NCBI GenBank assembly: GCA_029838195.1
Contig: JALGVJ010000017.1
Coordinates: forward strand, 32,001 to 96,000
Length of the DNA stretch: 64,000 nucleotides
Source of the DNA: Promethearchaeota archaeon
Lineage (GTDB): Archaea > Asgardarchaeota > Lokiarchaeia > Sigyniarchaeales > SOKP01
Direction of reading: 5' to 3'
How positions within the stretch are numbered: position 1 is the first letter of the stretch; every line of letters begins with the position of its first letter. The notes under the pieces are model-generated. The model was not told where the DNA came from and did not search any database. It was given only the letters and a program-made list of their open reading frames with translations. Shown here piece by piece: positions 1-64,000 of the stretch. Made by a program: the position numbers and the translations under genes.

Positions 1-2
1 CC

Positions 3-3000
3 AATGAAATCTTAAATGAAAATATAGATGCGCCCTCAATAAAAGAATCCAGCGGTAATACTTTAATAAATGAAACCGTGAGCGGAACGGGAGATAATCA
101 AACGGTAAGAACGTATTTTATTAACCAATCATTGGCAGAAAATAACATGGGATATTTCAACATTACCGTTCCTAATAGTGAGATGAATTTTAGCCAAGGC
201 GATTTTAATTTCACGTTTAATAATAATTACACGACAAATCATGTTATCGAGGATGATAATGCTTTAACAAGCCTAAATGAAAATAACTTAATCACCCATG
301 AATATGATCCAAGCAATTCTTGGTTGACTCTATCTGAAGGAGCAGACAACATGAACGGCGATTTTTTAAGCATTTCGGATAATAATGATTCTACTTATTG
401 GAATTTAACTTCAACAAGCGGGACATTAAATTTTACGATTAATGCTAACTTTACTGATGTTCTCTCTTCCGACGTAGAAACCATTTTTAATCGATCGAAC
501 GTGCTCGGTTTTCTTCTTTCGCTTCGATTCAACATTACTTTAGATGCTAATTTAACTATTAAAGCATGGAATAATTCAATAGGTGAATGGGTTGACATTT
601 CAAATACCATCCCAATTAACGCAAGCAGCTCGCAACCACTTCAAATCGATAGGCGTTTCATTAATAAAAACTTGTTTTTCATAAATTCAAGTAATATTAC
701 TAAAGTCCAATTTTATTTTAATAAAACCGATTATTCTTCCAATTTCAACGTGATTTTAATTGAATTTGACTTGAAATCTGCTTTAGCCTTTGATGTTCCC
801 ATAACAAGTGAAAAATACGTGGCATTAGAATTTGACTTGCGAGGTGAAGGAACGAAAATAAATGGCTTTTTTGCTTGGATTCGGACGATTAATCAAATGC
901 TCGCTGATGGTGGACGATTAAACGTTAGCTTGTATAGAGCAAATGATTCCATAGTTAGAAAGGAAACAGAACTACAAAAAAATAGTATCAAACCAGACGA
1001 TGGATCCTATATAGGATCAACTTTAATTTATTCTTTTAAAGGAGATGATGTTTATTATGTTAATTTTAGTTCAATAAACGCCACCAATTTGGGAATTGGG
1101 AATTATTTCATCGTGATTAAATCAAATTTAGCATCCCCAGTATATCGTCTAATCACGATTCCTTGTTCGAAATATGGGGATTTAAAAACCGAGCATCAAT
1201 TAAAAATCAGTACCGATAGTGGGGCAACATGGACCAACGCAAAGAAAACCATTCAAACTACAAATACACCTTATACCTCTAAACAATTAGATGCTAGCTC
1301 TTTCAAATTGAACGTTACCCGTGGTTATTTACCATCTGATTTTAATGGCACGTTAAGGATTGAGAATTTAACGATTGTTGATAAACGCATTGATGTTTAT
1401 CCTTATAAAGGGAGTTCAGTAGAAATAATGGAATGGGGAAAAGGAAGATGGAATCGTGAACTTACAACCCCAATTTCCGCTGATAAATTTAACCATTTAT
1501 TCATTAATTTGACCGGATATCATGCGTTAACTAAAGATTTAAGTTTCAATGTCACGTATTTAGCTGAAATATATCAAAATGAAAATGTTACTTCCATTTT
1601 CCACGTGAATTATAACGGAGTTCCCTTGTGGACGTTAAATGGTACTTTAGACCCTAATCAATATTTAAATTGGAATTTTACAGAATATTGGTTCATTTAT
1701 CCAAATTTTTGGGACACGCGTAATTTAACCACTCCAAATCCTGAAAATGGAGATGCATTGGGAAGTATTGAGGCACCTACACCGTTTTCAGAGGATTCAC
1801 GATTCGAAAAGCTCATTTTAACTACTTCAATTGTTAATGTTTCCAATCCCCTCTACAATGGTTCATACGTGTTGAATTTAACTAGTTATAATTGCATTAA
1901 TCAAATGCACTCCTTTCTTAATTTTGATGGGATTTTATGGGAAACGGAAGGGTTCATGATAGGAGATAATATCTCCGTGAGCGTCTACATTCAAGATGAG
2001 TTCGGTATTGCTCCTTCAAGTGGAAGTGCAAATGCAACCCTGTTTTTTCCCAATAACTCTCGCGTGCCTTCAGCTTCCCTTTATTCTAAGGAAGGAGCTC
2101 TATTATCCCAACTATCACTTTTGAAATATGATTTCTCTAATCAAACACTAATTAATATTTTACCATCGCTTCCCGAAGTTGGACGATATCAAATAGGATT
2201 TTTTTGGACTAATGGGTCGGCAATTGGCTGTAGAAAAATGTATATTTATATTGATAATTACGATATCGAGCTAAGTGGGGCGAATTATTACCCTGAAATT
2301 GGAGTTAACGTACTCGAAGGAAGATTCGTGAAGAAAATTCTGAATACATATTCTATCCTCATGGCTTCGGTAAACGAAACCACGGGAACATGGATTCCAA
2401 ATTATTTTTCTATTAGTAATGAATCTTTGAATAAAATCTTCACTTACCAGTTTGGAGCATATTTATTTAATGTATCTTTAAAGGCGTTTCGACAAAATGA
2501 AACCATTCTAAATCCAAATGAAGAAATCTCCTTTAAAATAACTTTAGAAAATCAAGATGATAATACAGATCTTAACGTGAGAATTAAGGTACAATTATTA
2601 TCTTTAGTAAATGAAAAGTGGATCGTTGCTGAAAAGGATAGTAATACCATTAAATTAAAATATAATGGCCACCCTCAAGATTCTACTACTTTCAATTTAA
2701 CCATTGCCATGCCAAGTTATAATGAGCTGATGAATCGGTGGAATGGAGTAAATTCTCCTGTTCGATTAGGTGGTGTAAAAACGAGAGTACAGGTATATGT
2801 TGAAAACTCGAATGTAGGCCATTTTGATTATCCGGAGTATTCCTTATTAACTAATGTGAATGACACGGAGTTTGAAGGAGAAATCATTACTACTAAGACT
2901 TCGTTCAATATCTCGAGTAATACTATTACTAAAGTATTTGAAAGAGACGAATGCTTGTATTCTCCTCAATTAACTTATTTTATTGTTAATATTTTTGATG

Positions 3001-4073
3001 AAAACTACATTAGTTCCTTGATTAGTCCTAATTTCTCTAAAACCTTCAAATCAGATAGTAAATTTGAAGATATAACTTATTCTCCCTCTAATCCCATTAA
3101 AGGCAATGTCCTCACGCTATCTGCCACATTAAAAACTGAATTTGATGAAATAATGGCTAATAAAAGAGTCACATGTGAATATTTTGATGGAAACTCGTGG
3201 ATTAATATTACATCAGAAAAGACTGATTCTGCGGGAGTTGTATCATTCACGATTGAAACGCTCCCCTTAACAATCCAAGAAAATTTTGGATTCCGTTTAA
3301 AATGGTTAGGAGATGCTAATTTTCTAAGCAAGACGCAAGAAATTCCAATTAATATTACCTCTCAGTTTAATCAAATCTCTCTTCATTTTAATACTCAGGA
3401 AAATCAAGCTTTTTTTCGCAGCCAAAATAATACCTTGACGATTACCATAAGTAATACGGGTAATTCTACTATTAGGATTTTAGATATGAATATCGAGTTT
3501 GATCTCAACATTAATTATACTATTATTGAAAAAAATGTTTATGAGTTAAATAGATTAGAATCCGGACACAGTACGTCTCTCACATTAGAATTTACCATTC
3601 CTGATATCGAACCCGATTTACTAAATGTTACGATATCGGTACGGGGCCAAAATGTGCTTTCTAATGAAATAGTACGCGCAGAGGCGGAAACCTCTTTAAC
3701 ACTTTTGGATCCGTCCCTTCCTACCTTTATTATCGGCATTTCAGCTTTGATTGCGATTGGAGGTATCTGGATCTTTTCCATTTGGTATTCTCGAAAGCTA
3801 ATCGTGAAAATAGAAACTCCTAAAGAAGAAATTCCAAAAAAGAAGAAAAAAATTAAAAAAGGTAAATATGTAAAAGTTTCTGAGCTATCGCAAGAGTCAA
3901 CTAAGCCTTCAGAAAAGGCTCCGGAAGAATCAAAAAAAGAAGTCCCTTCAAAAGAGAAAACTACGGAAAAAAAACAACCGAAAAAAAAGGGTAAAAAAGA
4001 AAAATCCGGTAAGAAAAACGATAAAAAAGTAGATCTTGATGATCTAATAAAAAGAGAAGGTCTTGAAGATTAA
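3..4073 (+). CDS. Large membrane-anchored extracellular glycoprotein (S-layer/Ig-like beta domains), 5'-truncated by the window edge
   Basis: Frame is open from base 3 upstream of the GTG at 78. Asn/Ser/Thr-rich with many N-x-S/T sequons, one C-terminal TM helix (FIIGISALIAIGGIWIFSIWY) and a Lys/Glu-rich cytoplasmic tail. Confidence 0.75.
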   Translation, partial: NEILNENIDAPSIKESSGNTLINETVSGTGDNQTVRTYFINQSLAENNMGYFNITVPNSEMNFSQGDFNFTFNNNYTTNHVIEDDNALTSLNENNLITHEYDPSNSWLTLSEGADNMNGDFLSISDNNDSTYWNLTSTSGTLNFTINANFTDVLSSDVETIFNRSNVLGFLLSLRFNITLDANLTIKAWNNSIGEWVDISNTIPINASSSQPLQIDRRFINKNLFFINSSNITKVQFYFNKTDYSSNFNVILIEFDLKSALAFDVPITSEKYVALEFDLRGEGTKINGFFAWIRTINQMLADGGRLNVSLYRANDSIVRKETELQKNSIKPDDGSYIGSTLIYSFKGDDVYYVNFSSINATNLGIGNYFIVIKSNLASPVYRLITIPCSKYGDLKTEHQLKISTDSGATWTNAKKTIQTTNTPYTSKQLDASSFKLNVTRGYLPSDFNGTLRIENLTIVDKRIDVYPYKGSSVEIMEWGKGRWNRELTTPISADKFNHLFINLTGYHALTKDLSFNVTYLAEIYQNENVTSIFHVNYNGVPLWTLNGTLDPNQYLNWNFTEYWFIYPNFWDTRNLTTPNPENGDALGSIEAPTPFSEDSRFEKLILTTSIVNVSNPLYNGSYVLNLTSYNCINQMHSFLNFDGILWETEGFMIGDNISVSVYIQDEFGIAPSSGSANATLFFPNNSRVPSASLYSKEGALLSQLSLLKYDFSNQTLINILPSLPEVGRYQIGFFWTNGSAIGCRKMYIYIDNYDIELSGANYYPEIGVNVLEGRFVKKILNTYSILMASVNETTGTWIPNYFSISNESLNKIFTYQFGAYLFNVSLKAFRQNETILNPNEEISFKITLENQDDNTDLNVRIKVQLLSLVNEKWIVAEKDSNTIKLKYNGHPQDSTTFNLTIAMPSYNELMNRWNGVNSPVRLGGVKTRVQVYVENSNVGHFDYPEYSLLTNVNDTEFEGEIITTKTSFNISSNTITKVFERDECLYSPQLTYFIVNIFDENYISSLISPNFSKTFKSDSKFEDITYSPSNPIKGNVLTLSATLKTEFDEIMANKRVTCEYFDGNSWINITSEKTDSAGVVSFTIETLPLTIQENFGFRLKWLGDANFLSKTQEIPINITSQFNQISLHFNTQENQAFFRSQNNTLTITISNTGNSTIRILDMNIEFDLNINYTIIEKNVYELNRLESGHSTSLTLEFTIPDIEPDLLNVTISVRGQNVLSNEIVRAEAETSLTLLDPSLPTFIIGISALIAIGGIWIFSIWYSRKLIVKIETPKEEIPKKKKKIKKGKYVKVSELSQESTKPSEKAPEESKKEVPSKEKTTEKKQPKKKGKKEKSGKKNDKKVDLDDLIKREGLED

Positions 4074-4299
4074 AATAAGATTTTTTTTTCTTATCAAATT
4101 AAAATTAGTTATATCTAATTTTAATAGATAATTCAATTATACAATTTCTACTTAATGGATTTAATTTTTTCTTTCTATTCACATTCTTTTTATTTCAAGA
4201 TTAAATAATATCCTAATTAACATCATGAATTTTTCATAAATATTAAAAAAAATAAAAAAATTCTGTTTATTAAGAATAAACGCTTACAGCGATAATTAT

Positions 4300-4818
4300 T
4301 TAACTCGGAAACAAAGCTTCTTCAAAACCCAAGATGAAAGCGAGATAAATGCTAATAACACCGGCATAAAGTATTAATATGATGAGGATTTTTTTTCCAT
4401 GAATCGTTTAAAGAAACCTTCTTTCAAATCTAGCATTTCTGGATGCTTGAAATATTTTAAATTTGTTAATACAGGGCTTTTAATATTCAAAGTACCTAGT
4501 TCCATGAATTCACTAACTTTTATTACTACACTATTCACCCATCTATGATGATAGATTGATAAATATACTAAAGTAACTAAAAAGGGGATTTCGGCCGTCA
4601 TTAAAACAATGAGACCGAAACAAATACGAACCGTGGTGTATAAATTTAAAGCTAAACCTGGAGTTTCCGTTAAACTAGAATAATTTTGAAGCTTCTTAAG
4701 TTAATCTTCATTAAAAAAATTTTATTTTTTCAAGAATATTTCCCTGTCTTGTAAGAAAAATGATTGAAATGATTGAAACAAGCAAGATAATTAATAGTTT
4801 GGCGATTACTTCTGATAA
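4300..4818 (-). pseudogene. Decayed multi-TM membrane protein gene
   Basis: Hydrophobic segments continue across lesions: LSEVIAKLLIILLVSIISIIFL; stop/frameshift near 4700-4715; RICFGLIVLMTAEIPFLVTLVYL (ORF 4374..4601); frameshift in an A8 run near 4390; ILIILILYAGVISIYLAFILGFEEALFPS* with stop at 4300. Confidence 0.45.
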
Positions 4819-4949
4819 TTATTTAATAAATAAACTTGAATTAGAAAATATTGTAGGCGGTTAAAATTGTTAAAAAAATAAGATTTTATAACCTTTATTA
4901 AAAAATTTCTTTCAATCAAAAATAGATGATATAAAATTAAATTGACGTT

Positions 4950-5297
4950 TTATTTCAAAATAGAAACGAGGTTCCTCCTTAAAAGAGCCAGAGAAGCCTT
5001 ACCATCTAATCCCGTTAGACCGATTAAAATTGTTTTTGCTGATCCTACTAATATCGCAAACCCATTTTCTAATTCAATTGTATTAGTTACCAATGACCCT
5101 TTGCCAATATTTTTACCCAATTCATTCGAATCTTGAATGATTTTTGCACATGCGGTGGCTATTTTTGAATGATCCATTTCTACTATCGTTTGCCCAATTA
5201 GTACTTTTCCTTCTTTATCAGCTGCAATTACTCCTTCACATTCAGGAATGGAATCCATTAATTGTGCTAATTTTGGTTCTAATTCTTCCTTACTCAT
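4950..5297 (-). CDS. Roadblock/LC7 (MglB-like) domain protein
   Basis: 115 aa with helix, EGVIAADKEGKVL, helix, then strands TIELENGFAILVGS and ILIGLT: roadblock fold pattern. Confidence 0.8.
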   Translation of the reverse strand: MSKEELEPKLAQLMDSIPECEGVIAADKEGKVLIGQTIVEMDHSKIATACAKIIQDSNELGKNIGKGSLVTNTIELENGFAILVGSAKTILIGLTGLDGKASLALLRRNLVSILK

Positions 5298-5483
5298 GAA
5301 AATTCTGCTCTTACTAATTATTATGTTAAAAAAATTAAATGATTAAATTGTACTTAATAATAATGCGTCAATTAAGATTAATATATCACTATTACAATAT
5401 AAATCTTATATTTTAGCAAAATGATACTTAATATGAGATTAATACATGTAAGAAAGTACTCTTGCTTTATCATTAGCTCTTGA

Positions 5484-5495
5484 TCGTACGTACGA
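5484..5495. promoter_or_regulatory. Perfect 12-bp palindrome between the divergent roadblock genes
   Basis: TCGTACGTACGA, GC-rich within an AT-rich divergent intergenic region. Confidence 0.3.
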
Positions 5496-5625
5496 GGTGG
5501 TATGGGTTCTAACTTATTTTAAGCTTTTAAATTTCAAATATATTTTTATTTATATTCGACTATAATATTTATAATAAGAATGAAACAATTCATTCGATTG
5601 AAATAAAAAGAGGTTAAATAAAAAA

Positions 5626-5910
5626 TTGATAGATACTAATGAAGTTAAAGCCATCATCCGGCGATTTGAAGAGAAAGAAGGCGTGCGCGGCGTGATAATT
5701 TGTGACTCATCGGGACTCCCTATTAAATCTAATCTTGATACAGAATTATCTGAAGAAGTTTCAGCATATATTACTAGTTTGATAGGAAAATCTAATCAGG
5801 TAGTAGATGCATTGAAAGAAGGTACTTTGCGCTTTATCAGGTTAGAAACAAGTAAAGGAGAGATCATGATTGCCTTGGAGTCTAATCTGATTTTAATTGT
5901 TTTAAAATAA
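5626..5910 (+). CDS. Roadblock/LC7 domain protein (dynein light chain roadblock-like)
   Basis: EGVRGVIICDSSGLPIKS...LRFIRLETSKGEIMIA...LILIVLK resembles DYNLRB/LC7. TTG start with GAGG upstream. Confidence 0.85.
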   Translation: MIDTNEVKAIIRRFEEKEGVRGVIICDSSGLPIKSNLDTELSEEVSAYITSLIGKSNQVVDALKEGTLRFIRLETSKGEIMIALESNLILIVLK

Positions 5911-5950
5911 TCTTTTTCCTTACTATTTCTTCTCATTTTTATAAGGAACA

Positions 5951-7237
5951 TTACCAATATTTTTTTGAATTTAGTAAAAATCCCTCTCCGTCAAATTGGA
6001 GGATTTCTGGATTTCCAATAAAATGTACTTGCATATTAGATTCTACTTCCTTCAATAATGCTTCGGATATGAGCATGGTCTTTAGTTTTAATGTATTTTT
6101 AATCCATGCAATGCGAATATGGGAGGAAGGAATTGAACTCATCATTTCTGCTACCGTGTTTAAAACAGCCTGATCATTTAAAAGGATAACGGGTAATTTT
6201 GGTGAATCCGTACGATAAGCAGTTAAAGCATTTGTATAAGTTTGAAATAAATCAATTTTTTCGATTACCCGTTTGGTCGTAAAATCTGCCAATCCAATAC
6301 CTTGAGCATTACCCCTCGTTTCTTCCGTCAAGCCTCGGATAAAAACCCATTGAACATCTATAGGAGAGGAACTTTTTCTTCCGCAAATATTGGGATTCAT
6401 GCCAGTTCCAAAAATATTTTTCCCCATCTCATCAATTATTAATAAATCGAGCTCTCGAAAAGGCATTTTTTCGGTTAATTCTTTGGAGCGTTTTAATAAT
6501 AGCGGTTCTCGTTTAGGGATTTCTTCAATTCTTAAGGCATGGACTTCAGCAATTTCATCATTGATATTTTGTATAATGGCAAGCCCTCCAATGATAGCCG
6601 TTTTTTTCATCAAAATTTCTCGGGTGGCTTTCATTACTTCTTTCCAAGAATAACGGGAAATGAATTGATGATATGTTTTAGCTCCAAAATGCTTTCCAAG
6701 TCCCATTAGACACATTTTACTTAATCCACTTTCGATATCTCCGATAAATTTGGAGTGACTTTTAATCTGATTTATTAAAAATATTTTATCAGCTGAAGCC
6801 GCATGCTTATCAATGACTACAGGCATGCCAAATTCTGTTTCCTCGATTTTTACCACTTCCATTGTAGCTTTTATGGGACATCCCATATTTCTTTCTGTTA
6901 TTCCTCTATCGTGAAGAATAGCAAGCTGTCCTTCAATAGTACCGCCACCATGACTTCCCATTGCCGGAATGATAAAAGGTTTTGTCTTTAATTTCTTAAA
7001 ATAATTCACTACTATTTTTAAAATAAGAGCTTGATGAGGAATTCCTCGAGAGCTGGCCGTTATAGCAATGGTATCCCCCGCCTTAACTAACTCCTCTAAT
7101 TTTATTTTTTGAAACTCTTCATGAATTGATTTTTTAATATCCGAAATTTGAGGACAAGGAATTTCTTGTCTAATCAACCGAAATTTTGGGAGCTCATGAG
7201 ATTTTGTTGTTAACGATGGAATGTTCAACTTTAACAT
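5951..7237 (-). CDS. Lactate racemase-like N-terminal domain protein (LarA/DUF2088 family)
   Basis: IAITASSRGI, PAMGSHGGGT, ESGLSKM, GKH and DEMGKNIFGTGM motifs. Confidence 0.7.
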   Translation of the reverse strand: MLKLNIPSLTTKSHELPKFRLIRQEIPCPQISDIKKSIHEEFQKIKLEELVKAGDTIAITASSRGIPHQALILKIVVNYFKKLKTKPFIIPAMGSHGGGTIEGQLAILHDRGITERNMGCPIKATMEVVKIEETEFGMPVVIDKHAASADKIFLINQIKSHSKFIGDIESGLSKMCLMGLGKHFGAKTYHQFISRYSWKEVMKATREILMKKTAIIGGLAIIQNINDEIAEVHALRIEEIPKREPLLLKRSKELTEKMPFRELDLLIIDEMGKNIFGTGMNPNICGRKSSSPIDVQWVFIRGLTEETRGNAQGIGLADFTTKRVIEKIDLFQTYTNALTAYRTDSPKLPVILLNDQAVLNTVAEMMSSIPSSHIRIAWIKNTLKLKTMLISEALLKEVESNMQVHFIGNPEILQFDGEGFLLNSKKYW

Positions 7238-7290
7238 GTTAACTTTTTTGAATTAAAAGAAATAAATAAATCTAAGGAAATGAAAATATT

Positions 7291-9093
7291 TTATAACAAT
7301 TCATGAAGCCCGAGTTCTTTTAATTTTTTTTCTGTTGGAATACCATTTGATGTCCATTCCATCGCACTGTAATATTCATCAAGTAAAAGATCTAAATTAA
7401 CAATCTGTCCCTTGCTTTCGCCACGAGCAAGAGGCTCTTCTATGAATCGCTTCGGTAATGTATCAGTGCTTCGATCAAATCCGAGTTTTACATTATACAT
7501 TCGCTCTAAATTAATTATACGTTCCGCAGCCTTCTCTAACGATTTGCTATTCATGGGAATACCCGTTACCAAAAAATAAGCCTCTGCTTGATCATCTAAA
7601 GGAACTCCCCCTCTCATGGTCGAGCACAAGGCGATGGAATCGACAATTGCCATGGAAAACTGTTGATTTCGCTCCAGAAGTCCTTTTCCTTTTTCAATAA
7701 GGCGATTTCCCAAAGCCAGTTCCAAACCAAATGTAGTAGCATACATGTGGTGTGCTCCCTTGGGAGAAGTACTATAAGTGAGGGCCATTGCTTTTGCTCC
7801 TCGAGGGTCATAAACGGGAAAAGATTGTCCTTTTGAATGAATGGAAAATTCACTTATTTGAAGTTTTTCTCCCGCGCGTGCCACTCCCTTTGCTAAAATA
7901 TCCCCAAAACCTTCCCGCATTCCGATCTTTTTCAAGCTCTTTAATAATGCCTCTTCATTTCCAAATTTCATTTCAATACCATCCGTATCATCTAACGTGA
8001 GTCGCCCTTTTTCAAAGGCTTCCATCATCATGGAAATGCAAGCACCCCCATTGATCGTGTCAAAACCAAATGTATCGCAGATGCGTGCGGCTTTAAGTAA
8101 TGTTCCCCAGTTTGAAATTCCACAATTAGAACCTAACATTCCCACGGTCTCAAATTCGGGTCCTTCCATCATGATCTTCTCATTCTCTTCAGGAACTAAG
8201 ACCTTTGTCCATTTCCCACATCCAATAGGACATCCAAAGCAAGAACTATCTCCAGAAACGACCTTTTCCCTCATTTGAGGACCTTCTAATTTATATCCTT
8301 CTTCAAAAAAACCCTCCGAAAAATTCCGTGTTACCCAAAACCCCGCCTTATTTATTCTTTCTACTAATTCCATCGTGCCATAAATTCTCCTGATCTGTCC
8401 TATTTTGGACAAGCGAATGTTATCAATTAATCTTTTAGCGAATGGAATGATTTTATCGGGATGAGCCACCTCAACATCATTAGAGCCACTCAAAGCAATC
8501 CCCTTTAAATTTTTTGAGCCCATTACAGCTCCTCCGCCGCCTCGACCAAATTCTCGATATAATCCCGCTGTAATGCACGCAAAACTGACTAATTTCTCAC
8601 CAGCAGGACCAATGACAGCGATTTGAAGGGTTTTATCTCCTCCCAAATCTTCACGAATTAAATGTTCACTTTCAGGAATTAAGTTTCCCCAAATCTTTTC
8701 AGCACTCTTGAATTCGACTTCATCATTATTAATCCAAAGATAGACGGGATTGCTGGCTTTTCCTTCAACAATTAATCCTATATATCCGGCATATCGTAAT
8801 TCAGGCCCCCAATGTCCGCCACAGAGAGAGTATGAATAACTTTCAGTTAGGGGTGATTTAAACGTGACACATATTTTATTATTTCCGGGAATTAAAGTTC
8901 CTGCTAAAGGTCCATTCATGAAAATTAATTTATTTTCTGGATTTAAGGGTAAAGTAGAAGGAGGAACTTCCCTAAATAGAAAATAAGCTCCAAGGCCTCT
9001 TCCTCCCAAAAATAATTCATGAAGTTTAGTATCTATATCTTCTATAGAATATTTTTCAGTGGTGAGATTAATTCGCAATAATTTTCCAAACAT
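7291..9093 (-). CDS. aor: Aldehyde:ferredoxin oxidoreductase family (tungstopterin)
   Basis: LGGRGLG, KSPLT, GRGGGGAVMGSKNLK, CFGCPIGC, GPEFET, YDPRG and DTLPKRF motifs; AGGTGA RBS. Confidence 0.92.
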   Translation of the reverse strand: MFGKLLRINLTTEKYSIEDIDTKLHELFLGGRGLGAYFLFREVPPSTLPLNPENKLIFMNGPLAGTLIPGNNKICVTFKSPLTESYSYSLCGGHWGPELRYAGYIGLIVEGKASNPVYLWINNDEVEFKSAEKIWGNLIPESEHLIREDLGGDKTLQIAVIGPAGEKLVSFACITAGLYREFGRGGGGAVMGSKNLKGIALSGSNDVEVAHPDKIIPFAKRLIDNIRLSKIGQIRRIYGTMELVERINKAGFWVTRNFSEGFFEEGYKLEGPQMREKVVSGDSSCFGCPIGCGKWTKVLVPEENEKIMMEGPEFETVGMLGSNCGISNWGTLLKAARICDTFGFDTINGGACISMMMEAFEKGRLTLDDTDGIEMKFGNEEALLKSLKKIGMREGFGDILAKGVARAGEKLQISEFSIHSKGQSFPVYDPRGAKAMALTYSTSPKGAHHMYATTFGLELALGNRLIEKGKGLLERNQQFSMAIVDSIALCSTMRGGVPLDDQAEAYFLVTGIPMNSKSLEKAAERIINLERMYNVKLGFDRSTDTLPKRFIEEPLARGESKGQIVNLDLLLDEYYSAMEWTSNGIPTEKKLKELGLHELL

Positions 9094-9117
9094 TTTTTCA
9101 CCTTCTTCCTGAATTCA

Positions 9118-9600
9118 TTAATCATTTTGTTTTGTATTTTGAGCCATTACCTCTACAAGCGTCGATTTATACACGTGGTCGGCTCTCTCGATATTCACAT
9201 ATTGTATTGCCTTTTCCGGACAAATTTTCACGCAAGCAGGGTTTCCCTCGCACGTGGTACAAATTAAAACATGTTCGCTTGTAGGATCCATTTGAATGGC
9301 GCCATGTGGACACATTTGAATACATGCCCTGCACGCTACGCAGTTTTCTTGATTTACAATAATTGCATGTGTATCTGGATTAATGGATAATGCATTAAAT
9401 TTACAAGCATCCACGCAGGGTGGCTTAGAGCATTGATGACAATAAAATGCTAAGTCCATTTGAAGGTTAGGGTCTCGAATAATGCGAATGCGTGCTTTTT
9501 CCGGATTCGTGACATTAAAATGAGTCATGACGCATGTTGCTTCACAAAGTCTACATCCAATACATTTTTTTGGTTCAAACACTAATACTTTTCGAATCAT
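9118..9600 (-). CDS. 4Fe-4S polyferredoxin (AOR electron-transfer subunit)
   Basis: Four Cys clusters (CIGCRLC, CHQCSKPPC, CVACRAC, CTTC...C); directly upstream of aor. Confidence 0.88.
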   Translation of the reverse strand: MIRKVLVFEPKKCIGCRLCEATCVMTHFNVTNPEKARIRIIRDPNLQMDLAFYCHQCSKPPCVDACKFNALSINPDTHAIIVNQENCVACRACIQMCPHGAIQMDPTSEHVLICTTCEGNPACVKICPEKAIQYVNIERADHVYKSTLVEVMAQNTKQND

Positions 9601-9645
9601 GGTTCTCTTATTAGAATTTTTAGAGTGAATTCAAATCTCTTCTTT

Positions 9646-10290
9646 TTATAAAAAAAATTGTCTGAACATGTTTTTTTCTTTCTCTTCGCCGATGGAAGTT
9701 CTTCCCATGTGGCCGGGAAAAATGATAAAATTATCGGAAAGATTCGGATTGTACATTATTTTTTTTTTAATGCTTTCAAATAAAACGCTTTGATCACCCC
9801 CCGGGACATCTGAGCGGCCAATACTGCGGCGAAATATGAGATCTCCCGTGAAAATGATGCCATCGATTTGTTGCCCTTTATATTCTTTCACGTCTTTACA
9901 GTAATAGCACAGAGAACCTGGCGAATGTCCTGGAGTTTCCAAGACATAGAGCGTGAGTTCTCCTACAAGAATGGTATCTCCTTCTCGTAGCCATTTATCT
10001 TTTTTGGAAAAGGGACCAAAACCGCTGTTAATTTCTTTTTTATCATACATTACGGGAATATCATAGCTTCTCAAAAATTTTTTAAGTTTCATGACGTGGT
10101 CAAAATGTGCATGAGTTAATAACACAGCAATGGGTCGGGCATTTAATTCTTCAAGAGTTTGGGTGATCTCTTTAATGTCAAAGCCAGGATCGATTACTAC
10201 GACTTCTCTTGTTTTTGAGGAGCCAAAAATGTAACAGTTGGTTGTTAAAGGGCCCACGACTATTTTTTTAAAAATCATGTTTTTTATCAA
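9646..10290 (-). CDS. MBL-fold metallo-hydrolase (glyoxalase II-like)
   Basis: THAHFDH, TPGHSPGS, FTGD and PGH motifs. Confidence 0.9.
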   Translation of the reverse strand: MIKNMIFKKIVVGPLTTNCYIFGSSKTREVVVIDPGFDIKEITQTLEELNARPIAVLLTHAHFDHVMKLKKFLRSYDIPVMYDKKEINSGFGPFSKKDKWLREGDTILVGELTLYVLETPGHSPGSLCYYCKDVKEYKGQQIDGIIFTGDLIFRRSIGRSDVPGGDQSVLFESIKKKIMYNPNLSDNFIIFPGHMGRTSIGEEKEKNMFRQFFL

Positions 10291-10388
10291 TTAAACCTTG
10301 TACATAAAAGGCTACAATGAACTAAATAAAAATATAAATAAATTAATTGTAAGAAGAAAAAATCTTACTTAAATCTTAAATATTGAGA

Positions 10389-10709
10389 TTATTCCGAAAG
10401 AATTAATTGATTAATCTCAATTAATTTATCATATACGTCTTTTCCTTTCTTAGTCAGTTGAATTATGGTGTTATTTTTACTATTATTTTTTTTGGATTCC
10501 GTAGTAGGATTTATATCTATGATTTCAATTAAACCTTTCTCTATCAATTCATTTTTAATCCGGAAAAATGAGTTGTAATAACTAAATTTATTCAATTCGT
10601 TATAAAAGGTGTGTTTATCAATTTTATGGTTTTTAAATTTGGAAAGGACGTAAAAAGTATCTCTAAAACCTTTTTTCTTTAAAAATGAAAATAATCCATC
10701 CATGTTCAT
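10389..10709 (-). CDS. Small winged-helix DNA-binding protein
   Basis: ELIEKGLIEI...IQLTKKGKDVY wing motif; GAGGAGGG RBS. Confidence 0.65.
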   Translation of the reverse strand: MNMDGLFSFLKKKGFRDTFYVLSKFKNHKIDKHTFYNELNKFSYYNSFFRIKNELIEKGLIEIIDINPTTESKKNNSKNNTIIQLTKKGKDVYDKLIEINQLILSE

Positions 10710-11047
10710 TAAAATCCCTCCTCAATATAAGGTTAGGGAGACTGAAAAAATCCCATAATAATTAATATGAAAAAAATAAAAGAATTTATAAAGCTTTTGG
10801 TTTAGATATCACGTATTTAAATAGCACGATTCAATAAAACAATGTTTAATATAATATGAATTTTCTTAACAATAATGAGAATTATCTTAAACCTTTAATG
10901 ACATGATATATAAATTATTCAGTGGTTTTCAATAGTCTTCGTAGGAAGGTTTACTAATGCTCCATTTTATTTGAAGAAAATTTATTCATTATGGAATAAT
11001 TAATTTTTCATTTCAATAAAGAAGAAGCACCAGCTTTTTTTCACACG

Positions 11048-11821
11048 ATGAATTTATTAATTCATATTAGAACTGATTCCTTCAACTTTAACATGAATAT
11101 TCGAAAGTATATTGAACAGAGTGTTGGCAATTCTCCCATCGTTTTATCTTGTGCTCATGGGGGATATAGAAAACCTCCTTTTCTTCCAAATAAGATTAAA
11201 GGTGATAAAAATCCTGATACCAATACGATTTTTATCACGAGAGCAATCATTTCTCAATTGAATACACAAGGAATCCAACCTTATTACTTGATTAGCAAAA
11301 TCCATCGAGTTAAGATTGATTTCAATAGGCCTGTGTTATCTCCCTCTGCATTTAATCAAAAATCATTAGAAGCGCGTGAAATTCATGGCTCTTATCATGA
11401 AATCTTGAAAAGGTTTACACGTGAATGCGTGCATCGCTATCAAAAATGCTTGGTAGTGGATATTCATGGATTTACAAAACCTAAAAAAGATTATCCTGAT
11501 ATCATTTTTGGGAATATTTTTGGAAATACTTTACAAATACGTTCAAACAATTCTAATGTAAAAAACCAACAGCATTCTTATTGGATTTTTTCTGAAGTAA
11601 TCAAGCAATTATCTCAAGAATTCACGTTAGATGATGGTCTCGGACTTGATATATATAATGTAGCATATTCCGGAGGCTATATTATTTATCAATTTTTTCA
11701 AATGAATAATGTAAACGCTTTTCAGTTAGAACTCTCTAAAGAGATTCGATTTGATCTAAATCTCTTAAAACATTTCATTACAATCTTTACCTCAGCCATA
11801 ATGGATGAGATAAAAGAATAA
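11048..11821 (+). CDS. N-formylglutamate amidohydrolase family protein (start may be ATG 11093)
   Basis: PIVLSCAHGG, D..T, DFNR, YH, DIHG, YSGGY and FQLE motifs. Confidence 0.75.
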   Translation: MNLLIHIRTDSFNFNMNIRKYIEQSVGNSPIVLSCAHGGYRKPPFLPNKIKGDKNPDTNTIFITRAIISQLNTQGIQPYYLISKIHRVKIDFNRPVLSPSAFNQKSLEAREIHGSYHEILKRFTRECVHRYQKCLVVDIHGFTKPKKDYPDIIFGNIFGNTLQIRSNNSNVKNQQHSYWIFSEVIKQLSQEFTLDDGLGLDIYNVAYSGGYIIYQFFQMNNVNAFQLELSKEIRFDLNLLKHFITIFTSAIMDEIKE

Positions 11822-11899
11822 AAGATCTAATATGTCCAATTAGTTTGCCTCCTTTTATTGGCGTCGTTGGTGTATTCATAATTTTATAAATAATCGTTT

Positions 11900-12676
11900 T
11901 TATTTTTGATTTTTCTGCTTTAATTTTCCCGCCTTCTCTGCTAATCTTCGGGGCATGGTGGTTTTATGGATGATAAAATTACACAATATTAACATACCGA
12001 TCCAAGCTGTTAAAACTAAGATATCAATACCAATGGGAAAAACGTTATCTCCATTTACCGCATGTTGTAATAAGTCCGTGAAATAAGTCACGGGAGAAAA
12101 TAAGGATAGGATCAGTAGGCTAAAAGAAGCTGAACTCAAAGGAATGAAAACCCCTCCAATAAATACTAAGGGAAATTTAATTAAATTTATTATCACCATG
12201 ACATCTGAAGTCATCTCTGAAGGATATGAGGAAGCCAACAAGCCCAGCAACGAGCCAGTAGAACCCATCAATCCAATTCCAGCAATTATTAAAAATACTT
12301 GTGAGAGGGACGTAATGGGAATCGAGAGTATAAACATGAATATTATCATGATGAGCAGAGAGATTAAAAACGAATATAAAAGGGAAGCAAGAAATATTCC
12401 CGATAATATTTGACGAATAGATATTGGATAAATTAACTGCCTTTCCAGTGATTTTTCACGGGTTTCTTGAGGGAGAACGACGGGACTGATTGCCGTAGAA
12501 GTAAAAAATGCGGTCATCACGATTATTCCTACAAATATTTGAGAACTCGTAAGATCCCTACCGATCACCCAGGCAAGCGTCATGAAAAAAGGAAAGAGTA
12601 ATCCGAAGATTAGCACGGGTCCTTTTTTAATATAAAGCGTGATATTTTTTCGGCACAACACCCATGTAATTGACAA
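11900..12676 (-). CDS. ABC-2 type transporter permease
   Basis: Six TM helices, FIGGVFIP and SPVTY motifs; downstream of the ATPase gene. Confidence 0.88.
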   Translation of the reverse strand: MSITWVLCRKNITLYIKKGPVLIFGLLFPFFMTLAWVIGRDLTSSQIFVGIIVMTAFFTSTAISPVVLPQETREKSLERQLIYPISIRQILSGIFLASLLYSFLISLLIMIIFMFILSIPITSLSQVFLIIAGIGLMGSTGSLLGLLASSYPSEMTSDVMVIINLIKFPLVFIGGVFIPLSSASFSLLILSLFSPVTYFTDLLQHAVNGDNVFPIGIDILVLTAWIGMLILCNFIIHKTTMPRRLAEKAGKLKQKNQK

Positions 12677-12680
12677 TTTA

Positions 12681-13643
12681 TTAGACCTCCTTTTTGTCCT
12701 TTATTCCCGTTTTGGTTATCAAATCAATAAATATTTCTTCAAGAGAAATGTCATGAACCTGAAAATCTACTATAGTAATGTTGAGAGATTTGAGCAAATT
12801 ATGTAGTTTGGTAATATCTTCTAACGGATCATCACTTCGAAATTGATAATATTTTTTTTTTAATTCCTTTAGTTCAAAATGCCGATTTAAGATCTGTTTT
12901 TGCTCCAATATCAAATCTTGGGGTGTTTGAAAACTAATTACCGATTTTTGTTTGAAATTTTTTCGGAGCATGTTTGGATTGGCATCGGCAATTATTTTAC
13001 CCTTATTCATTATCAAGACTCGATCACAGAGATTTTGAGCTTCTAGCATGTCATGAGTGGTAATTAATATGGTTTTTCCTCGTTCTTTCATTTGTATAAT
13101 CTGATTTCTCATGGTAATCGTAGAAATTGGGTCTAATCCGCTTGTAGGCTCGTCCAAAATTAAAACAGGCGGATCATGGAGTAAAGCTAAACAAAGATTC
13201 AGCCGTTGTTTTAACCCTTTGGATAACGTTCTTGCTTTTGAATTTTTTTTATTTTCGAGTTCAAATTGCTTCAAAAGGGAACTCCCCCTTTTTTTAATCA
13301 TCTTGGAAGTAAGACCATAAATTTTACCTGCAAGTGTAAGGTTTTGCCAGAGAGTAAGCGCAGAAAACACATTGCTGGTTTCAGGAACAACGCCAAAGAA
13401 AGTTTTACATTTCTTGAGGTTTTTCCTTAAATCTAAATTGAAAATGTGGATTTTACTTTTTCCATCGGGTTCGAATACACCGGTGAGCATCCGGATGGTT
13501 GTAGTTTTTCCTGCTCCATTAGGTCCTAAGAGGCCCACAATTTCTCCCGTAGAAATTTCAAAGGAAATATCATCAACAGCAAGGAGATTCCCAAATTGTT
13601 TTGTTAAATTCCTAGCACTTATTGCTATTTCGGAACTCTCCAT
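12681..13643 (-). CDS. ABC transporter ATP-binding protein (DrrA-like)
   Basis: GPNGAGKTT, LSKG, ILDEPTSGLDP and TTH motifs. Confidence 0.93.
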   Translation of the reverse strand: MESSEIAISARNLTKQFGNLLAVDDISFEISTGEIVGLLGPNGAGKTTTIRMLTGVFEPDGKSKIHIFNLDLRKNLKKCKTFFGVVPETSNVFSALTLWQNLTLAGKIYGLTSKMIKKRGSSLLKQFELENKKNSKARTLSKGLKQRLNLCLALLHDPPVLILDEPTSGLDPISTITMRNQIIQMKERGKTILITTHDMLEAQNLCDRVLIMNKGKIIADANPNMLRKNFKQKSVISFQTPQDLILEQKQILNRHFELKELKKKYYQFRSDDPLEDITKLHNLLKSLNITIVDFQVHDISLEEIFIDLITKTGIKDKKEV

Positions 13644-13811
13644 TAATTTTTCACGTCCGGCAATTAATTTTTCTCGATCTTGTGAATTCTTTAATTCTCA
13701 CTTCATAGAAATAATAATTTCTTATTCTTTCCAATATTAATTATATTATATTTTTTAAACCATTTAAACTTCAAAATGGAAAGTATTGAAATAACTTTCC
13801 TAAAATAAAGT

Positions 13812-14240
13812 ATGGAGGAGATGTCCATGCATACAAAAAGCGAAAATCTTGAGTCTTATGAAAAATTATTAAAATGGCATTGTCCTAAGCAAGAGCACGT
13901 GAAAAATTGCCAAGAAGAGTGTTGCATGGGGACTATATTAACTCTCTTCGGAAAAAAATACGTATTACCCATAATTAGATTATTATTATTCCAAGGAAAA
14001 CTACGATTTAATGAAATTGAAAAAAAGATTGGGGGTAGCCCTAAAACTATCACTGCACGATTAAGAGAATTAGAAAACCAAGGAATTATTAAACGGGAAA
14101 TATTTAATGAAATTCCTATTCGTGTGGAATATTCTTTAACATCGTATGAAAAAGAATTAGAAGATATCTTCGAAAGAATTTCCAAATGGGCTCAAAAATT
14201 AAAAAATCACCGATTAAAACCCAATTTATTAAATTCTTAA
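13812..14240 (+). CDS. HxlR-family transcriptional regulator
   Basis: LRFNEI...SPKTITARLRELE...IPIRVEYSLT; Cys-rich N-terminus; divergent from the ABC operon. Confidence 0.9.
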   Translation: MEEMSMHTKSENLESYEKLLKWHCPKQEHVKNCQEECCMGTILTLFGKKYVLPIIRLLLFQGKLRFNEIEKKIGGSPKTITARLRELENQGIIKREIFNEIPIRVEYSLTSYEKELEDIFERISKWAQKLKNHRLKPNLLNS

Positions 14241-14274
14241 TCAATTCTTTAAAAAATATATAAATTATCATGAT

Positions 14275-15099
14275 ATGAACCGTGAAGACTTGCCTTTATA
14301 TTCGCAATTACCAAATGGTTGCGGATTAAGTTCATTTTTAATGCTGATTAATCTTGAAAAACACGTTAAATACAAGAACTTATTAGAAGAAATTTTTAAT
14401 CGCCTTAATATTAGGAACTATTTAAAAAGAGATGAATTTAAATGGTCATACAGCTTGAGCTATATATTATTAAAATCCTTGGGAAATAACGTCTTGAGAG
14501 ATTTTTTAAAGAAAAAGAATGAGATCTTGGTAAAATATTACATGCCCATTTTACTTCACGAGTTAAAAGAACCAAAAGAACCCTCTTTAGCTACCCATAA
14601 TGTTATTACTCCTAAAATTCTACATTCATTTGTTCATGATATGAAAACTGATGCTGATTTAAAAATTTTGTTTTATCTTTTTGGAGGCGCGTTCTATCCT
14701 CAAGAGCAAGAATTTTTAGACGGAACGGGAGGTTTATATTTTACTCGTGAGGATTTTGATAATAATAATGGAAAGAGACATGAGAAAAAATTAAAATTAA
14801 TCATGAATCATTTATGGGAGAATAAGGGAAAAAGAATTCCCGTCATTGCTCTGAATAAAGGATATCATTGGGTCGCAATTAATTCCATCACGCCCGACAA
14901 AATCCTCATCATTCATGACCCATTAGGTGGAAAATATTTCATGGAAATCAAGCAGTCAATTCCTGATTATTACCGGTTTTATTTTTTCGACCATGATCCT
15001 AAAAATGCATTTATTTTGCAAGAACAAGTTCGCCGATTCCTTTTCTCGGAAATGAGTAGTGAGTCATGGAAAGGGAAGGAAAAAAATTTAACGGAATAA
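14275..15099 (+). CDS. Putative papain-fold cysteine peptidase (C39-like)
   Basis: SQLPNGCGLSS (Gln, Cys), GYHWVAI (His) and IIHDP (Asp) in C39 order. Confidence 0.55.
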   Translation: MNREDLPLYSQLPNGCGLSSFLMLINLEKHVKYKNLLEEIFNRLNIRNYLKRDEFKWSYSLSYILLKSLGNNVLRDFLKKKNEILVKYYMPILLHELKEPKEPSLATHNVITPKILHSFVHDMKTDADLKILFYLFGGAFYPQEQEFLDGTGGLYFTREDFDNNNGKRHEKKLKLIMNHLWENKGKRIPVIALNKGYHWVAINSITPDKILIIHDPLGGKYFMEIKQSIPDYYRFYFFDHDPKNAFILQEQVRRFLFSEMSSESWKGKEKNLTE

Positions 15100-15120
15100 A
15101 AGAAAATTATACCCCATTTT

Positions 15121-15134
15121 TTAATAAATATTCA
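15121..15134. promoter_or_regulatory. Candidate operator, TGAATA-NN-TATTCA family (1 mismatch)
   Basis: TTAATAAATATTCA about 60 nt upstream of the Fe-S oxidoreductase ATG. Confidence 0.4.
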
Positions 15135-15195
15135 TTTTACTAAAAAAAAGATATTTTAATTATTTTAATAAAATAACAAAGATTTAAGAGTCAAA

Positions 15196-16326
15196 ATGAA
15201 AGAAAATCAAATAATCGAAAAAATTCACTCGTGTCTTGATTGCAAAAAATGTCTTGAGTCTTGCGATACATATCTTGTTACGCAAGATGAGCTGAAATCT
15301 CCAAACGGGAGATTAAAAATTGCCGATAAAATCTATAGTAATATAGAAATAACAGATGAAGAATTAAACTCGATGTATACTTGTACACTATGCGGAATCT
15401 GTGATTTAGTTTGCGTTCAAAAGATTCCCATCACGGAAATAATTCATGCGTCCAAAGCTAAATTAGTGGAATTGGGGAAAGCTCCTCTTGAAATTCATGA
15501 AAAAATAATTGAAGGTATTTTAAAGTATAATAATTCCGTAAATGGAAATCCGGAAGAGCGTCTAAATTGGTTGCCTGAAAAATACAAAGCTGAAGAGCTA
15601 TTTGAGCAGAAAGATTCTGACACCTTGCTTTTTTTGGGTTGCATGTCCTCATTTAGAGTGAAAGAAAGTGCTAGTGCATCCTATGAAATTCTTAAAAAAG
15701 CCCATTATGATTTTAAAATATTAAAAAATGAACCATGCTGTGGAGAATATGTTTATAGTGCAGGAAAAGTTGAAATAGCAAAAAAAATAATGGAGGATAA
15801 TTTTTCGCTGTTCAAGAATCTTGGAATTAAAAATATTCTCGTAACATGTGCTGGGTGTCTTTATGCATTCAATAAAATATATCCCAAATATATAAAGAAT
15901 TTTAATATTAATGTAAAACACGTGATTCAAGTAATCCATGAATTAGAAAAGCAAGGCAAAATAAAATTGAAACCATTAAATAAGAGGGTAAGTTATCATG
16001 ATGCTTGTAGAATGGTTCGAAAACTTAATAATCTGAAAATATATAGAGAACCGCGAGAACTTCTCGAAAAAACAGAAACTTCTATTAATGAACTGAATAA
16101 AAAAGAAGAAAACACACCTTGTTGCGGAGCAGGTTCCGGAATAAGAGGCGTAGATAGTAGCATCACGATTAAAATTGGCTCTAAAATATTTGAAGAAGTG
16201 AATTCAAAATTAATTATTTCAGCTTGCCCGCTCTGTGTTTTTAATTATCGATATGTAAATTATAAGACACAAAATAATATAGAAACTAAATACATCACGG
16301 ATTTTCTTCTAGATGCCCTTGAATGA
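15196..16326 (+). CDS. Fe-S oxidoreductase, HdrD/GlpC-like (2x4Fe-4S plus two CCG domains)
   Basis: CLDCKKC, CTLCGIC, FLGC, EPCCG, YHDAC, CCGAG and SACPLC motifs. Confidence 0.88.
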   Translation: MKENQIIEKIHSCLDCKKCLESCDTYLVTQDELKSPNGRLKIADKIYSNIEITDEELNSMYTCTLCGICDLVCVQKIPITEIIHASKAKLVELGKAPLEIHEKIIEGILKYNNSVNGNPEERLNWLPEKYKAEELFEQKDSDTLLFLGCMSSFRVKESASASYEILKKAHYDFKILKNEPCCGEYVYSAGKVEIAKKIMEDNFSLFKNLGIKNILVTCAGCLYAFNKIYPKYIKNFNINVKHVIQVIHELEKQGKIKLKPLNKRVSYHDACRMVRKLNNLKIYREPRELLEKTETSINELNKKEENTPCCGAGSGIRGVDSSITIKIGSKIFEEVNSKLIISACPLCVFNYRYVNYKTQNNIETKYITDFLLDALE

Positions 16327-16340
16327 GAATTAATACCTAT

Positions 16341-16547
16341 TTAAATCATTTCATTTCTAATACTTTCTACATAGGCACGCAAATGAGATTTATCCGGGTT
16401 TAACCACAATGCCTTTTCATATAATGTTATAGCTTCAAGAAGATTTCCGCCTTCCTCGAATTCTTTTCCTTTTTCTTCATATAAATCAGATAATCGGTTT
16501 TCTGTCGCTTTCATGTAGTTAGATAATTCGGTATAATGTACTCGCAT
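16341..16547 (-). CDS. Small TPR-like protein (possibly a fragment)
   Basis: YEEKGKEFEEGGNLLEAITLYEKALWLNPD matches the TPR consensus. Confidence 0.5.
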   Translation of the reverse strand: MRVHYTELSNYMKATENRLSDLYEEKGKEFEEGGNLLEAITLYEKALWLNPDKSHLRAYVESIRNEMI

Positions 16548-16830
16548 TTTTACGAAAGCATGAATGAATCCGATATGATTTAAGATGAGAGAGAGAAACC
16601 TTGTCGTTTTTATTGATAAGCGATTTTTAAATTTCCATTAATCATAAAGAATCAAAAATAGGCTCCAGGCGTTAATTTTTAAATAAAGATTTTAAATCCG
16701 ACAAAGAATCTTAAATGAATATTTTGAAGTCTAATCTCTTACATTAAAAATCGGACTAAAGATCATTTTAATGTACCGCTTTTCATTTTTTAATTAGCTC
16801 TTGAATGTTGAATGAATAAAATGTCTAAAA

Positions 16831-17067
16831 ATGAGATGTATTTTGTCCGGGAAAAAAAATTCTGTTAAAGATTTTGAAAATGCATTAGCATGCTATGAAA
16901 TCATAAAAGAAGCTCTAATAGGATTAACGGAAATCACTCATGTAAATTTTTCAAAAGACGATATCTTTTATGGCGTTGCGCTTGACAATATTCAAGCCAT
17001 CCACGACGCTGTTAATTGCATTCTAGATATTTATAACCCGTATAATGAGCAGAAAAAAAACATTTAA
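16831..17067 (+). CDS. Hypothetical helical protein
   Basis: 78-aa ORF of plausible composition in otherwise unoccupied sequence. Confidence 0.5.
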   Translation: MRCILSGKKNSVKDFENALACYEIIKEALIGLTEITHVNFSKDDIFYGVALDNIQAIHDAVNCILDIYNPYNEQKKNI

Positions 17068-17460
17068 TTTTAATTTTATTTAAAAAATGATGCAATGAAA
17101 GAATTTTAAAACTCCCCAAGTTTTCAACTCTTTTTACGGTTCTTCTTAAAAGATTTTTTACTCCCAAAAAAAAATCTTCACCCTAATAGGATCTATTAAT
17201 TGATTAACTCCCTTTTTTCTCTTTATAACTGAAATGAGAAATTAAAATATTATTCAATCTGATATGAATATCATTCAAGAAATAAAGATTAAACATGTGA
17301 AAATACTTCATTTTAATCTCATTTTCAAAAAAAAGGGACGTGATTATTTATTTTACTATTATTGTATGCGGACTTTCCCTTCTAATCAAGAAAAAAAATC
17401 TGTAACCATGAAAAAATTGGAAATGCTTTTATAAGAACAAAAATTAGTTAAATCATCTAA

Positions 17461-17474
17461 TGAATATTTATTCT
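17461..17474. promoter_or_regulatory. Candidate operator, TGAATA-NN-TATTCA family (1 mismatch)
   Basis: TGAATATTTATTCT about 26 nt downstream of a TTTTATAA box (~17427) and about 22 nt before the OsmC-family ATG. Confidence 0.55.
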
Positions 17475-17495
17475 AAATTATAAAAGTGATAAAAA

Positions 17496-18005
17496 ATGCC
17501 CTCATTTAAAGAAACATATGAAGCTATCAAAGAAGATTGGAGTAAGGGAGAAAAAAATTTCAACGTAGAATGCACAATGCTAAAAGAAGGAATGCAAATA
17601 GAATGTGTAATGGGAAATCCTGGTGGTGAGCCTTTTAAACTCTTAATAGATGCTCCTGCTGGATTAGATGGAACGAATAAAGGCCCCTCTCCTTTACTTG
17701 TCATTTTGTCTTCGATTGGTGCTTGTATCATTGCCGTGACGAGATTTTGGGCTAAAATAATGAATATTAATATTAAAGAAATGAAACTCTTCTCGCGCGG
17801 ACACATAAATTTAGGAGCCATTTTTGGACTTGATGATACAAAATTAGCCGGCTATGATAAACTTGAACCCGTAATTCGGATAAAAGCGGATGCTCCGAGA
17901 GAAAAAATTGAAGAATTAATGGAAAAAGTGTTTTCACATTGTCCAATCATAACAAACTTTAGTGGTGCTTCAAAAATAACCCCAAAACTCCAGATTAGAG
18001 AATAA
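17496..18005 (+). CDS. OsmC/Ohr family protein
   Basis: IDAPAGLDGTNKGPSP, GAC and HCPI two-Cys pattern. Confidence 0.88.
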   Translation: MPSFKETYEAIKEDWSKGEKNFNVECTMLKEGMQIECVMGNPGGEPFKLLIDAPAGLDGTNKGPSPLLVILSSIGACIIAVTRFWAKIMNINIKEMKLFSRGHINLGAIFGLDDTKLAGYDKLEPVIRIKADAPREKIEELMEKVFSHCPIITNFSGASKITPKLQIRE

Positions 18006-18254
18006 AAATGATAAATTCTTTATTTTTTTCTTTCTTCTATTTATTTCTAAAAGGAAATTAGAAGATGATGAAAAATCAATTCTCATTATGCTTAAAGGGA
18101 ATTTCGCTCTTCTATTTTTAAAAAGTTAGGCGGGGGGGAACTTTCTTAGGATTTTTTAATAATACTTATGATTTTAATTCTCTTCCATTAATTTACTATT
18201 AATAACATGAAAATATAAAGAAGTAAAAATATAAAGAAAGAAAAAAAAAAAACA

Positions 18255-19403
18255 TTAAAGGATGGCAGTATCATGCCGAAATAAAATAATCCCAATGAGA
18301 GTAGAGATAACCCCTATACTCAAGATAATGGTAATATCTAATCCAATAACATTCCACGTAGTAGCACCATTTATCATCACTTGCCGCATGGCACGAGCTG
18401 CGTAATAGGTTGGTATGGAATGTGAAATGGGATTCTCAAAGTAAAAAAATAGTCCCCCCAAGAATTGAAGGGGTAATATGATAAACCAAGCTAGTCCCCC
18501 AGCTGAAGCTGTAGATTTTGTTAGCGAAGCCAGACATAGTCCCAATCCAAGACATGTAAAGGCAAAAATCATGGGAATCAGAATCAATAAAAATATATTA
18601 ACACCTTCAACAAAATAAGCTCCGACGAGATACAAGAAGAATAGCAGGAGAATAGTTTGAATCAAAGCAACGAATAATTGGGAAAGCATTCCTGAAAGCA
18701 GGATTTCGCTCCGAGCAACGGGCGTGGTACAAAGCCTTTTTAACGTTTGCTTCTCTTTTTCTTCAGCAAAAAAAAGTGAAATTTGACTAATGCATACAAG
18801 AACTCCCGCTATAACAAAACCGGGGGCAAGATAATCAAAGGCAGTCAATTGTATCGTATTTTCAAGACGAGTTGTTATTATTTTAGAAGGTGTTCCTCCA
18901 TTTCGAATGATAATAAGGTGATCGATAATTTGTTTTACGATCGAAGTGACCACGCCTTCCGTTACCTCATCGGGAATTGTCCTAATGAATACTTGAGGTT
19001 CTTTTCGCCTGTTAATTAATTCAGAAAAATTAGAAGGAATTATGATTATTGCATCGATGTTTTCAAATTTTAATAATTTTTCAGCTTCCTCCAGTGAATA
19101 TTCATTTACTTCTCCAATGATTTGAATGTAATCAGTTACTTCTTCTTTTAGGATTTGAATCATTTTTCTAGAGTAAGCAGTTCCGCCTTCTTCTGGATCA
19201 TGATTAATAATTATTAAATCATATTTTGACCGAGAATATGTTTGATTAAAAGCCAAGGCAAAAACTATTATGAGAAGTAGAGGATATCCAATTAGCCACG
19301 TTAATTGAGCTTTATCCCTGTACATGGATTTTAAATTCTTTACAAAAAGAGGCCAAACATGCCCCTTATTCTTATATTTCTTATTTTTATTTTTAAAATT
19401 CAT
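18255..19403 (-). CDS. ABC-2 type transporter permease (with extracytoplasmic domain)
   Basis: N-terminal TM, periplasmic-type domain, EEKEKQTLKRLCTTP, five further TM helices. Confidence 0.88.
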   Translation of the reverse strand: MNFKNKNKKYKNKGHVWPLFVKNLKSMYRDKAQLTWLIGYPLLLIIVFALAFNQTYSRSKYDLIIINHDPEEGGTAYSRKMIQILKEEVTDYIQIIGEVNEYSLEEAEKLLKFENIDAIIIIPSNFSELINRRKEPQVFIRTIPDEVTEGVVTSIVKQIIDHLIIIRNGGTPSKIITTRLENTIQLTAFDYLAPGFVIAGVLVCISQISLFFAEEKEKQTLKRLCTTPVARSEILLSGMLSQLFVALIQTILLLFFLYLVGAYFVEGVNIFLLILIPMIFAFTCLGLGLCLASLTKSTASAGGLAWFIILPLQFLGGLFFYFENPISHSIPTYYAARAMRQVMINGATTWNVIGLDITIILSIGVISTLIGIILFRHDTAIL

Positions 19404-19423
19404 GAATTTTACACCTCTATTTA

Positions 19424-20368
19424 TTAATCTCGCAAACGCCTCCCCGTTAAATCAAGAAAAACATCTTCTAAAGTGTTTTTTCTAATAGAAATGTCAAGCA
19501 TTTTAACTTGAACTGCATCCATTATTTCGGAAATTCTTCTCAAGCAATCTAACCCATTTAAAATTATACGCCCTTTTCCCACTTTTTTTGCCCATTTAAT
19601 GAAATCTAATTGTTTTAATCTGGAAATGATTTCATCCCGTTTTGGTCGATTCTTTTCTTCCACCTTAAACTCAATAACATCTCCTTCTCCTAAACGCTGT
19701 TTCAACTCATTGGGCCTTCCATGGGCAATGATCTTGCCATAGTCAATGATGACTAATTCATCGCATAAATCATCTGCCTCTTCCATGTTATGAGTGGTTA
19801 ACAGAATGGTACAGTTCTTTTTTTGAAAATCTTTAATAAAATCCCAAACTACTCGACGGCTCTGGGGATCTAATCCCGCACTCGGTTCATCAAAAAATAT
19901 AACATCAGGTTCATGAATTACGGCCATTAACACGTTAACCCGCCTTTTCATGCCTCCCGAGTACTTTTTAACCAAATCATCAGCCCGTTCTAAAAGATTC
20001 ATTTTTTCCAATAACTCTTCCGTTCTTTCTTTATAATCTTTTTTATTCATTCCGTGCATCTGAGCAATGAGATGAATGTTTTCGCGTGCGGTTAATCTCT
20101 CATAGAGCACGATTTCCTGAGGACAGACCCCTATATGCTTTTTAATTTCTTTAGCTTCTTTTTCTAAATCATATCCTAAGATAAATGCATTTCCACTTGT
20201 GGGTGGAAGAATCGTGCTTAACATGGAAATAGTCGTGGTTTTTCCTGCCCCATTTGGTCCCAAAAAACCAAATAATTTTCCTTGGGGTATTTCTAAATCA
20301 ATTTCATCTACAGCAACAAGGTTTCCAAATTTTTTTTTTAACCTATTAGTTTCAATCGCCAACTCCAA
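19424..20368 (-). CDS. ABC transporter ATP-binding protein (DrrA-like)
   Basis: GPNGAGKTT, YSGGM, DEPSAGLDP and TTH motifs. Confidence 0.93.
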   Translation of the reverse strand: MELAIETNRLKKKFGNLVAVDEIDLEIPQGKLFGFLGPNGAGKTTTISMLSTILPPTSGNAFILGYDLEKEAKEIKKHIGVCPQEIVLYERLTARENIHLIAQMHGMNKKDYKERTEELLEKMNLLERADDLVKKYSGGMKRRVNVLMAVIHEPDVIFFDEPSAGLDPQSRRVVWDFIKDFQKKNCTILLTTHNMEEADDLCDELVIIDYGKIIAHGRPNELKQRLGEGDVIEFKVEEKNRPKRDEIISRLKQLDFIKWAKKVGKGRIILNGLDCLRRISEIMDAVQVKMLDISIRKNTLEDVFLDLTGRRLRD

Positions 20369-20473
20369 TTTTGAACACCAAAAACAATTTTAAATTAAAT
20401 TTATTTATCTACAAAAATAAGGAATATGGAGTCCAATATTTTAAATATAGAAACAAGAAAAATTATTTACACG

Positions 20474-20487
20474 AGAATAAATATTCA
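20474..20487. promoter_or_regulatory. Candidate operator, TGAATA-NN-TATTCA family (1 mismatch)
   Basis: AGAATAAATATTCA about 105 nt upstream of the ABC ATPase start. Confidence 0.3.
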
Positions 20488-20689
20488 AGCAAAATCGTCG
20501 AAGAAATTATAGAAATTGATGAATAAGAAGGAAAAATGATTATAATAATGTTCTGTATTTAGTGCATTATAAATAATCTTTTTCTTTTTTTTTATACGTT
20601 AAATTGAGGTTTCTATTTATTTCACGCGATATTAGATTTAAAATCTTTTTACAATTCTTTATTCATCTTTAATATTTAATAAGATTCTT

Positions 20690-21538
20690 CTATTTTAAAG
20701 GATATCGTGGTTTTCTCTTTTCAAAAAATGCTGAGGTCGCTTCTTGAATATCTTTAGCAGAAAAGGTCACGACGATTGAGCTATTCTCGAATTGAAGCAT
20801 GTTTTCCAAACTCGGAGAATCTAATGAGAGATTAATTGCCTCTTTTGTCATTCGTAGGCCTAAAGGACTCTTAGTTAATAGTTCTTCTGCCAGTTTTATG
20901 CCCTCTTCTAATAACTGCTCCTTCTCAACGACTTTTAAAACTAAACCGATTTTTTCAGCTTCTTTAGCATCCACGAATCGCCCCGTATATAAGATTTCTG
21001 CTGCTCGCGCCATTCCAATTAACCGGGGGAGAAAATAACTCATTCCCACGTCTGCTCCACTTAAACCGAGATGTACAGCCGCATTCATGAATTTCGCTTC
21101 AGGAGTTGCAATGCGCATGTCTGAAGCCAAAGCAAAACCCATTCCCCCACCTGTAGCGGCTCCATGAATTAAGGCAATGATGGGTTGGCTTATTTTTCTC
21201 ATTTTAACGTAAATTTGGCTAATTCTCCATTGATGGTACATTTTACGTTTCAAGGGGTCGGAAATATTTAAAAAATTGAATTTTTCAAGACTTGGGGGTA
21301 ATTTTTTTGAATTCAGTATGATGCCATCTTGAAGATCCATGCCGGCACAGAAAGCTCTACCTTCTCCTTTTAAAATTAAAACGCGACAATCTAAATTAAC
21401 CATTAAATGATCTAAGAGCGCATGTAAATCTTCCTCCATTTGGAAGGTGATTGCGTTTAATTTTTCTGGTCTTTTTAAAGTTAATATCCCCACTCCATTT
21501 TCCTTTAATTCAAATTGTATGGTTTTAAACTCCATCAT
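20690..21538 (-). CDS. Enoyl-CoA hydratase/isomerase (crotonase) family
   Basis: RPEKLNA, AFCAGMDL, QPIIALIHGAATGGG and FFEKRKP motifs. Confidence 0.92.
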   Translation of the reverse strand: MMEFKTIQFELKENGVGILTLKRPEKLNAITFQMEEDLHALLDHLMVNLDCRVLILKGEGRAFCAGMDLQDGIILNSKKLPPSLEKFNFLNISDPLKRKMYHQWRISQIYVKMRKISQPIIALIHGAATGGGMGFALASDMRIATPEAKFMNAAVHLGLSGADVGMSYFLPRLIGMARAAEILYTGRFVDAKEAEKIGLVLKVVEKEQLLEEGIKLAEELLTKSPLGLRMTKEAINLSLDSPSLENMLQFENSSIVVTFSAKDIQEATSAFFEKRKPRYPLK

Positions 21539-21880
21539 ATAATACTCACGTTCTCATGTGTCTTAAATGGTTGTTAAGAAAAACTTTTATGATTTTCGGA
21601 AAAATCAAGTATTTTTAAAAACTTTAGATTAATTAATTAAAATATTAAAAAAAATAATGAAAGATATTTATTAATTCATTTTAAAATGACAGTCGCCGAA
21701 TAGTCAAACCAATTTTGGACAAAATTAGACATGAACACAAAAATAGAGGGGTTTTTTTTAATCGTCTTTTATGATCATTCTTCAGGAACTCTTTCTTTTT
21801 TTGGAGCAAAAAATACAAATAAAAAAAAAAAGATTGGAAAGAAAATTAAAAAGACAGACCTCATCCTTTAATTAATATCT

Positions 21881-22735
21881 TCATTTTAGCGGGTATTTCG
21901 GCTTTCTTTTTTCGAAAAAAGCTGCAATCCCTTCATTCAAATCGGAAGAAGTGGAGCATAACATTTGAGTTCTATTTTCTAATTGTATTATGGTTTCTAA
22001 ACTGGGCGAATCCATCGATAAATTAATAGCCTCTTTCGTCATGCGCAGTCCCAATGGACTTTTTGCCAATAAATCACTTGCTAATTCAAGACCGCTTTCC
22101 AATAATTTTTCCTTCTCTACAACTTTCAAAACTAATCCTATTTTTTCTGCTTCATCTGCCTCTATAAATCTTCCCGTATATAAGATCTCTGCGGCTTTAG
22201 ACATCCCAATAAGGCGAGGCAAGTAATAACTACAAGCTAAATCCGCTCCTGAAAAGCCTACTTTAATGAATGCATTATTAAACCGTGCTTCTTTACTCGC
22301 AATGCGAAAGTCAGAAGCGAGGGAAAAAGCAAAACCAACACCAGAAGCGGCTCCCTGAACCAGTGCGATGATGGGTTGGCTGATTCTTCGCATTTTCACG
22401 ATGATTTGAGAAGCTCGCCATTGGGCATAAATTTTTGCCTTAATGATGTCTTTTTCGGGTACATTTAAAAAGAAAAATTTCTCCTTTAGCTCTTCAGGTT
22501 TCTTTTTAGATTGCAATATCGTAGATTCTTTAAGATCTAATCCCGCGCAAAAAACTCTTCCTTCTGCTTTTAAGATTAATACCCTACAATCAAGATTGGT
22601 CATTAAATGATCATATACCGAATGAAGCTCTTCCGACATCTGAAAATTCATGGCGTTTAGTTGATCTGGCCGATTAAAGGTAAGAATACCCACTCCATCG
22701 TCCCGAACTTCAAATTTTAGGGTTTCGTATTCCAT
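21881..22735 (-). CDS. Enoyl-CoA hydratase/isomerase family (tandem paralog)
   Basis: Same motifs, clearly similar to 20690..21538. Confidence 0.92.
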   Translation of the reverse strand: MEYETLKFEVRDDGVGILTFNRPDQLNAMNFQMSEELHSVYDHLMTNLDCRVLILKAEGRVFCAGLDLKESTILQSKKKPEELKEKFFFLNVPEKDIIKAKIYAQWRASQIIVKMRRISQPIIALVQGAASGVGFAFSLASDFRIASKEARFNNAFIKVGFSGADLACSYYLPRLIGMSKAAEILYTGRFIEADEAEKIGLVLKVVEKEKLLESGLELASDLLAKSPLGLRMTKEAINLSMDSPSLETIIQLENRTQMLCSTSSDLNEGIAAFFEKRKPKYPLK

Positions 22736-22962
22736 TTTTTCACTTCCTATATTATTCTCTATGATAAAAATGTAAGTTGAACTCCATAAAAAGTCATGGA
22801 TTTTCGGGAATTAAATGTACATGAACAAATTTTTAAATTACTCGCTCTATTCGTTTGAATGATCCCATTTTTAAAGAATTTGCTAAGCGAACATGATGAA
22901 TCTGCTTAAGATACCATTCATGGGGCAATCCATGGGATGATGCGCATCAACAAGGTTCACGT

Positions 22963-24132
22963 CTAGTCTACCGGAAGCGTCAAGTCTTCCAATGTCTCTG
23001 GCGCTTTGGTTAAGCTTAGATTTCCATCTTCCGTGATTAGAACCGTGTCAGAATGTCGAAACCCTCCAATTTTTGGAAGGTAAATTCCCGGTTCAATACT
23101 AATGATCATTCCTGGTTCAATTACTCTATCATAGCCAATTGCCACAAAAGGAGCTTCATGTCCTGTGATACCCAAGCCATGGCCTGTACGATGGAGCAAT
23201 TTATCTCCATATCCTCTCTTTTGGAAGATCTTGCGCACCGCCTCATCGACTTTACTGAAATTTTCTCCCGGTATTGCTAATTCAAATGCTTTTTCCCGTG
23301 CTTCCATCATGACTTGAAATGGTTCTCTTGCAACTTCTGGAACCTCTCCTAAGAAAAAAGAACGTTCAATCTCGACACCGTATCCATCTAATTGCCCTCC
23401 AACACCAGACACGTGAGGACCCCCGTGCTCCATGGTAAAAAAAATGTTCGTCATGTTATGAGGGTCGTATGAAATGCTAGGAGGCAATACAATGGCATCT
23501 GCCTTAGAAACCATTGGATTTAAATTAGGTAAGTCTTTCAATACTTTTCCTTGCATGTAGCTTGAAACTTCACTATAAATTTTAATGAAAGGAACACCCG
23601 GCTTGCAAATTTTTAGCAGTTTATCATGACCTTGATTAATGATTTTACATGCATGGACGGTTCTACCGATTTCATAGTCCGTCTTGATTAACCTGCATTC
23701 GTCAATGATATCCGTTCTTATTTTTTGACCCGGCGTTTCTTCATAAATTCTAAGCGTCATGGCTGATTCGACTCCCACACGAGCATCCTTTTCGATGAGT
23801 TTTCGATATTCATCATTCCAGTTTTGTCCTTTGGGTGCGGGATATTCAAAATAATGAATCAACTCTAATTCACAACGAGCGCGTGTTTCTACGTGAGTCT
23901 TTTCCAAGAGAGGTACTAAAAATTTTATGGTTCCATTTTTCGGAATGATCAAAATAAAGGGCCGTTCGTGAACATAATTCGCAAAATTTGTAAGATAATA
24001 AATATTAACCGGATCAAATGCAACGTAATAATCTAGATTTTCTTTTTTCATCAAATTTCGTACTTTTTCTAATCGTGAATTTAATTCCGCTTCATCCGGC
24101 GGCTTTTTTATCGGCTTTGGTATTTTCGTCAT
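22963..24132 (-). CDS. Xaa-Pro peptidase/creatinase family (M24)
   Basis: Creatinase N-terminal domain, HRTGHGLG, HEAP, SIEPGIY and GGFRHSDT motifs. Confidence 0.88.
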   Translation of the reverse strand: MTKIPKPIKKPPDEAELNSRLEKVRNLMKKENLDYYVAFDPVNIYYLTNFANYVHERPFILIIPKNGTIKFLVPLLEKTHVETRARCELELIHYFEYPAPKGQNWNDEYRKLIEKDARVGVESAMTLRIYEETPGQKIRTDIIDECRLIKTDYEIGRTVHACKIINQGHDKLLKICKPGVPFIKIYSEVSSYMQGKVLKDLPNLNPMVSKADAIVLPPSISYDPHNMTNIFFTMEHGGPHVSGVGGQLDGYGVEIERSFFLGEVPEVAREPFQVMMEAREKAFELAIPGENFSKVDEAVRKIFQKRGYGDKLLHRTGHGLGITGHEAPFVAIGYDRVIEPGMIISIEPGIYLPKIGGFRHSDTVLITEDGNLSLTKAPETLEDLTLPVD

Positions 24133-24221
24133 ATTGTTTTACTTTCTCTTTTTAAATGAAGATGAATTTATAAGTATATCTTGGTAGAAGATTAAAAAAT
24201 ATAAAAACGTGATTAAAACTA

Positions 24222-24503
24222 ATGTTAACCATTATAGCAACCGTGAAAGTAAGGGAGGGTAAAATGGAACAAGCTATCGAGGTTTTAAAAGAAGTGGTTC
24301 CAAAAATTAAGGCTTCAGAGCCCGGAACTTTGGAATATATCCCTCATATCGTTGAAGGAAAAAACGAAATCATTTTTTATGAGAAATATGAAGATGATAA
24401 GGCTTTCAAAACTCATTCGAAAAGTTTGGCTACCTCTTTAGCTAATTTTTTACCCTTGTTAGAACCTGGAATGGATTTAAAAAGATGCAAAGAAATTCTC
24501 TGA
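24222..24503 (+). CDS. ABM-family (putative quinol monooxygenase) protein
   Basis: EPGTLEY...FYEKYED..AFKTH pattern. Confidence 0.85.
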   Translation: MLTIIATVKVREGKMEQAIEVLKEVVPKIKASEPGTLEYIPHIVEGKNEIIFYEKYEDDKAFKTHSKSLATSLANFLPLLEPGMDLKRCKEIL

Positions 24504-24564
24504 ATCATTTCCTTGAGTTTTAATTTCTCTTTTATTTTCTTTATTTTAATTAGATGCGCATCAT

Positions 24565-24578
24565 TGAATAATCATTCA
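24565..24578. promoter_or_regulatory. Candidate operator, TGAATA-NN-TATTCA family (1 mismatch)
   Basis: TGAATAATCATTCA, identical to the site upstream of mrp (49480). Confidence 0.55.
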
Positions 24579-24624
24579 TTTTCCGAATACCCCAAATCTT
24601 ATTAAAAACAATTCTTCCACGTTA

Positions 24625-24638
24625 TGAATATATATTCA
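24625..24638. promoter_or_regulatory. Candidate operator, exact TGAATA-NN-TATTCA
   Basis: TGAATATATATTCA within a 20-bp near-perfect palindrome (24622-24641), next to a TTTATATA box. Confidence 0.65.
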
Positions 24639-24716
24639 CAAAATTTATATAAGGTGATTAACTTTTGTTACTTGAAATTAAAAAAAAATTGTAAAAAAGG
24701 AGATGATGTAATAAAA

Positions 24717-25088
24717 ATGCCAGGAGGAGATGGAACGGGTCCGGCTGGTTTAGGACCCATGACAGGTCGTGCTTTAGGATATTGTGCTGGTTATAGCAGT
24801 CCTGGATATACGAAGGGTCCTGGACTTGGATGGGGTCGAGGATACGGTCGTGGATGGTGGGGACGAGGGAGAGGATGGTGGAGAGGAATCCGATGGGGAA
24901 CACCCGTGTATAATCCATGGGTAGCGCCCGGCTATCCTACCCCCACGGCTCCCGTAGTAGCCACGCCTGCTGATCAATTAACCATGTTAAAACAGGAGAA
25001 AGAATACATGGAATCCGAATTAAAAGCGATCCAAGAAGCATTAGAGGATATTTCAAAAAGGATCGAAGAAATAGAACAAGAAAAATGA
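24717..25088 (+). CDS. DUF5320-family protein
   Basis: MPGGDGTGPAGLGPMTGRALGYCAG signature, G/R/W-rich middle, C-terminal coiled coil. Start moved to ATG 24717 after GGAG. Confidence 0.85.
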   Translation: MPGGDGTGPAGLGPMTGRALGYCAGYSSPGYTKGPGLGWGRGYGRGWWGRGRGWWRGIRWGTPVYNPWVAPGYPTPTAPVVATPADQLTMLKQEKEYMESELKAIQEALEDISKRIEEIEQEK

Positions 25089-25172
25089 TTTTTTTTTTAA
25101 TTTTTGTATTAATTTAATTATCCCATTACTGCTTCAAGATCTATTTTCAATAATTGAGCGAGAGTAATATTC

Positions 25173-25547
25173 ATGGAAAGTATAAAAGAAAGTCAAGAAG
25201 ATTATTTAAAGGCAATTTATCTCATTTCGAAATCGAAAAAAGGGGGCTGGGTTAATAATTCTCAGATCGCAAGATTTCTAAATGTTCAACCGCCTTCTGT
25301 TTCAGAAATGCTGCATAAATTAAAAGCAAAAGGATTAATCGATTGGAGCCCTCGAAGGGCAATACGTTTAACCCGCAAAGGAAAACTATTAGCAATGGAT
25401 ACTCTTAAAAAGTATGAAATTTTGAAAGATTTTTTTCTTAACGTATTAAAAATAGAGGATGAGGCTCTAATAAATCAATCATGTTGTAAAATTGAACATC
25501 ATCTAACCCTTGATGTTTTGGAAGCACTAAGGGACGTTTCACCTTGA
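25173..25547 (+). CDS. DtxR/MntR-family metal-dependent transcriptional regulator
   Basis: EDYLKAIY, VQPPSVSEML, IRLTRKG and CKIEH motifs. Confidence 0.88.
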   Translation: MESIKESQEDYLKAIYLISKSKKGGWVNNSQIARFLNVQPPSVSEMLHKLKAKGLIDWSPRRAIRLTRKGKLLAMDTLKKYEILKDFFLNVLKIEDEALINQSCCKIEHHLTLDVLEALRDVSP

Positions 25548-25686
25548 TGAGGTTTCAGTTCTTTTATACTTGATTTTCATTATAGTTTTCAATTTCGTCC
25601 ATAAAGATTCCGAGAATTAATGAGAATTAATGAGATAATAATTTATTATATAAATTTTTAAAATTCGAAATTACTTATTTTAACAC

Positions 25687-25839
25687 ATGGCTGAAGTTAA
25701 ATTAGAAATTAATGAAAAATCTATTCCTCTGAACAATTTGATGCAAGAAATGCTGAAAAATTTGATATTGGCGTATCTAAAATCAGCAAAAAAGATACCA
25801 GAACCCATGGAAACCATTAAAATAGACATTATATTATAA
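25687..25839 (+). CDS. 50-aa small protein resembling the C-terminal module of archaeal MobB proteins (absent from the ORF track)
   Basis: MAEVKLEINEKSIPLNNLMQEMLKNLILAYLKSAKKIPEPMETIKIDIIL; TATA-like box upstream and T-run downstream. Confidence 0.65.
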   Translation: MAEVKLEINEKSIPLNNLMQEMLKNLILAYLKSAKKIPEPMETIKIDIIL

Positions 25840-25959
25840 TATTTTATTTTATTTTTTTTTTCCTTGTGTTTTTTTTTTCCAAAAATTCTTTGGAAATGGA
25901 TTTTTCACATCCATGAATGTCAATTTACCCTTACAAGGAATAAAGATTGGTGATTAGAA

Positions 25960-25990
25960 GCGAACGTTAGTTCGCAAGGAGTTTTTTTCT
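25960..25990 (+). terminator. Hairpin plus T-tract between convergent genes
   Basis: GCGAAC-GTTA-GTTCGC followed by T-rich sequence. Confidence 0.3.
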
Positions 25991-26088
25991 TTTTATTTTT
26001 ATAATGACAATTTTTCGCTTGGAACGCTAATCTAGTAAAATTAAATTAAAGGAAAAACAATTAAGTAAGAGAAAAAAAAAAGAAGAAT

Positions 26089-27429
26089 TTAAGGTTCTTG
26101 AGCTTCTAAAATTGCCATTTGCCTCTTGTATTTTTCTTCTTCAGACAGCTCAGGCTCGCCACGTTTTACTAAAAACATGCAAATTAAGGCTGCGATAAAA
26201 AAGTAAGATGCATTTAGTAATAAAGTTTCTATGCCAAAAATATCCGTAAGAATACCCACGATCATTGGACCTAATATTGCAGCCATGTAAGAAAAAAAGT
26301 AATAAAGCCCAGTATAAGTTCCGATTTTATCATGAGTTGGTGCTAGCTCCCACACAATGACTATGGAGTTAGTATTTATTAAGGCCCATCCAATTCCAAG
26401 TATCGCTAATGGAATTGCCATTATGAAAATGCTTGCTTTGACCAATCCAAGAAAATAACCGAGAACGAGCATTGCGATCCATAATATCACTCCTATTTTT
26501 ATCGCCTTGCGACGTCCGATTTTGGTGGCAACGATAGCCATGGGATAGATCGTAATTAAAAGCGGTACAGCCACGAGAAAGGGTAAAAACCCCGCCAATC
26601 CTGAAGTATATCCTAAAACAGAGACGCCATAAATCGAAATTAATGCAACAACTCCTTGATAGCCAACAAACCAAAAAAATATAGCTAAGAGTATGAAAAG
26701 CGTGCTTTTATCTTCTTCATGAATAACATCTTTAATGCTTTCAATGAGGGGGGGTTTTTTTTTCTCTTTTTTAACTTTTTGCTGTAATTTAGCCTCCATT
26801 TCTAAAACTAATTGATATCCATAAGATTCCGTTTCCTTTATTTTAAGTAAGAGTACAATAAGGGCCCCAATCATGATGAATGAGATAATGGTAAATAAAA
26901 TCTGAAGACCAACTCTCTGATCTGTAAAAAAATCAAGCAACGCACTAAACCCATAGCCAATGGCCACACCTACGCCCCCCATGAAATTGATAATAGCATT
27001 TCCCTTGCTTCTATGGACTGGCTTTACAAAATCGGGCATTAATGATACGGCTTGAGCCCTATAAAATCCCATACTAAATCCGAAAAAAAACATCCATAAT
27101 AATAACATAAAAAGTGATGTAGCTGTCGGAATTAAGGCAAAAAATAGTGCACCTAAAGGGACTCCCACGATTAGATAAGGAATGCGGCGACCGAGCCTTG
27201 TTCGGGTATTATCTGAGATGGAGCCCATAATTGGCTGTAAAATTATTCCTAGAATGTTATCCAATGCCATCCAAAAACCTACAAATGTTAATAAAGTTAG
27301 ATAATTATTCAGAAGCAAGGGAACTTGAGCATTGTAAAGCGACCATGCGACTTCAGAGGAGAAAAATGCCAAGCCAATGATGAATGTTTGTCCTACATTA
27401 AAGGGAGTTTCTTCACTTTTTTCAGAAAT
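26089..27429 (-). CDS. MFS transporter (SLC45/maltose-sucrose GPH-like), probable ATT start
   Basis: 12-TM pattern with SDNTRTRLGRRIPY. The frame extends 19 codons upstream of TTG 27372 to ATT 27429, which lies 6 nt after GGTGA. Confidence 0.88.
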   Translation of the reverse strand: MSEKSEETPFNVGQTFIIGLAFFSSEVAWSLYNAQVPLLLNNYLTLLTFVGFWMALDNILGIILQPIMGSISDNTRTRLGRRIPYLIVGVPLGALFFALIPTATSLFMLLLWMFFFGFSMGFYRAQAVSLMPDFVKPVHRSKGNAIINFMGGVGVAIGYGFSALLDFFTDQRVGLQILFTIISFIMIGALIVLLLKIKETESYGYQLVLEMEAKLQQKVKKEKKKPPLIESIKDVIHEEDKSTLFILLAIFFWFVGYQGVVALISIYGVSVLGYTSGLAGFLPFLVAVPLLITIYPMAIVATKIGRRKAIKIGVILWIAMLVLGYFLGLVKASIFIMAIPLAILGIGWALINTNSIVIVWELAPTHDKIGTYTGLYYFFSYMAAILGPMIVGILTDIFGIETLLLNASYFFIAALICMFLVKRGEPELSEEEKYKRQMAILEAQEP

Positions 27430-27662
27430 GTTTTTTCACCTTTTTTTTAAATTAATGCTAATATAGAATAATTTACTCTTTTCATTTAAAAATTCTTAGT
27501 TTATACATTAATAGGAAATTATAAATTTTTTCTTAATCTTTTTTTCATATTAGGACTAATATAGAATATTTTCTCGTTTCATTAATTCTCAGTTTATATA
27601 TTAATTAAAAATTAAACTATTAATTAATTCTAAATTATAAAGTAGAAACCAAGTAAAAGAAA

Positions 27663-28544
27663 ATGCGATTAGAACCTGAATGCGTTGGCTGTTTATTTAA
27701 TCAGATATTAAATGCAATAAAACATTTAGATTTAAAACTCCCTCGATCGGATATTATATTTCTTCAAAAAAAAGTGATGGCTTATTTGCTTGAGAAAGAT
27801 TTTGATAACACGACAGCACCGATGGTTGCGCGATATCTCTATGATTTAATTTCACAAGTGGCAAATAATCCCGATCCCTTTCGAGAGTTAAAAAAAAAAT
27901 ATAATTCTCTAGCATTAAGATATCATGATAAGATTCTTAATTCAATTAAAACGACTGAGGATCCATTATTTAAAGCATTAATTATCGCTGCATTAGGAAA
28001 TACAATCGATTTTGCGAGTCAGCATGAAATTAATTTAATCCAAGATCTAACCAATTTCATTCCCCAGCAATTAAAAATTAATGATTATGAATCTTTTAAA
28101 GCCACTCTCGATAATTCTAAAGGGTTACTAATTCTTGGCGATAATGCCGGAGAAATCGTGTTTGATAAATTATTAATCACGATTTTACGAGAAATGTATC
28201 CCCATTTAGAAATAATATATGCCGTCCGAGCATCGCCCATCATTAATGATGCTACTATGGAGGATGCCGAGGAAATTAACCTGACAAGCATGGTAAAAGT
28301 AATTGAGTCGAGTCCCATTCCGGGTATTGATTTGTCTAATGTTTCAAGAGAATTTAAGACCTATTTTTATTCCGAAAATCACGCCATTTTATCAAAGGGA
28401 CAAGGAAATTTTGAATGTTTACACGATTCAAGCACGATTGGCAAGCCAATTTATTATTTGTTTAAAGTTAAATGTAATTTAATGGAGCGGATTTTTCAAT
28501 CACGTGGTGTTAAAAAGGGCGACTTGATTTTTATTAAAATGTGA
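27663..28544 (+). CDS. DUF89/ARMT1-like damage-control phosphatase
   Basis: ECVGC, GNTIDF, DNAGEIVFD, INDAT, KGQGNFE and KC motifs. Confidence 0.9.
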   Translation: MRLEPECVGCLFNQILNAIKHLDLKLPRSDIIFLQKKVMAYLLEKDFDNTTAPMVARYLYDLISQVANNPDPFRELKKKYNSLALRYHDKILNSIKTTEDPLFKALIIAALGNTIDFASQHEINLIQDLTNFIPQQLKINDYESFKATLDNSKGLLILGDNAGEIVFDKLLITILREMYPHLEIIYAVRASPIINDATMEDAEEINLTSMVKVIESSPIPGIDLSNVSREFKTYFYSENHAILSKGQGNFECLHDSSTIGKPIYYLFKVKCNLMERIFQSRGVKKGDLIFIKM

Positions 28545-28685
28545 TGAGCAATCAAATTCAATCATTGAAAGATAAACTAACTCATGGATGGAACCCATTT
28601 TTGATTTCGCTAATAAATTAGAATTTTAAAACATTAATTATTAATTATTTCAAAAAAAATCTTTCACCCTCCCTTGGGAAAGAGA

Positions 28686-29180
28686 TCAAGTGCTTTTTTG
28701 TTGGCGCATTTTTCGGATTGCTTCCGTGAAGAAACCAAAATCTTGTTTAGTACTTGAATTTTTCTTATTTTCAAAAAAATCTTCTATTTGTTTATAAAGA
28801 AGGCGTTTAAATGAAGTGAAGCGAGAAATGTCCACGCACGTAGCGATCTCATCCTTGTAGAGGGTATAAAAATGTTCTAAAGCTTTTTCCGCTTCTTCCC
28901 GTGCATCCTCAGAAAGAAAATTTTTATCAACTATTATAATTAAAATAAGTCTATGGGCTGTGACCACGATAATTTGAACATCTAATCCCTTAATGATAAT
29001 TTCTTCTATTTTCCCCATGCTATCTTTTCCGAACAATGACAAGGCGCCAACAAACGAGGATAATAAAATCGGATTAATGTGCGTATCTAAAATCAAGTCT
29101 AAAAGAAATTCTCCGCTTTCCTTGCATATTACAATTCCTTTAATTTGCTTTGCGATTTCTTCTTGCGAAATGCTGCTGAT
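28686..29180 (-). CDS. Longin/roadblock-like domain protein (Asgard type), probable ATC/ATT start
   Basis: IKGIVICKESGEFLLD strand lies upstream of TTG 29096, followed by PILLSSFVGALSLFG, IEEIIIKG, LILIIIVDK and a long helix: longin pattern. Confidence 0.65.
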   Translation of the reverse strand: MSSISQEEIAKQIKGIVICKESGEFLLDLILDTHINPILLSSFVGALSLFGKDSMGKIEEIIIKGLDVQIIVVTAHRLILIIIVDKNFLSEDAREEAEKALEHFYTLYKDEIATCVDISRFTSFKRLLYKQIEDFFENKKNSSTKQDFGFFTEAIRKMRQQKST

Positions 29181-29833
29181 TTTAATCCCCCTTTATTTTT
29201 TTCTTATTTGTTATAAAAATACAACCCATATAGTAAAATGTAAAATAATTTTAATATTTAATGCGAATGGAAATTTAATATAGTAAGGTGATATCCATAT
29301 ATAGACATGATTTTTTTTTCAAGAGTAATTTAAAATAATTATCCTCATTCTTAAATAATTTTTTAATACTTCCTCATGTATAACATTAAGCACACCAATT
29401 TAAATAATTCCTTTTCCATATCTTTTCCATGAATGGAAAGGCTTCCTTTTTCCTTTTATTAGATTAATTGAAAAAATTTCTAATGTTTCATTTTAACAAA
29501 TTAAAGGTATAGTCTGCTTCTCTTCATTAAAGATAAAAAGCTGTGAAATAATTTAAACCAGATATTTTTGAGTTAATTATAACCACATGAATCATTAATT
29601 AATTGAAAAAATATATCAAACCTTATAAAAATCCGAATCCAATATGAAGGAAAAAAACCCGGTAATTAATTTTACACTGCTTAGAGAAACAAGCTTCAAT
29701 CTACAAGCTAAAATCCCGAAGGATCCAGATAAAGTTGATCAATAAATGATCTTAAAAATTTTTCCCCGAGAAATTTAATATATTTCCTTTTTAAAAACAA
29801 GTGAAATGTTTAAACTATAGGAAAAAATTGAAT

Positions 29834-30763
29834 TCAACAAGCTTTCCAAAAAGTTTTATCTTCATAATAATATTTTTTTATTTTTCCTTTAGATTCAAGA
29901 TCGGTTAAGATTTCTATAATTTTTTCTTTTTTCATTTGTTCTTTCATAAATGTTTCAATGATTTGTTCTTCCCGCATTGGATGTCTTGTTAAGATTGAAA
30001 CCAATTCTCCTTGTAAATCCTTAGAATGAAGGATAAAATCCCCCTCTTCAGGAAAATTTATATTATTATACTCTTTGAATACCTGATTTAAGCGCGGAAT
30101 TAAATCCTTACCAGGAATTTTGACATATTTTTCAGCAGGAGGGCGAATGGGCACGTTAATATCAATTCTGTCCGGTTTTATTTCATCCATTATTCTTTTA
30201 ATTTTTCTTAATTCCTCTACTGAATCATTAAGATTTTTCATCACCATTACTTCAATCCAAAATTTTCCCTTATAATTTTTGTTAAATTCTATTAATCCAT
30301 TTACCATTTCTGAAAATTTAATGCTTGGATGAGGCCTATTTATTCTAATAAAAGATTTTTCATCACCAGCATCTAAAGTTGGTAAAACTACATCAACTAA
30401 CATTAGGGCATCTTTCACTTCTTTATCAGACAATAAACTTCCATTAGTTATCACGCAAATGGGTTTTTCTGTTAACGTTTTAGCATGACGAATTAATAAT
30501 TCTAAATCTTTATATAATGTGGGTTCTCCACTTCCAATGAATGTGAGATAATCAAATTTAAGATTTTTTTGAGATAGTACTTCTTTCATTTCATTCTGAA
30601 TAACCTCCACGGGATAAAAATTTTCACGTGTATTCGTAAAATTTGTAGTTCTCCCTAATTGACAATAAATGCATTGATAATTGCATGTTTTCGACGGGAC
30701 GGGATCTACTCCCAAAGATTTTCCTAATCTTCTACTAGGAACTGGTCCAAATAAAAATGTCAT
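29834..30763 (-). CDS. Radical SAM Fe-S oxidoreductase (COG0731-like)
   Basis: FGPVPSRRLGKSLG, CNYQCIYC, GSGEPTL and ITNGSL motifs. Confidence 0.9.
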   Translation of the reverse strand: MTFLFGPVPSRRLGKSLGVDPVPSKTCNYQCIYCQLGRTTNFTNTRENFYPVEVIQNEMKEVLSQKNLKFDYLTFIGSGEPTLYKDLELLIRHAKTLTEKPICVITNGSLLSDKEVKDALMLVDVVLPTLDAGDEKSFIRINRPHPSIKFSEMVNGLIEFNKNYKGKFWIEVMVMKNLNDSVEELRKIKRIMDEIKPDRIDINVPIRPPAEKYVKIPGKDLIPRLNQVFKEYNNINFPEEGDFILHSKDLQGELVSILTRHPMREEQIIETFMKEQMKKEKIIEILTDLESKGKIKKYYYEDKTFWKAC

Positions 30764-30767
30764 TTTG

Positions 30768-30781
30768 TGAATAAATATTCA
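30768..30781. promoter_or_regulatory. Candidate operator, exact TGAATA-NN-TATTCA
   Basis: TGAATAAATATTCA 4 nt upstream of the radical SAM ATG, between it and a TTTTATAAAA box (~30795-30804). Confidence 0.65.
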
Positions 30782-30855
30782 TTTAATTAAAATGTTTTAT
30801 AAAATAACACCATCCGATAAAATTAAAAGAAGTAGAGGTAAAATTTTATAGAATT

Positions 30856-31677
30856 TTAATAGGTGTAAAAACCTTTTTTAGTTTTAAGTCCAAGCTCACC
30901 CCTTTCTACTTTCTCTTTTAAAATATCCGGAGGTTTATCCCGTGGATCTCCACTATTTTTATAATAGGATAATTCAATATCATATACAACATCCAAACCG
31001 ACCGCATCCATGAGTTGGAAAGGGCCAAGTCCCATGCCTGTAAAAATTTTCCAAGCCTTATCAACCTCTTCAATATCTGCATGACCTCCCGCCCAAATTT
31101 CGAGGCATTCTTTTTTAACAGCCCTCCAAATTCGATTAAAAACAAAGCCATAACATTCCTTTTTCACGATAATGGGTGTAATTCCCATGCTTTCCACCCA
31201 TTTCTTACTTATTTCGAAGGTCTCATCACTTGTTTGCGTACCACGCATTATATCTGCCATGGGAATTGTCGTGAGATTATAAAAATGAACATTAATGACC
31301 TTATCTTTTCGCTGAACCGCATCCTCAATTTTTGATACGGGAATGGAGGAACTGTTAGTAGCAATAATCGTATGAGAAGGTGCCGCTTTATCTATTTCCG
31401 TAAAAATCTTTTTTTTTAATTCCAACTGTTCAGGAATGGCTTCTATGATGAAATCGGCATCTGCCACTGCTTCCTCTAGGGTTTCATGGAAAGTAACTCC
31501 TCCCGGGATTTTCTTTCTTTTCTTTTTCCGTGCTTGCGAATTCACGTATTTTCTCGCTTCTTCTTGATCCTTATCAAATGCACGAACTGTATATTCTAAT
31601 AAAGCATTTTTTGCTAAAATCTGCCTTCCCATAAAGCCAACGCCAATAATAGCAATGGTTTTTAGTTGTCCGCTCAT
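30856..31677 (-). CDS. 3-hydroxyacyl-CoA dehydrogenase family
   Basis: IIGVGFMG, IEAIPE, ATNSSS, GFVFNR, GPFQLMD and KGFY motifs. Confidence 0.92.
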   Translation of the reverse strand: MSGQLKTIAIIGVGFMGRQILAKNALLEYTVRAFDKDQEEARKYVNSQARKKKRKKIPGGVTFHETLEEAVADADFIIEAIPEQLELKKKIFTEIDKAAPSHTIIATNSSSIPVSKIEDAVQRKDKVINVHFYNLTTIPMADIMRGTQTSDETFEISKKWVESMGITPIIVKKECYGFVFNRIWRAVKKECLEIWAGGHADIEEVDKAWKIFTGMGLGPFQLMDAVGLDVVYDIELSYYKNSGDPRDKPPDILKEKVERGELGLKTKKGFYTY

Positions 31678-32032
31678 TTTTTTCCCTTTTTTATTTTTTC
31701 CTCTCTTTTTTTTTTATTTATTTTTCGTTTATTTATTAATGTAACTTATTTTTAATATTTAATTTTATTTTAGAACACTTCAAATAATAATCTTCTTAAA
31801 CGCCCTCATTTTCCGTCTAATTATCCTTCTCTCAATTGATATAAAAAATCCATGGAAATAAATACATGAAATGATTTAATTTGATATATTTTACTTCAAG
31901 ATAAGCAATTTTTCTCAAGGTTTTTTTAAGAGAGGCCGTCATATGCGTCACCTAGTTGAATTTTTTGCCGATTTTCCTTATATTCCGAAGCATTAATAAA
32001 AAAGATCTATCATTAAATTATTAACCGATTTT

Positions 32033-32947
32033 TTATTTCTTCAAGCCTAGCATTTCCCGTGCCTCATCAGGTGTAGCAGGCTCTCGCCCTAACTCCTTGG
32101 CTAAGCGTACCATGCGCTTCACTAATTGAGCATTACTTTCCACGGGTTGGCCTTTCGCATAATGTAATGTATCCTCTAAGCCTGTCCGGATATTTCCTCC
32201 CATGCACATCGCAATAGTCGTTAATCGCAAGTTATATTTCCCAATCGTGACCACTTGCCATGTAGAACCCTCTGGAATCTGTTCTAACAAGTGCATCAAG
32301 TTCGCAACGGTCGCAGGAGCACCTCCTTTAATCCCTAATACTATAGAAAAGTGGAGGGGAGGGTCTAAAGCTCGCATTTCGACCAAATCCATGACATTTT
32401 CAATGTGTCCCGTATCATAAACTTCAATTTCTATTCCGCATCCTTTTGCCTTACATTTTTTCACGAATTTCTTGTTAAAATCAATGGGATTTTCAAAAGT
32501 ATGATTACCATATCTTGTTCGGAATTCAAAAGTTCCTGCATTTATCGTATACATGTCAGGAACAGGTTCAATGTTCAAAAGATTTAAACGTTCCTTGAGG
32601 GTGGGCATGACAACTGCTTGACCATATTTTTTTCCCTTACTACTTGTTTTTACTCCATAGGCAATCCGCGCTCCGATACCATTCCCAATCTGGGTAATAA
32701 TGGGACACTTTTCTTGAATTAATCTGACAGCCTTATTATAAACGTTTAGATCTGCGGTATTTTGTCCATCCTCTCCCCTTACGTGGATGTGACAAATTGC
32801 AGCTCCCGCATTATAACAAGCTAAAGCATCTTCCGCTTGCTCTTCTGGCGTTATAGGAATATTTGGATTTGCCCATTTTCCTTGAATTCCTCCCGTAATT
32901 GCCGCCGTAATAATTACTTTTTCATCCGTCAATAAATTTGGTTTCAT
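32033..32947 (-). CDS. Beta-keto acid cleavage enzyme (3-keto-5-aminohexanoate cleavage/DUF849 family)
   Basis: IITAAITG, PITPEE, HIHVR, RTGLED and ATPDEAR motifs. Confidence 0.9.
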   Translation of the reverse strand: MKPNLLTDEKVIITAAITGGIQGKWANPNIPITPEEQAEDALACYNAGAAICHIHVRGEDGQNTADLNVYNKAVRLIQEKCPIITQIGNGIGARIAYGVKTSSKGKKYGQAVVMPTLKERLNLLNIEPVPDMYTINAGTFEFRTRYGNHTFENPIDFNKKFVKKCKAKGCGIEIEVYDTGHIENVMDLVEMRALDPPLHFSIVLGIKGGAPATVANLMHLLEQIPEGSTWQVVTIGKYNLRLTTIAMCMGGNIRTGLEDTLHYAKGQPVESNAQLVKRMVRLAKELGREPATPDEAREMLGLKK

Positions 32948-33201
32948 TCCTTTTCACCTCATGGCTATAAAATTAAATTACTGGCGTTGATCATACTTAG
33001 ATTTTATTTTAAACTTCATTTATAGTTTTTGAATTTTTTTTTATCTACAAATAATTATTCTGCTTTTTGGTGTTTTTATCTCGTATTATAAACATAAGTC
33101 GAATATCTTAAATGGTGGATTAAAATCGAAAGAGATAAATTATTTTTTTAATTTACTTCAGTATTAAAACAGTATTTGAATAGATAGGAAACATTTTTCC
33201 C

Positions 33202-34137
33202 ATGGCAGATGTGAATTATATTTTTCTTCTTTCATTATTCATCATTGCCTTGGGATATTTTCTCAAAAGGATTAACGTTATTCCCGAAGAAAACGGAAAA
33301 GCTATTGCTAAGGTCATATTTAACGTCACGCTCCCCGCCGTGATCTTAAAAGTTACGAGAACCATTGTATTTAGTGCGTCCTTAATCCTTTTACCCTTGA
33401 TAAACATCTTATATGGTATAGCAATGGCTTTAATAGGTCTTTTAGTATTTAAAAACTATCCTAAAAAATTGAAAGGGCTTTTAGTGATGACGATGGTTGG
33501 ATTTAACGTGGCTCATTTTTCTTTTCCCTTGATCGATGGAATTTATGGCCAAGAAGGCATGCAATATATCGCTCTCATTGACGCCGGAAATGCATTCACG
33601 ATTTTTGTGGTTTGTTATATTTTTGGTTCTCTTTTTTCTCATGATTCGGACTCGAATGAGGCTAAAATTGATGTAAAAAAGCTTCTTTTACAATTAGGAA
33701 AATCAGCGCCCTTAATGACTTATATTATTGCGCTTATTTTAAATTTTTCAAACGCACAATTGCCCATATTCATTCTGGACTTAATAGATATTTTATATCG
33801 GGCAAATACGCCTTTATCATTATTGTTGTTAGGAATTTACTTGAATTTTAAATTTAAAAAATCGGAATGGTATAATATTCTTAAAATCCTTTTTCTTAGA
33901 TACATGTTTGGGCTTCTGTTAGGCTTATTTTTATTTTTTACTATACCTTCTACACAATTCCTTCATTTAACGCGCTTAATCCTTACCATCTCTCTCATCC
34001 TTCCCGTAGGGCTGGCGGTCATTCCCTTTTCCGTAGAGTTTGAGTATGATCAGGAATTAACCACGATGATTACGAATTTAACCATAATCATTAGTTATGC
34101 ACTCATTTGGGTTTTAATTCTTCTTTTAGATGGATGA
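33202..34137 (+). CDS. AEC (auxin efflux carrier) family transporter
   Basis: About 10 TM helices; NVTLPA and ANTPLSLLLLG motifs. Confidence 0.85.
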   Translation: MADVNYIFLLSLFIIALGYFLKRINVIPEENGKAIAKVIFNVTLPAVILKVTRTIVFSASLILLPLINILYGIAMALIGLLVFKNYPKKLKGLLVMTMVGFNVAHFSFPLIDGIYGQEGMQYIALIDAGNAFTIFVVCYIFGSLFSHDSDSNEAKIDVKKLLLQLGKSAPLMTYIIALILNFSNAQLPIFILDLIDILYRANTPLSLLLLGIYLNFKFKKSEWYNILKILFLRYMFGLLLGLFLFFTIPSTQFLHLTRLILTISLILPVGLAVIPFSVEFEYDQELTTMITNLTIIISYALIWVLILLLDG

Positions 34138-34359
34138 GTTAGAAAAAGGGTTTTTCAAGATTTTCTTTTGGCGTTCACTTTTTTAGAAAAATAGTAAATA
34201 ATTATTATTATTATTTTAAAAATCACGCAGTTCTCTCAATGGGACATCTCCTCATCAAAAATAGATTTAAATATTCATTAATTAACTGAAATTTGTTAAA
34301 AAAAATGCAGAGAAAAAAAAAAAGAAGTTTAAATTTATTGCGAGTAATTTTTTTAGTTT

Positions 34360-35091
34360 TTATAATTCAGAACCACATGTACTGCAAAATTTTTGACTTG
34401 CTGTAATGGGACTGCCACAATGGGGGCAAAATTTAGCTGTTGGTTCTGGTGCTGGTGGTTGTGGGGTTGTAGGGGCTGTTGGAGCAACAGTGGGTTGGGG
34501 TGCTGATATATATTGCTGCGTTCCCATTTGCTGTAGATTTTTTAATGAGGATAATTTAAAATAGCCTACTAGTTCCAAAATAGCTCCGATGAAACTTAAA
34601 ATTACTGTTAAATAGAGAATGGCTGCATATTTCATATATTTCGAGCCATCAATGGCATCTTTTCCTATATTTGGGGGAAACATGGAAGTATTTTGAAGGA
34701 AAAAATCATTGCATCGCGACCATGCTTGAATTCGGAAGATAGCAGCTATGATTTGTATGATAATTCCTAAAATAATTAACACGATTAGACTGATGTTAAA
34801 AAGAATCACGCCAATGATATTTAATAAAAACGCATAAAGGATTTTGGAACGAAATTCAAGAAGGAGTCTATTATTCAATGCATATCCTATTTCTTTAATG
34901 TCTCCGAGAGCTAATAAGAAAATGATGAGGATGAGAATTTGAAGGACCAAGTTGATAATACTCATCGCAAAAATGAAAATCGCTAGTAATCCAAATATGA
35001 ACGATAAAATGGAGAGAACAGCTAAATACAACATTTTAGTTCCGAATAACGAAAAGCGGAGTGAAACATTCGTTTGAGCCAATCTGATCAC
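34360..35091 (-). CDS. Membrane protein with Pro-rich linker and C-terminal zinc ribbon
   Basis: 5-6 TM helices, PT/PQ-rich linker, FCPHCG...FCSTCG. Confidence 0.8.
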   Translation of the reverse strand: MIRLAQTNVSLRFSLFGTKMLYLAVLSILSFIFGLLAIFIFAMSIINLVLQILILIIFLLALGDIKEIGYALNNRLLLEFRSKILYAFLLNIIGVILFNISLIVLIILGIIIQIIAAIFRIQAWSRCNDFFLQNTSMFPPNIGKDAIDGSKYMKYAAILYLTVILSFIGAILELVGYFKLSSLKNLQQMGTQQYISAPQPTVAPTAPTTPQPPAPEPTAKFCPHCGSPITASQKFCSTCGSEL

Positions 35092-35312
35092 TTATTTAAT
35101 AGAATTAATTAATACTATAATGCCAAATTTATTTTAAATATTTTTGTAAATTTTAGATTTAAATAAAAAAAATGTAAATAATTTCTAATGGATTGAATTC
35201 TTAAAAGGAGATTATAGTATTGGTAAACAAAAGAGAAAAATAATTATCGTGAACAATTAAGGATGAAATTTGGTTAAAAAATGGGGTGATAATTTATTTT
35301 AGGGAACTTAAT

Positions 35313-36272
35313 TTAAGCGATTTCTTCAAAATCTTGGGATTGTTCCCTCATAATCAAGATTATTGAAAAAATAACGATTAGAGTTCCTATTAACGTAAAG
35401 ATGGTTAGCTCTTCTCCCAGGTAAAAGAAGGCTAAAAATGCAGAAATAATAGGAGTAGGAGAAAATAACATGGTTGCTCGAGAAAAACGCATGTAAGATA
35501 AGGTTTTATACCAACAATAAAGCCCGCACCCATGAACCACTCCAATAGAAATAAAGAAAAATAGATTGTACAATTCGAATAATAAGAAGATATTCTGAGC
35601 GGGAAAAAATAAAAAATAGGTGGGAAAAAGCACGAAAAATGCCAGTAAACTTCTAATAAATACAATATAAAGAGGTGAAACTTCTTGATTTTCTATTATT
35701 GGTTTGGTTTGAACATGCGCTAATGTCCATAAAGCACTAATTCCTAGAAGAATTAAAATACCCATGTTCAGCTCAAAATTTTCAACATTTCCTCCAGTTA
35801 TTACGATGATCAACCCAAGTAAGAGAAGTAGAGAAAAAATTACTTGATTACGGTTAATTTTTTCTTTTAAAATAATAAATCCAAAAAAAAGGGCTATTAA
35901 AATTCGAGCTTTAGAGACAACGGCTCCAATAGTGGCACCTACCAAATCAAATCCAAAATAAAAAAAAATGCGGCCAAAACCAAACACCGCTCCCAAATAC
36001 AGAAAAAATATAAAATTCTTTCTTATGAGACCTTGATTAAATTTTTTTTCTTTAATCTTATTTGATTTAATAAGATTATTTTTCTTGGTTCTATTTTTTT
36101 CCATGAGAATGAAAGGTAAAAAAAATAACGTGGAAAAAAGGGTTGCCATAGTCGCAAAAATGTAGGAATCGAGAATGGTAGGTCGGGCTAAGAGTATTAT
36201 CGGTTGTAGGCCTACTAAAAATAAACCTAGCATTCCATATAAAAAACCACGCTTTAAGTTTTCTTCTAACAA
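35313..36272 (-). CDS. DMT/EamA-family transporter
   Basis: Ten TM helices, two EamA repeats (ILKEKI, YLGEEL). Confidence 0.85.
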   Translation of the reverse strand: MLEENLKRGFLYGMLGLFLVGLQPIILLARPTILDSYIFATMATLFSTLFFLPFILMEKNRTKKNNLIKSNKIKEKKFNQGLIRKNFIFFLYLGAVFGFGRIFFYFGFDLVGATIGAVVSKARILIALFFGFIILKEKINRNQVIFSLLLLLGLIIVITGGNVENFELNMGILILLGISALWTLAHVQTKPIIENQEVSPLYIVFIRSLLAFFVLFPTYFLFFPAQNIFLLFELYNLFFFISIGVVHGCGLYCWYKTLSYMRFSRATMLFSPTPIISAFLAFFYLGEELTIFTLIGTLIVIFSIILIMREQSQDFEEIA

Positions 36273-36321
36273 TTTTATTATATTATTAATTTAATGGAAG
36301 AATTGTTTTAAATGAATGATT

Positions 36322-36681
36322 TTACTCTTTCTTAATTATCTTTTCCCATAAACCGGGTAAGAGTTTCATGAACTGGTAATCTTTAGCGTTTTTAATTATT
36401 ATTTGAGAAACTTTTTCTAAAATTTCCACATAATCATCAGGATCTTCCAAAATAGTTAGAACAAGAATTATATATAGTTTCTCTTTAGGTCCAGAATAAT
36501 ATGAGATGATATTTACATTATCGTCCGTGAAAGCCGTTATGCCCTCTTTGGAGGCATATTCATGGATATCGTAAATGCGCAACATGACTCTCTGATCAAG
36601 GAGAACTTTCTCAGGATATTTTATTACTAATTCCGCTCCTGATCTAACATTCCACTCCATGATTACTAATCCATGAGGCAT
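36322..36681 (-). CDS. Stand-alone longin/uDENN-like domain protein (Asgard type)
   Basis: GLVIMEWNVRSGAELVIKYP beta-hairpin, helix, three strands, C-terminal helices. Confidence 0.5.
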   Translation of the reverse strand: MPHGLVIMEWNVRSGAELVIKYPEKVLLDQRVMLRIYDIHEYASKEGITAFTDDNVNIISYYSGPKEKLYIILVLTILEDPDDYVEILEKVSQIIIKNAKDYQFMKLLPGLWEKIIKKE

Positions 36682-36784
36682 GATATCTTAATAAAATGTT
36701 TTTATCTTATTGTTATTCGAATGAAATTTAAGGAATAAAAATTCATTTGATTAAATTAATTTACTAAATGTAAATCATCAGAAA

Positions 36785-37627
36785 TCATTTGAAATTTTTA
36801 TTTAACCAGTTAATTAATTGATTCCAACTATTTTCTGGAAATTCAGCGTGTTTCGCACCTTTAATTATCATGAATTCTTTATTTTTAACGGGTATCTCTT
36901 CATAAAATTCCCTTGCCGCGTCAATTTCAAAAATCTCATCTTGATCCCCTAATCCCACTAATACTGGGATATCCACATTCTCCGGAAATGTTACTTCTTT
37001 TGCATTAAGAATGCGCATGAAACGCAAGGTATAGTTAAAATTTCTTAATGGATCGTCTAAACCGGTGATTCCATCACGATAATACGTGATTACAGGTTTG
37101 CTTGGAAAAATCAAGGAACTAAAAAGAATTTTCAATGTTTTTAAAAGACCGGGTTTTTTATAGACCCCTTCCCTTACTTTCCTTGCCCCACTTAGCAAGA
37201 TTAATCCATCAATTTTTTCCATGCAATTATTTAATGCGATAGCCGCTGAAATTACACCCAGACTATGGCCTAAAATTGTTAATTTTTCTTTTTGTTCTTT
37301 TATAAAGGAGATGACTTCGCATAAATCTTTTATTAATCGCTCTTTACTCGGATAATCTCCCCGAATGCCATCTGATAGCCCATGGCCCCTTAAATCCAAA
37401 CCAAAAACAGAATATCCCGCTTTAGTTAAGGGCTTTGAGAGTACCTCTCCATATAACTCGCTATATGCGGTTATTCCATGAAAGATGAGAATTCCGATTT
37501 TTGACTCACTTGTGGGCTTCCATTCTCTAATGAATAAAGTAATTTCGTCCGAAGTCGTAAAAAGATGATGAGGTTCTTTAAATTTTTCTCTTAATTCTTG
37601 AATGTTCATTTTTACAATTGGATACAT
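36785..37627 (-). CDS. Alpha/beta hydrolase (lysophospholipase-like)
   Basis: HG, DLRGHGLS, GHSLG nucleophile elbow, and Asp and His near the C-terminus. Confidence 0.9.
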   Translation of the reverse strand: MYPIVKMNIQELREKFKEPHHLFTTSDEITLFIREWKPTSESKIGILIFHGITAYSELYGEVLSKPLTKAGYSVFGLDLRGHGLSDGIRGDYPSKERLIKDLCEVISFIKEQKEKLTILGHSLGVISAAIALNNCMEKIDGLILLSGARKVREGVYKKPGLLKTLKILFSSLIFPSKPVITYYRDGITGLDDPLRNFNYTLRFMRILNAKEVTFPENVDIPVLVGLGDQDEIFEIDAAREFYEEIPVKNKEFMIIKGAKHAEFPENSWNQLINWLNKNFK

Positions 37628-37791
37628 GGTTTTTCTTTCTATTAATAATTAACTTAAGCATCAAAATTTTTAAAATCTTTCTTTCTGGGAAATAGGTGAG
37701 TGTTTTTTTAACGTGTTTAACAACTAAAAATAATACACATGAGAATTTTATAGTATTAAATTAAGGAGAGATGTAAAAAAATAAAAAATTT

Positions 37792-39528
37792 TCAAGAAAA
37801 GATATCTTCGCCCTTCCAAATTTTTCTTAAAAAATGGGCGGCTAATTTAGGCTGCCGTTCTCTCGTGAAGACCCCTTTATAATTGAAACCTCCAACCCTT
37901 ATAATTCCTTGCGGTGTTTTAAAATCTGTTAAGTTCCATACGTGTTCTCCTTGAATATAGGGCTTTTCTCTTATCAATTTGATATATTTTTTAAGAAATT
38001 CTACCTGATATTCTTCAGTAAACATTTCAGGAGGCTGGGAATGATACCCGGGAATGGTATCTGCACCAAATTCAGATAAAATTATAGGTTTTTTATATTT
38101 TTCGTAAATTTCATCCAACTCAGAAGAGAGATACTTTATTCCCTCATCAATCTGACCTGGTTGCGTGTACCATCCATTGTATCGATTCACGCACGCAACT
38201 TCACAGAATTCAAATGTTTGCTCCCCTTTTCCGATCATGCTCACTAGCGTAACGGGACGAGTAGGATCTAATTGTTTTACTTTATCATGAAGTGTCTTAA
38301 AAAATTCTTTAGCTTTCGTGCTCCTATTTGGCTCATTTGCCAAGCTCCACATTATTACACTGGGATGATTCCTGTCTCTTTTAACTAATTCTTCCACGTA
38401 TTGTAAACATATAGAGAGGTGCTTGTCAATTACATTTTTTTCAAATGTCAATCCCACGGCGGGGGTTTCATCGATCACCAAAAACCCCAATTTGTCTGCT
38501 AAATCCATCATTTGTTCTGAATAGGGATAATGAGATGTTCTAAATGAATTGGCACCGATCCATTTCATTAAAGAATAATCTTTGATGATTAAAGGAGCAA
38601 GAAAGCTACGTCCCACCACGGGAAAATCTTCGTGCCTTCCAAAGCCTTTCAAGTAAATTGGCTTCCCATTCAGCAATAAATTATCTCCTTTAACCTCAAA
38701 CGTTCTAATTCCCACGTTTAATGAGTACGAATCCCATATTTTTTCTTGTTTCAGTAGCTCAACACGTAAAAAATAAAGATGGGGTGTTTCGGGAGACCAA
38801 AATTTAGCATTAGGAATTTTCAGAATAGCTTTAGTTTGAGTTCCTTCCATGGAGACTTTTTCCGTGATTTCCTTTCCAAAACCGGTTATTATAAACCGAG
38901 CTTCATTGAATCCTTCTTCAAGAGTTTCCATCGAAACCGTTGCGACACCCGTGCCATTTTCAATTGAGGGAATGACAAAAATATCTTTAATTCCTCCTTC
39001 GGGCATACAATATAATAAAACGGGTCTTTGAATGCCACAGAAGGGAAAAAAATCGTAATTTGTTCCGGGATAGTTTTGCCTCACCCCTCCGGGAGGAACT
39101 TGAGTTCGAGAAAGAGTGTTATCTACCCTCAAGACCAGGAGATTTTCTGCTTTCTTTATCTTTGCCGTTATCTCGAATTCAAAGGGTAAATGCCCACCTT
39201 CATGTGCCCCTATTTTTTCACCATTCAGCCAAACATCCGCTAGATAATTAACGGATCCAAAACGTAAGAACACGTGATTTCCATTCAACCAGCCCCTTGG
39301 CATGTCAAATTTGGTTTGATACCATGCGGGTCCCATGAAGTCTCGGTAATTCGAAAATTGATCATTCCAGCTTCCGGGCACGGCTATGGGTTCAGTATTT
39401 TCTATTCCTTTGTTCCAATTCTCATTTAATCCTATATTATTAGGATCTGGTTTAAAATCCCAAAAGCCAGATAAATCTATAAATTGACGATATTGATTTC
39501 TTTGCGGATATAACATGGCTTTTTCCAT
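37792..39528 (-). CDS. uidA: Beta-glucuronidase (GH2)
   Basis: GFGRHED, NSFRTSHYPY, WSLANEP (acid/base), SEFGA (nucleophile) and NYKG (NxKG) motifs. Confidence 0.9.
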   Translation of the reverse strand: MEKAMLYPQRNQYRQFIDLSGFWDFKPDPNNIGLNENWNKGIENTEPIAVPGSWNDQFSNYRDFMGPAWYQTKFDMPRGWLNGNHVFLRFGSVNYLADVWLNGEKIGAHEGGHLPFEFEITAKIKKAENLLVLRVDNTLSRTQVPPGGVRQNYPGTNYDFFPFCGIQRPVLLYCMPEGGIKDIFVIPSIENGTGVATVSMETLEEGFNEARFIITGFGKEITEKVSMEGTQTKAILKIPNAKFWSPETPHLYFLRVELLKQEKIWDSYSLNVGIRTFEVKGDNLLLNGKPIYLKGFGRHEDFPVVGRSFLAPLIIKDYSLMKWIGANSFRTSHYPYSEQMMDLADKLGFLVIDETPAVGLTFEKNVIDKHLSICLQYVEELVKRDRNHPSVIMWSLANEPNRSTKAKEFFKTLHDKVKQLDPTRPVTLVSMIGKGEQTFEFCEVACVNRYNGWYTQPGQIDEGIKYLSSELDEIYEKYKKPIILSEFGADTIPGYHSQPPEMFTEEYQVEFLKKYIKLIREKPYIQGEHVWNLTDFKTPQGIIRVGGFNYKGVFTRERQPKLAAHFLRKIWKGEDIFS

Positions 39529-39814
39529 CTTATTGTTTATTCAATAGAGTCAATAATATATTTTTTGAACTAAATTAATTTTTTATTGCTTGAATTGAAT
39601 AATAACGCTAATTATTAAAAATTTAATTTTTGTAAACCCTTAATCGTAAACTTTAGAAATTGGCATTACGAGAAAATTTCACTCTTGGTTCTTAGACCCT
39701 AAAAAGGATGAAAAATTTTCTTTTTGAATTTTATTCCTTCCTTAAAGTACTTATTTTTTAATAACTTGAACAATTATAATTCTAAAGATTAATAGATTAA
39801 AATGGAAAAATTCA

Positions 39815-41281
39815 ATGCTATTTCATCAGAAAACGAATGATAATAAAAAGGATCCCTATGAAGAATACCAAGTCCTCTGTGGAATAGAAGAAGAATTTCT
39901 CATCATCGATGAAGATGGTATTTTAAAAGAAGCAGCGGATGAGATCATGATGAAGGCAGCGGAACTCTTGGAACAAAATCAAGACCTCTTAAATGCCCTT
40001 AGACTCAAAATCAGGAGTTTAGATGCGGAACCGAATCCCTCCCAGATTGAATATGTTACACTTCCGTTGGAACCCCGATTCATTAAAGAGGCGGTACAAG
40101 CAGGACGGCAATTATTAATTCGGGCAGCGAAAGAAATTGATGCTAAAATTGTAGCTCAAAGTCTACATCCAATTCAGAGCGATCCCCATCCTATTGTTGG
40201 CACGCATGTCAATGTTTCCGTTCAAAAAAAGGGACACATCATGAAAGCAGAAGAATTGGAAGCCGTCCATAATTATTTATGGAATTATTTACCGGAACTT
40301 ATCGGAATTAGTGCGAATTCTCCCATTTATAAAGGAAACCTCACGAACATAGCAAGTAATAGGTGTGCGAATAGCACCGTTCTAAAAAAAAATGGTTTTG
40401 CTACCATACAAGTGCCTAAAAATCGACCTGCCTTAGTTCCCATGAGGTATTATGGACGAATGAGATATCAATTAAAGATTGGTTCGGGAGAAGATGAGTT
40501 TTCTAAGAAGGTCATTACGAATAGTAGAGGAGATAGACTGGTAGATATAACTCCACGAGGGCCATTCACGAACATTAGCAACGATAAAGATGAAACACCT
40601 TCCAGAAATCGGGTAGAAGTTAGAATCATTGACGTACAACAAGACATTCAAGACCTATTAGATATTGCATATCTTTGCTGCATTTCGGGATTACATGCTA
40701 TTTATTTAAGTTCCACTGGTATTATCAAGAGAGATCCCTTCCATGACGTGAATCTAAATAATGCGATTGCTCATGGTCATCACTTAAAACTAAAACGCCC
40801 CAAAGGAATAGAAGAAACACTAGAAGATAGTTTAATTCGGTGGTTGGAAGATACCTTTAAATACCAATCCTATTTAGGCATTGAAATAAAAAATTTGCCT
40901 TCGATTAAACTTCAAAAAGAATATCTACAGAAAGATTTAAGTGTGAAATTCCAAACAAGAAAAATCGAAAAATTTCGACAACAAGGGAGAACTCAGGCTC
41001 TTATAGAATTAGTAGAACCCAGAACAGTTCAGGATCAGAGAGGGAATCAATACAGGGTGCAAAGAAATACCCGAATTGAAGGAACTTTAACAGCACGATA
41101 TCAATTAAAATATCAAGAAAACCAAGAAGGTTTGGTGACTAATTTTACTAACATATCGGTAGTTAATTATTTAAACGTCCAAGGCATTTACATTCCTTTA
41201 AAAAAGAATGATCGCGTCATTAAAGTATATACGGAAACAGAATCCCTTTTAGATAGATTATTTGGCAATTTTGGATTCTAA
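39815..41281 (+). CDS. Glutamate-cysteine ligase family 2 / carboxylate-amine ligase with C-terminal extension
   Basis: GIEEEFLII, QIEYVT, GTHVNVS, ISANSP and RVEVRIID motifs. Confidence 0.8.
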   Translation: MLFHQKTNDNKKDPYEEYQVLCGIEEEFLIIDEDGILKEAADEIMMKAAELLEQNQDLLNALRLKIRSLDAEPNPSQIEYVTLPLEPRFIKEAVQAGRQLLIRAAKEIDAKIVAQSLHPIQSDPHPIVGTHVNVSVQKKGHIMKAEELEAVHNYLWNYLPELIGISANSPIYKGNLTNIASNRCANSTVLKKNGFATIQVPKNRPALVPMRYYGRMRYQLKIGSGEDEFSKKVITNSRGDRLVDITPRGPFTNISNDKDETPSRNRVEVRIIDVQQDIQDLLDIAYLCCISGLHAIYLSSTGIIKRDPFHDVNLNNAIAHGHHLKLKRPKGIEETLEDSLIRWLEDTFKYQSYLGIEIKNLPSIKLQKEYLQKDLSVKFQTRKIEKFRQQGRTQALIELVEPRTVQDQRGNQYRVQRNTRIEGTLTARYQLKYQENQEGLVTNFTNISVVNYLNVQGIYIPLKKNDRVIKVYTETESLLDRLFGNFGF

Positions 41282-41357
41282 CTCCTTCATTCACCATTTA
41301 ATTTACGGCATAAAACATGGTATGATTTTTTTATAAATAACAGAAAAGAATAGCAGC

Positions 41358-42284
41358 ATGAAAGAAGAGAGAAAAAATAATAATAGAGAGCGAAGATCAA
41401 GAGATAATGGAGAAAATGATGCTAACAATCTCATTAATGAGACTGAAAACCATATAAATGAAGACGAGGCGAAAGAGAAAAATAGCAACCAGACCCACCT
41501 CACTCAAGAAAAAGAAGCACCAAAAGATGAAACCCAAGAAATAGAGAAAGAAAAAGTAAAAGAATCTCACATTAAAAAATACAAAATCGGTATCATAGAC
41601 AATTATCCCTTGGGCTTTTCTACCGATAGAATCGCTCGGTTTGAAACAATTCTTCAAAACATGATTGCAGATATTTCCGTGGAAACTATTCATTATAGTC
41701 AATTGAATCCGGACCAATTACAAGATTTTACGGGGCTCATTCTTTCAGGCTCTTCGTATAACGTGTCAGAGTTTTATTTTAATCCCAGATTAAAAAAAAG
41801 ATTTAAGCCGGAAATAGATCTCATTTTAAATCAAGAAGAAATTCCCATACTTGGTGTCTGTTTTGGACATCAACTCATTGCTTATGCCTACGGCATTCAA
41901 ATCTGCAGGATGGGAAGAGGCAGGGGCGATTGCATTATTTTTATAAGATTAAATCGAGTAGACGAGATCATCAACAAGAAAAATATCGCCGTAAACGTGA
42001 ATCATCGTGATTTTATTTCACCCAATAATTGCAATCTTTTAAAAAATTTTAAGATACTCGCAACCTCTCGCACTTGGGAATACCATATTGTCCAATACAT
42101 GAAACACCGAAAAAAGCCTTTGTATTCTGTTCAGTTCCATCCCGAAACTCATCACGCATACTTTTTTCACCCTAATCTCTTTGATGAAAAAATTGTATCA
42201 AAAACCAGAATGCAAGGAGAAAATATCATTGAAAATTTTGTATGGAGCTGTATTTATCGCAAAAATTCAAAAATTCAAAATTAA
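41358..42284 (+). CDS. Class I glutamine amidotransferase-like protein with charged disordered N-terminus
   Basis: GLILSGS, PILGVCFGHQ (Cys) and VQFHPE (His, Glu) triad. Confidence 0.85.
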   Translation: MKEERKNNNRERRSRDNGENDANNLINETENHINEDEAKEKNSNQTHLTQEKEAPKDETQEIEKEKVKESHIKKYKIGIIDNYPLGFSTDRIARFETILQNMIADISVETIHYSQLNPDQLQDFTGLILSGSSYNVSEFYFNPRLKKRFKPEIDLILNQEEIPILGVCFGHQLIAYAYGIQICRMGRGRGDCIIFIRLNRVDEIINKKNIAVNVNHRDFISPNNCNLLKNFKILATSRTWEYHIVQYMKHRKKPLYSVQFHPETHHAYFFHPNLFDEKIVSKTRMQGENIIENFVWSCIYRKNSKIQN

Positions 42285-42386
42285 CTCCTTTTACTTTCGT
42301 TCTTCTTTCATTAAAAGCTATTGGGCCAGTAATCTCTTTTCTTTTAAACCAATTTATTCAGAAAGAAAAAAAAAATTAAATTTAGT

Positions 42387-43808
42387 TTATAATCCCATCT
42401 CTTTTAATTTTTGCTTATTTTCTTTTGTTTTTTCCGCTGTTAAGTCATAATATTTTGCAAATACTATTATACCGATGAATAGAAAAATCGCCGGAATTAT
42501 TGCTGCTTGCATGCGAATGCCAAAAAGCGCTAAGGGTGTCTGTGATTCTATATTCGGATCAAAACCAGTTAACACGTGAGCAAGGGCAAAAATTATCGCC
42601 TGCGTGATGATTGAAAATCGCTGGAAAAACGTATTTGCCCCCATGTAAACAGATTCTTGATGCATACCTGTTTTAATGACCGTCTCATCGAGTGTATCGG
42701 AAAGAACAGGAAATCTAGGTGTTTTAAAGGCAGAAACGCCAATACCAAACAAGAACGCACAGATGAGAAACGTGATCGGATCCCAAAAAAATATTAGCGT
42801 TAGAAGTGTAAGTAAAAAAATAGTGGAGCCGATGATAGCCACTTTTTTATTATCGTTTATTTTTCGCATCAATTTTAAGAAGAGTGGCACCGAAGCAATT
42901 GAACCAATTATAGTGAGAGCAAGTAACGGAGTTGCAAAAGACGCAGGAGCTCTGATCGTGTATTTTACAAAATAATGGATTGACGCAAGCACGCAATTGA
43001 ATACTACATCACCTAAAAATGTTAGAAATACGAAAAGCATGAAATTCTTTTGTTTCACGGCCTTTTTCATCACGCTAAAAAAGCCTTCCTTCTCCTTGTG
43101 CATGTCCACGATTACATACCGATTTATCATGTTTTTCGTTTCTCTGATGCCGGGAATGGCTAACACAAAAAACACTAGTGCTAGCAAGGCGATTATTAAT
43201 CCCATGAATGAATATGAAGAGATATCACCATATGTTATTAATAACGGAGGAATGATTCCGCCTATTGCCGTTCCACACATCCCTAACGCCCAACCAAGAC
43301 TTCCCGTCTTTCTTCTCTCATCATCCGAGCGAAATTTGTCCGCAAAAAGAGAAAAATGATTATTTTGAAACATGGAATAAAAAGTATCGAAGCAACACGT
43401 CCAAATCACCATCCAAATAAATATTAGAAGCGTGTTTTCCGCAGGATTCGTAAAGGGTGGTGTCAAAATAAAGTACATGGAAAAAACCCAAGGAATAGCG
43501 GCAATAACCATCCATGGAAATCTTTTGCCCCAGCGCTTCCAAAGCCGATTAGGTTTATCGAATAAATAGCCAAGCAAGGGATCGTTTATCGAATTCCATA
43601 AGGAATAAATTACGTAGGCAATCGTAATGAACCACACGTATAATCCTATTTCTGTCTCATAAAAGAAGAATACGTACGTTCCAAACATGACGTTGTATAT
43701 TTCTATTAGAGAATTTCCAAAGCAATAAGAGACAACGGTCTTATTCGAGTGTTTCTCAACTGTATGTTCAATTCCCTTGGAATCCGGTTTTAAATTATTA
43801 GCATTCAT
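42387..43808 (-). CDS. MFS transporter (GPH sugar:cation symporter family)
   Basis: NDPLLGYLFD...WGKRFPW; 12 TM helices. Confidence 0.9.
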   Translation of the reverse strand: MNANNLKPDSKGIEHTVEKHSNKTVVSYCFGNSLIEIYNVMFGTYVFFFYETEIGLYVWFITIAYVIYSLWNSINDPLLGYLFDKPNRLWKRWGKRFPWMVIAAIPWVFSMYFILTPPFTNPAENTLLIFIWMVIWTCCFDTFYSMFQNNHFSLFADKFRSDDERRKTGSLGWALGMCGTAIGGIIPPLLITYGDISSYSFMGLIIALLALVFFVLAIPGIRETKNMINRYVIVDMHKEKEGFFSVMKKAVKQKNFMLFVFLTFLGDVVFNCVLASIHYFVKYTIRAPASFATPLLALTIIGSIASVPLFLKLMRKINDNKKVAIIGSTIFLLTLLTLIFFWDPITFLICAFLFGIGVSAFKTPRFPVLSDTLDETVIKTGMHQESVYMGANTFFQRFSIITQAIIFALAHVLTGFDPNIESQTPLALFGIRMQAAIIPAIFLFIGIIVFAKYYDLTAEKTKENKQKLKEMGL

Positions 43809-44054
43809 AATTCAAGATTGATACAAGTTATAATTAGAGTTAATAATGAAGAGATTATTAATAATAGATTTATTTTAATGTTATTTAAAGATTGCATGAG
43901 ACACCATAGTCGACACTAGTTAGCAAAAAAATAGGATAAACGTGGACATTCTAAAAATTATTATCAATTCCACTTGATAAATTTAAAAAATGCATGGTCC
44001 CGTGATATTTATTTAGAAAGCGTCCTTTCTCCTCTATTAAAACAAAAAGAGAAA

Positions 44055-44330
44055 GAGAAAACCATTTCTGATTAGCTCTCGAGGTGAGTATGGGGAAAAA
44101 GGCTTTCATTAAGTATTAGAAAAGAAAGGTAAGGGAATGAAAACATGAGGACTTCCCTCAAATGGGGAAAAGGAATCCCAATTCGGGATGAAAATAAACA
44201 TGGGAACGACCCGGTAAGAAAAAAAAAGATTGATCTTCGGATCAACGCCCGTTTCTCTAACGACGGGATGATGGGACAATTTGTCCAAATTTATAGTTAG
44301 AGAACAAGTTCTGTGGTCTTTTTCCTTTAT
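44055..44330 (+). ncRNA. Candidate structured non-coding RNA of unknown family
   Basis: About 39% GC by hand count, no ORF, closing helix 44094-44103/44316-44325, five or more internal hairpins including a C(UUCG)G tetraloop, and a possible pseudoknot. Confidence 0.45.
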
Positions 44331-44494
44331 ATTTAATAATAATAGAAAAAAAAAAAATGTAGAATTTAATGATTTAATAGAAAAAGAAAATGAAAAAAAC
44401 GAATTCTTTATTTAACGGGCCTGATTAAATAAGGAGGGTAGTTAATATTCAATTGGAGGGGTAAAAAAAGAAATTAAAAAAAACTTATGATTTA

Positions 44495-46033
44495 TTAAGT
44501 TGGCAATTCGATTTTAACACCACAATAATGACAAAAGCGAGCTCCTTTTTTTAACGTGCTACCGCAGTAAATACATGTTTTAGAGCCGGGAGGTGTAATT
44601 AAATCGGGCTTGGTTAAACCACGTCCCTCAAACTTCTTTCCACAATTTGTACAGAAATAAGCACTCGCGGGGACTATAGTTCCGCATCGCGGGCATGTTT
44701 TTTCTACGGGTGTTTCAGCTAATTCGGGTTTTTCTAGTTTTTCAAGAAGTTCTTTTACTGGTTGAGACCTCTTATAAGGGTTAATTGAGGGTGGCTCAGG
44801 AGCGCTTGCTTGCAAAACCTTTTTCTGATTCTTCCGAGCAATTGAAACACCAATGAAAATAATTGCCAAGATTACACCAAAAATGATAATAATCGATAAG
44901 AGGGTGGCCCATTGTTCAGCAGGGGATATCGTGGTTTCATAAGTGATATCAAACGTTATTTCTGTTTGTTCATCAAGAGAATTCATGGGATCAAGGTAAA
45001 TGAAAAAGTACCAATCCCCATCTCTGGGGACTGTAAATGTTTGCTGAGGGATTTCTTGCACCGCTTCTTGATAAAAACTTGTAGCGGAAAAATCTGGAAC
45101 GTTTTTGGCTTCATATTCAATGATAAAATCGAGAGAAGTAATAGAATACCTTTCATTATACCACACGATATAATAATCTTTTGATTCGGGCGTGAGATAC
45201 GTGCCCTTGCCACTTCGGACGGTGGTTAAGGAGACATCAAAATCAGGGCTTTCATCTTCATTCCAATCGCTTAATTGTTGGCCATCTGCAATGAAGAAAT
45301 CAAGCGGATTTGAGGCACTAAATTGATAACGAATAATAGACCCACCTCTCAGAAAAAAGGAATAATACACGTAATGGTTCATCTCTAATTCTAAGGAATA
45401 TTCTTCTCGTCCGCTTTCTGTAATGCGGGGCAAGTTTTCAAAAGGTTGATCCCATATTGCAAAAGTTATTAAGCTCCCGGATGATTGAACAGAAAAGGTT
45501 ATTGTATCCCCCGCTTTCAATTTTTCATATTCATACCAATACTCATCGAAATATAATGTTTCGGTGGATCTATAATTTATCGTGGATTTAAAGCCACTTT
45601 CTCCCGCAGGAATTAGTGCCACAACGGTGATGATCGGAATGAAAATAAATGCGACTAAGATGATTAAGATCAAAAATCCTAAGAGCAAAGCAGGCGAGTA
45701 ATACCATGGACGATACCACCAGCCAGTCCACCACGGAGAATGCCACCATCTCCAATACCACGGACGATGGTACCACCAAGAAGGTCTATATCCTCGCCAA
45801 TAATACCGTCTATGAGGACGGTAATAAACATGCCGATAAGGTCCAAGAGGTCTCCTATCAACTATTCTTTTAGCTCCCGTGCGTCCGAAGGGAGTTCCGC
45901 TAGGATGAGGAGTTCCCATTCGAAATCCTGTAGGGCCTCCTCGAATTCCTCCCCCTCGAAATCCTCCAATATTAGTTCCTCTAAACCCTCCTCCTATACT
46001 TCTAAAACTACGATCTCCTCCCCCTCGTGGCAT
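44495..46033 (-). CDS. Membrane protein: RGG/aromatic-rich N-terminus, TM, GOLD/APD1-like extracellular beta domains, TM, double zinc ribbons
   Basis: RGG repeats, W/Y/R/P-rich tract, two TM helices, FLRGGSIIRYQFS and DYYIVWYN strands, four CxxC pairs. Confidence 0.75.
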   Translation of the reverse strand: MPRGGGDRSFRSIGGGFRGTNIGGFRGGGIRGGPTGFRMGTPHPSGTPFGRTGAKRIVDRRPLGPYRHVYYRPHRRYYWRGYRPSWWYHRPWYWRWWHSPWWTGWWYRPWYYSPALLLGFLILIILVAFIFIPIITVVALIPAGESGFKSTINYRSTETLYFDEYWYEYEKLKAGDTITFSVQSSGSLITFAIWDQPFENLPRITESGREEYSLELEMNHYVYYSFFLRGGSIIRYQFSASNPLDFFIADGQQLSDWNEDESPDFDVSLTTVRSGKGTYLTPESKDYYIVWYNERYSITSLDFIIEYEAKNVPDFSATSFYQEAVQEIPQQTFTVPRDGDWYFFIYLDPMNSLDEQTEITFDITYETTISPAEQWATLLSIIIIFGVILAIIFIGVSIARKNQKKVLQASAPEPPSINPYKRSQPVKELLEKLEKPELAETPVEKTCPRCGTIVPASAYFCTNCGKKFEGRGLTKPDLITPPGSKTCIYCGSTLKKGARFCHYCGVKIELPT

Positions 46034-46035
46034 GC

Positions 46036-47046
46036 TTAATCATTCACCTCATGAGTGGTTAAATTTGTTTCTTTTCCCCGGAATATATAATTACGGAAAA
46101 TGGATACGATAATGAGGACCATGGACGCTATTGAAAAAGTTAATCCAAGAAGGTCAATGGAGATAACCTCACTTAAATTATAGATATTAAAAATCATGCC
46201 AAAGAATACCCATTCTAAAACCAAAAACAAGAGAAAAATGAGGGGTATTATGATTCGAATCGTTTGTGCAGCAATGATGTTTCTAGCATCCGAATAACTA
46301 GCATATATTATAGTAAATACGTTGAGGATTCCAAATATAATGGCTAAAATGCTTATTAAATCTAAAAATAACCAAGCAATTCCCTTCGAACTAATTAGAG
46401 AAGAATATTCGATTAAAAGATCGTTTCCCCTTGCTTCAAAAGGAAAAAATCTTAAAATTCCTCCACGTATGCTTGCACTTCCTAACTTGCTAAGAGTAGA
46501 TGCTTGATCAGCGTAAAAAAATCCATACATCCCGATCATTGGAAAGATCACGCCAAGGAGGAGAGCGAGCATAGCACAAATGCTTGCGAGCCAAAACTCT
46601 GCTAATTTTGGGTTTTCCACGGGGATCATTCCGATATCATCAAACGTCTCATCGGGAATGAATGACCAGCAATCTTGAATCGTGCATACTCCCTTAAGTT
46701 CCCCGCTTTCTACCACGGGTACGACGTTTACATGTAATTTTTGCATTCTCATGAAGGCCTCTTCCACGGATGTATCAAGATTAACCGGTTCAATTACATA
46801 CATCACATTTACCACTTTTTCTGTCTTGCAATCAATTCCTTCCGCAACGACATTTTGTACTATATCAAAATCAGCAATTACCCCTAACACTTTCTTTGAT
46901 TTAGAATCCAAGACCACGAGATCAGGTACACTAAGTTCCTTCATTTTTTTAGCAGCTTCATGGACGGTCGCTGTTGATTCAATAATGCCATATTCATCCT
47001 CAATAACCAGATTTTTTACCAGAAATTTCTTTTTAAGTCCATTCAT
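46036..47046 (-). CDS. CBS-pair domain fused to a 4-TM membrane domain
   Basis: ATVHEAAKKM...VLGVIADFDI and SVEEAFMRM...VPVVE..LKGVCTIQD CBS motifs followed by four hydrophobic helices. Stop lies 2 nt from the next ATG. Confidence 0.8.
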   Translation of the reverse strand: MNGLKKKFLVKNLVIEDEYGIIESTATVHEAAKKMKELSVPDLVVLDSKSKKVLGVIADFDIVQNVVAEGIDCKTEKVVNVMYVIEPVNLDTSVEEAFMRMQKLHVNVVPVVESGELKGVCTIQDCWSFIPDETFDDIGMIPVENPKLAEFWLASICAMLALLLGVIFPMIGMYGFFYADQASTLSKLGSASIRGGILRFFPFEARGNDLLIEYSSLISSKGIAWLFLDLISILAIIFGILNVFTIIYASYSDARNIIAAQTIRIIIPLIFLLFLVLEWVFFGMIFNIYNLSEVISIDLLGLTFSIASMVLIIVSIFRNYIFRGKETNLTTHEVND

Positions 47047-47121
47047 TATTAAATTTCGCTCTTAATTGTTATTTAATATAGTAGAAATCAAAACATGTTA
47101 TCATGAAGTTGGAAAATATTT

Positions 47122-47343
47122 CTAAAGATAATAAGGTATCTTAGGAATAAAATTATTATTGTTGGAAATTAAGAATTGATAAAATAAATCGAAAAAAATG
47201 GGGGTTGACTTAAAATTTAACCGGATACTTTCCATGTTTTTCGGTAGCTTCAAGGCGTTATATTGCTCCTCAAATTCATCCATAACATCAAACGACGTGC
47301 GAGGCGGAGCTCCTAACACTTCATAACATATTTTTCCATCCAT
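47122..47343 (-). CDS. Short hypothetical ORF or gene fragment
   Basis: 73-aa ORF; the frame stays open more than 20 codons upstream; no recognisable motif. Confidence 0.3.
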   Translation of the reverse strand: MDGKICYEVLGAPPRTSFDVMDEFEEQYNALKLPKNMESIRLNFKSTPIFFDLFYQFLISNNNNFIPKIPYYL

Positions 47344-47650
47344 CGTGATGATGTGTGTCAGAACTTGATTGGGCTCTTCTCTATTTAAAGTAATCCTCCT
47401 CTTTCCATACTATTTATGAAAATAAATAATCTTCCATTAATCTTAAGCGTTCATTTTTAAATTTACGTTTATTACCAAAAAGAAGAAAGAAATTTTAGAG
47501 TGAAATTACGTGCTATATTTAAGATTTAAAATAAATCCCTTGAAAACGTTAAATTTTAAATTAGCTTGAAAAATGCTAACCGTTAATATCAGTTAAAAAA
47601 ATATAAATGATATATCGTTCTTTACTATTAGTGATACCGAGAGGATCGAT

Positions 47651-48058
47651 TTGAAACGCTCAGATGATTGGTTAAAACAAGCTAAAAAAGATATCTTGCA
47701 TTCCAAAGAAAGTCTCAAAATTCAGCACCATGAATGGGCTGTCTTTGCGGCTCAACAAGGAGCAGAAAAAGCCATCAAGGCTTTATTTCATGAAATTGGA
47801 GCAGATGCCAGAGGACACTCGTTATTTTTCCTTTTAAAAAAATTACCGCAAAATTTTCATGTTTCGGATAAAATAATGAATAGCGCTAAAAGTTTAGATA
47901 AACATTATATTACTTCTCGATATCCAAATAGTTTTGCTTCAGGAGCTCCTGAAGATTATTATACTAAAGAAGAGGCTGAAGAGGCAATTAAAAATGGAGA
48001 AGAAATATTCAAATTCTGTGAGCGTCAAATATCCTCCCTCCGGGAAGGAACTTCTTAA
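47651..48058 (+). CDS. HEPN domain protein
   Basis: WLKQAKKD, AQQGAEKAIKA, GHSL and YITSRYP motifs. Confidence 0.9.
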   Translation: MKRSDDWLKQAKKDILHSKESLKIQHHEWAVFAAQQGAEKAIKALFHEIGADARGHSLFFLLKKLPQNFHVSDKIMNSAKSLDKHYITSRYPNSFASGAPEDYYTKEEAEEAIKNGEEIFKFCERQISSLREGTS

Positions 48059-48365
48059 ATTACTTAAAAATAATGCCGAAAACTTAGGAAAAATTATTCC
48101 TAATATAAAGAAAATAATTCTTTTTGGTTCCTTTGCGAGATTAAAACCTCATGCTAATAGTGATGTCGATTTACTTTTCATTATCGATAAAAGATTCCCT
48201 AATGATTTTGAAATAATTTATGAATTCTTATACGATTTATCTCTAAATTATGAATGGGCACCCCTAATTCTTGATGTAAATCATTTTAAAAAATTACAAG
48301 AAGAAAAAGGATTTTTTATAAGAGAGATACTTGAAGAGGGAATTATCATTTATTCTGAATTATGA
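47994..48365 (+). CDS. Minimal nucleotidyltransferase (MNT), partner of HEPN
   Basis: ILFGSFAR...SDVDLLFI; overlaps the HEPN 3' end. ATG 47994 preferred over TTG 47934. Confidence 0.88.
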   Translation: MEKKYSNSVSVKYPPSGKELLKLLKNNAENLGKIIPNIKKIILFGSFARLKPHANSDVDLLFIIDKRFPNDFEIIYEFLYDLSLNYEWAPLILDVNHFKKLQEEKGFFIREILEEGIIIYSEL

Positions 48366-48421
48366 ATTTAACTCTTTCTAATAAAAATTTGTAAAGAAAA
48401 TAAAAAAAATTCTTGGAATTT

Positions 48422-49294
48422 TTACTTTTCTAATAACTCTCTAATTTTTTTGACGATTTCTTTGAATGCCTTTGCGGACGCACTATCAGGATTCTTGATT
48501 ACAAACGGTAGACCCTGGTCTCCTTGTTCACTCACTTCCACTTCGAACGGAATCTTTCCCAATAACCTCACGTTAAAATCCCTTGAGGCCTTTTCAGCTC
48601 CTCCCGGCGGATATAAATCAATATATTTACCACAATGCGGACAATTAAAACCTGACATGTTCTCTATTATGCCTAGAATATTTCTCTCCATGATTTGCGC
48701 CATCCTGATCGTTTTGCGAGCATCCATTAGCGAAACTTCTTGAGGAGTAGTAACTACAATGACATTTTCATCGGGAATTAATTGGAGGATGTCTAAGGTC
48801 TCATCCGAAGTTCCCGGAGGCAGATCAAAGACTATATAATCCAATTCGCCCCAAACGGCATCTCCTAAAAACTGTCGCACGGCACCCATTTTCATGGGCC
48901 CTCTCCAAATAACAGGTTCATCGGTACTCATTGTTAAAAAAGCCATGCTTAAAACTTTCAAATTGAGCGGCCCTAATACGGGATAAAATTTCTTGGCGTC
49001 GGGGTCCACTCGTGGTTTCAATTCCGTGCTCACGCCTAACATTTTTGTCACGTTAGGCCCCGTAATATCCACATCAAGAATACCAACTCTCAATCCAACA
49101 CTGGCCAAGCTCATGGCTAAATTTACAGCCACGGTTGTTTTTCCTACTCCGCCTTTTCCGCTAATTACAACGAGTTTGTGCTTAATCTTAGCCATGTTTT
49201 CTTGAATGCTTTTCATTCTTTCATCAATTTGTTCTTTTTTTCCTTCCTCGACCGTTTTCTTTAGATCAATGTCAGGAATTTCATCATTTGTCAT
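48422..49294 (-). CDS. mrp: Mrp/ApbC/NBP35 Fe-S cluster carrier ATPase
   Basis: SGKGGVGKT, WRGP, DLPPGTSD and ENMSGFNCPHC motifs. Confidence 0.93.
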   Translation of the reverse strand: MTNDEIPDIDLKKTVEEGKKEQIDERMKSIQENMAKIKHKLVVISGKGGVGKTTVAVNLAMSLASVGLRVGILDVDITGPNVTKMLGVSTELKPRVDPDAKKFYPVLGPLNLKVLSMAFLTMSTDEPVIWRGPMKMGAVRQFLGDAVWGELDYIVFDLPPGTSDETLDILQLIPDENVIVVTTPQEVSLMDARKTIRMAQIMERNILGIIENMSGFNCPHCGKYIDLYPPGGAEKASRDFNVRLLGKIPFEVEVSEQGDQGLPFVIKNPDSASAKAFKEIVKKIRELLEK

Positions 49295-49479
49295 TATTCA
49301 TCAGCCTTTTATTTTTTATTTTTAGTTCATATTTTATTTTTTTTTCCTTTCTCAAGTAAAATTTAAATAAATAAAGTTCTAAAACTAATGGATTATAAAT
49401 TATTCAAATAAAAAGAATTCCCGTTATAACTATTAAATGTTTGTAGGTTTTTGATTTTAAAAATCAATTACTCTAAAAT

Positions 49480-49493
49480 TGAATAATCATTCA
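49480..49493. promoter_or_regulatory. Candidate operator, TGAATA-NN-TATTCA family (1 mismatch)
   Basis: TGAATAATCATTCA about 185 nt upstream of mrp; a half-site also lies at ~49401. Confidence 0.55.
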
Positions 49494-49616
49494 AATTATA
49501 AAAAGTTTAGAAAAATAGAATCGGAAATAATTACATTGAAATGCATTTACTTAATAAAAAGATGATATAAAAAATAAGATTTAACGAGAAATATAGTAGC
49601 GTTCTAAAAGAGTTAA

Positions 49617-49922
49617 GTCAAAGCACTTTATAAGTCCAATTTAATTTTTAAAATTTTAAGGGAGTTAAAAGCGGGAAAATATCAAATACAAGAAATTGAA
49701 ATTGCAGAAAAAATTAGTATTAAAATATTAAATCTGAAGAAATTTAAAAAAGATTTCAATAGTTTGAAAAATGTTGAGCATGTAGGAAATATTTATAGAT
49801 TAAATGAAATAGGAGATATCAATATAATAGAATTGAAAATGAGTGAATCTAAAAAAGGAAGAGGAAAATTAGCGAATTTTAGTCAAAAACTCTTAATAAT
49901 TATAAATTGTTTACTCAAATAA
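49617..49922 (+). pseudogene. Gene remnant, possibly the N-terminal cap region of an LRR protein
   Basis: 101 open codons without a proper start, including YRLNEIGDINIIELK; about 190 nt of it is missing from copy 2. Confidence 0.35.
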
Positions 49923-50093
49923 TATAATATCTTGGTGAAGTGAATTTAGGACAATAAATAATTTCCAAGACCAAATTTAGAGAGAATTTAAATAGGTATA
50001 AAAATTATCCAGATGGAATTGAATAAAGGACCAAAAAATCAAAAAATAAGCAATAAAGGGGGTTATTAAAAAAAATAAATCAATTTTGAATTA

Positions 50094-51539
50094 TTAAATT
50101 TTCAACCTATTGAGTTCAGCTTTATTTTTTAATACCACATCCTGAGTTAAAGGAAAAAACTTCCAAAAAATCAAGGTAGCCACGAGTAAAATTGTTCCAG
50201 GAATAACTCCTTCAAGTAAACGAATACCTAAAAGAACTAAATCCATGTTAGGAACCACGGCAGCCATTTTTTCATAGGTATCATAGCCTGCAACGAACCC
50301 TGTAAGATTATGGACGATAGCGAAAATTAATTCATCAATATTGCCGGTAAGACGATTAAGCATTGCTGTAATTCCAATGAGAATGGCCTTTTGATTGGTT
50401 TTCAGCTTTGCGGCGAAATCATCCACTACTGATGGGAATAATATGGTAAACAAGAAAGTATTTACACCTCCAGAGGCAATTCCGAGTATGAATGCCATGA
50501 TCATGAGATCAAATAGTCCTTGAAAAAAAGTCAATGGAAACAACGCAATACTATATGTTAAACCTCCAACTACAAATGCTTTTTTGTTGTCGTTTACTTT
50601 CCTAATGAATTTAAGCCAAAAAGGAACCGATATTAAAGTTCCTAAGAGATTTAAACCTAAAATAAGAATATATGCATCCGAACTCTCTTGTAGAACAAAA
50701 GTTATTACATACACCAAATTTGGTACGATCAAGGCTAATGTAACCCCATAGGCTACACCATATATGAAATATACTATGAAACTTCTCAATGTTATAATTC
50801 CTTTTAATGCCTCAAAAAAACTAATGTCTTTTTTTTCAATTTCAGGAGAAAAATATCTTTCAATCATTATTTCATCTTCACGATTGCCGGGAAGGCTTAA
50901 AATAGCAAATATCAGACAAAATATTGCAACAACTGTACCCATGATTTGATAGCTAGCTTTCTTATCTCCGGGAATTATATCAATAAAAAGAGCGGGTAAT
51001 ACAATGCCAAATATTACTGAAGAAATATCGAGCGGAACATAATATTTTGTGAAAATACGACGTTCTTCTTCCGTTCGAAATTTATCCGGTCGAATTGTAT
51101 TTATATTAATACCCACGAGCGTGCCAAAGGTGTCATAAACAAATAATGACATTAATAACCACCAAAAAGCGGGCCAAGGATTTGAAGAAACATCGAGATC
51201 AGGGATAGAAAAGAGCAAATAAATAGAAAAGCACCAAGGGACGATACCTACAACAATCCATGGAAATCGTCTCCCCCATTTTCTCGTGAATCGCATGTTT
51301 CTGTCAATCAGAAAACCAAAGAGCGGGTCGTTTACTGCGTTGTATACCATGAATATACTCGATGCGAGAAAAATAAACAAAATATTTAAACCGACAATAA
51401 CTTCGTAATAAAAAAGGTAAAATCCCGACATGACAGCGCCTAATGTTGAAGAGGAAACTTGAGAAAGAGCATTTGAAAGAAAGGTCCATCTTGAATGTCT
51501 TGTTTCAGAAGATTCTTCAAAAGTAATATTTTCATTCAT
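50094..51539 (-). CDS. MFS transporter (GPH family), copy 1
   Basis: NDPLFGFLID...WGRRFPW; 12 TM helices. Confidence 0.9.
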   Translation of the reverse strand: MNENITFEESSETRHSRWTFLSNALSQVSSSTLGAVMSGFYLFYYEVIVGLNILFIFLASSIFMVYNAVNDPLFGFLIDRNMRFTRKWGRRFPWIVVGIVPWCFSIYLLFSIPDLDVSSNPWPAFWWLLMSLFVYDTFGTLVGININTIRPDKFRTEEERRIFTKYYVPLDISSVIFGIVLPALFIDIIPGDKKASYQIMGTVVAIFCLIFAILSLPGNREDEIMIERYFSPEIEKKDISFFEALKGIITLRSFIVYFIYGVAYGVTLALIVPNLVYVITFVLQESSDAYILILGLNLLGTLISVPFWLKFIRKVNDNKKAFVVGGLTYSIALFPLTFFQGLFDLMIMAFILGIASGGVNTFLFTILFPSVVDDFAAKLKTNQKAILIGITAMLNRLTGNIDELIFAIVHNLTGFVAGYDTYEKMAAVVPNMDLVLLGIRLLEGVIPGTILLVATLIFWKFFPLTQDVVLKNKAELNRLKI

Positions 51540-51712
51540 TTTTGATTTACATGTTTGTTTTAAAAAAATTAGTTGTAATAATATTTAAATCTTAGTAACC
51601 ATTGATTTTTCTAACATCAAATTTTATCATTTGCATTAGTTTTTAAAACCAAGAAATTAATTAAAAAAAAATCTTTAAAACCAAATAATAACTAAAAAAA
51701 AAAAGAAAAATA

Positions 51713-52894
51713 ATGAAAGCGGATAAGGCTGAAATCGAATTTTTATTCAAACAAATGCTTAAAGAGCAAGAGGAAAAAGCTCCTACAGATAAAATTTATC
51801 AGAAAGACATGGAGGATGTTGGAATATTTAAAGTTCAGTGGAAGATATGCGGAATTTTAGGATATCAAATATATGAAAAGGATAAAATAAGCTACAAATT
51901 CGGAGAAACTTTAGAAGAACCTGATGTTACTCTTGTTATTAGAGATAAAGAGTTAGCAGCTCGATTTCTAAAGGGAGAAGTTTTTGATTTTGATATTCTT
52001 CCGGGGTACAAAAAGGAGTATAAAATAAATTATACGGAAGGTAAGAAAATAGTCGAAACGAAAGAAGGAAGGAGAAGAGTTCCCGCCATTTCAAAACCTT
52101 TTGTAGTAGCTCGATTTAATAGAGATAAAAACTATCATCCTTATATCTTATCAAAATTACCCGTTTTTCGAAAACTTGTTGTTGAAACCCGTGTGAATCC
52201 TGATGACATTGGCTATTACATTCCAATCAATCAATCTCTTGGAACTTATGAAAATCAAACTTTACCCATGAAAATTATTAGGAATTTTATTGAAAAAGCG
52301 AGTAATATATTAATACTAAACCAGTGTGGGTGCAGAAAATACAATGGGTGTAAAGATTACGATATAAAAATAGGATGCATTTACATGGGAGATGATATTA
52401 AAAATATCGAACTTATTGAAGGTAAACATCATTTAGCAACAAAAGAAGAAGCTTTAGAACATGTACAACGAGCCGTTGATAATGGTCTAATTCCACTAAT
52501 AGGAAGGGCAATGGATGAAGCTGTGGGATTTGGTGTGGAAGATACGGGACATTTTATGGGAATGTGTTTCTGTTGTCCTTGTTGTTGTACTAATGTAAGA
52601 AATACGAAATATGGAACAAAGTATATTAATTTTTTCCGTAAAATAGAAGGTCTTGAGATTTCGGTGGATCCAGACCTTTGCACGGCATGTGAAACGTGTT
52701 TGGAATCATGTGTTTTTGATGCATTGAAAATAGATGATATAGCTATAATTGATGAGGAAAAATGCATGGGATGTGGTCGCTGTGAAACGGCATGTCCTAA
52801 TGGTGCTATTTCACTAAAGATTACTGATCCACGGGATATTGATGAATTAATTGAAAAAATCGAATCTCATGTTGATGTGACTCCATCTAGTTAA
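51713..52894 (+). CDS. SCP2-like domain fused to a 4Fe-4S ferredoxin protein, copy 1
   Basis: N-terminal VQWKI...EPDVTLVI (SCP2-like), CGCR...C, CFCCPCCC and two CxxCxxCxxxC motifs. Confidence 0.8.
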   Translation: MKADKAEIEFLFKQMLKEQEEKAPTDKIYQKDMEDVGIFKVQWKICGILGYQIYEKDKISYKFGETLEEPDVTLVIRDKELAARFLKGEVFDFDILPGYKKEYKINYTEGKKIVETKEGRRRVPAISKPFVVARFNRDKNYHPYILSKLPVFRKLVVETRVNPDDIGYYIPINQSLGTYENQTLPMKIIRNFIEKASNILILNQCGCRKYNGCKDYDIKIGCIYMGDDIKNIELIEGKHHLATKEEALEHVQRAVDNGLIPLIGRAMDEAVGFGVEDTGHFMGMCFCCPCCCTNVRNTKYGTKYINFFRKIEGLEISVDPDLCTACETCLESCVFDALKIDDIAIIDEEKCMGCGRCETACPNGAISLKITDPRDIDELIEKIESHVDVTPSS

Positions 52895-53427
52895 AATTTA
52901 TATTAAATTTCAAAAAAATCTTTAAAGAATCGTCATCAAATAGAAAGGACTTCAATTTGGGCTCTATATAGAGCCAAAAATAAGAAAATTACATTATTTT
53001 GAAAATCTCGGGAAGTAGCTCGGAAATAATTATATTGAAATGGATTTATTTAATAATGAGATGAAATAAAAAATAAGATTTGACACGAAATGTAGTAGCG
53101 TTCTAAAAGGGTTAAGTCAAAGCACTTTACAAGTCAAATTTATTAATTTTTAAAATCTTGAGGAGGTTAAAACCGAGAAAACATGAAAGACAAGAAATTG
53201 AAAATGCTCTTACTGACACTATAAATTGTTTAACTCAAATAATATATAATATCTTGATGAAGTGAATTTAGGAGGGGGAGGGCAAAAAATAATTCCCAAG
53301 ACCAAATTTTGAGAGAATTTAAATAGGTATAAAAATTATCCAGACGAATTGAATAAAAATTCAAAAAATCAAAAAATAAGCAATAAAAAGGGTTATTAAA
53401 AAAAAAAGAAAAATCAATTTTGAATTA

Positions 53428-54873
53428 TTATATTTTCAACCTATTGAGTTCAGCTTTATTTTTTAATATCACATCCTGAGTTAACGGAAAAAACTTCCAA
53501 AAAATCAAGGTAGCCGCGAGTAAAATGGTTCCGGGAATGACTCCTTCAAGTAAGCGAATGCCCAAAAGAACTAAATTCATATCAGGAACCACGGCAGCCA
53601 ATTTATCATAAGTATCATAGCCCTCAACGAATCCTGTAAGATTATGGACGATAGCGAAAATTAATTCATCAATATTGCCGGTAAGACGATTAAGCATTGT
53701 CGTAATTCCGATGAGAATGGCCTTTTGGTTGGTCTTCAGCTTTACGGCGAAATCATCCACTACGGATGGGAACAATATGGTAAACAAGAAAGTATTTGTA
53801 CCTCCACTGGCAATTCCGAGTATGAATGCCATGATCATGAGATCAAATAGTCCTTGAAAAAAAGTTAATGGAAATAACGCAAAACTATACGTAAGACCAG
53901 CAATTACAAATGCCTTTTTGTTGTCGTTTACTTTCTTAATAAATTTAAGCCAAAAAGGAACCGATATTAAAGTCCCTAAGAGATTTAAGCCTAAAATAAG
54001 AATATATGCATCCGAACTCTCTTGTAGAACAAAAGTTATTACATACATCAAATTTGGTATGATCAAGGCCAATGAAACCCCATAGGCTACACCGTATATG
54101 AAATATACTATGAAACTTCTCAATGTTATAATTCTTTTTAATGTCTCAAAAAAACTAATGCCTTTTTTTTCAATTTCAGGAGAAAAATATCTTTCAATCA
54201 TTACTTCATCTTCACGATTGCCGGGAAGGCTTAAAATAGCAAATATCAGACAGAATATCGCAACAACTGTACCCATGATTTGATAGCTAGCTTTCTTATC
54301 TCCGGGAATCACGTTAATAAAAAGTGCGGGTAATACAATGCCAAATATTATTGAAGAAATATCGAGCGGAACATAATATTTTGTGAAAATACGGCGTTCT
54401 TCTTCCGTTCGAAATTTATCCGGTCGAATTGTGTTTACATTAATACCCACGAGCGTGCCAAAGGTGTCATAAACAAATAATGACATTAATAACCACAAAA
54501 AAGCAGGCCAAGGATTTGAAGAAACATCGAAATCAGGGACAGAAAAGAGCAAATAAATAGAAAAGCACCATGGGACAATACCGATAACAATCCAAGGGAA
54601 ACGTCTCCCGTATTTTCTCGTGAATCGCATGTTTCTGTCAATCAGAAAACCAAAAAGCGGGTCGTTTACTGCGTTATATACGACGAAGATCGTCGAAGCA
54701 AGAAAAATCAACAAAATATTTAAACCTACAATAACTTGGTAATAAAAAAGGTAAAATCCCGACATGACAGCGCTTAATGTTGAAGAAGAAACCTGAGAAA
54801 GAGCGTTTGAAAGGAAGATCCATCTTGAATGTCTTGTTTCAGAAGATTCTTCAAAAGTACTATTTTCATTCAT
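53428..54873 (-). CDS. MFS transporter (GPH family), copy 2
   Basis: Same length (481 aa) and near-identical to copy 1. Confidence 0.9.
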   Translation of the reverse strand: MNENSTFEESSETRHSRWIFLSNALSQVSSSTLSAVMSGFYLFYYQVIVGLNILLIFLASTIFVVYNAVNDPLFGFLIDRNMRFTRKYGRRFPWIVIGIVPWCFSIYLLFSVPDFDVSSNPWPAFLWLLMSLFVYDTFGTLVGINVNTIRPDKFRTEEERRIFTKYYVPLDISSIIFGIVLPALFINVIPGDKKASYQIMGTVVAIFCLIFAILSLPGNREDEVMIERYFSPEIEKKGISFFETLKRIITLRSFIVYFIYGVAYGVSLALIIPNLMYVITFVLQESSDAYILILGLNLLGTLISVPFWLKFIKKVNDNKKAFVIAGLTYSFALFPLTFFQGLFDLMIMAFILGIASGGTNTFLFTILFPSVVDDFAVKLKTNQKAILIGITTMLNRLTGNIDELIFAIVHNLTGFVEGYDTYDKLAAVVPDMNLVLLGIRLLEGVIPGTILLAATLIFWKFFPLTQDVILKNKAELNRLKI

Positions 54874-55019
54874 TTTTGATTTGATTTACAAGTTTGTTTT
54901 TAAAAAAATTAGTTGTAATAATATTTAAATCTTATTAAAGATTGATTTTTCTAATATATAACATTTATTTGCATTAGTTTTTAAACCTAAGCAATAACTG
55001 AAAAAAAAAATGAGAAATA

Positions 55020-56201
55020 ATGAAGGAAAATAAAGCTGAAATCGAAATTTTATTTAAACAAATGCTTAAAGAGCAAGAGGAAAAAGCTCCGAACGATAAA
55101 ATTTATCAGAAAGACATGGAGGATGTTGGAATATTTAAAGTTCAGTGGAAGATATGCGGAATTTTAGGATATCAAATATATGAAAAGGATAAAATAAGCT
55201 ACAAGTTCGGAGAAACTTTAGAAGAGCCTGATGTTACTCTTGTTATTAGAGATAAAGAGTTAGCGGCTCGATTTCTAAAGGGAGACGTTTTTGATTTTGA
55301 TATTCTTCCGGGGTATAAAAAGGAGTATAAAATACATTACACGGAAGGTAAGAAAGTAGTCGAAACGAAAGAAGGAAAGAAAAGAGTTCCCGCCATTTCA
55401 AAACCTTTTGTAGTAGCTCGATTTAATAGAGATAAAAATTATCATCCTTATATCTTATCAAAATTACCCGTTTTTCGAAAACTTGTTGTTGAAACCCGTG
55501 TTAGTGAACATGATGTTGGCTATTACATTCCAATCAATCAATCTCTTGGAACTTATGAAAATCAAACTTTACCCGTGAAAATCATTAAGAATTTTATTGA
55601 AAAAGCGAGTAATATAATAATATTAGATTACTGTCCATGCAGAAAATATTATGGGTGTAAAGATTACGATATAAATATCGGATGCGTTTATATGGGAGAT
55701 GATACCAAAAAAATCGAACTTATTGAAGGTAAACATCATTTAGCAACAAAAGAAGAAGCTTTAGAACATGTACAACGAGCCGTTGATAATGGTTTAATTC
55801 CACTAATAGGAAGGGCAATGGATGAAGCTGTGGGATTTGGTGTGGAAGATACGGGACATTTCATGTCCATGTGTTTCTGTTGCCCTTGTTGTTGCACGAA
55901 CGTGAGGAATACGCAATATGGAACAAAGTATATTAATTTTTTCCGTAAAATGGAAGGTCTTGAGATTTCGGTGGATCCAGACCTTTGCACGGCATGCGAA
56001 ACGTGTTTAGACTCATGTGTTTTTGGTGCATTGAGCGTAGACGATATAGCCATGATTAACGAGGAAAAATGCATTGGATGTGGTCGCTGTGAGAAGGCAT
56101 GTCCAAATGATGCCATTTCATTAAAGATTACTGATCCACATGAAATTGATGAATTAATTAAAATAATCGAATCTCATGTTGATGTGACACCATCTAGTTA
56201 A
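55020..56201 (+). CDS. SCP2-like domain fused to a 4Fe-4S ferredoxin protein, copy 2
   Basis: Same length (393 aa) and near-identical to copy 1. Confidence 0.8.
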   Translation: MKENKAEIEILFKQMLKEQEEKAPNDKIYQKDMEDVGIFKVQWKICGILGYQIYEKDKISYKFGETLEEPDVTLVIRDKELAARFLKGDVFDFDILPGYKKEYKIHYTEGKKVVETKEGKKRVPAISKPFVVARFNRDKNYHPYILSKLPVFRKLVVETRVSEHDVGYYIPINQSLGTYENQTLPVKIIKNFIEKASNIIILDYCPCRKYYGCKDYDINIGCVYMGDDTKKIELIEGKHHLATKEEALEHVQRAVDNGLIPLIGRAMDEAVGFGVEDTGHFMSMCFCCPCCCTNVRNTQYGTKYINFFRKMEGLEISVDPDLCTACETCLDSCVFGALSVDDIAMINEEKCIGCGRCEKACPNDAISLKITDPHEIDELIKIIESHVDVTPSS

Positions 56202-56456
56202 AATTTATATTAAATTTCAAAAAAATCTTTGAAGAATCCTCATCAAATAGAAAAGACTTCAATTTGGGCTCTATATAGTGCCAAAAATAAGAAAATTACC
56301 TTATTTTGAAGATCTCGGGAAATAGTTAATGAAAATTTTTTCTTTTTCCTTTTTTTCATTTTAAAATAGCTTTTTATTTTCCCTTGTTTTTAAAATTGAT
56401 TTATATCGTATTTCTAAGCAGTAATGAGATTTATACGGCATTAAACTCGGAAAAAA

Positions 56457-58481
56457 CTATATTGAGATGCGTTTTTTGCTCAATTTTGGCTTGCTGATGA
56501 GGAATCCGCATTTAGGACAAATCAGATACATGCGAAATTCTTTCATACTGGTAAAAAAACTTGCGCCAAGGATGCCAGCGGGAAGAGTAAAAAGAGATAC
56601 GCCCAAGAAAGCAAAACTAATGGTCGCTAACCGACCTGCTGTAGTTATGGGATATACATCTCCAAATCCCGTGGTGGTGAACGTGGTAACTCCAAACCAA
56701 ATCGTGGAAGGAATGCTTCGAAATTTTTCGGGTTGAGCGTCCTTTTCCAAGTGGTAAATTATGGTAGAGGCGCAGATGAGAAATATCACGCATAACAGAA
56801 TTGTAGTAAAAAATTCTTTTTTTGAATATTTGATGATAACTCCGATTATATCAAAAACAGCAAGAAAATGGCCAATTTGAAATATCACGAACATTCTCAA
56901 TGCTAATAAGACCGGAATTCCTGAGGGAAATGCATTGAACAAGAATATCGTAAGATAGAGAGAGATGAGGAAAATAAGGTCCGTGATTCCCATGAAGCTT
57001 TTAATGTAATTTAATCTCCCCTGAATCTTATCGTGAAATTTCTCTTCTTCAGCTGCAACGATACTCCAAACTCTCAGAAGGAATTCAACGGTAAAAACGA
57101 TTGCTGAAAGCATTAGAACCGTAAAAATTACGGTGCGATTTTCTTGGTAAAGAATGGGATTTGTTTCTGCCATTATGATGAGGATATTAAACGTGATGAA
57201 AGTTGCGAAAAATACGAAGATTACTACTTGTAAAATAGTATGAGGATATCTAAATTCAAGATTTTCATAAATAAACCGTTGGCGGGAGAATTGAGCGTCA
57301 TGAGTGTAGTATACATCTTGTTTTTTTACTTCTTCAAGTACTTTTTTTAAGTATTTTGGTTTTCTACCCCTAGATCGTGCAAAAACTTCTCTTAATAATT
57401 CGCTTCTTTCGATGACATGTTGACAATTTGGGCATTTTTCTAATAAGGGATTTCTCGCTTGAATTTCATCCACGAATCCCGAGCCTATAACGCTAGCAGG
57501 CAATAAGAACACTGTAATGCCAATAACGGAAATGACTGATGAAACAATCTTGCCCATCGTAGTAATAGGTGTAATTTCACCGTACCCTATAGTAAATAGA
57601 TTTATAGCAGTAAACCACATGGAACTAAATAGATTCGTAAAGACTTCCGGTTGAGCATCGTGTTCTGTAAGAAACATTAAAATCGACCCCAGGAACATTA
57701 ATAATAAAGAGAGAATGAAGGTAATCAAGAGTTCTTCCTTTTTCTCTTTAATAACCGTCCATATTATATCGAATGATTGGGAATATCGCACGAGCTTGAA
57801 GAATACGATTAAGTGAAAGATTCTAACGAATCCTCGGTATTCACTGGTCAAGGGTATGATTAAACCAAGAATGATGGCGATAATACTTGAGAGATCTACT
57901 AGAGGAAGAAAGTTACTCATGTAGCGCAAGCGCTTATAAGGCATTCCATCATATTTAGGATTAAGATCGCACGTCCATAACCTTAACAAAAATTCCACGC
58001 TAAGGATGATTGCGGCAATTATTTCAATAATAATCAAGACGTCGCGATAATCTTTTTGGATATAATCAACGGTTTCAAATATGATGGTCATGCCGCTTGC
58101 GATGGAAATTATAATGATTAAAAGAGAGAGTGCGGTTGAATATATATTAGCAAACTTTTGCGTGGTTAAAGCTGAATGTGTTTTTACTTTAATTTTCTTT
58201 GAAAATTTAAGAAAATCCTTAGTTCGCTTTTCATGAGCTCTTTTTCGAATTGAGATTGATGCAGTAATCTTATTCACGTATTTTTGTTTTTTATCGGGTA
58301 AAGTCAACTCGGTCAAGTTTGTTTTTTCTGTGTCTATATTTATTTCTTCTTTTTTCCCTTTTACAAGAATTCCTTGCTCCTCTTTTAGCTTATTCAAGGC
58401 ATCTTGATGGAATTTACTATTGATATGACGGGCAGAAGTAGGATCTTTCAGTTCCTTTCCACAAATCTCACATTTAGGCAA
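56457..58481 (-). CDS. Two-repeat (2x6TM) potassium channel with N-terminal C2H2 zinc finger and CxxC motifs
   Basis: CEIC...H....H; two S1-S6 modules (VEFLLRLW/VEFLLRVW, VD/TD in S3); filters TIGYG and TTGFG; CPNC and CPKC after each S6. Confidence 0.88.
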   Translation of the reverse strand: MPKCEICGKELKDPTSARHINSKFHQDALNKLKEEQGILVKGKKEEINIDTEKTNLTELTLPDKKQKYVNKITASISIRKRAHEKRTKDFLKFSKKIKVKTHSALTTQKFANIYSTALSLLIIIISIASGMTIIFETVDYIQKDYRDVLIIIEIIAAIILSVEFLLRLWTCDLNPKYDGMPYKRLRYMSNFLPLVDLSSIIAIILGLIIPLTSEYRGFVRIFHLIVFFKLVRYSQSFDIIWTVIKEKKEELLITFILSLLLMFLGSILMFLTEHDAQPEVFTNLFSSMWFTAINLFTIGYGEITPITTMGKIVSSVISVIGITVFLLPASVIGSGFVDEIQARNPLLEKCPNCQHVIERSELLREVFARSRGRKPKYLKKVLEEVKKQDVYYTHDAQFSRQRFIYENLEFRYPHTILQVVIFVFFATFITFNILIIMAETNPILYQENRTVIFTVLMLSAIVFTVEFLLRVWSIVAAEEEKFHDKIQGRLNYIKSFMGITDLIFLISLYLTIFLFNAFPSGIPVLLALRMFVIFQIGHFLAVFDIIGVIIKYSKKEFFTTILLCVIFLICASTIIYHLEKDAQPEKFRSIPSTIWFGVTTFTTTGFGDVYPITTAGRLATISFAFLGVSLFTLPAGILGASFFTSMKEFRMYLICPKCGFLISKPKLSKKRISI

Positions 58482-58924
58482 AATATATCCTCATGAAGCT
58501 TTAAACTTAACATTTTAATGATATAAATTTTATTTAAATTTTTCAAATCCGTGAAATTTAGAACGGAGAAATAAAAATTTAACATTAGATATCTTGAAAT
58601 TTGAAAAAAAGTATTGTTAAAATGAATATTTTTCAACTTAACAAGGAATGTAATCGTCTCTTTTTTTGATTGAATGGGTCTTTTATACCATTAAAATGCT
58701 TATTATCTTTAAAATGAAAAAAGATTAATTTAAATTGAGAAAAATATGATAGGCTTAGTGAAATTGGTTTTCTCATAAAAAGCTCTATTTAAGATAAATT
58801 ATTATAGATAACAAGGTTACTTTATCCTTTAGAAATAAAATGAATATGTCAATTAAAGCAAGTAATATTTTTACCGTTATGCTAAGAGCCCAAAAAAAAA
58901 AAATTTGAGGAGGTATCTTATCAA

Positions 58925-59464
58925 ATGAAAAAAGATAATAGAAAATATCAGTCGAATCTTGATTTTAAACTAATGACATTTTTTTTCAAGATTCGGGATT
59001 TATTTAGAGATCCCATGGAAAAAGTTAAAAATGCAGAAATAAAACCAGGCAATGTTGTAGTGGATTATGGATGTGGCCCTGGGAGTCATGCTGTTGCAGC
59101 GGCACAAATTGTTGGCTCCTCGGGAAAAGTCCATGCTATTGATATTCATCCATTAGCGCTTCAAAAAGTGAAAAAAAAAGCAGAAAAAAAAGGATTGGAC
59201 AATATTGAGACAATTAAAACTGATTGCAAAATTCAATTAGAAGATAATTCAATTGATATCATCACGTGTTTTGATGTCATTCATGAGCTAGACGATTTAA
59301 CGGAGCATTTAAAAGAATTTCATAGAATCTTAAAATTAAATGCATTATTAGCTGTAGATGACCATCATCTTAGTGAGTCGGATATCGTTTCACTAATCAC
59401 TCAAAATAACTGGTTTGAATTCATTAAATCTAACCAAAATGTCTATATTTTTAAAAAAATCTAA
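58925..59464 (+). CDS. Class I SAM-dependent methyltransferase
   Basis: VVDYGCGPG, AIDIH, DNSIDII and RILK motifs. Confidence 0.9.
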   Translation: MKKDNRKYQSNLDFKLMTFFFKIRDLFRDPMEKVKNAEIKPGNVVVDYGCGPGSHAVAAAQIVGSSGKVHAIDIHPLALQKVKKKAEKKGLDNIETIKTDCKIQLEDNSIDIITCFDVIHELDDLTEHLKEFHRILKLNALLAVDDHHLSESDIVSLITQNNWFEFIKSNQNVYIFKKI

Positions 59465-59857
59465 ACCTTTTATGAGCGACAAAAAAGCAATAGGTTAAAA
59501 TCAGTTTCTTTTTATCTTTAATACGAGCACATGCGAAAATTGTATTAGTAAAACATGGGATGCATGAACTTAGTGATATTTTCATAATAAAAATGAAACA
59601 CGGTTAGTTTGGACTTTCTATCGAAAAATTTTTTCAAGATCAAGGGAATTTAGGTTTATCTATATCAACTATAACCGGATCTTTTTAAATATAATTAATC
59701 GAAAAGATTTACCCGGAATTTTTTCTATTTTTGCCTTTTTTAAGGAATAAGAGAATTATCCCTAATAAATTTGACAATAAAAATTGGTCCCTTTAAATTT
59801 CATATAAAATGATATACAAGGTAAAAATAAGTAGTCCGCAAGAAAAAATAAAAATAA

Positions 59858-60376
59858 GTGGTTAAAAAAAGCATGTTATCAGAAGAAATAAAAGAAAACG
59901 AGAAGATCAAAATTCAAGAACGCTTTATTAATCCTTTAGGAACGATAATTGGGGGGACAGTTATCATAATGCTTGGATTATTTTTGATGTACACCAATTT
60001 ATCCCCTTATATATTGACGCATGATCAGGTATTTTTAACGGTCTTGAAATATTTTGGGTTAATAATTGCTTTACAAGGAGGAATTGATGTAATTCGAGGG
60101 ATTATAGGAAATAATTTGGTTAGCTTTCATCAATTCTTGAAAGTTATAAAAGGAATAATATCGTTAAGTTCTATTGGATTACTGGTTATACTCTATAACA
60201 ATCCAAGCTCGATTCCATTTTACAACCATGATGAGCTTTCTAATACATTGATTCTTATTCAATCTCCCTTCGAAATGAAATGGATTCAATTAGCCCTCGT
60301 GATATTAATTGCGTTGGTAATTCTCGGTGCCCTTTCAGATATTTATAAAGCGGGAAAGTTGGAAAAATACAAATAA
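59858..60376 (+). CDS. Hypothetical 4-TM membrane protein
   Basis: Four hydrophobic segments. Confidence 0.6.
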   Translation: MVKKSMLSEEIKENEKIKIQERFINPLGTIIGGTVIIMLGLFLMYTNLSPYILTHDQVFLTVLKYFGLIIALQGGIDVIRGIIGNNLVSFHQFLKVIKGIISLSSIGLLVILYNNPSSIPFYNHDELSNTLILIQSPFEMKWIQLALVILIALVILGALSDIYKAGKLEKYK

Positions 60377-60520
60377 GATTTCTTTTTCTTTTTTTATCAA
60401 ATTTGTTTTTTTCTTTCTCTTTTTTGAATTATAAGATTACTTTCTCTCGGTCTAAATAATTTCAATCAATTTTTTAAATATCTTTAGAGTTGATTCTTTT
60501 AGGCAAATTCACGAATTAAA

Positions 60521-60773
60521 TTACTTGTTGAATTCAAATTTGAAATTCTATCGCATTTTCCTTCAGTTACCATCATGAAACTTAAAATTTGAGGTTCTAC
60601 ACGTGATATTTTACTTCTAATTCATCAAAAAAACTCATTAATCTTTCGAAATTTCTGCATTCAAGTTGTTCCACTGCATTAATTCCTTTCATTCCATCAT
60701 GGGTCATCTAATTTTTAATCAAGAGTTCTTTCAACTCTTCTTTTTCTAATATTGTGACTTGTCCACCTTCCAT
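60521..60773 (-). pseudogene. DUF6125-like pseudogene (nonsense codon, internal deletion, frameshifts)
   Basis: MEGGQVTILEKEELKELLIKN*MTHDGM (TAG at the usual Trp of the WMTHDGM motif) joined to ECRNFERL...VEPQI...MMVTEGKC. Confidence 0.55.
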
Positions 60774-60985
60774 TAATTTCTAATTTACTTTTATCAAACC
60801 TTGTTAATTGATCCTTTATCAGAAATAAAATCATGTAATAACGCAAATTACTATTTTTTAATGTTTAAAACTTGGAGAAAATTTAAAAGTGTTGTTTATT
60901 CATTTTTTAGTAAATATCGCTCATTTACAATTTATTACCCCCTTAATTTATATCAAGAATTAAATTCTTTGGTGTTTGACTTTTA

Positions 60986-61504
60986 ATGGTGTTTAATCAT
61001 GAATCTCTAAAAATAATTCCCATAACTGAAAAATATTATGAAGAAAATCTTAATTTATTAAACTCTGTTATCATAGAATCGGATTTCTTGGCCCGCAACA
61101 CCCTTCTTACTTTTCAAGATACCATGAATTTTTTCAAAACCATTCTACCTCTTCCAGGAATGCTATATTTAATTGCCCTTTATCACGATACTCTTATAGG
61201 ACACGTTTCTTGCATCCCTCGAAGTGAAGAAAAATTGAGTCATGTTGCAAATATTGGATATATCGTCCATGCAAATTATCGTAAAAAAGGGGTTGGCTCA
61301 TGTCTGATGGAAGAATTAATAAAAAGGGTAAAAGAAAAGAATGTCATTAAGATTCTTATGGCGGAAGTAGCAATTGAAAACGTCGCCAGCATTAAATTAT
61401 TAGAAAAATTTCAGTTCAAAAAATCAGGACAAATCGTAAAGGGCATGTTAAAAAAACCAGGAGCTTTTTTGGATATTCTCTTGTATGCAAAATACTTATT
61501 TTAA
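60986..61504 (+). CDS. GNAT family N-acetyltransferase
   Basis: VHANYRKKGVGS, ENVASIKLLEKFQF motifs. Confidence 0.88.
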   Translation: MVFNHESLKIIPITEKYYEENLNLLNSVIIESDFLARNTLLTFQDTMNFFKTILPLPGMLYLIALYHDTLIGHVSCIPRSEEKLSHVANIGYIVHANYRKKGVGSCLMEELIKRVKEKNVIKILMAEVAIENVASIKLLEKFQFKKSGQIVKGMLKKPGAFLDILLYAKYLF

Positions 61505-61677
61505 TTCAATTAAATAATTTTGTTTTAAATCCGTATTTATCTTTTTTTTTTATCATCACGGGCAAGAGAAGAAAATCCAAAATCGTTTAACGGAGTATTT
61601 TTTTCCAACACGAAATATCTGAGAAATAAACATTAAATTTTTAAATTAGAAATATTTCTATTTATTTAAAACATTAA

Positions 61678-61691
61678 TGAATAATTATTCA
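61678..61691. promoter_or_regulatory. Candidate operator, exact TGAATA-NN-TATTCA
   Basis: Perfect palindrome TGAATAATTATTCA about 22 nt upstream of the NifX-like ATG. Confidence 0.65.
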
Positions 61692-61713
61692 AAACAAGAA
61701 AGGTAGATTAAAA

Positions 61714-62169
61714 ATGGTTATTGTAGCAGTGCCTTCTTTTGGACAAGGAGGTTTAAATGAATTTTTACATCCCCGATTTGGACGATGTGATAGTTTTACA
61801 TTTGTAACAATAGAAAATAATGATATTACATCTGTTAAATCAGTTCCGAATCATGCTGCTGATGCCATGGGTGGTGCTGGAATTCAAGCTGCCCAAATTA
61901 TTGGAAATCATGGTGCTACTGATGTTATTGTTGGATTTTTAGGACCTAATGCTTCCCAAGCATTAGCTTCTTTAAATCTAAACTTGTATCAAGCTCCTCA
62001 ACAACAAATCACCGTTAAAGATGCAATAGATCTATTCATTCAAGGAAAATTATCCAGAATGGAGGGTTCTAATGTAGGCGCTCATTATGGCATGGGTGGC
62101 GGCGGTGGTGGACGAGGCTATGGTGGAGGAGGTATGGGAAGTGGTCGTGGGCGTAGACAACAATTTTAA
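61714..62169 (+). CDS. NifB/NifX-family (FeMo-cofactor-binding fold) protein with Gly/Arg-rich tail
   Basis: HPRFGRCDSF, GGAGIQAAQ and GPNA motifs; tail GMGGGGGGRGYGGGGMGSGRGRR. Confidence 0.9.
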   Translation: MVIVAVPSFGQGGLNEFLHPRFGRCDSFTFVTIENNDITSVKSVPNHAADAMGGAGIQAAQIIGNHGATDVIVGFLGPNASQALASLNLNLYQAPQQQITVKDAIDLFIQGKLSRMEGSNVGAHYGMGGGGGGRGYGGGGMGSGRGRRQQF

Positions 62170-62208
62170 CTCAGAATTTTTAATAAAAAATTTCTAAGTT
62201 GGTTATTC

Positions 62209-63114
62209 ATGGCCAAACCTAAAATAATCTGCGTAACTGGGGGCAAAGGTGGTACTGGAAAAACTCTTTGTGCTGTAAATCTTGCGGTCATGTTTAAAAA
62301 AAAAGGATACAATGTACTTTTAATCGATGGAGATTCGGAGAATCCTAACACGTATTTATTATTAGGTGGGAAGCTTGAGAATAAAAAGGAAGTGCTTTTT
62401 TTTACTCCAAAGATTATTGAAGAGAAATGTTCAAAATGTGGCCTTTGCGCGGAAAACTGTGTTCCCCATGCTTTATTACATATTAAAGATAGTATACCCA
62501 TTCTCATGAATGTTTTGTGTTCTGGATGTAAACTATGTTATAAAATTTGTCCCACTAAGGCCATTGAACCGGATTACAAGGTACTTGGATGGACTTATTC
62601 TACGATGGTTAAGGGATTATCATTAATTGTAGGAGAATTAAAACCGGGAGAAGCTCGATCCGCATCAATTGTAGAAACAATGATAGAACTTTTGGATACT
62701 ATTATAGAGATGGAGCCGGACAAACATGATATAATTATTTTAGATACAGCTCCGGGTGCTCATTGTGATGTAGAAGCATTAATTAAGAGAGCAGATTACG
62801 TGATTCCCGTTACAGAGCCAACTCCTTTTGGTAAAACAGATCTAATCAGAATTATAGAATTAATAGATTTATTAGGGAAAGAATATCGCGTAATTGTTAA
62901 TAGGTCATCATTGTTAGGATTTAAAGATAAATTTTTGAGTGATTTGAGGGAAAATAATATTCCAATATTGGGAGACATACCTTTAGACGATGAAATAGTG
63001 GAATCATATTGTCAAGGTATACCTTTAATGGACAATTCAAATCATTGGCAAGGTGCGGGGTATCGAGCCTTTCAAACTATTTACAAAAATTTAATAGAAT
63101 GGATAAGAAATTGA
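62209..63114 (+). CDS. MinD-superfamily P-loop ATPase with inserted ferredoxin domain (COG1149)
   Basis: GGKGGTGKT, D.D.ENPN, two CxxCxxC motifs, DTAPG and VTEPTPFG. Confidence 0.9.
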   Translation: MAKPKIICVTGGKGGTGKTLCAVNLAVMFKKKGYNVLLIDGDSENPNTYLLLGGKLENKKEVLFFTPKIIEEKCSKCGLCAENCVPHALLHIKDSIPILMNVLCSGCKLCYKICPTKAIEPDYKVLGWTYSTMVKGLSLIVGELKPGEARSASIVETMIELLDTIIEMEPDKHDIIILDTAPGAHCDVEALIKRADYVIPVTEPTPFGKTDLIRIIELIDLLGKEYRVIVNRSSLLGFKDKFLSDLRENNIPILGDIPLDDEIVESYCQGIPLMDNSNHWQGAGYRAFQTIYKNLIEWIRN

Positions 63115-63138
63115 GAAATACGTTAGTGAGCGAAAAAC

Positions 63139-64000
63139 ATGAAAAATGCAAAAAATTCTAAAAAATGGGTTGGCGTGCTTTCTGGAAAAGGCGGAGTTGG
63201 GAAAACGTCGCTTGCAGCATCATTGGCGAGCCTTGCTAATGAAGATCATTCACTAAACGTGGCGGTATTAGACTGCGATGTGGACGCTCCAAATCTTGCA
63301 ATCATCATGCCCCCTCGCACGGAAAATGAAGTAAAAACTAAAGAAGTATTTGCAACAATGAAAGCAGAATTCTTAGAAATGAAATGTACCCATTGCAAGC
63401 AATGTATTGAAGCACATTTTTGCGAATTCAATGCTTTAACTTGGAACGAAGAAAAGGAGATTCCTGAAATCGATTATTTAGCGTGTGAGGGATGTTCTGC
63501 TTGCAAGGTGTTATGTCCGGAACATGCTTTTGAATTACATGTTGTTAAAAGTGGGGAAATAATATCGTATATATCAAAGGCAAAAGGGATTCCTTTAGTT
63601 TATGGAAAAACTAAATTGGGGAGTACTACTTCAGGGAAGTTGGTATCTGATTTAAAAAATTTTGTAAAGGAAATGGAAAGTATTAAAAATTGCGATTTAC
63701 TTCTCGTAGATGGTCCACCGGGTATTGGATGTCCTGTAATTGCAACGGTTTCAGGTTTAGATTATGTAATAACGATTACAGAGCCTACTCCATCAGGGCT
63801 TCATGATCTCTTACGAGCCATAGAAGTCGTGCAACAGTTTAACATCCCTTTTGGGATCGTGATAAACAAACATGATATTCAGAGTTCATTTCAACAAAGA
63901 TTTCAAGATTTCATTAAAGAAACGGGGCACGTGGTTATTGGAGGGATTCCTTTTGATTTATCCGTGCCCGAAGCAATGTCTTTTTCCATACCGGTTGTTG
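63139..64000 (+). CDS. Second COG1149 MinD-superfamily ATPase with ferredoxin insert, 3'-truncated by the window edge (absent from the ORF track)
   Basis: MKNAKNSKKWVGVLSGKGGVGKT, DCDVDAPNL, CEGCSAC, DGPPGIGCPV and TEPTPSG motifs; open to the window end. Confidence 0.9.
   Translation, partial: MKNAKNSKKWVGVLSGKGGVGKTSLAASLASLANEDHSLNVAVLDCDVDAPNLAIIMPPRTENEVKTKEVFATMKAEFLEMKCTHCKQCIEAHFCEFNALTWNEEKEIPEIDYLACEGCSACKVLCPEHAFELHVVKSGEIISYISKAKGIPLVYGKTKLGSTTSGKLVSDLKNFVKEMESIKNCDLLLVDGPPGIGCPVIATVSGLDYVITITEPTPSGLHDLLRAIEVVQQFNIPFGIVINKHDIQSSFQQRFQDFIKETGHVVIGGIPFDLSVPEAMSFSIPVV

Follow-up and report, generated by a model that had tools for sequence, protein, structure and literature searches.

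A conserved palindrome as the likely operator of a dispersed ORP-type iron-sulfur gene set in a Promethearchaeota genome, with DUF134 as its candidate reader

Introduction

In Desulfovibrio vulgaris Hildenborough, the operons of the ORP complex are activated by OrpR, a sigma-54 enhancer-binding protein whose sensor is an Fe-S PAS domain (PMC8359166, PMC6345978). In Pyrococcus and Thermococcus, SipA (IssA) and SipB are induced by sulfur, and SipA is a NifX-like (Di-Nase) protein of iron-sulfur metabolism (PMC4463584, PMC6345978). The DtxR-family regulator TroR of Haloferax volcanii binds palindromic, sometimes tandem sites near metal-related promoters (PMC10783522). Further, the DNA-binding domain of Bacillus subtilis DeoR has been solved on the dra-nupC-pdp operator (PDB 7bhy, 8r7y), of which the left half-operator is ATTGAACAAAATTTCAAT (PMC11229326).

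We analyzed a window of 64,000 nucleotides from the genome of a Promethearchaeota archaeon (GCA_029838195.1, contig JALGVJ010000017.1, positions 32,001 to 96,000), in which a sequence-only reading had proposed TGAATA-NN-TATTCA as the shared operator of scattered metal-sulfur genes. This locus resembles the ORP system in its genes, which encode a pair of MinD-like ATPases bearing 2x[4Fe-4S] motifs (Orp3/Orp4), a Di-Nase/NifX-like protein of one domain (Orp8) and an Mrp/NBP35 protein (Orp9), in its small dedicated regulon and, in relatives, in the divergent arrangement of Mrp and NifX. In contrast to the D. vulgaris system, the candidate regulator is a short HTH protein with its operator at the core promoter, Mrp lacks a fused Di-Nase domain, DUF5320, DUF89, radical SAM, OsmC and DtxR are additional, and the genes are spread over approximately 47 kb. 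The NifX-like proteins encoded at 61714 and on contig C56 share the SipA domain. The same reading had cited SipB as a radical SAM protein, but SipB is annotated as an ATPase (PMC4463584). As in the TroR system, the unit here includes a DtxR-family gene; however, the TroR motif (TTTAGGC-N3-CCTAAA) is unrelated to the palindrome, the targets here include no uptake genes and the distribution of the palindrome does not track that of the DtxR protein encoded at 25173.

Results

Occurrence of the palindrome

A genome-wide scan detected four exact copies of TGAATA-NN-TATTCA in the 4.5-Mb genome, and rescanning the window confirmed all positions proposed from sequence, both exact (24625, 30768 and 61678) and with one mismatch (24565, 49480, 17461, 15121 and 20474). 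The fourth exact copy lies on another contig, 5' of a DUF5320 paralog; each of the four precedes a DUF5320, NifX-like or radical SAM gene. As had been stated, the eight sites in the window are all intergenic and 5' of a gene (crude ORF calls), and only 4 nt separate the one at 30768 from the radical SAM ATG. Two more one-mismatch matches, at 2341 within an ORF of 1356 aa and at 53350 between two convergent genes, look like chance.

Exact copies exceeded chance when the 13,003 nt of intergenic DNA in the window were compared with a second-order Markov model of the intergenic DNA of the genome (3 observed, 0.008 expected; 8-9 and 0.27, respectively, when up to one mismatch was allowed). In intergenic DNA of the whole genome, 24-25 matches with up to one mismatch were observed compared with 16.6 expected, with the surplus concentrated in the window and on contigs C56 and C89. 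Across 13 same-family genomes, the motif was counted 69 times and its reversed control nine times.

Table 1. Palindromic sites and associated genes in the window
Feature	Position	Strand	Remarks
HdrD-like site	15121..15134		One mismatch; 61 nt upstream of gene
HdrD-like CCG-domain / 2x[4Fe-4S] protein	15196..16326	+	Pfam PF02754 + Fer4 families
OsmC candidate operator	17461..17474		One mismatch; 21 nt upstream of OsmC
OsmC-family thiol peroxidase-like protein	17496..18005	+	Pfam PF02566
ABC ATPase upstream match	20474..20487		One mismatch
DUF5320 promoter, putative distal operator	24565..24578		TGAATAATCATTCA; core TGAAT-N4-ATTCA exact
DUF5320 promoter, putative proximal operator	24625..24638		Exact copy
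DUF5320 protein, 123 aa	24717..25088	+	Pfam PF17253, E 1.4e-29
Short DtxR/MntR-family regulator, 124 aa	25173..25547	+	Pfam PF01325 + PF02742
DUF89/ARMT1-like protein	27663..28544	+	Pfam PF01937, E 2.6e-55
Radical SAM protein	29834..30763	-	Pfam PF04055
Radical SAM putative operator	30768..30781		Exact copy
Mrp/NBP35-type Fe-S carrier ATPase, single P-loop domain	48422..49294	-	Pfam PF10609, E 3.7e-92
Mrp putative operator	49480..49493		Core exact, one mismatch overall
NifX-like/COG1149 operon putative operator	61678..61691		Exact copy
NifX-like protein (Nitro_FeMo-Co / Di-Nase), Orp8/IssA-type domain	61714..62169	+	Pfam PF02579, E 2.1e-15
MinD/CbiA-type ATPase, COG1149, Orp3/Orp4-like	62209..63114	+	Pfam CbiA + Fer4
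Second COG1149-type ATPase, cut by window end	63139..63999	+	Pfam ParA/CbiA + Fer4

Genes and promoters

Pfam searches bore out the proposed gene families (CCG+Fer4, OsmC, ABC, DUF5320, DtxR, radical SAM, Mrp/NUBPL, Nitro_FeMo-Co, CbiA+Fer4 and DUF89; Table 1), and the targets are of the Fe-S/metal-sulfur type, as had been suggested. The DUF5320 promoter carries two sites. A TTTATATA box begins 5 nt beyond the end of the proximal one, and the DUF5320 ATG is 78 nt beyond that end. Paired sites, 60-61 bp apart from start to start, recur at most ortholog loci, and this tandem spacing suggests cooperative binding. The DUF5320 protein has an MPGGDGTGP... N-terminus, an RG-rich middle and a coiled-coil C-terminus; two further copies are encoded on contig C89, outside the window. 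The nearest solved relatives of the DtxR protein are MntR proteins (E 2e-13), and its gene is separated from that of DUF5320 by a T10 run. Of the 11 same-family genomes with the DtxR ortholog, 9 (L014-L021 and L024) have it directly behind DUF5320, as do five other Promethearchaeota MAGs.

The radical SAM site at 30768 is flanked by a TTTTATAAAA box on the side opposite to the nearby ATG. A direct site of this kind was limited to the present genome among 13 orthologs; in G005 (56-nt gap), G006 and L196, the orthologous gene is immediately behind Mrp. The Mrp site is 185 nt from the ATG and abuts a TTTTTATAAT box on the gene strand; 13 of 17 Mrp orthologs have a promoter site, mostly 170-200 nt upstream. 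At 61678, a TATA-like box precedes the site and the NifX-like ATG follows after 22 nt, and NifX-like orthologs have an exact upstream site in G001, G005, G006, G008, L196 and L198. The adjacent ATPase at 62209 contains an inserted 2x[4Fe-4S] ferredoxin motif. A second NifX-like gene is located on contig C56, outside the window. DUF89 commonly belongs to the conserved cluster and is found there in many taxa; no palindrome of its own was detected upstream of the DUF89 gene at 27663.

Conservation of the sites and the cluster

The palindrome behaved as a phylogenetic footprint: it was kept at orthologous promoters in more than 10 genera in which the flanks diverged. It was present at every ortholog locus of DUF5320(-DtxR) and recurred at NifX-like orthologs. 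The proximal DUF5320 site has counterparts in L014-L024 and L194-L199, and in L014-L024 the footprints stand out among flanks that could not be aligned. Exact sites upstream of NifX-like genes and DUF5320 recurred in G001, G005, G006, G008, G010, G019 and G026. This conservation agrees with the proposal of a shared operator, and we regard the core TGAAT-N4-ATTCA, usually TGAATA-WW-TATTCA, as most likely the operator of a small regulon.

In relatives, the cluster is compact, with Mrp and NifX divergent and radical SAM behind Mrp. In the present genome, insertions have spread it, and each fragment has kept its own operator, in line with the proposed scattering of an ancestral cluster. The regulon is, as judged from its gene content, an ORP-type ("orange protein"-like) gene set for iron-sulfur or metal-sulfur handling. 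Such clusters are widespread in anaerobic Bacteria and Archaea; thus, this is no Asgard speciality, contrary to what had been suggested.

Three one-mismatch sites were less uniform. OsmC orthologs had sites at -21 to -110 in 7 of 13 promoters (exact in G008 and G010), and OsmC is linked to the cluster in G007 (beside Mrp), G010 and G023. The site at 17461 is likely functional by this comparison and OsmC is a likely regulon member. The HdrD-like gene also has the proposed site, but its conservation is weak (one-mismatch sites at 3 of 11 orthologous promoters); the gene is directly behind DtxR in G007 and probably belongs to the regulon as a variable member. The match at 20474, which had been counted as a regulon operator, was present at one of eight orthologous ABC promoters, that of the present genome. 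Because it was absent from the other seven and 0.27 chance matches are expected in the intergenic DNA of the window, it is probably a chance match.

DUF134 covaries with the palindrome

The genome encodes a single DUF134 protein (141 aa), on another contig (C82:462-887). It has a sigma-70-region-4/DeoR-type HTH with the recognition helix S-Q-P-T-F-S-R-I-L and a C-terminal CxxC...CxxC ribbon. DUF134 was found in all 31 relatives searched, in every case with an S-Q-x-T helix, and its gene is under the motif or inside the cluster in G004, G006, G016, G017, G019 and G026. About one third of same-family DUF134 genes are under a palindrome; upstream of the gene in the present genome, we found no canonical site, only split half-sites.

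In Bacteria, the equivalent cluster carries TGAAC-N4-GTTCA over the -10 box, in operons led by DUF134 (L242, L258 and L270). An S-R-x-T helix accompanied TGAAC arms in L215, L239, L242, L258, L270 and L331, and an S-Q-x-T helix accompanied TGAAT arms in L252 and L259. When the next residue was altered, the arms were different again (S-R-G-T with TGTGC; S-R-Q-T with TGAGC). In a prospective test of DUF134 loci from a DPANN-type class, a perfect TGAAT-N4-ATTCA was present in 18 of 29 Q-type loci and TGAAC in none; in the remaining 11, no perfect TGAAT palindrome lay closer than 1.5 kb. Among three other R-type loci in this test, TGAAC was present in two and TGAAT in none.

The DUF134 HTH was closest to the DNA-binding domain of B. 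subtilis DeoR (7bhy; phmmer E 5.7e-4; Foldseek rmsd 0.7 A over 41 residues with 41% identity). Both have a sigma-70-region-4-type HTH with a near-identical helix (ISRPTVSRLL in DeoR, ISQPTFSRIL in DUF134). DeoR binds as a dimer to a 5-4-5 palindrome (TGAAC-AAAA-TTTCA), and the palindrome here has the same layout. Further, DeoR binds two half-operators cooperatively and represses by promoter overlap, and a counterpart is predicted for DUF134. In contrast to DeoR, DUF134 has a four-cysteine ribbon instead of the SorC sugar-phosphate effector domain, its helix starts with Gln rather than Arg, the operator arm has T instead of C, and its candidate targets are Fe-S-type genes with archaeal promoters. 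The helix-start Gln may pair with the A:T that separates TGAAT from the bacterial TGAAC.

Discussion

We consider it probable that the palindrome is the operator of an ORP-type regulon and is read by a DUF134 dimer that represses. The notion that AT-rich palindromes were merely picked post hoc from AT-rich intergenic DNA could draw on the modest genome-wide excess with up to one mismatch and on the random appearance of the ABC site and the matches at 53350 and 2341. However, the number of exact copies in the window, the location of all four genomic copies at genes of the cluster families and the 69 to nine ratio to the control make it very improbable, and retention of the palindrome at promoters of orthologs in different genera, families and phyla already refutes it for the core sites. 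As to the reader, the sequence-only reading had named the DtxR protein at 25173, which would autoregulate the DUF5320-DtxR operon and repress the other genes in response to metal. The motif is in the locus in all 11 same-family genomes with the ortholog and at five MAG loci (L194-L197 and L199), and DtxR mostly trails a DUF5320 gene with a motif-bearing promoter, as would be expected if the factor were autoregulated. DtxR-family dimers bind palindromes, as TroR does on tandem sites (PMC10783522); the protein has C-x-x-E-H where the aligned MntR metal ligands are E-x-x-E-H; and feoA has a site approximately 190 nt upstream in two sister-family genomes. Nevertheless, the motif stands at the same gene families where the ortholog was not found (G004, G009, G010, G019, G026 and L198), in L252 and L259 and at the 18 DPANN loci, and in 4 of 5 genomes of the latter two groups that were tested, no DtxR-domain match reached the Pfam cut-off. 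Loci of paralogous DtxR genes have no motif, bacterial clusters without DtxR have the analogous operator, a conserved T7-T16 run separates DUF5320 from DtxR at ortholog loci, and the one archaeal DtxR-family motif compared, that of TroR, differs (PMC10783522). A DtxR reader is thus quite unlikely; the phyletic pattern, the covariation of helix and operator and the homology to DeoR favor DUF134, a family that is itself uncharacterised, as the most likely reader. The DtxR protein is probably a downstream member of the DUF5320 unit.

The position of the sites bears on the mode of action. Sites at DUF5320 promoters directly adjoin the TATA/BRE region on its 5' side, and those of NifX, radical SAM and OsmC are located downstream of the TATA box and ahead of the start. 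Given this placement at the core promoter, binding by DUF134 should repress by excluding TBP/TFB or RNA polymerase. In some archaeal systems, a site upstream of the TATA box confers activation, and the archaeal regulators SurR and TrmBL1 are known to activate or repress depending on the position of their sites. DUF134 might accordingly be an activator, or a dual regulator that activates from upstream of TATA/BRE (DUF5320) and represses from downstream (NifX, radical SAM and OsmC). The proximal DUF5320 site ends 2-8 nt before a TATA-like box in many genomes, and TroR both represses and activates (PMC10783522). A site so near the TATA box, however, overlaps the BRE, which favors occlusion, and the bacterial analogue covers the -10 box and start of the operon of DUF134 itself (L242, L258 and L270), a typical repressor layout; an activating or dual role is unlikely. 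For repression by DUF134, the signal may be Fe-S, metal or redox status, possibly sensed via its four cysteines.

The predicted regulon in the window would comprise DUF5320 followed by the DtxR-like gene, radical SAM, Mrp, the NifX-like gene with two MinD/ferredoxin ATPases, OsmC and probably the HdrD-like gene, and outside the window it would include the C56 NifX-like gene and the two C89 DUF5320 copies. Many further archaea and bacteria also combine DUF134 with such sites.

Palindrome copies and chance expectation

All copies of the palindrome TGAATA-NN-TATTCA that had been listed from the sequence alone were found at their positions, and the list lacked two further one-mismatch copies (2341 and 53350). 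The neighbouring genes were taken as longest-ORF calls, and Pfam confirmed every gene assignment of the sequence-only reading. The chance expectation was calculated using a second-order Markov model derived from the intergenic DNA of the genome under study (G000). In the 13,003 intergenic bases of the window, 0.008 exact copies were expected and 3 were observed; 0.27 copies with one mismatch at most were expected and 8-9 were observed. The rough estimates made earlier, about 0.01 chance exact hits in approximately 13 kb of intergenic DNA, were thus right.

The G000 assembly (4.52 Mb, 33.5% GC), in which the window corresponds to C35:32001-96000, contains only 4 exact copies. The fourth is on contig C89, which also carries a copy exact in the core TGAAT-N4-ATTCA. 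Genome-wide, 24-25 intergenic matches with at most one mismatch were observed versus 16.6 expected, which points to a small regulon. The excess was concentrated in the window, C89 and contig C56. The 5-4-5 arrangement TGAAY-N4-RTTCA was present in G000 at DUF5320, NifX-like, Mrp or MinD-ferredoxin promoters.

Coordinates of the features in the window (no contig name) and on other contigs
Feature	Position	Description
Palindrome, one mismatch	2341	within a long ORF
Palindrome, one mismatch	15121	5' of HdrD-like gene
Palindrome, one mismatch	17461	5' of OsmC
Palindrome, one mismatch	20474	5' of ABC ATPase gene
Palindrome, one mismatch	24565	5' of DUF5320
Palindrome, exact	24625	5' of DUF5320
Palindrome, exact	30768	5' of radical SAM gene
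Palindrome, one mismatch	49480	5' of Mrp
Palindrome, one mismatch	53350	between convergent genes
Palindrome, exact	61678	5' of NifX-like gene
Palindrome, exact	G000 C89:12473	111 nt 5' of DUF5320 paralog
Palindrome, core-exact	G000 C89:13135	83 nt 5' of third DUF5320 gene, with a DtxR fragment behind it
Hydratase and dehydrogenase genes	20690-22735, 30856-31677	enoyl-CoA hydratase (two paralogs), 3-hydroxyacyl-CoA dehydrogenase
T-run	25089-25105	directly after DUF5320 stop
Short palindrome TCAATAATTGA	25147-25157	16 nt upstream of DtxR start
DtxR/MntR-family gene	25173	
Mrp	48422-49294	290 aa, P-loop (PF10609) only
Stretch between Mrp and its operator	49295-49479	
Tandem duplication	50094-52894 / 53428-56201	91% DNA identity
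NifX-like gene, Orp8-type	61714-62169	PF02579
MinD-like ATPases	62209-63114 and 63139-63999	CbiA/ParA and Fer4 families (Pfam)
Second NifX-like gene	G000 C56:122692-123093	CGAATAATTATTCA 61 nt upstream
DUF134 gene	G000 C82:462-887	141 aa; PF02001 at C82:618-878, E 3e-21
Spaced half-sites	G000 C82:888-935 (L174, minus strand)	5' of DUF134
Second DUF5320-DtxR unit	G000 C89:12473-13992 (L001 3473-4992)	partly decayed
FeoA gene	G000 C92:99461-99739	no site
Site upstream of FeoA	G026:C1:3787112 (L149)	exact
Site upstream of FeoA	G019:C66:6239 (L153)	exact
DUF134, DtxR, radical SAM, OsmC	G023:C442:309-4121 (L120, L278)	co-directional

Conservation at orthologous promoters

Orthologs of the DtxR gene (52-61% identity, 124-134 aa) were found in 11 of 18 same-family genomes. 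Each of these loci possessed one or two palindromes, and paired copies were spaced 60-61 bp apart at most of them. The proximal palindrome ended 2-8 nt 5' of a TATA-like box, roughly 25-95 nt 5' of the DUF5320 start, and the flanks of the palindromes were unalignable. The loci of paralogous DtxR genes had no palindrome. In 13 same-family genomes, which are non-independent samples, the motif occurred 69 times versus 9 for the reversed control.

Around the exact hits from six relatives, the same downstream families recurred, namely DUF5320, the NifX-like gene of 61714, Mrp, OsmC and the second NifX-like gene represented in G000 on C56. Thioredoxin, an Oxidored_q6 protein and a Prismane-family protein were downstream in some of the genomes only. 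The conservation of sites upstream of orthologs, which had been proposed as a check, was borne out for Mrp (13/17 promoters) and OsmC (7/13) but not for the ABC ATPase (1/8), and was low for the HdrD-like gene (3/11). The radical SAM gene had a direct site in 1 of 13. Because only one of its eight orthologous promoters has a site, the ABC match is probably due to chance, and the HdrD-like gene counts at most as a variable member of the putative regulon.

Thioredoxin, Oxidored_q6, Prismane/Hcp, PLP-decarboxylase and FeoA were rejected as members in G000, as their sites occurred in some relatives and none in G000. Two sister-family genomes (G019 and G026) have an exact site in front of a small FeoA gene, at a distance of approximately 190 nt, which ties the regulon to ferrous iron uptake in those genomes.

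In G023, a GC-rich genome of a related family, four of the genes lie together on one contig. The 14-bp TGAAT palindrome was absent from this stretch, and a 10-bp TGAATATTCA lay immediately 5' of OsmC. The operator may therefore differ in this family.

Dispersal of the cluster

The cluster is compact in relatives; in locus L196, for example, approximately 4.4 kb comprise DUF5320, DtxR, radical SAM, divergent Mrp/NifX and COG1149 genes. Mrp and NifX are also divergent neighbours in three related genomes (G001, G005 and G006), with one site common to both. The radical SAM gene lies behind Mrp in G005 (56 nt), G006 and L196. In G000, approximately 17.6 kb separate radical SAM from Mrp and approximately 12 kb separate Mrp from NifX, and each fragment of the cluster has its own operator. 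These arrangements support the earlier inference that the cluster has scattered and yet is co-regulated. The regulon shows operators kept, or re-created, on every fragment when an operon cluster breaks up.

The ~12-kb stretch that parts Mrp from the NifX-like operon, adjacent in relatives, contains a tandem duplication. The duplicated unit is a divergent gene pair, one gene for an MFS transporter (481 aa) and the other for a protein of 393 aa that has 4Fe-4S motifs at its C-terminus (92% and 90% protein identity between the copies). Duplication of an intergenic region was considered as the source of the separate Mrp and NifX sites, and a comparison gave only weak similarity (score 29). Enoyl-CoA hydratase and 3-hydroxyacyl-CoA dehydrogenase genes stand between the genes of the cluster; in the relative G012, an exact site precedes the hydratase ortholog by 99 nt, and G000 has no such site.

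Relation to the ORP complex

A search with a DUF5320 alignment yielded 80 loci, which belong to numerous phyla of anaerobic bacteria and archaea, and the system is therefore not specific to Asgard archaea as had been supposed. Most of these loci contained DUF5320, one or two NifX-like genes, two MinD/ferredoxin ATPases, Mrp, DUF89 and radical SAM, and DUF134 was often present.

The core gene set has its counterpart in Desulfovibrio vulgaris, where Orp3/Orp4, Orp8 and Orp9/MrpORP belong to the orange protein (ORP) complex (PMC6345978). As defined for Orp3/Orp4, two paralogous MinD-like ATPases with two [4Fe-4S] ferredoxin motifs each are encoded in the window (PMC6345978). The NifX-like gene is a single-domain Di-Nase (Nitro_FeMo-Co) of the Orp8 type, with a second copy on C56. 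In contrast to the two-domain Orp9/MrpORP (Mrp/NBP35 plus Di-Nase), Mrp of the window lacks the second domain. The activator of the ORP genes in D. vulgaris is OrpR, a sigma-54 enhancer-binding protein that uses an Fe-S cluster to sense redox potential (PMC8359166). Unlike this sigma-54/OrpR control, an HTH-type operator is located here at TATA-type promoters. Sigma-54 is not known from archaea. ORP-type clusters are widespread in anaerobes, and the signal for derepression would help to show what the ORP-type system does.

The predicted reader of the palindrome

The DtxR gene at 25173 was named as the regulator in the sequence-only reading and served as our initial working model. Its product is a genuine short DtxR/MntR-family protein (PF01325 winged HTH, E 8.9e-18; PF02742 dimerisation/metal-binding domain, E 3.5e-7; MntR structures, E 2e-13), and the gene is kept directly behind DUF5320 in ortholog loci. 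In its ...CCKIEHH... stretch, Glu and His of MntR are kept and Cys occupies the first Glu position; in the numbering of B. subtilis MntR used here, the equivalents of Glu11 and His77 are Lys and Tyr. However, no DtxR ortholog was recovered from G004, G009, G010, G019, G026 and locus L198 (with Mrp/NifX immediately behind DUF5320), and the palindrome is present there in front of DUF5320, NifX and Mrp. Two unrelated archaeal MAGs (L252 and L259) have exact palindromes 5' of DUF5320, with DUF134 in the locus and no DtxR. DtxR was downgraded on two indirect grounds, this distribution and the covariation of the motif with the recognition helix of DUF134, and DUF134 is probably the reader of the palindrome. 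Lrp/AsnC genes adjoining the cluster in G019 and G026 were also considered as regulator and are not conserved elsewhere. A Rex-type operator has the spacing TGAA-N4-TTCA versus TGAA-N6-TTCA here, and was set aside on spacing.

DUF134 of G000 consists of an HTH followed by a CxxC...CxxC ribbon. DUF134 was found in 31/31 relatives searched, and in sister-family genomes the gene (PF02001, sigma-70-region-4 HTH) is within the cluster. Bacterial clusters led by DUF134 (L242, L258 and L270) possess TGAAC-N4-GTTCA overlapping the -10 box, and loci of Bacteroidales and Actinobacteria likewise have this variant 5' of genes of the cluster. The arm base of the palindrome covaried with the first specificity position of the helix. 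S-Q-x-T was paired with TGAAT...ATTCA for 29/29 readable Promethearchaeota helices and in L252 and L259, and S-R-x-T with TGAAC...GTTCA in L215, L239, L242, L258, L270 and L331; the variants S-R-G-T and S-R-Q-T were paired with TGTGC and TGAGC, respectively. The G000 helix, SQPT with TGAAT arms, conforms to the Gln/T pairing.

We examined this covariation prospectively in the class to which the genome of L259 belongs (small, DPANN-type genomes): 101 genomes were searched for DUF134, and palindromes within 1.5 kb were counted. Perfect TGAAT-N4-ATTCA was present at 18 of 29 Q-type loci and TGAAC at none (0/29), whereas R-type loci from other lineages had TGAAC in 2/3 and TGAAT in 0/3. In four of five site-bearing genomes of this set, which are incomplete, the DtxR N-terminal domain had no match above the Pfam cut-off.

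Among solved structures, the DUF134 HTH comes closest to the DNA-binding domain of B. subtilis DeoR (7bhy, E 5.7e-4). The AlphaFold model, in which the pLDDT of the HTH is above 95, superposed on it with an rmsd of 0.7 A over 41 residues (41% identity). Owing to the shortness of the domain, no PDB match from Foldseek reached E <= 0.001, and local matches to 7bhy and sigma region 4 were used. The DeoR left half-operator ATTGAACAAAATTTCAAT (TGAAC-AAAA-TTTCA) has the same 5-4-5 layout as the palindrome, and arginines of the DeoR recognition helix contact bases (PMC11229326). The match is limited to the HTH: the SorC/DeoR family has an additional C-terminal sugar-phosphate effector-binding domain of approximately 260 aa, whereas the 141-aa DUF134 does not have this domain and shows a small beta ribbon behind the HTH in the model.

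The promoter of DUF134 itself in G000 has no canonical site; half-sites TGAATA/TATTCA are present there 16 nt apart instead of 2. In the literature, of which our coverage was incomplete, we found no functional study of DUF5320 or of the large DUF134/UPF0251 family. The defined operator, the predicted specificity residue and the target list provide direct experimental handles on DUF134, and for Asgard archaea this is a rare regulon readable from sequence alone.

Position of the sites and mode of action

The proximal site of the DUF5320 promoters adjoins the 5' edge of the TATA/BRE region. NifX, radical SAM and OsmC have their site downstream of a TATA-like box and upstream of the start codon. 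A regulator bound at either position would occlude TBP/TFB or RNA polymerase. Repression is the favoured mode of action, because both positions fit occlusion and the bacterial operators overlap the -10 box; position-dependent activation at the DUF5320 promoters is a less favoured possibility. The Mrp site abuts a TATA-like box 185 nt 5' of the ATG, and in most same-family relatives the Mrp operator is 170-200 nt upstream of the ATG. At such a distance, Mrp would have either a conserved leader of some length or an additional promoter nearer the gene that escapes the regulation.

The four cysteines of DUF134 and the analogy with OrpR suggest that Fe-S or redox status would be the signal. More broadly, DUF134 proteins might be cross-domain repressors dedicated to ORP-type genes with a one-residue operator code (Gln/T, Arg/C), whose members with a four-Cys ribbon, as in G000, would sense Fe-S/redox status directly; in Promethearchaeota they would head a two-tier cascade, with a DtxR-type metal regulator below them, and so unite the scattered Fe-S system. 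We regard this full scheme as tentative and rather doubtful as a whole.

The DUF5320-DtxR unit

DtxR is regarded as a probable downstream member of the DUF5320 unit rather than as the protein that reads the palindrome. In the ortholog loci, 7-16 T stand immediately behind the DUF5320 stop, and this run is conserved across genera, at the same position in the window, L014-L021 and L194-L199. As a T-run can terminate transcription in archaea, DtxR may be transcribed by read-through only or from its own promoter, and the T-run, as a possible terminator or attenuator, may determine the ratio of DUF5320 to DtxR. The short palindrome upstream of DtxR was not conserved in the DtxR-ortholog gaps compared and is probably meaningless. 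The second unit, on C89, has two DUF5320 genes, for proteins of 72 aa (truncated) and 136 aa, and a DtxR fragment that is 69% identical over residues 2-65 and contains two in-frame TAA stops. Both DUF5320 genes of this unit retain an operator adjoining a TATA-like box.

What the first reader, a model, noticed from the sequence alone, without database searches (positions are those of the whole stretch)
56457..58481. Single-chain 2x6TM K+ channel with asymmetric voltage sensors and selectivity filters
Seen: two complete S1-S6 modules in one 674-aa ORF. Filters are TIGYG (repeat I) and TTGFG (repeat II). S4-I keeps several basic residues (RGFVRIFHLIVFFKLVRY) while S4-II has one (LALRMFVIFQIGHF). 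There is an N-terminal C2H2 finger and a CxxC after each S6. Knowledge: prokaryotic 6TM channels are normally single-repeat tetramers, whereas 2x6TM is the layout of eukaryotic two-pore channels and the proposed intermediate to 4x6TM Cav/Nav. Inference: a dimeric K+ channel that arose by intragenic duplication in an Asgard archaeon, probably convergent with TPCs. The two CxxC motifs may form one Zn or redox site.
Basis: partly seen in the sequence, partly recalled or inferred. Interest (0 to 1): 0.8.

Follow-up and report, generated by a model that had tools for sequence, protein, structure and literature searches.

The report
Asgard archaeal two-repeat potassium channel
This Asgard archaeon encodes two complete potassium-channel subunits in one protein, so two chains instead of four should build the pore, a design that the papers I checked report only from eukaryotes and viruses, and one that arose here separately from a bacterial-type subunit rather than being the ancestor of our two-pore, sodium or calcium channels.

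Summary
Observation confirmed. 56457-58481(-) is one 674-aa ORF with two S1-S6 modules (29% identical), filters TIGYG and TTGFG, and a CPxC after each S6. It is no assembly artefact: 37 other full-length two-repeat proteins were found, and 17 of 400 genomes of the phylum carry it in one frame, all in one order (Promethearchaeota/Loki by the names of homologs). No single-repeat form was found in those 400. Both repeats derive from a widespread prokaryotic, KCNQ-like single subunit that already ends in one CPxC; TPC/Nav/Cav match only in layout (11-14% identity). Corrections: both S4 helices have lost most gating charges (3 and 1 in-register basic residues against about 6 in the parent family), so voltage gating is doubtful; the N-terminal finger is in only 4 of 38 members. 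Added here: loss of the filter Tyr in repeat II goes with loss of its inter-subunit Thr partner in repeat I (36 of 38; only two independent events), fitting an alternating I-II-I-II dimer. It is the only recognisable K+ pathway in this genome. Function is untested. The scan found this family before on other genomes (e1-5498507, e1-2077294).

The parts
56457..58481 (-). ORF, 674 aa, single-chain 2x6TM K+ channel
58488..58492 (-). Shine-Dalgarno-like GAGGA, 6 nt before the TTG start
   Evidence: sequence; role inferred
58407..58472 (-). N-terminal C-x2-C-x11-H-x5-H finger (residues 4-25), accessory: in P0001, P0002, P0013, P0016 only; no second copy in the genome; below Pfam cut-offs
   Evidence: pLDDT 90 over residues 1-30
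57453..58145 (-). Repeat I, S1-S6 (residues about 113-343)
57783..57842 (-). S4 of repeat I (214-233): in-register R220, H223, K229, R232; three outer or middle Arg positions of the parent family lost
57576..57602 (-). Pore helix end and filter I (N294 to E302; TIGYGE); N294 replaces the Thr that accepts the neighbour's filter Tyr
   Evidence: PMC8001480
57423..57434 (-). CPxC knuckle I (C350, C353), invariant in 30 aligned members
57237..57422 (-). Inter-repeat linker (354-415), basic, variable in length among homologs, no stop
   Evidence: partly covered by identical contigs of two other runs
56532..57236 (-). Repeat II, S1-S6 (residues about 416-650), with KCNQ-like S6
56865..56915 (-). S4 of repeat II (523-539): one in-register Arg (R529) and a nearly invariant His (H538)
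56658..56684 (-). Pore helix end and filter II (T600 to D608; TTGFGD); T600 kept in 38 of 38, facing Y300 of repeat I
56508..56519 (-). CPxC knuckle II (C655, C658), invariant in 30 aligned members

Best explanation
A stand-alone K+ channel gene. An ancestor within one order of Loki-type Asgard archaea took up a prokaryotic KCNQ-like single-subunit channel gene (about 265 aa, ending in CPxC), most likely from a bacterium, and doubled it in frame (shown: family, parent family, range; inferred: donor, duplication rather than fusion of two close paralogs). Two chains form one pore with repeats alternating I-II-I-II, as in TPC and K2P channels (inferred, about 0.85). The filter is two-fold symmetric: Y300 of repeat I keeps its inter-subunit Thr partner (T600 of repeat II), while at the other two interfaces both partners were lost together (F606, N294). 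It conducts K+ (inferred from two intact TxGYG/TxGFG motifs, about 0.75). After the doubling both S4 helices shed gating charges step by step, repeat II further, so the channel in this lineage is probably weakly voltage-dependent or voltage-independent (about 0.65). The likeliest remaining control is the pair of CPxC knuckles just after the two S6 gate helices, binding one Zn with four Cys or sensing redox state (about 0.4). Likely job: K+ entry and membrane-potential control in a cell with no other recognisable K+ channel, Trk, Kdp or Kup.
For: 31 close homologs at 39-65% identity with both repeats, seven more distant full tandems; 17 of 400 phylum genomes, each with two matches in one open frame, 16 in the window's family and 1 in the same order, and no single-repeat form with a single-repeat query. 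Best solved relatives by sequence are KCNQ channels (E 7e-26) and by fold KCNQ/Kv for the first 45 ranks. Repeat profiles score single-repeat K+ channels at a median 236-246 bits and two BacNav-type proteins at 11-14 bits. Whole model aligns over both repeats to TPC3 (Z 15.2, rmsd 6.7, 443 residues, 12% identity) and over both pores to K2P TASK3 (Z 13.0, rmsd 4.7, 159 residues), single repeats to KCNQ1 (Z 16.0, rmsd 3.2, 258 residues, 24%). Repeat I and II subtrees mirror each other. Cross-repeat Thr/Tyr concordance 36 of 38, matching the inter-subunit T439-Y445 bond of Shaker (PMC8001480). Early-branching members keep 5-6 S4 charges in one or both repeats (P0137, P0140, P0142). Singles carry one CxxC (139) or none (104), never two; tandems carry both (36) or neither (2). 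No TrkH, KdpA, Kup, and no other Ion_trans_2 gene in the genome.
Against: No functional or expression data. The deep tree is unresolved: monophyly of the two repeats is not significant and was missing from some trees. The Thr/Tyr pairing rests on two independent events, sign test p 0.5. The second pore-helix Trp is Phe in both repeats of this protein, and in Kv2.1/Kv1.2 breaking the Trp-Tyr bond abolished conductance (PMC8001480), so low or no conductance is possible. The gene is missing from 119 of 135 genomes of the same family, so it is dispensable. The genome bin is 96.6% complete and 7.9% contaminated, so absence of other K+ transporters is not certain.
Confidence: 0.72

Rival explanations
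1. The protein is a living relative of the two-repeat intermediate that gave eukaryotic TPCs and four-repeat Nav/Cav channels, inherited through the Asgard ancestry of eukaryotes.
For: Same 2x6TM layout; the model superposes over both repeats on TPC1-3 and on a 580-aa diatom Ion_trans cluster (TM 0.65); host is Asgard.
Against: Identity to TPC/Nav/Cav 11-14% against 22-29% to Kv/KCNQ; K+ signature filters; 11-14 bits to BacNav-type proteins against about 240 to K+ singles; found in one order only, not in the other classes searched; nearest singles lie on bacterial-looking contigs. TPC sequences themselves could not be put in my trees.
Confidence: 0.03
2. Origin by fusion of two neighbouring but different single-subunit channel genes (an obligate heteromer made covalent), not by duplication of one gene.
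For: Each repeat profile scores single-repeat proteins higher than the other repeat (236 vs 199; 246 vs 198 bits); FastTree and one IQ-TREE run do not join the repeats.
Against: The constrained tree with I+II together is 13 log units better than the free search; another run joins them (SH-aLRT 90); the His after S4, rare in singles (10 of 243), is in 36 of 38 repeats II and in repeat I of two early-branching members. Faster divergence after duplication explains the bit scores.
Confidence: 0.25
3. A true voltage-gated channel with division of labour, as in TPCs: S4-I moves and gates, S4-II is a fixed scaffold.
For: S4-I keeps more charges than S4-II across the family (means 3.9 and 2.5); K229 and R232, R167 and D196 are invariant; unequal S4 charge is also seen in SAR tandem Kv-like channels (PMC7576140).
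Against: In this protein only R220 of the five outer Arg positions is kept; the fifth is Val/Ala in most members; K229 and R232 lie at the inner end, where they usually pair with S2/S3 acids; the charge-transfer Phe of S2 is Leu160 in repeat I here.
Confidence: 0.3
4. The crown members are not K+-selective conductors any more (non-selective, or closed scaffolds or sensors).
For: Departures around both filters: Trp to Phe in the pore helices, Asp to Glu after filter I, Val to Thr and Tyr to Phe in filter II; the relative P0142 has lost both filters.
Against: The filter Thr and both Gly are invariant in both repeats across 30 members at about 50% mean identity; GYG/GFG pairs are usual in conducting animal K2P channels (PMC13715775).
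Confidence: 0.15
5. Assembly or gene-calling artefact joining two genes.
For: No public run covers the whole gene in one piece; 57368-57418 of the linker is not covered by the pieces listed.
Against: 37 other full-length tandems from NCBI, JGI, ENA and Logan assemblies and 17 genomes with one open frame; the two repeats share no significant DNA similarity that could collapse.
Confidence: 0.01

Closest known systems
Unnamed prokaryotic single-repeat 6TM K+ channels of about 265 aa ending in CPxC (annotated 'ion transporter' / 'voltage-gated potassium channel')
   Same: 33-40% identity to each repeat; same S6 motif, K+ filter and C-terminal CPxC.
   Different: Single repeat, presumably homotetramer; full Arg ladder in S4 (mean 6.0); uniform TVGYGD filter.
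KCNQ / Kv7 channels
   Same: Best solved relatives by sequence (E 7e-26) and fold (Z 16.0, 24-29% identity); S6 PAG-type hinge.
   Different: Kv7 subunits are single-repeat with a calmodulin-binding C-terminus; this protein has two repeats, CPxC knuckles and no such tail.
[quoted passage not shown]
   Same: 2x6TM, K+ filters, repeats about 30% identical, unequal S4 charge.
   Different: Eukaryotic; thought to be several independent duplications. Eukaryotic multi-repeat K+ proteins that I retrieved branch apart from the Asgard repeats and lack CPxC; the paper's own sequences were not in my trees.
Two-pore channels TPC1-3
   Same: 2x6TM chain, expected dimer; model superposes over 440-480 residues.
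   Different: 11-12% identity; Na+/Ca2+ or non-selective filters without GYG (own knowledge); related to Nav/Cav; reported as absent from prokaryotes (PMC7312350).
K2P channels (TASK, TREK, THIK; viral Kpov)
   Same: Two K+ pore domains per chain, dimer, GYG/GFG asymmetry; both pores of the model align together to TASK3.
   Different: K2P have 4 TM and no S1-S4 domains; stated not to occur in prokaryotes (PMC13715775).

Membership tests
6TM Kv-like K+ channel superfamily | S1-S4 domain plus S5-P-S6 pore per repeat | tested here: met
   Pfam Ion_trans x2; model; fold matches
6TM Kv-like K+ channel superfamily | K+ signature TxGY/FG | tested here: met
   TIGYG and TTGFG, Thr and Gly invariant
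6TM Kv-like K+ channel superfamily | K+-selective conduction | not testable with these tools
   needs electrophysiology or complementation
Voltage-gated K+ channels (Kv, strict sense) | S4 with four or more Arg/Lys at every third position | tested here: not met
   3 in repeat I and 1 in repeat II, against 6.0 in singles; met in early-branching relatives such as P0137
Voltage-gated K+ channels (Kv, strict sense) | Single-repeat subunit, tetramer | tested here: not met
   two repeats per chain in all 17 genomes
KCNQ / Kv7 | Kv7-like transmembrane core | tested here: met
KCNQ / Kv7 | C-terminal calmodulin-binding and assembly domain (Pfam KCNQ_channel) | tested here: not met
   no such Pfam hit; chain ends 16 residues after the second CPxC
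Two-pore channels (TPC) | 2x6TM chain | tested here: met
Two-pore channels (TPC) | Nav/Cav-type repeats and a filter without the K+ signature | tested here: not met
   K+ signature in both pores; 11-12% identity to TPCs; 11-14 bits to BacNav-type proteins
Two-pore channels (TPC) | Dimeric assembly | tested here: inconclusive
   indirect only: model geometry and cross-repeat Thr/Tyr pattern
K2P channels | Two K+ pore domains per chain | tested here: met
K2P channels | 4TM chain without voltage-sensor domains | tested here: not met
   12 TM with two S1-S4 domains
SAR tandem Kv-like channels | 2x6TM with K+ filters | tested here: met
SAR tandem Kv-like channels | Descent from the same duplication | tested here: inconclusive

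The most novel reading that the evidence does not exclude
The first described prokaryotic family of tandem (two-pore-domain) K+ channels: a functional dimer caught along a visible path from a symmetric, voltage-gated tetramer to an asymmetric, largely voltage-independent channel gated by a Zn/redox clasp between its two S6 tails, i.e. an independent archaeal re-run of the step that made TPC, K2P and Nav/Cav channels. A link to a eukaryotic four-repeat family of KCNQ-like ancestry is not excluded as a sister relation (p-AU 0.74), though the pattern expected of a 2-to-4 doubling is rejected (p-AU 0.004).
Probability: 0.35. Interest if true: 0.8.

Novelty: new variant of a known kind. Interest (0 to 1): 0.62.

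Why it matters
Reviews and a 2026 paper state that tandem channel architectures (TPC-like, K2P) are not found in prokaryotes (PMC7312350, PMC13715775). This family is a counter-example for K+ channels and shows that repeat doubling, with the asymmetry that follows, needs no eukaryotic cell. It does not explain the origin of TPC/Nav/Cav, because it comes from another branch and sits in one Asgard order. Its value is as a natural series: singles, early tandems with full S4 and GYG/GYG filters, and late tandems with stripped S4 and GYG/GFG filters all exist, so what doubling does to selectivity, C-type inactivation and voltage sensing can be tested directly, in small KCNQ-like prokaryotic proteins that may suit structural work.

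Tried and rejected
Homodimer prediction of residues 105-600 gave no answer (score 0.01): no evidence either way. Read laying: only Logan contigs of DNA runs, none spanning the gene; identical pieces cover 57023-57367 and 57419-57926 from different runs, with no stop or indel, but 57368-57418 is not among the pieces listed. No RNA holder listed. Careful IQ-TREE searches did not finish; the trees cited are quick (SH-aLRT) or FastTree trees. No TPC, Nav or Cav sequence could be fetched for the trees; two BacNav-type proteins served only for profile scores. Neighbourhood: not conserved in five loci compared, so the flanking MFS, ferredoxin-like and methyltransferase genes were rejected as partners. 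N-terminal finger: no Pfam family above cut-off, no second copy in the genome, Atlas hits unnamed and weak. The sigma-70 promoter scan is not suited to archaea and was not used. Model coordinates were not readable, so contact between the two CPxC knuckles could not be checked. Paper searches for Asgard or Loki voltage-gated or two-pore channels found no description of this family; the library lacks most subscription papers.

Full report
Observation. The finding is in the sequence as described. 56457-58481 on the minus strand is one 674-codon frame with a TTG start and a GAGGA six bases upstream. Pfam finds Ion_trans and Ion_trans_2 twice each. The halves align at 29% over 245 residues and share no significant DNA similarity. 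The filters are TIGYGE (297-302) and TTGFGD (603-608); CPxC motifs follow each S6 (350-353, 655-658); a C2H2-type finger occupies residues 4-25. AlphaFold models both modules with mean pLDDT 79. Gene GC is 35.9% in a 33.5% genome.

It is not an artefact. The protein search gave 31 homologs at 39-65% identity covering both repeats, from NCBI, JGI, ENA and Logan assemblies; those with names are Promethearchaeota, with one Hermodarchaeota and one Thorarchaeota label. The profile search of 1.84 billion representatives added seven distant full tandems. In 400 genomes of the window's phylum, 17 carry the gene, each as one open frame; 16 are of the window's family (of 135) and one of the same order. 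A single-repeat query found the same 17 genomes with exactly two matches each and nothing else. So in those searched the tandem is the only form and it is confined to one order. Public runs offered only short contigs; identical pieces cover most of the linker without stop or indel, but not all of it, so the orthologs carry this point. One distant tandem, P0142, lies on a 56% GC contig of unknown owner and has lost both filters; it may be non-Loki.

Ancestry. Shorter relatives are a widespread family of about 265-aa 6TM channels, 33-40% identical to repeat I, with TVGYGD, a KCNQ-like S6 and one C-terminal CPxC, in many bacterial phyla and in Methanothrix. The nearest solved structures are KCNQ channels by sequence (E 7e-26) and by fold (first 45 Foldseek ranks all Kv; KCNQ1 Z 16.0, rmsd 3.2 over 258 residues). 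TPCs, Nav and Cav align over both repeats but at 11-14% identity, and profiles of either repeat give two BacNav-type proteins 11-14 bits against medians of 236-246 for K+ singles. In trees, repeats II form one group and most or all repeats I another, with mirrored branching. Whether I and II are sisters is unresolved: the tree that holds them together is 13 log units better than the free search, p-AU 0.77, one run joins them with two singles at SH-aLRT 90, two others do not. The two singles nearest to them lie on bacterial-looking contigs. Lateral gain followed by duplication is the best reading; fusion of two close paralogs remains open.

How it probably works. (a) Assembly, inferred: two chains give four pore modules. 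The model packs the two pores of one chain as neighbours, since both align at once to K2P channels and both whole repeats to TPC3. In Shaker the filter Tyr bonds to a pore-helix Thr of the next subunit (T439-Y445; PMC8001480). Singles keep this pair in 234 of 243 cases. In the tandems the Thr of repeat II is kept in 38 of 38 and the Tyr of repeat I in 37; the Thr of repeat I is replaced by Asn in 26, and in all 26 the Tyr of repeat II is gone; where repeat II keeps Tyr (10), repeat I keeps Thr or Ser. This crosswise pattern is what alternating repeats predict, but on the tree it is two events and not significant (p 0.5). (b) Selectivity, inferred: the filter Thr and both Gly are invariant in both repeats, and GYG/GFG pairs conduct K+ in animal K2P channels (PMC13715775); the changed aromatic shell could lower conductance or alter inactivation. 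(c) Gating, inferred: in register, S4-I has R220, H223, K229, R232 and S4-II has R529 and H538; family means are 3.9 and 2.5 basic residues against 6.0 in singles, while early-branching tandems keep 5-6. The loss is therefore derived and affects both sensors. (d) The knuckles: singles have one CxxC or none, never two, so a four-Cys Zn site would need two subunits and would already make the inner face two-fold; tandems have both motifs (36) or neither (2). A shared Zn or redox site beside the S6 gate fits, but is untested. (e) Role: this is the only Ion_trans_2 gene in the genome, which also shows no TrkH, KdpA or Kup (bin 96.6% complete), and its neighbours differ from locus to locus. The N-terminal finger is present in four members only.

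Comparison with what is known. Two-repeat Kv-like channels with unequal S4 charge are described from dinoflagellates, oomycetes and chlorarachniophytes (PMC7576140). TPC-like layout is reported as absent from prokaryotes (PMC7312350), and so are tandem K2P channels (PMC13715775). I found no paper on an archaeal two-repeat K+ channel, within a library that lacks most subscription journals. The protein works, by inference, like a TPC or K2P in assembly and like a Kv7-type channel in its pore, and is a member of none: it fails the TPC filter and ancestry tests, the K2P topology test and the strict Kv tests. The profile search also brought up eukaryotic four-repeat proteins with KCNQ-like cores and acidic filters. 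Their four repeats group together; joining Asgard repeat I with their repeats 1 and 3 is rejected (p-AU 0.004), but a sister relation of the whole Asgard group to them is not (p-AU 0.74).

Verdict. A real, conserved, Asgard-order-restricted family of single-chain 2x6TM K+ channels; a new variant of a known kind, convergent with eukaryotic tandems; not the TPC/Nav/Cav intermediate. The scan noted the same family on other genomes; my reading was set before I saw those notes and agrees with them. Interest 0.62.

Noticed in passing
window 49901-53018 and 53220-56325: A 3.1-kb cassette (MFS_2 transporter on -, 393-aa ferredoxin-type Fe-S protein on +) is duplicated head to tail at 91% DNA identity, ending just before the channel's stop.
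   Followed up: partly
window 20675-21525 and 21867-22725: Second, older tandem gene duplication (282 and 284 aa ORFs, 67% DNA identity).
   Followed up: no
L092:160-4641 (P0133); also P0139, P0149 (L096:910-2763): A 1493-aa protein with four complete 6TM repeats, each with a TIGYG filter and a full S4 ladder and no CNBD hit: a four-repeat Kv-like K+ channel. The contig looks eukaryotic (GC3 80%, low-complexity linkers); owner unknown. Its repeats group together, apart from the Asgard ones.
   Followed up: partly
L095:10001-13519 (P0145); P0146-P0148, P0155, P0156, P0159, P0160, P0167, P0184: A eukaryotic four-repeat family whose core resembles the KCNQ-like prokaryotic subunit but whose pores carry acidic residues (E, E, D, E) in place of the K+ signature; one member is from Mesostigma viride, one from assembly GCA_000142905.1 (Thecamonas, from memory). 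Could be a separate origin of a Ca2+-type four-repeat channel; not checked against the published four-domain surveys (PMC5824947).
   Followed up: partly
L097:749-2458 (P0142): Two-repeat relative with full S4 ladders, no CPxC and both K+ filters degenerate, on a 56% GC contig of unknown owner.
   Followed up: partly
P0150, P0158, P0162, P0164, P0170, P0182, P0189, P0194, P0195, P0225: Single-pore K+ channels of the same family with one to three extra S1-S4-like domains in front of the 6TM unit.
   Followed up: no
whole genome G000 and relatives: No TrkH, KdpA, Kup or RCK-type hit over cut-off in this genome, and most Asgard genomes searched have no 6TM K+ channel of this kind; how they take up K+ is not evident.
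   Followed up: partly
window 47651-48365: HEPN-like and nucleotidyltransferase-like ORF pair, read from the translation only.
   Followed up: no
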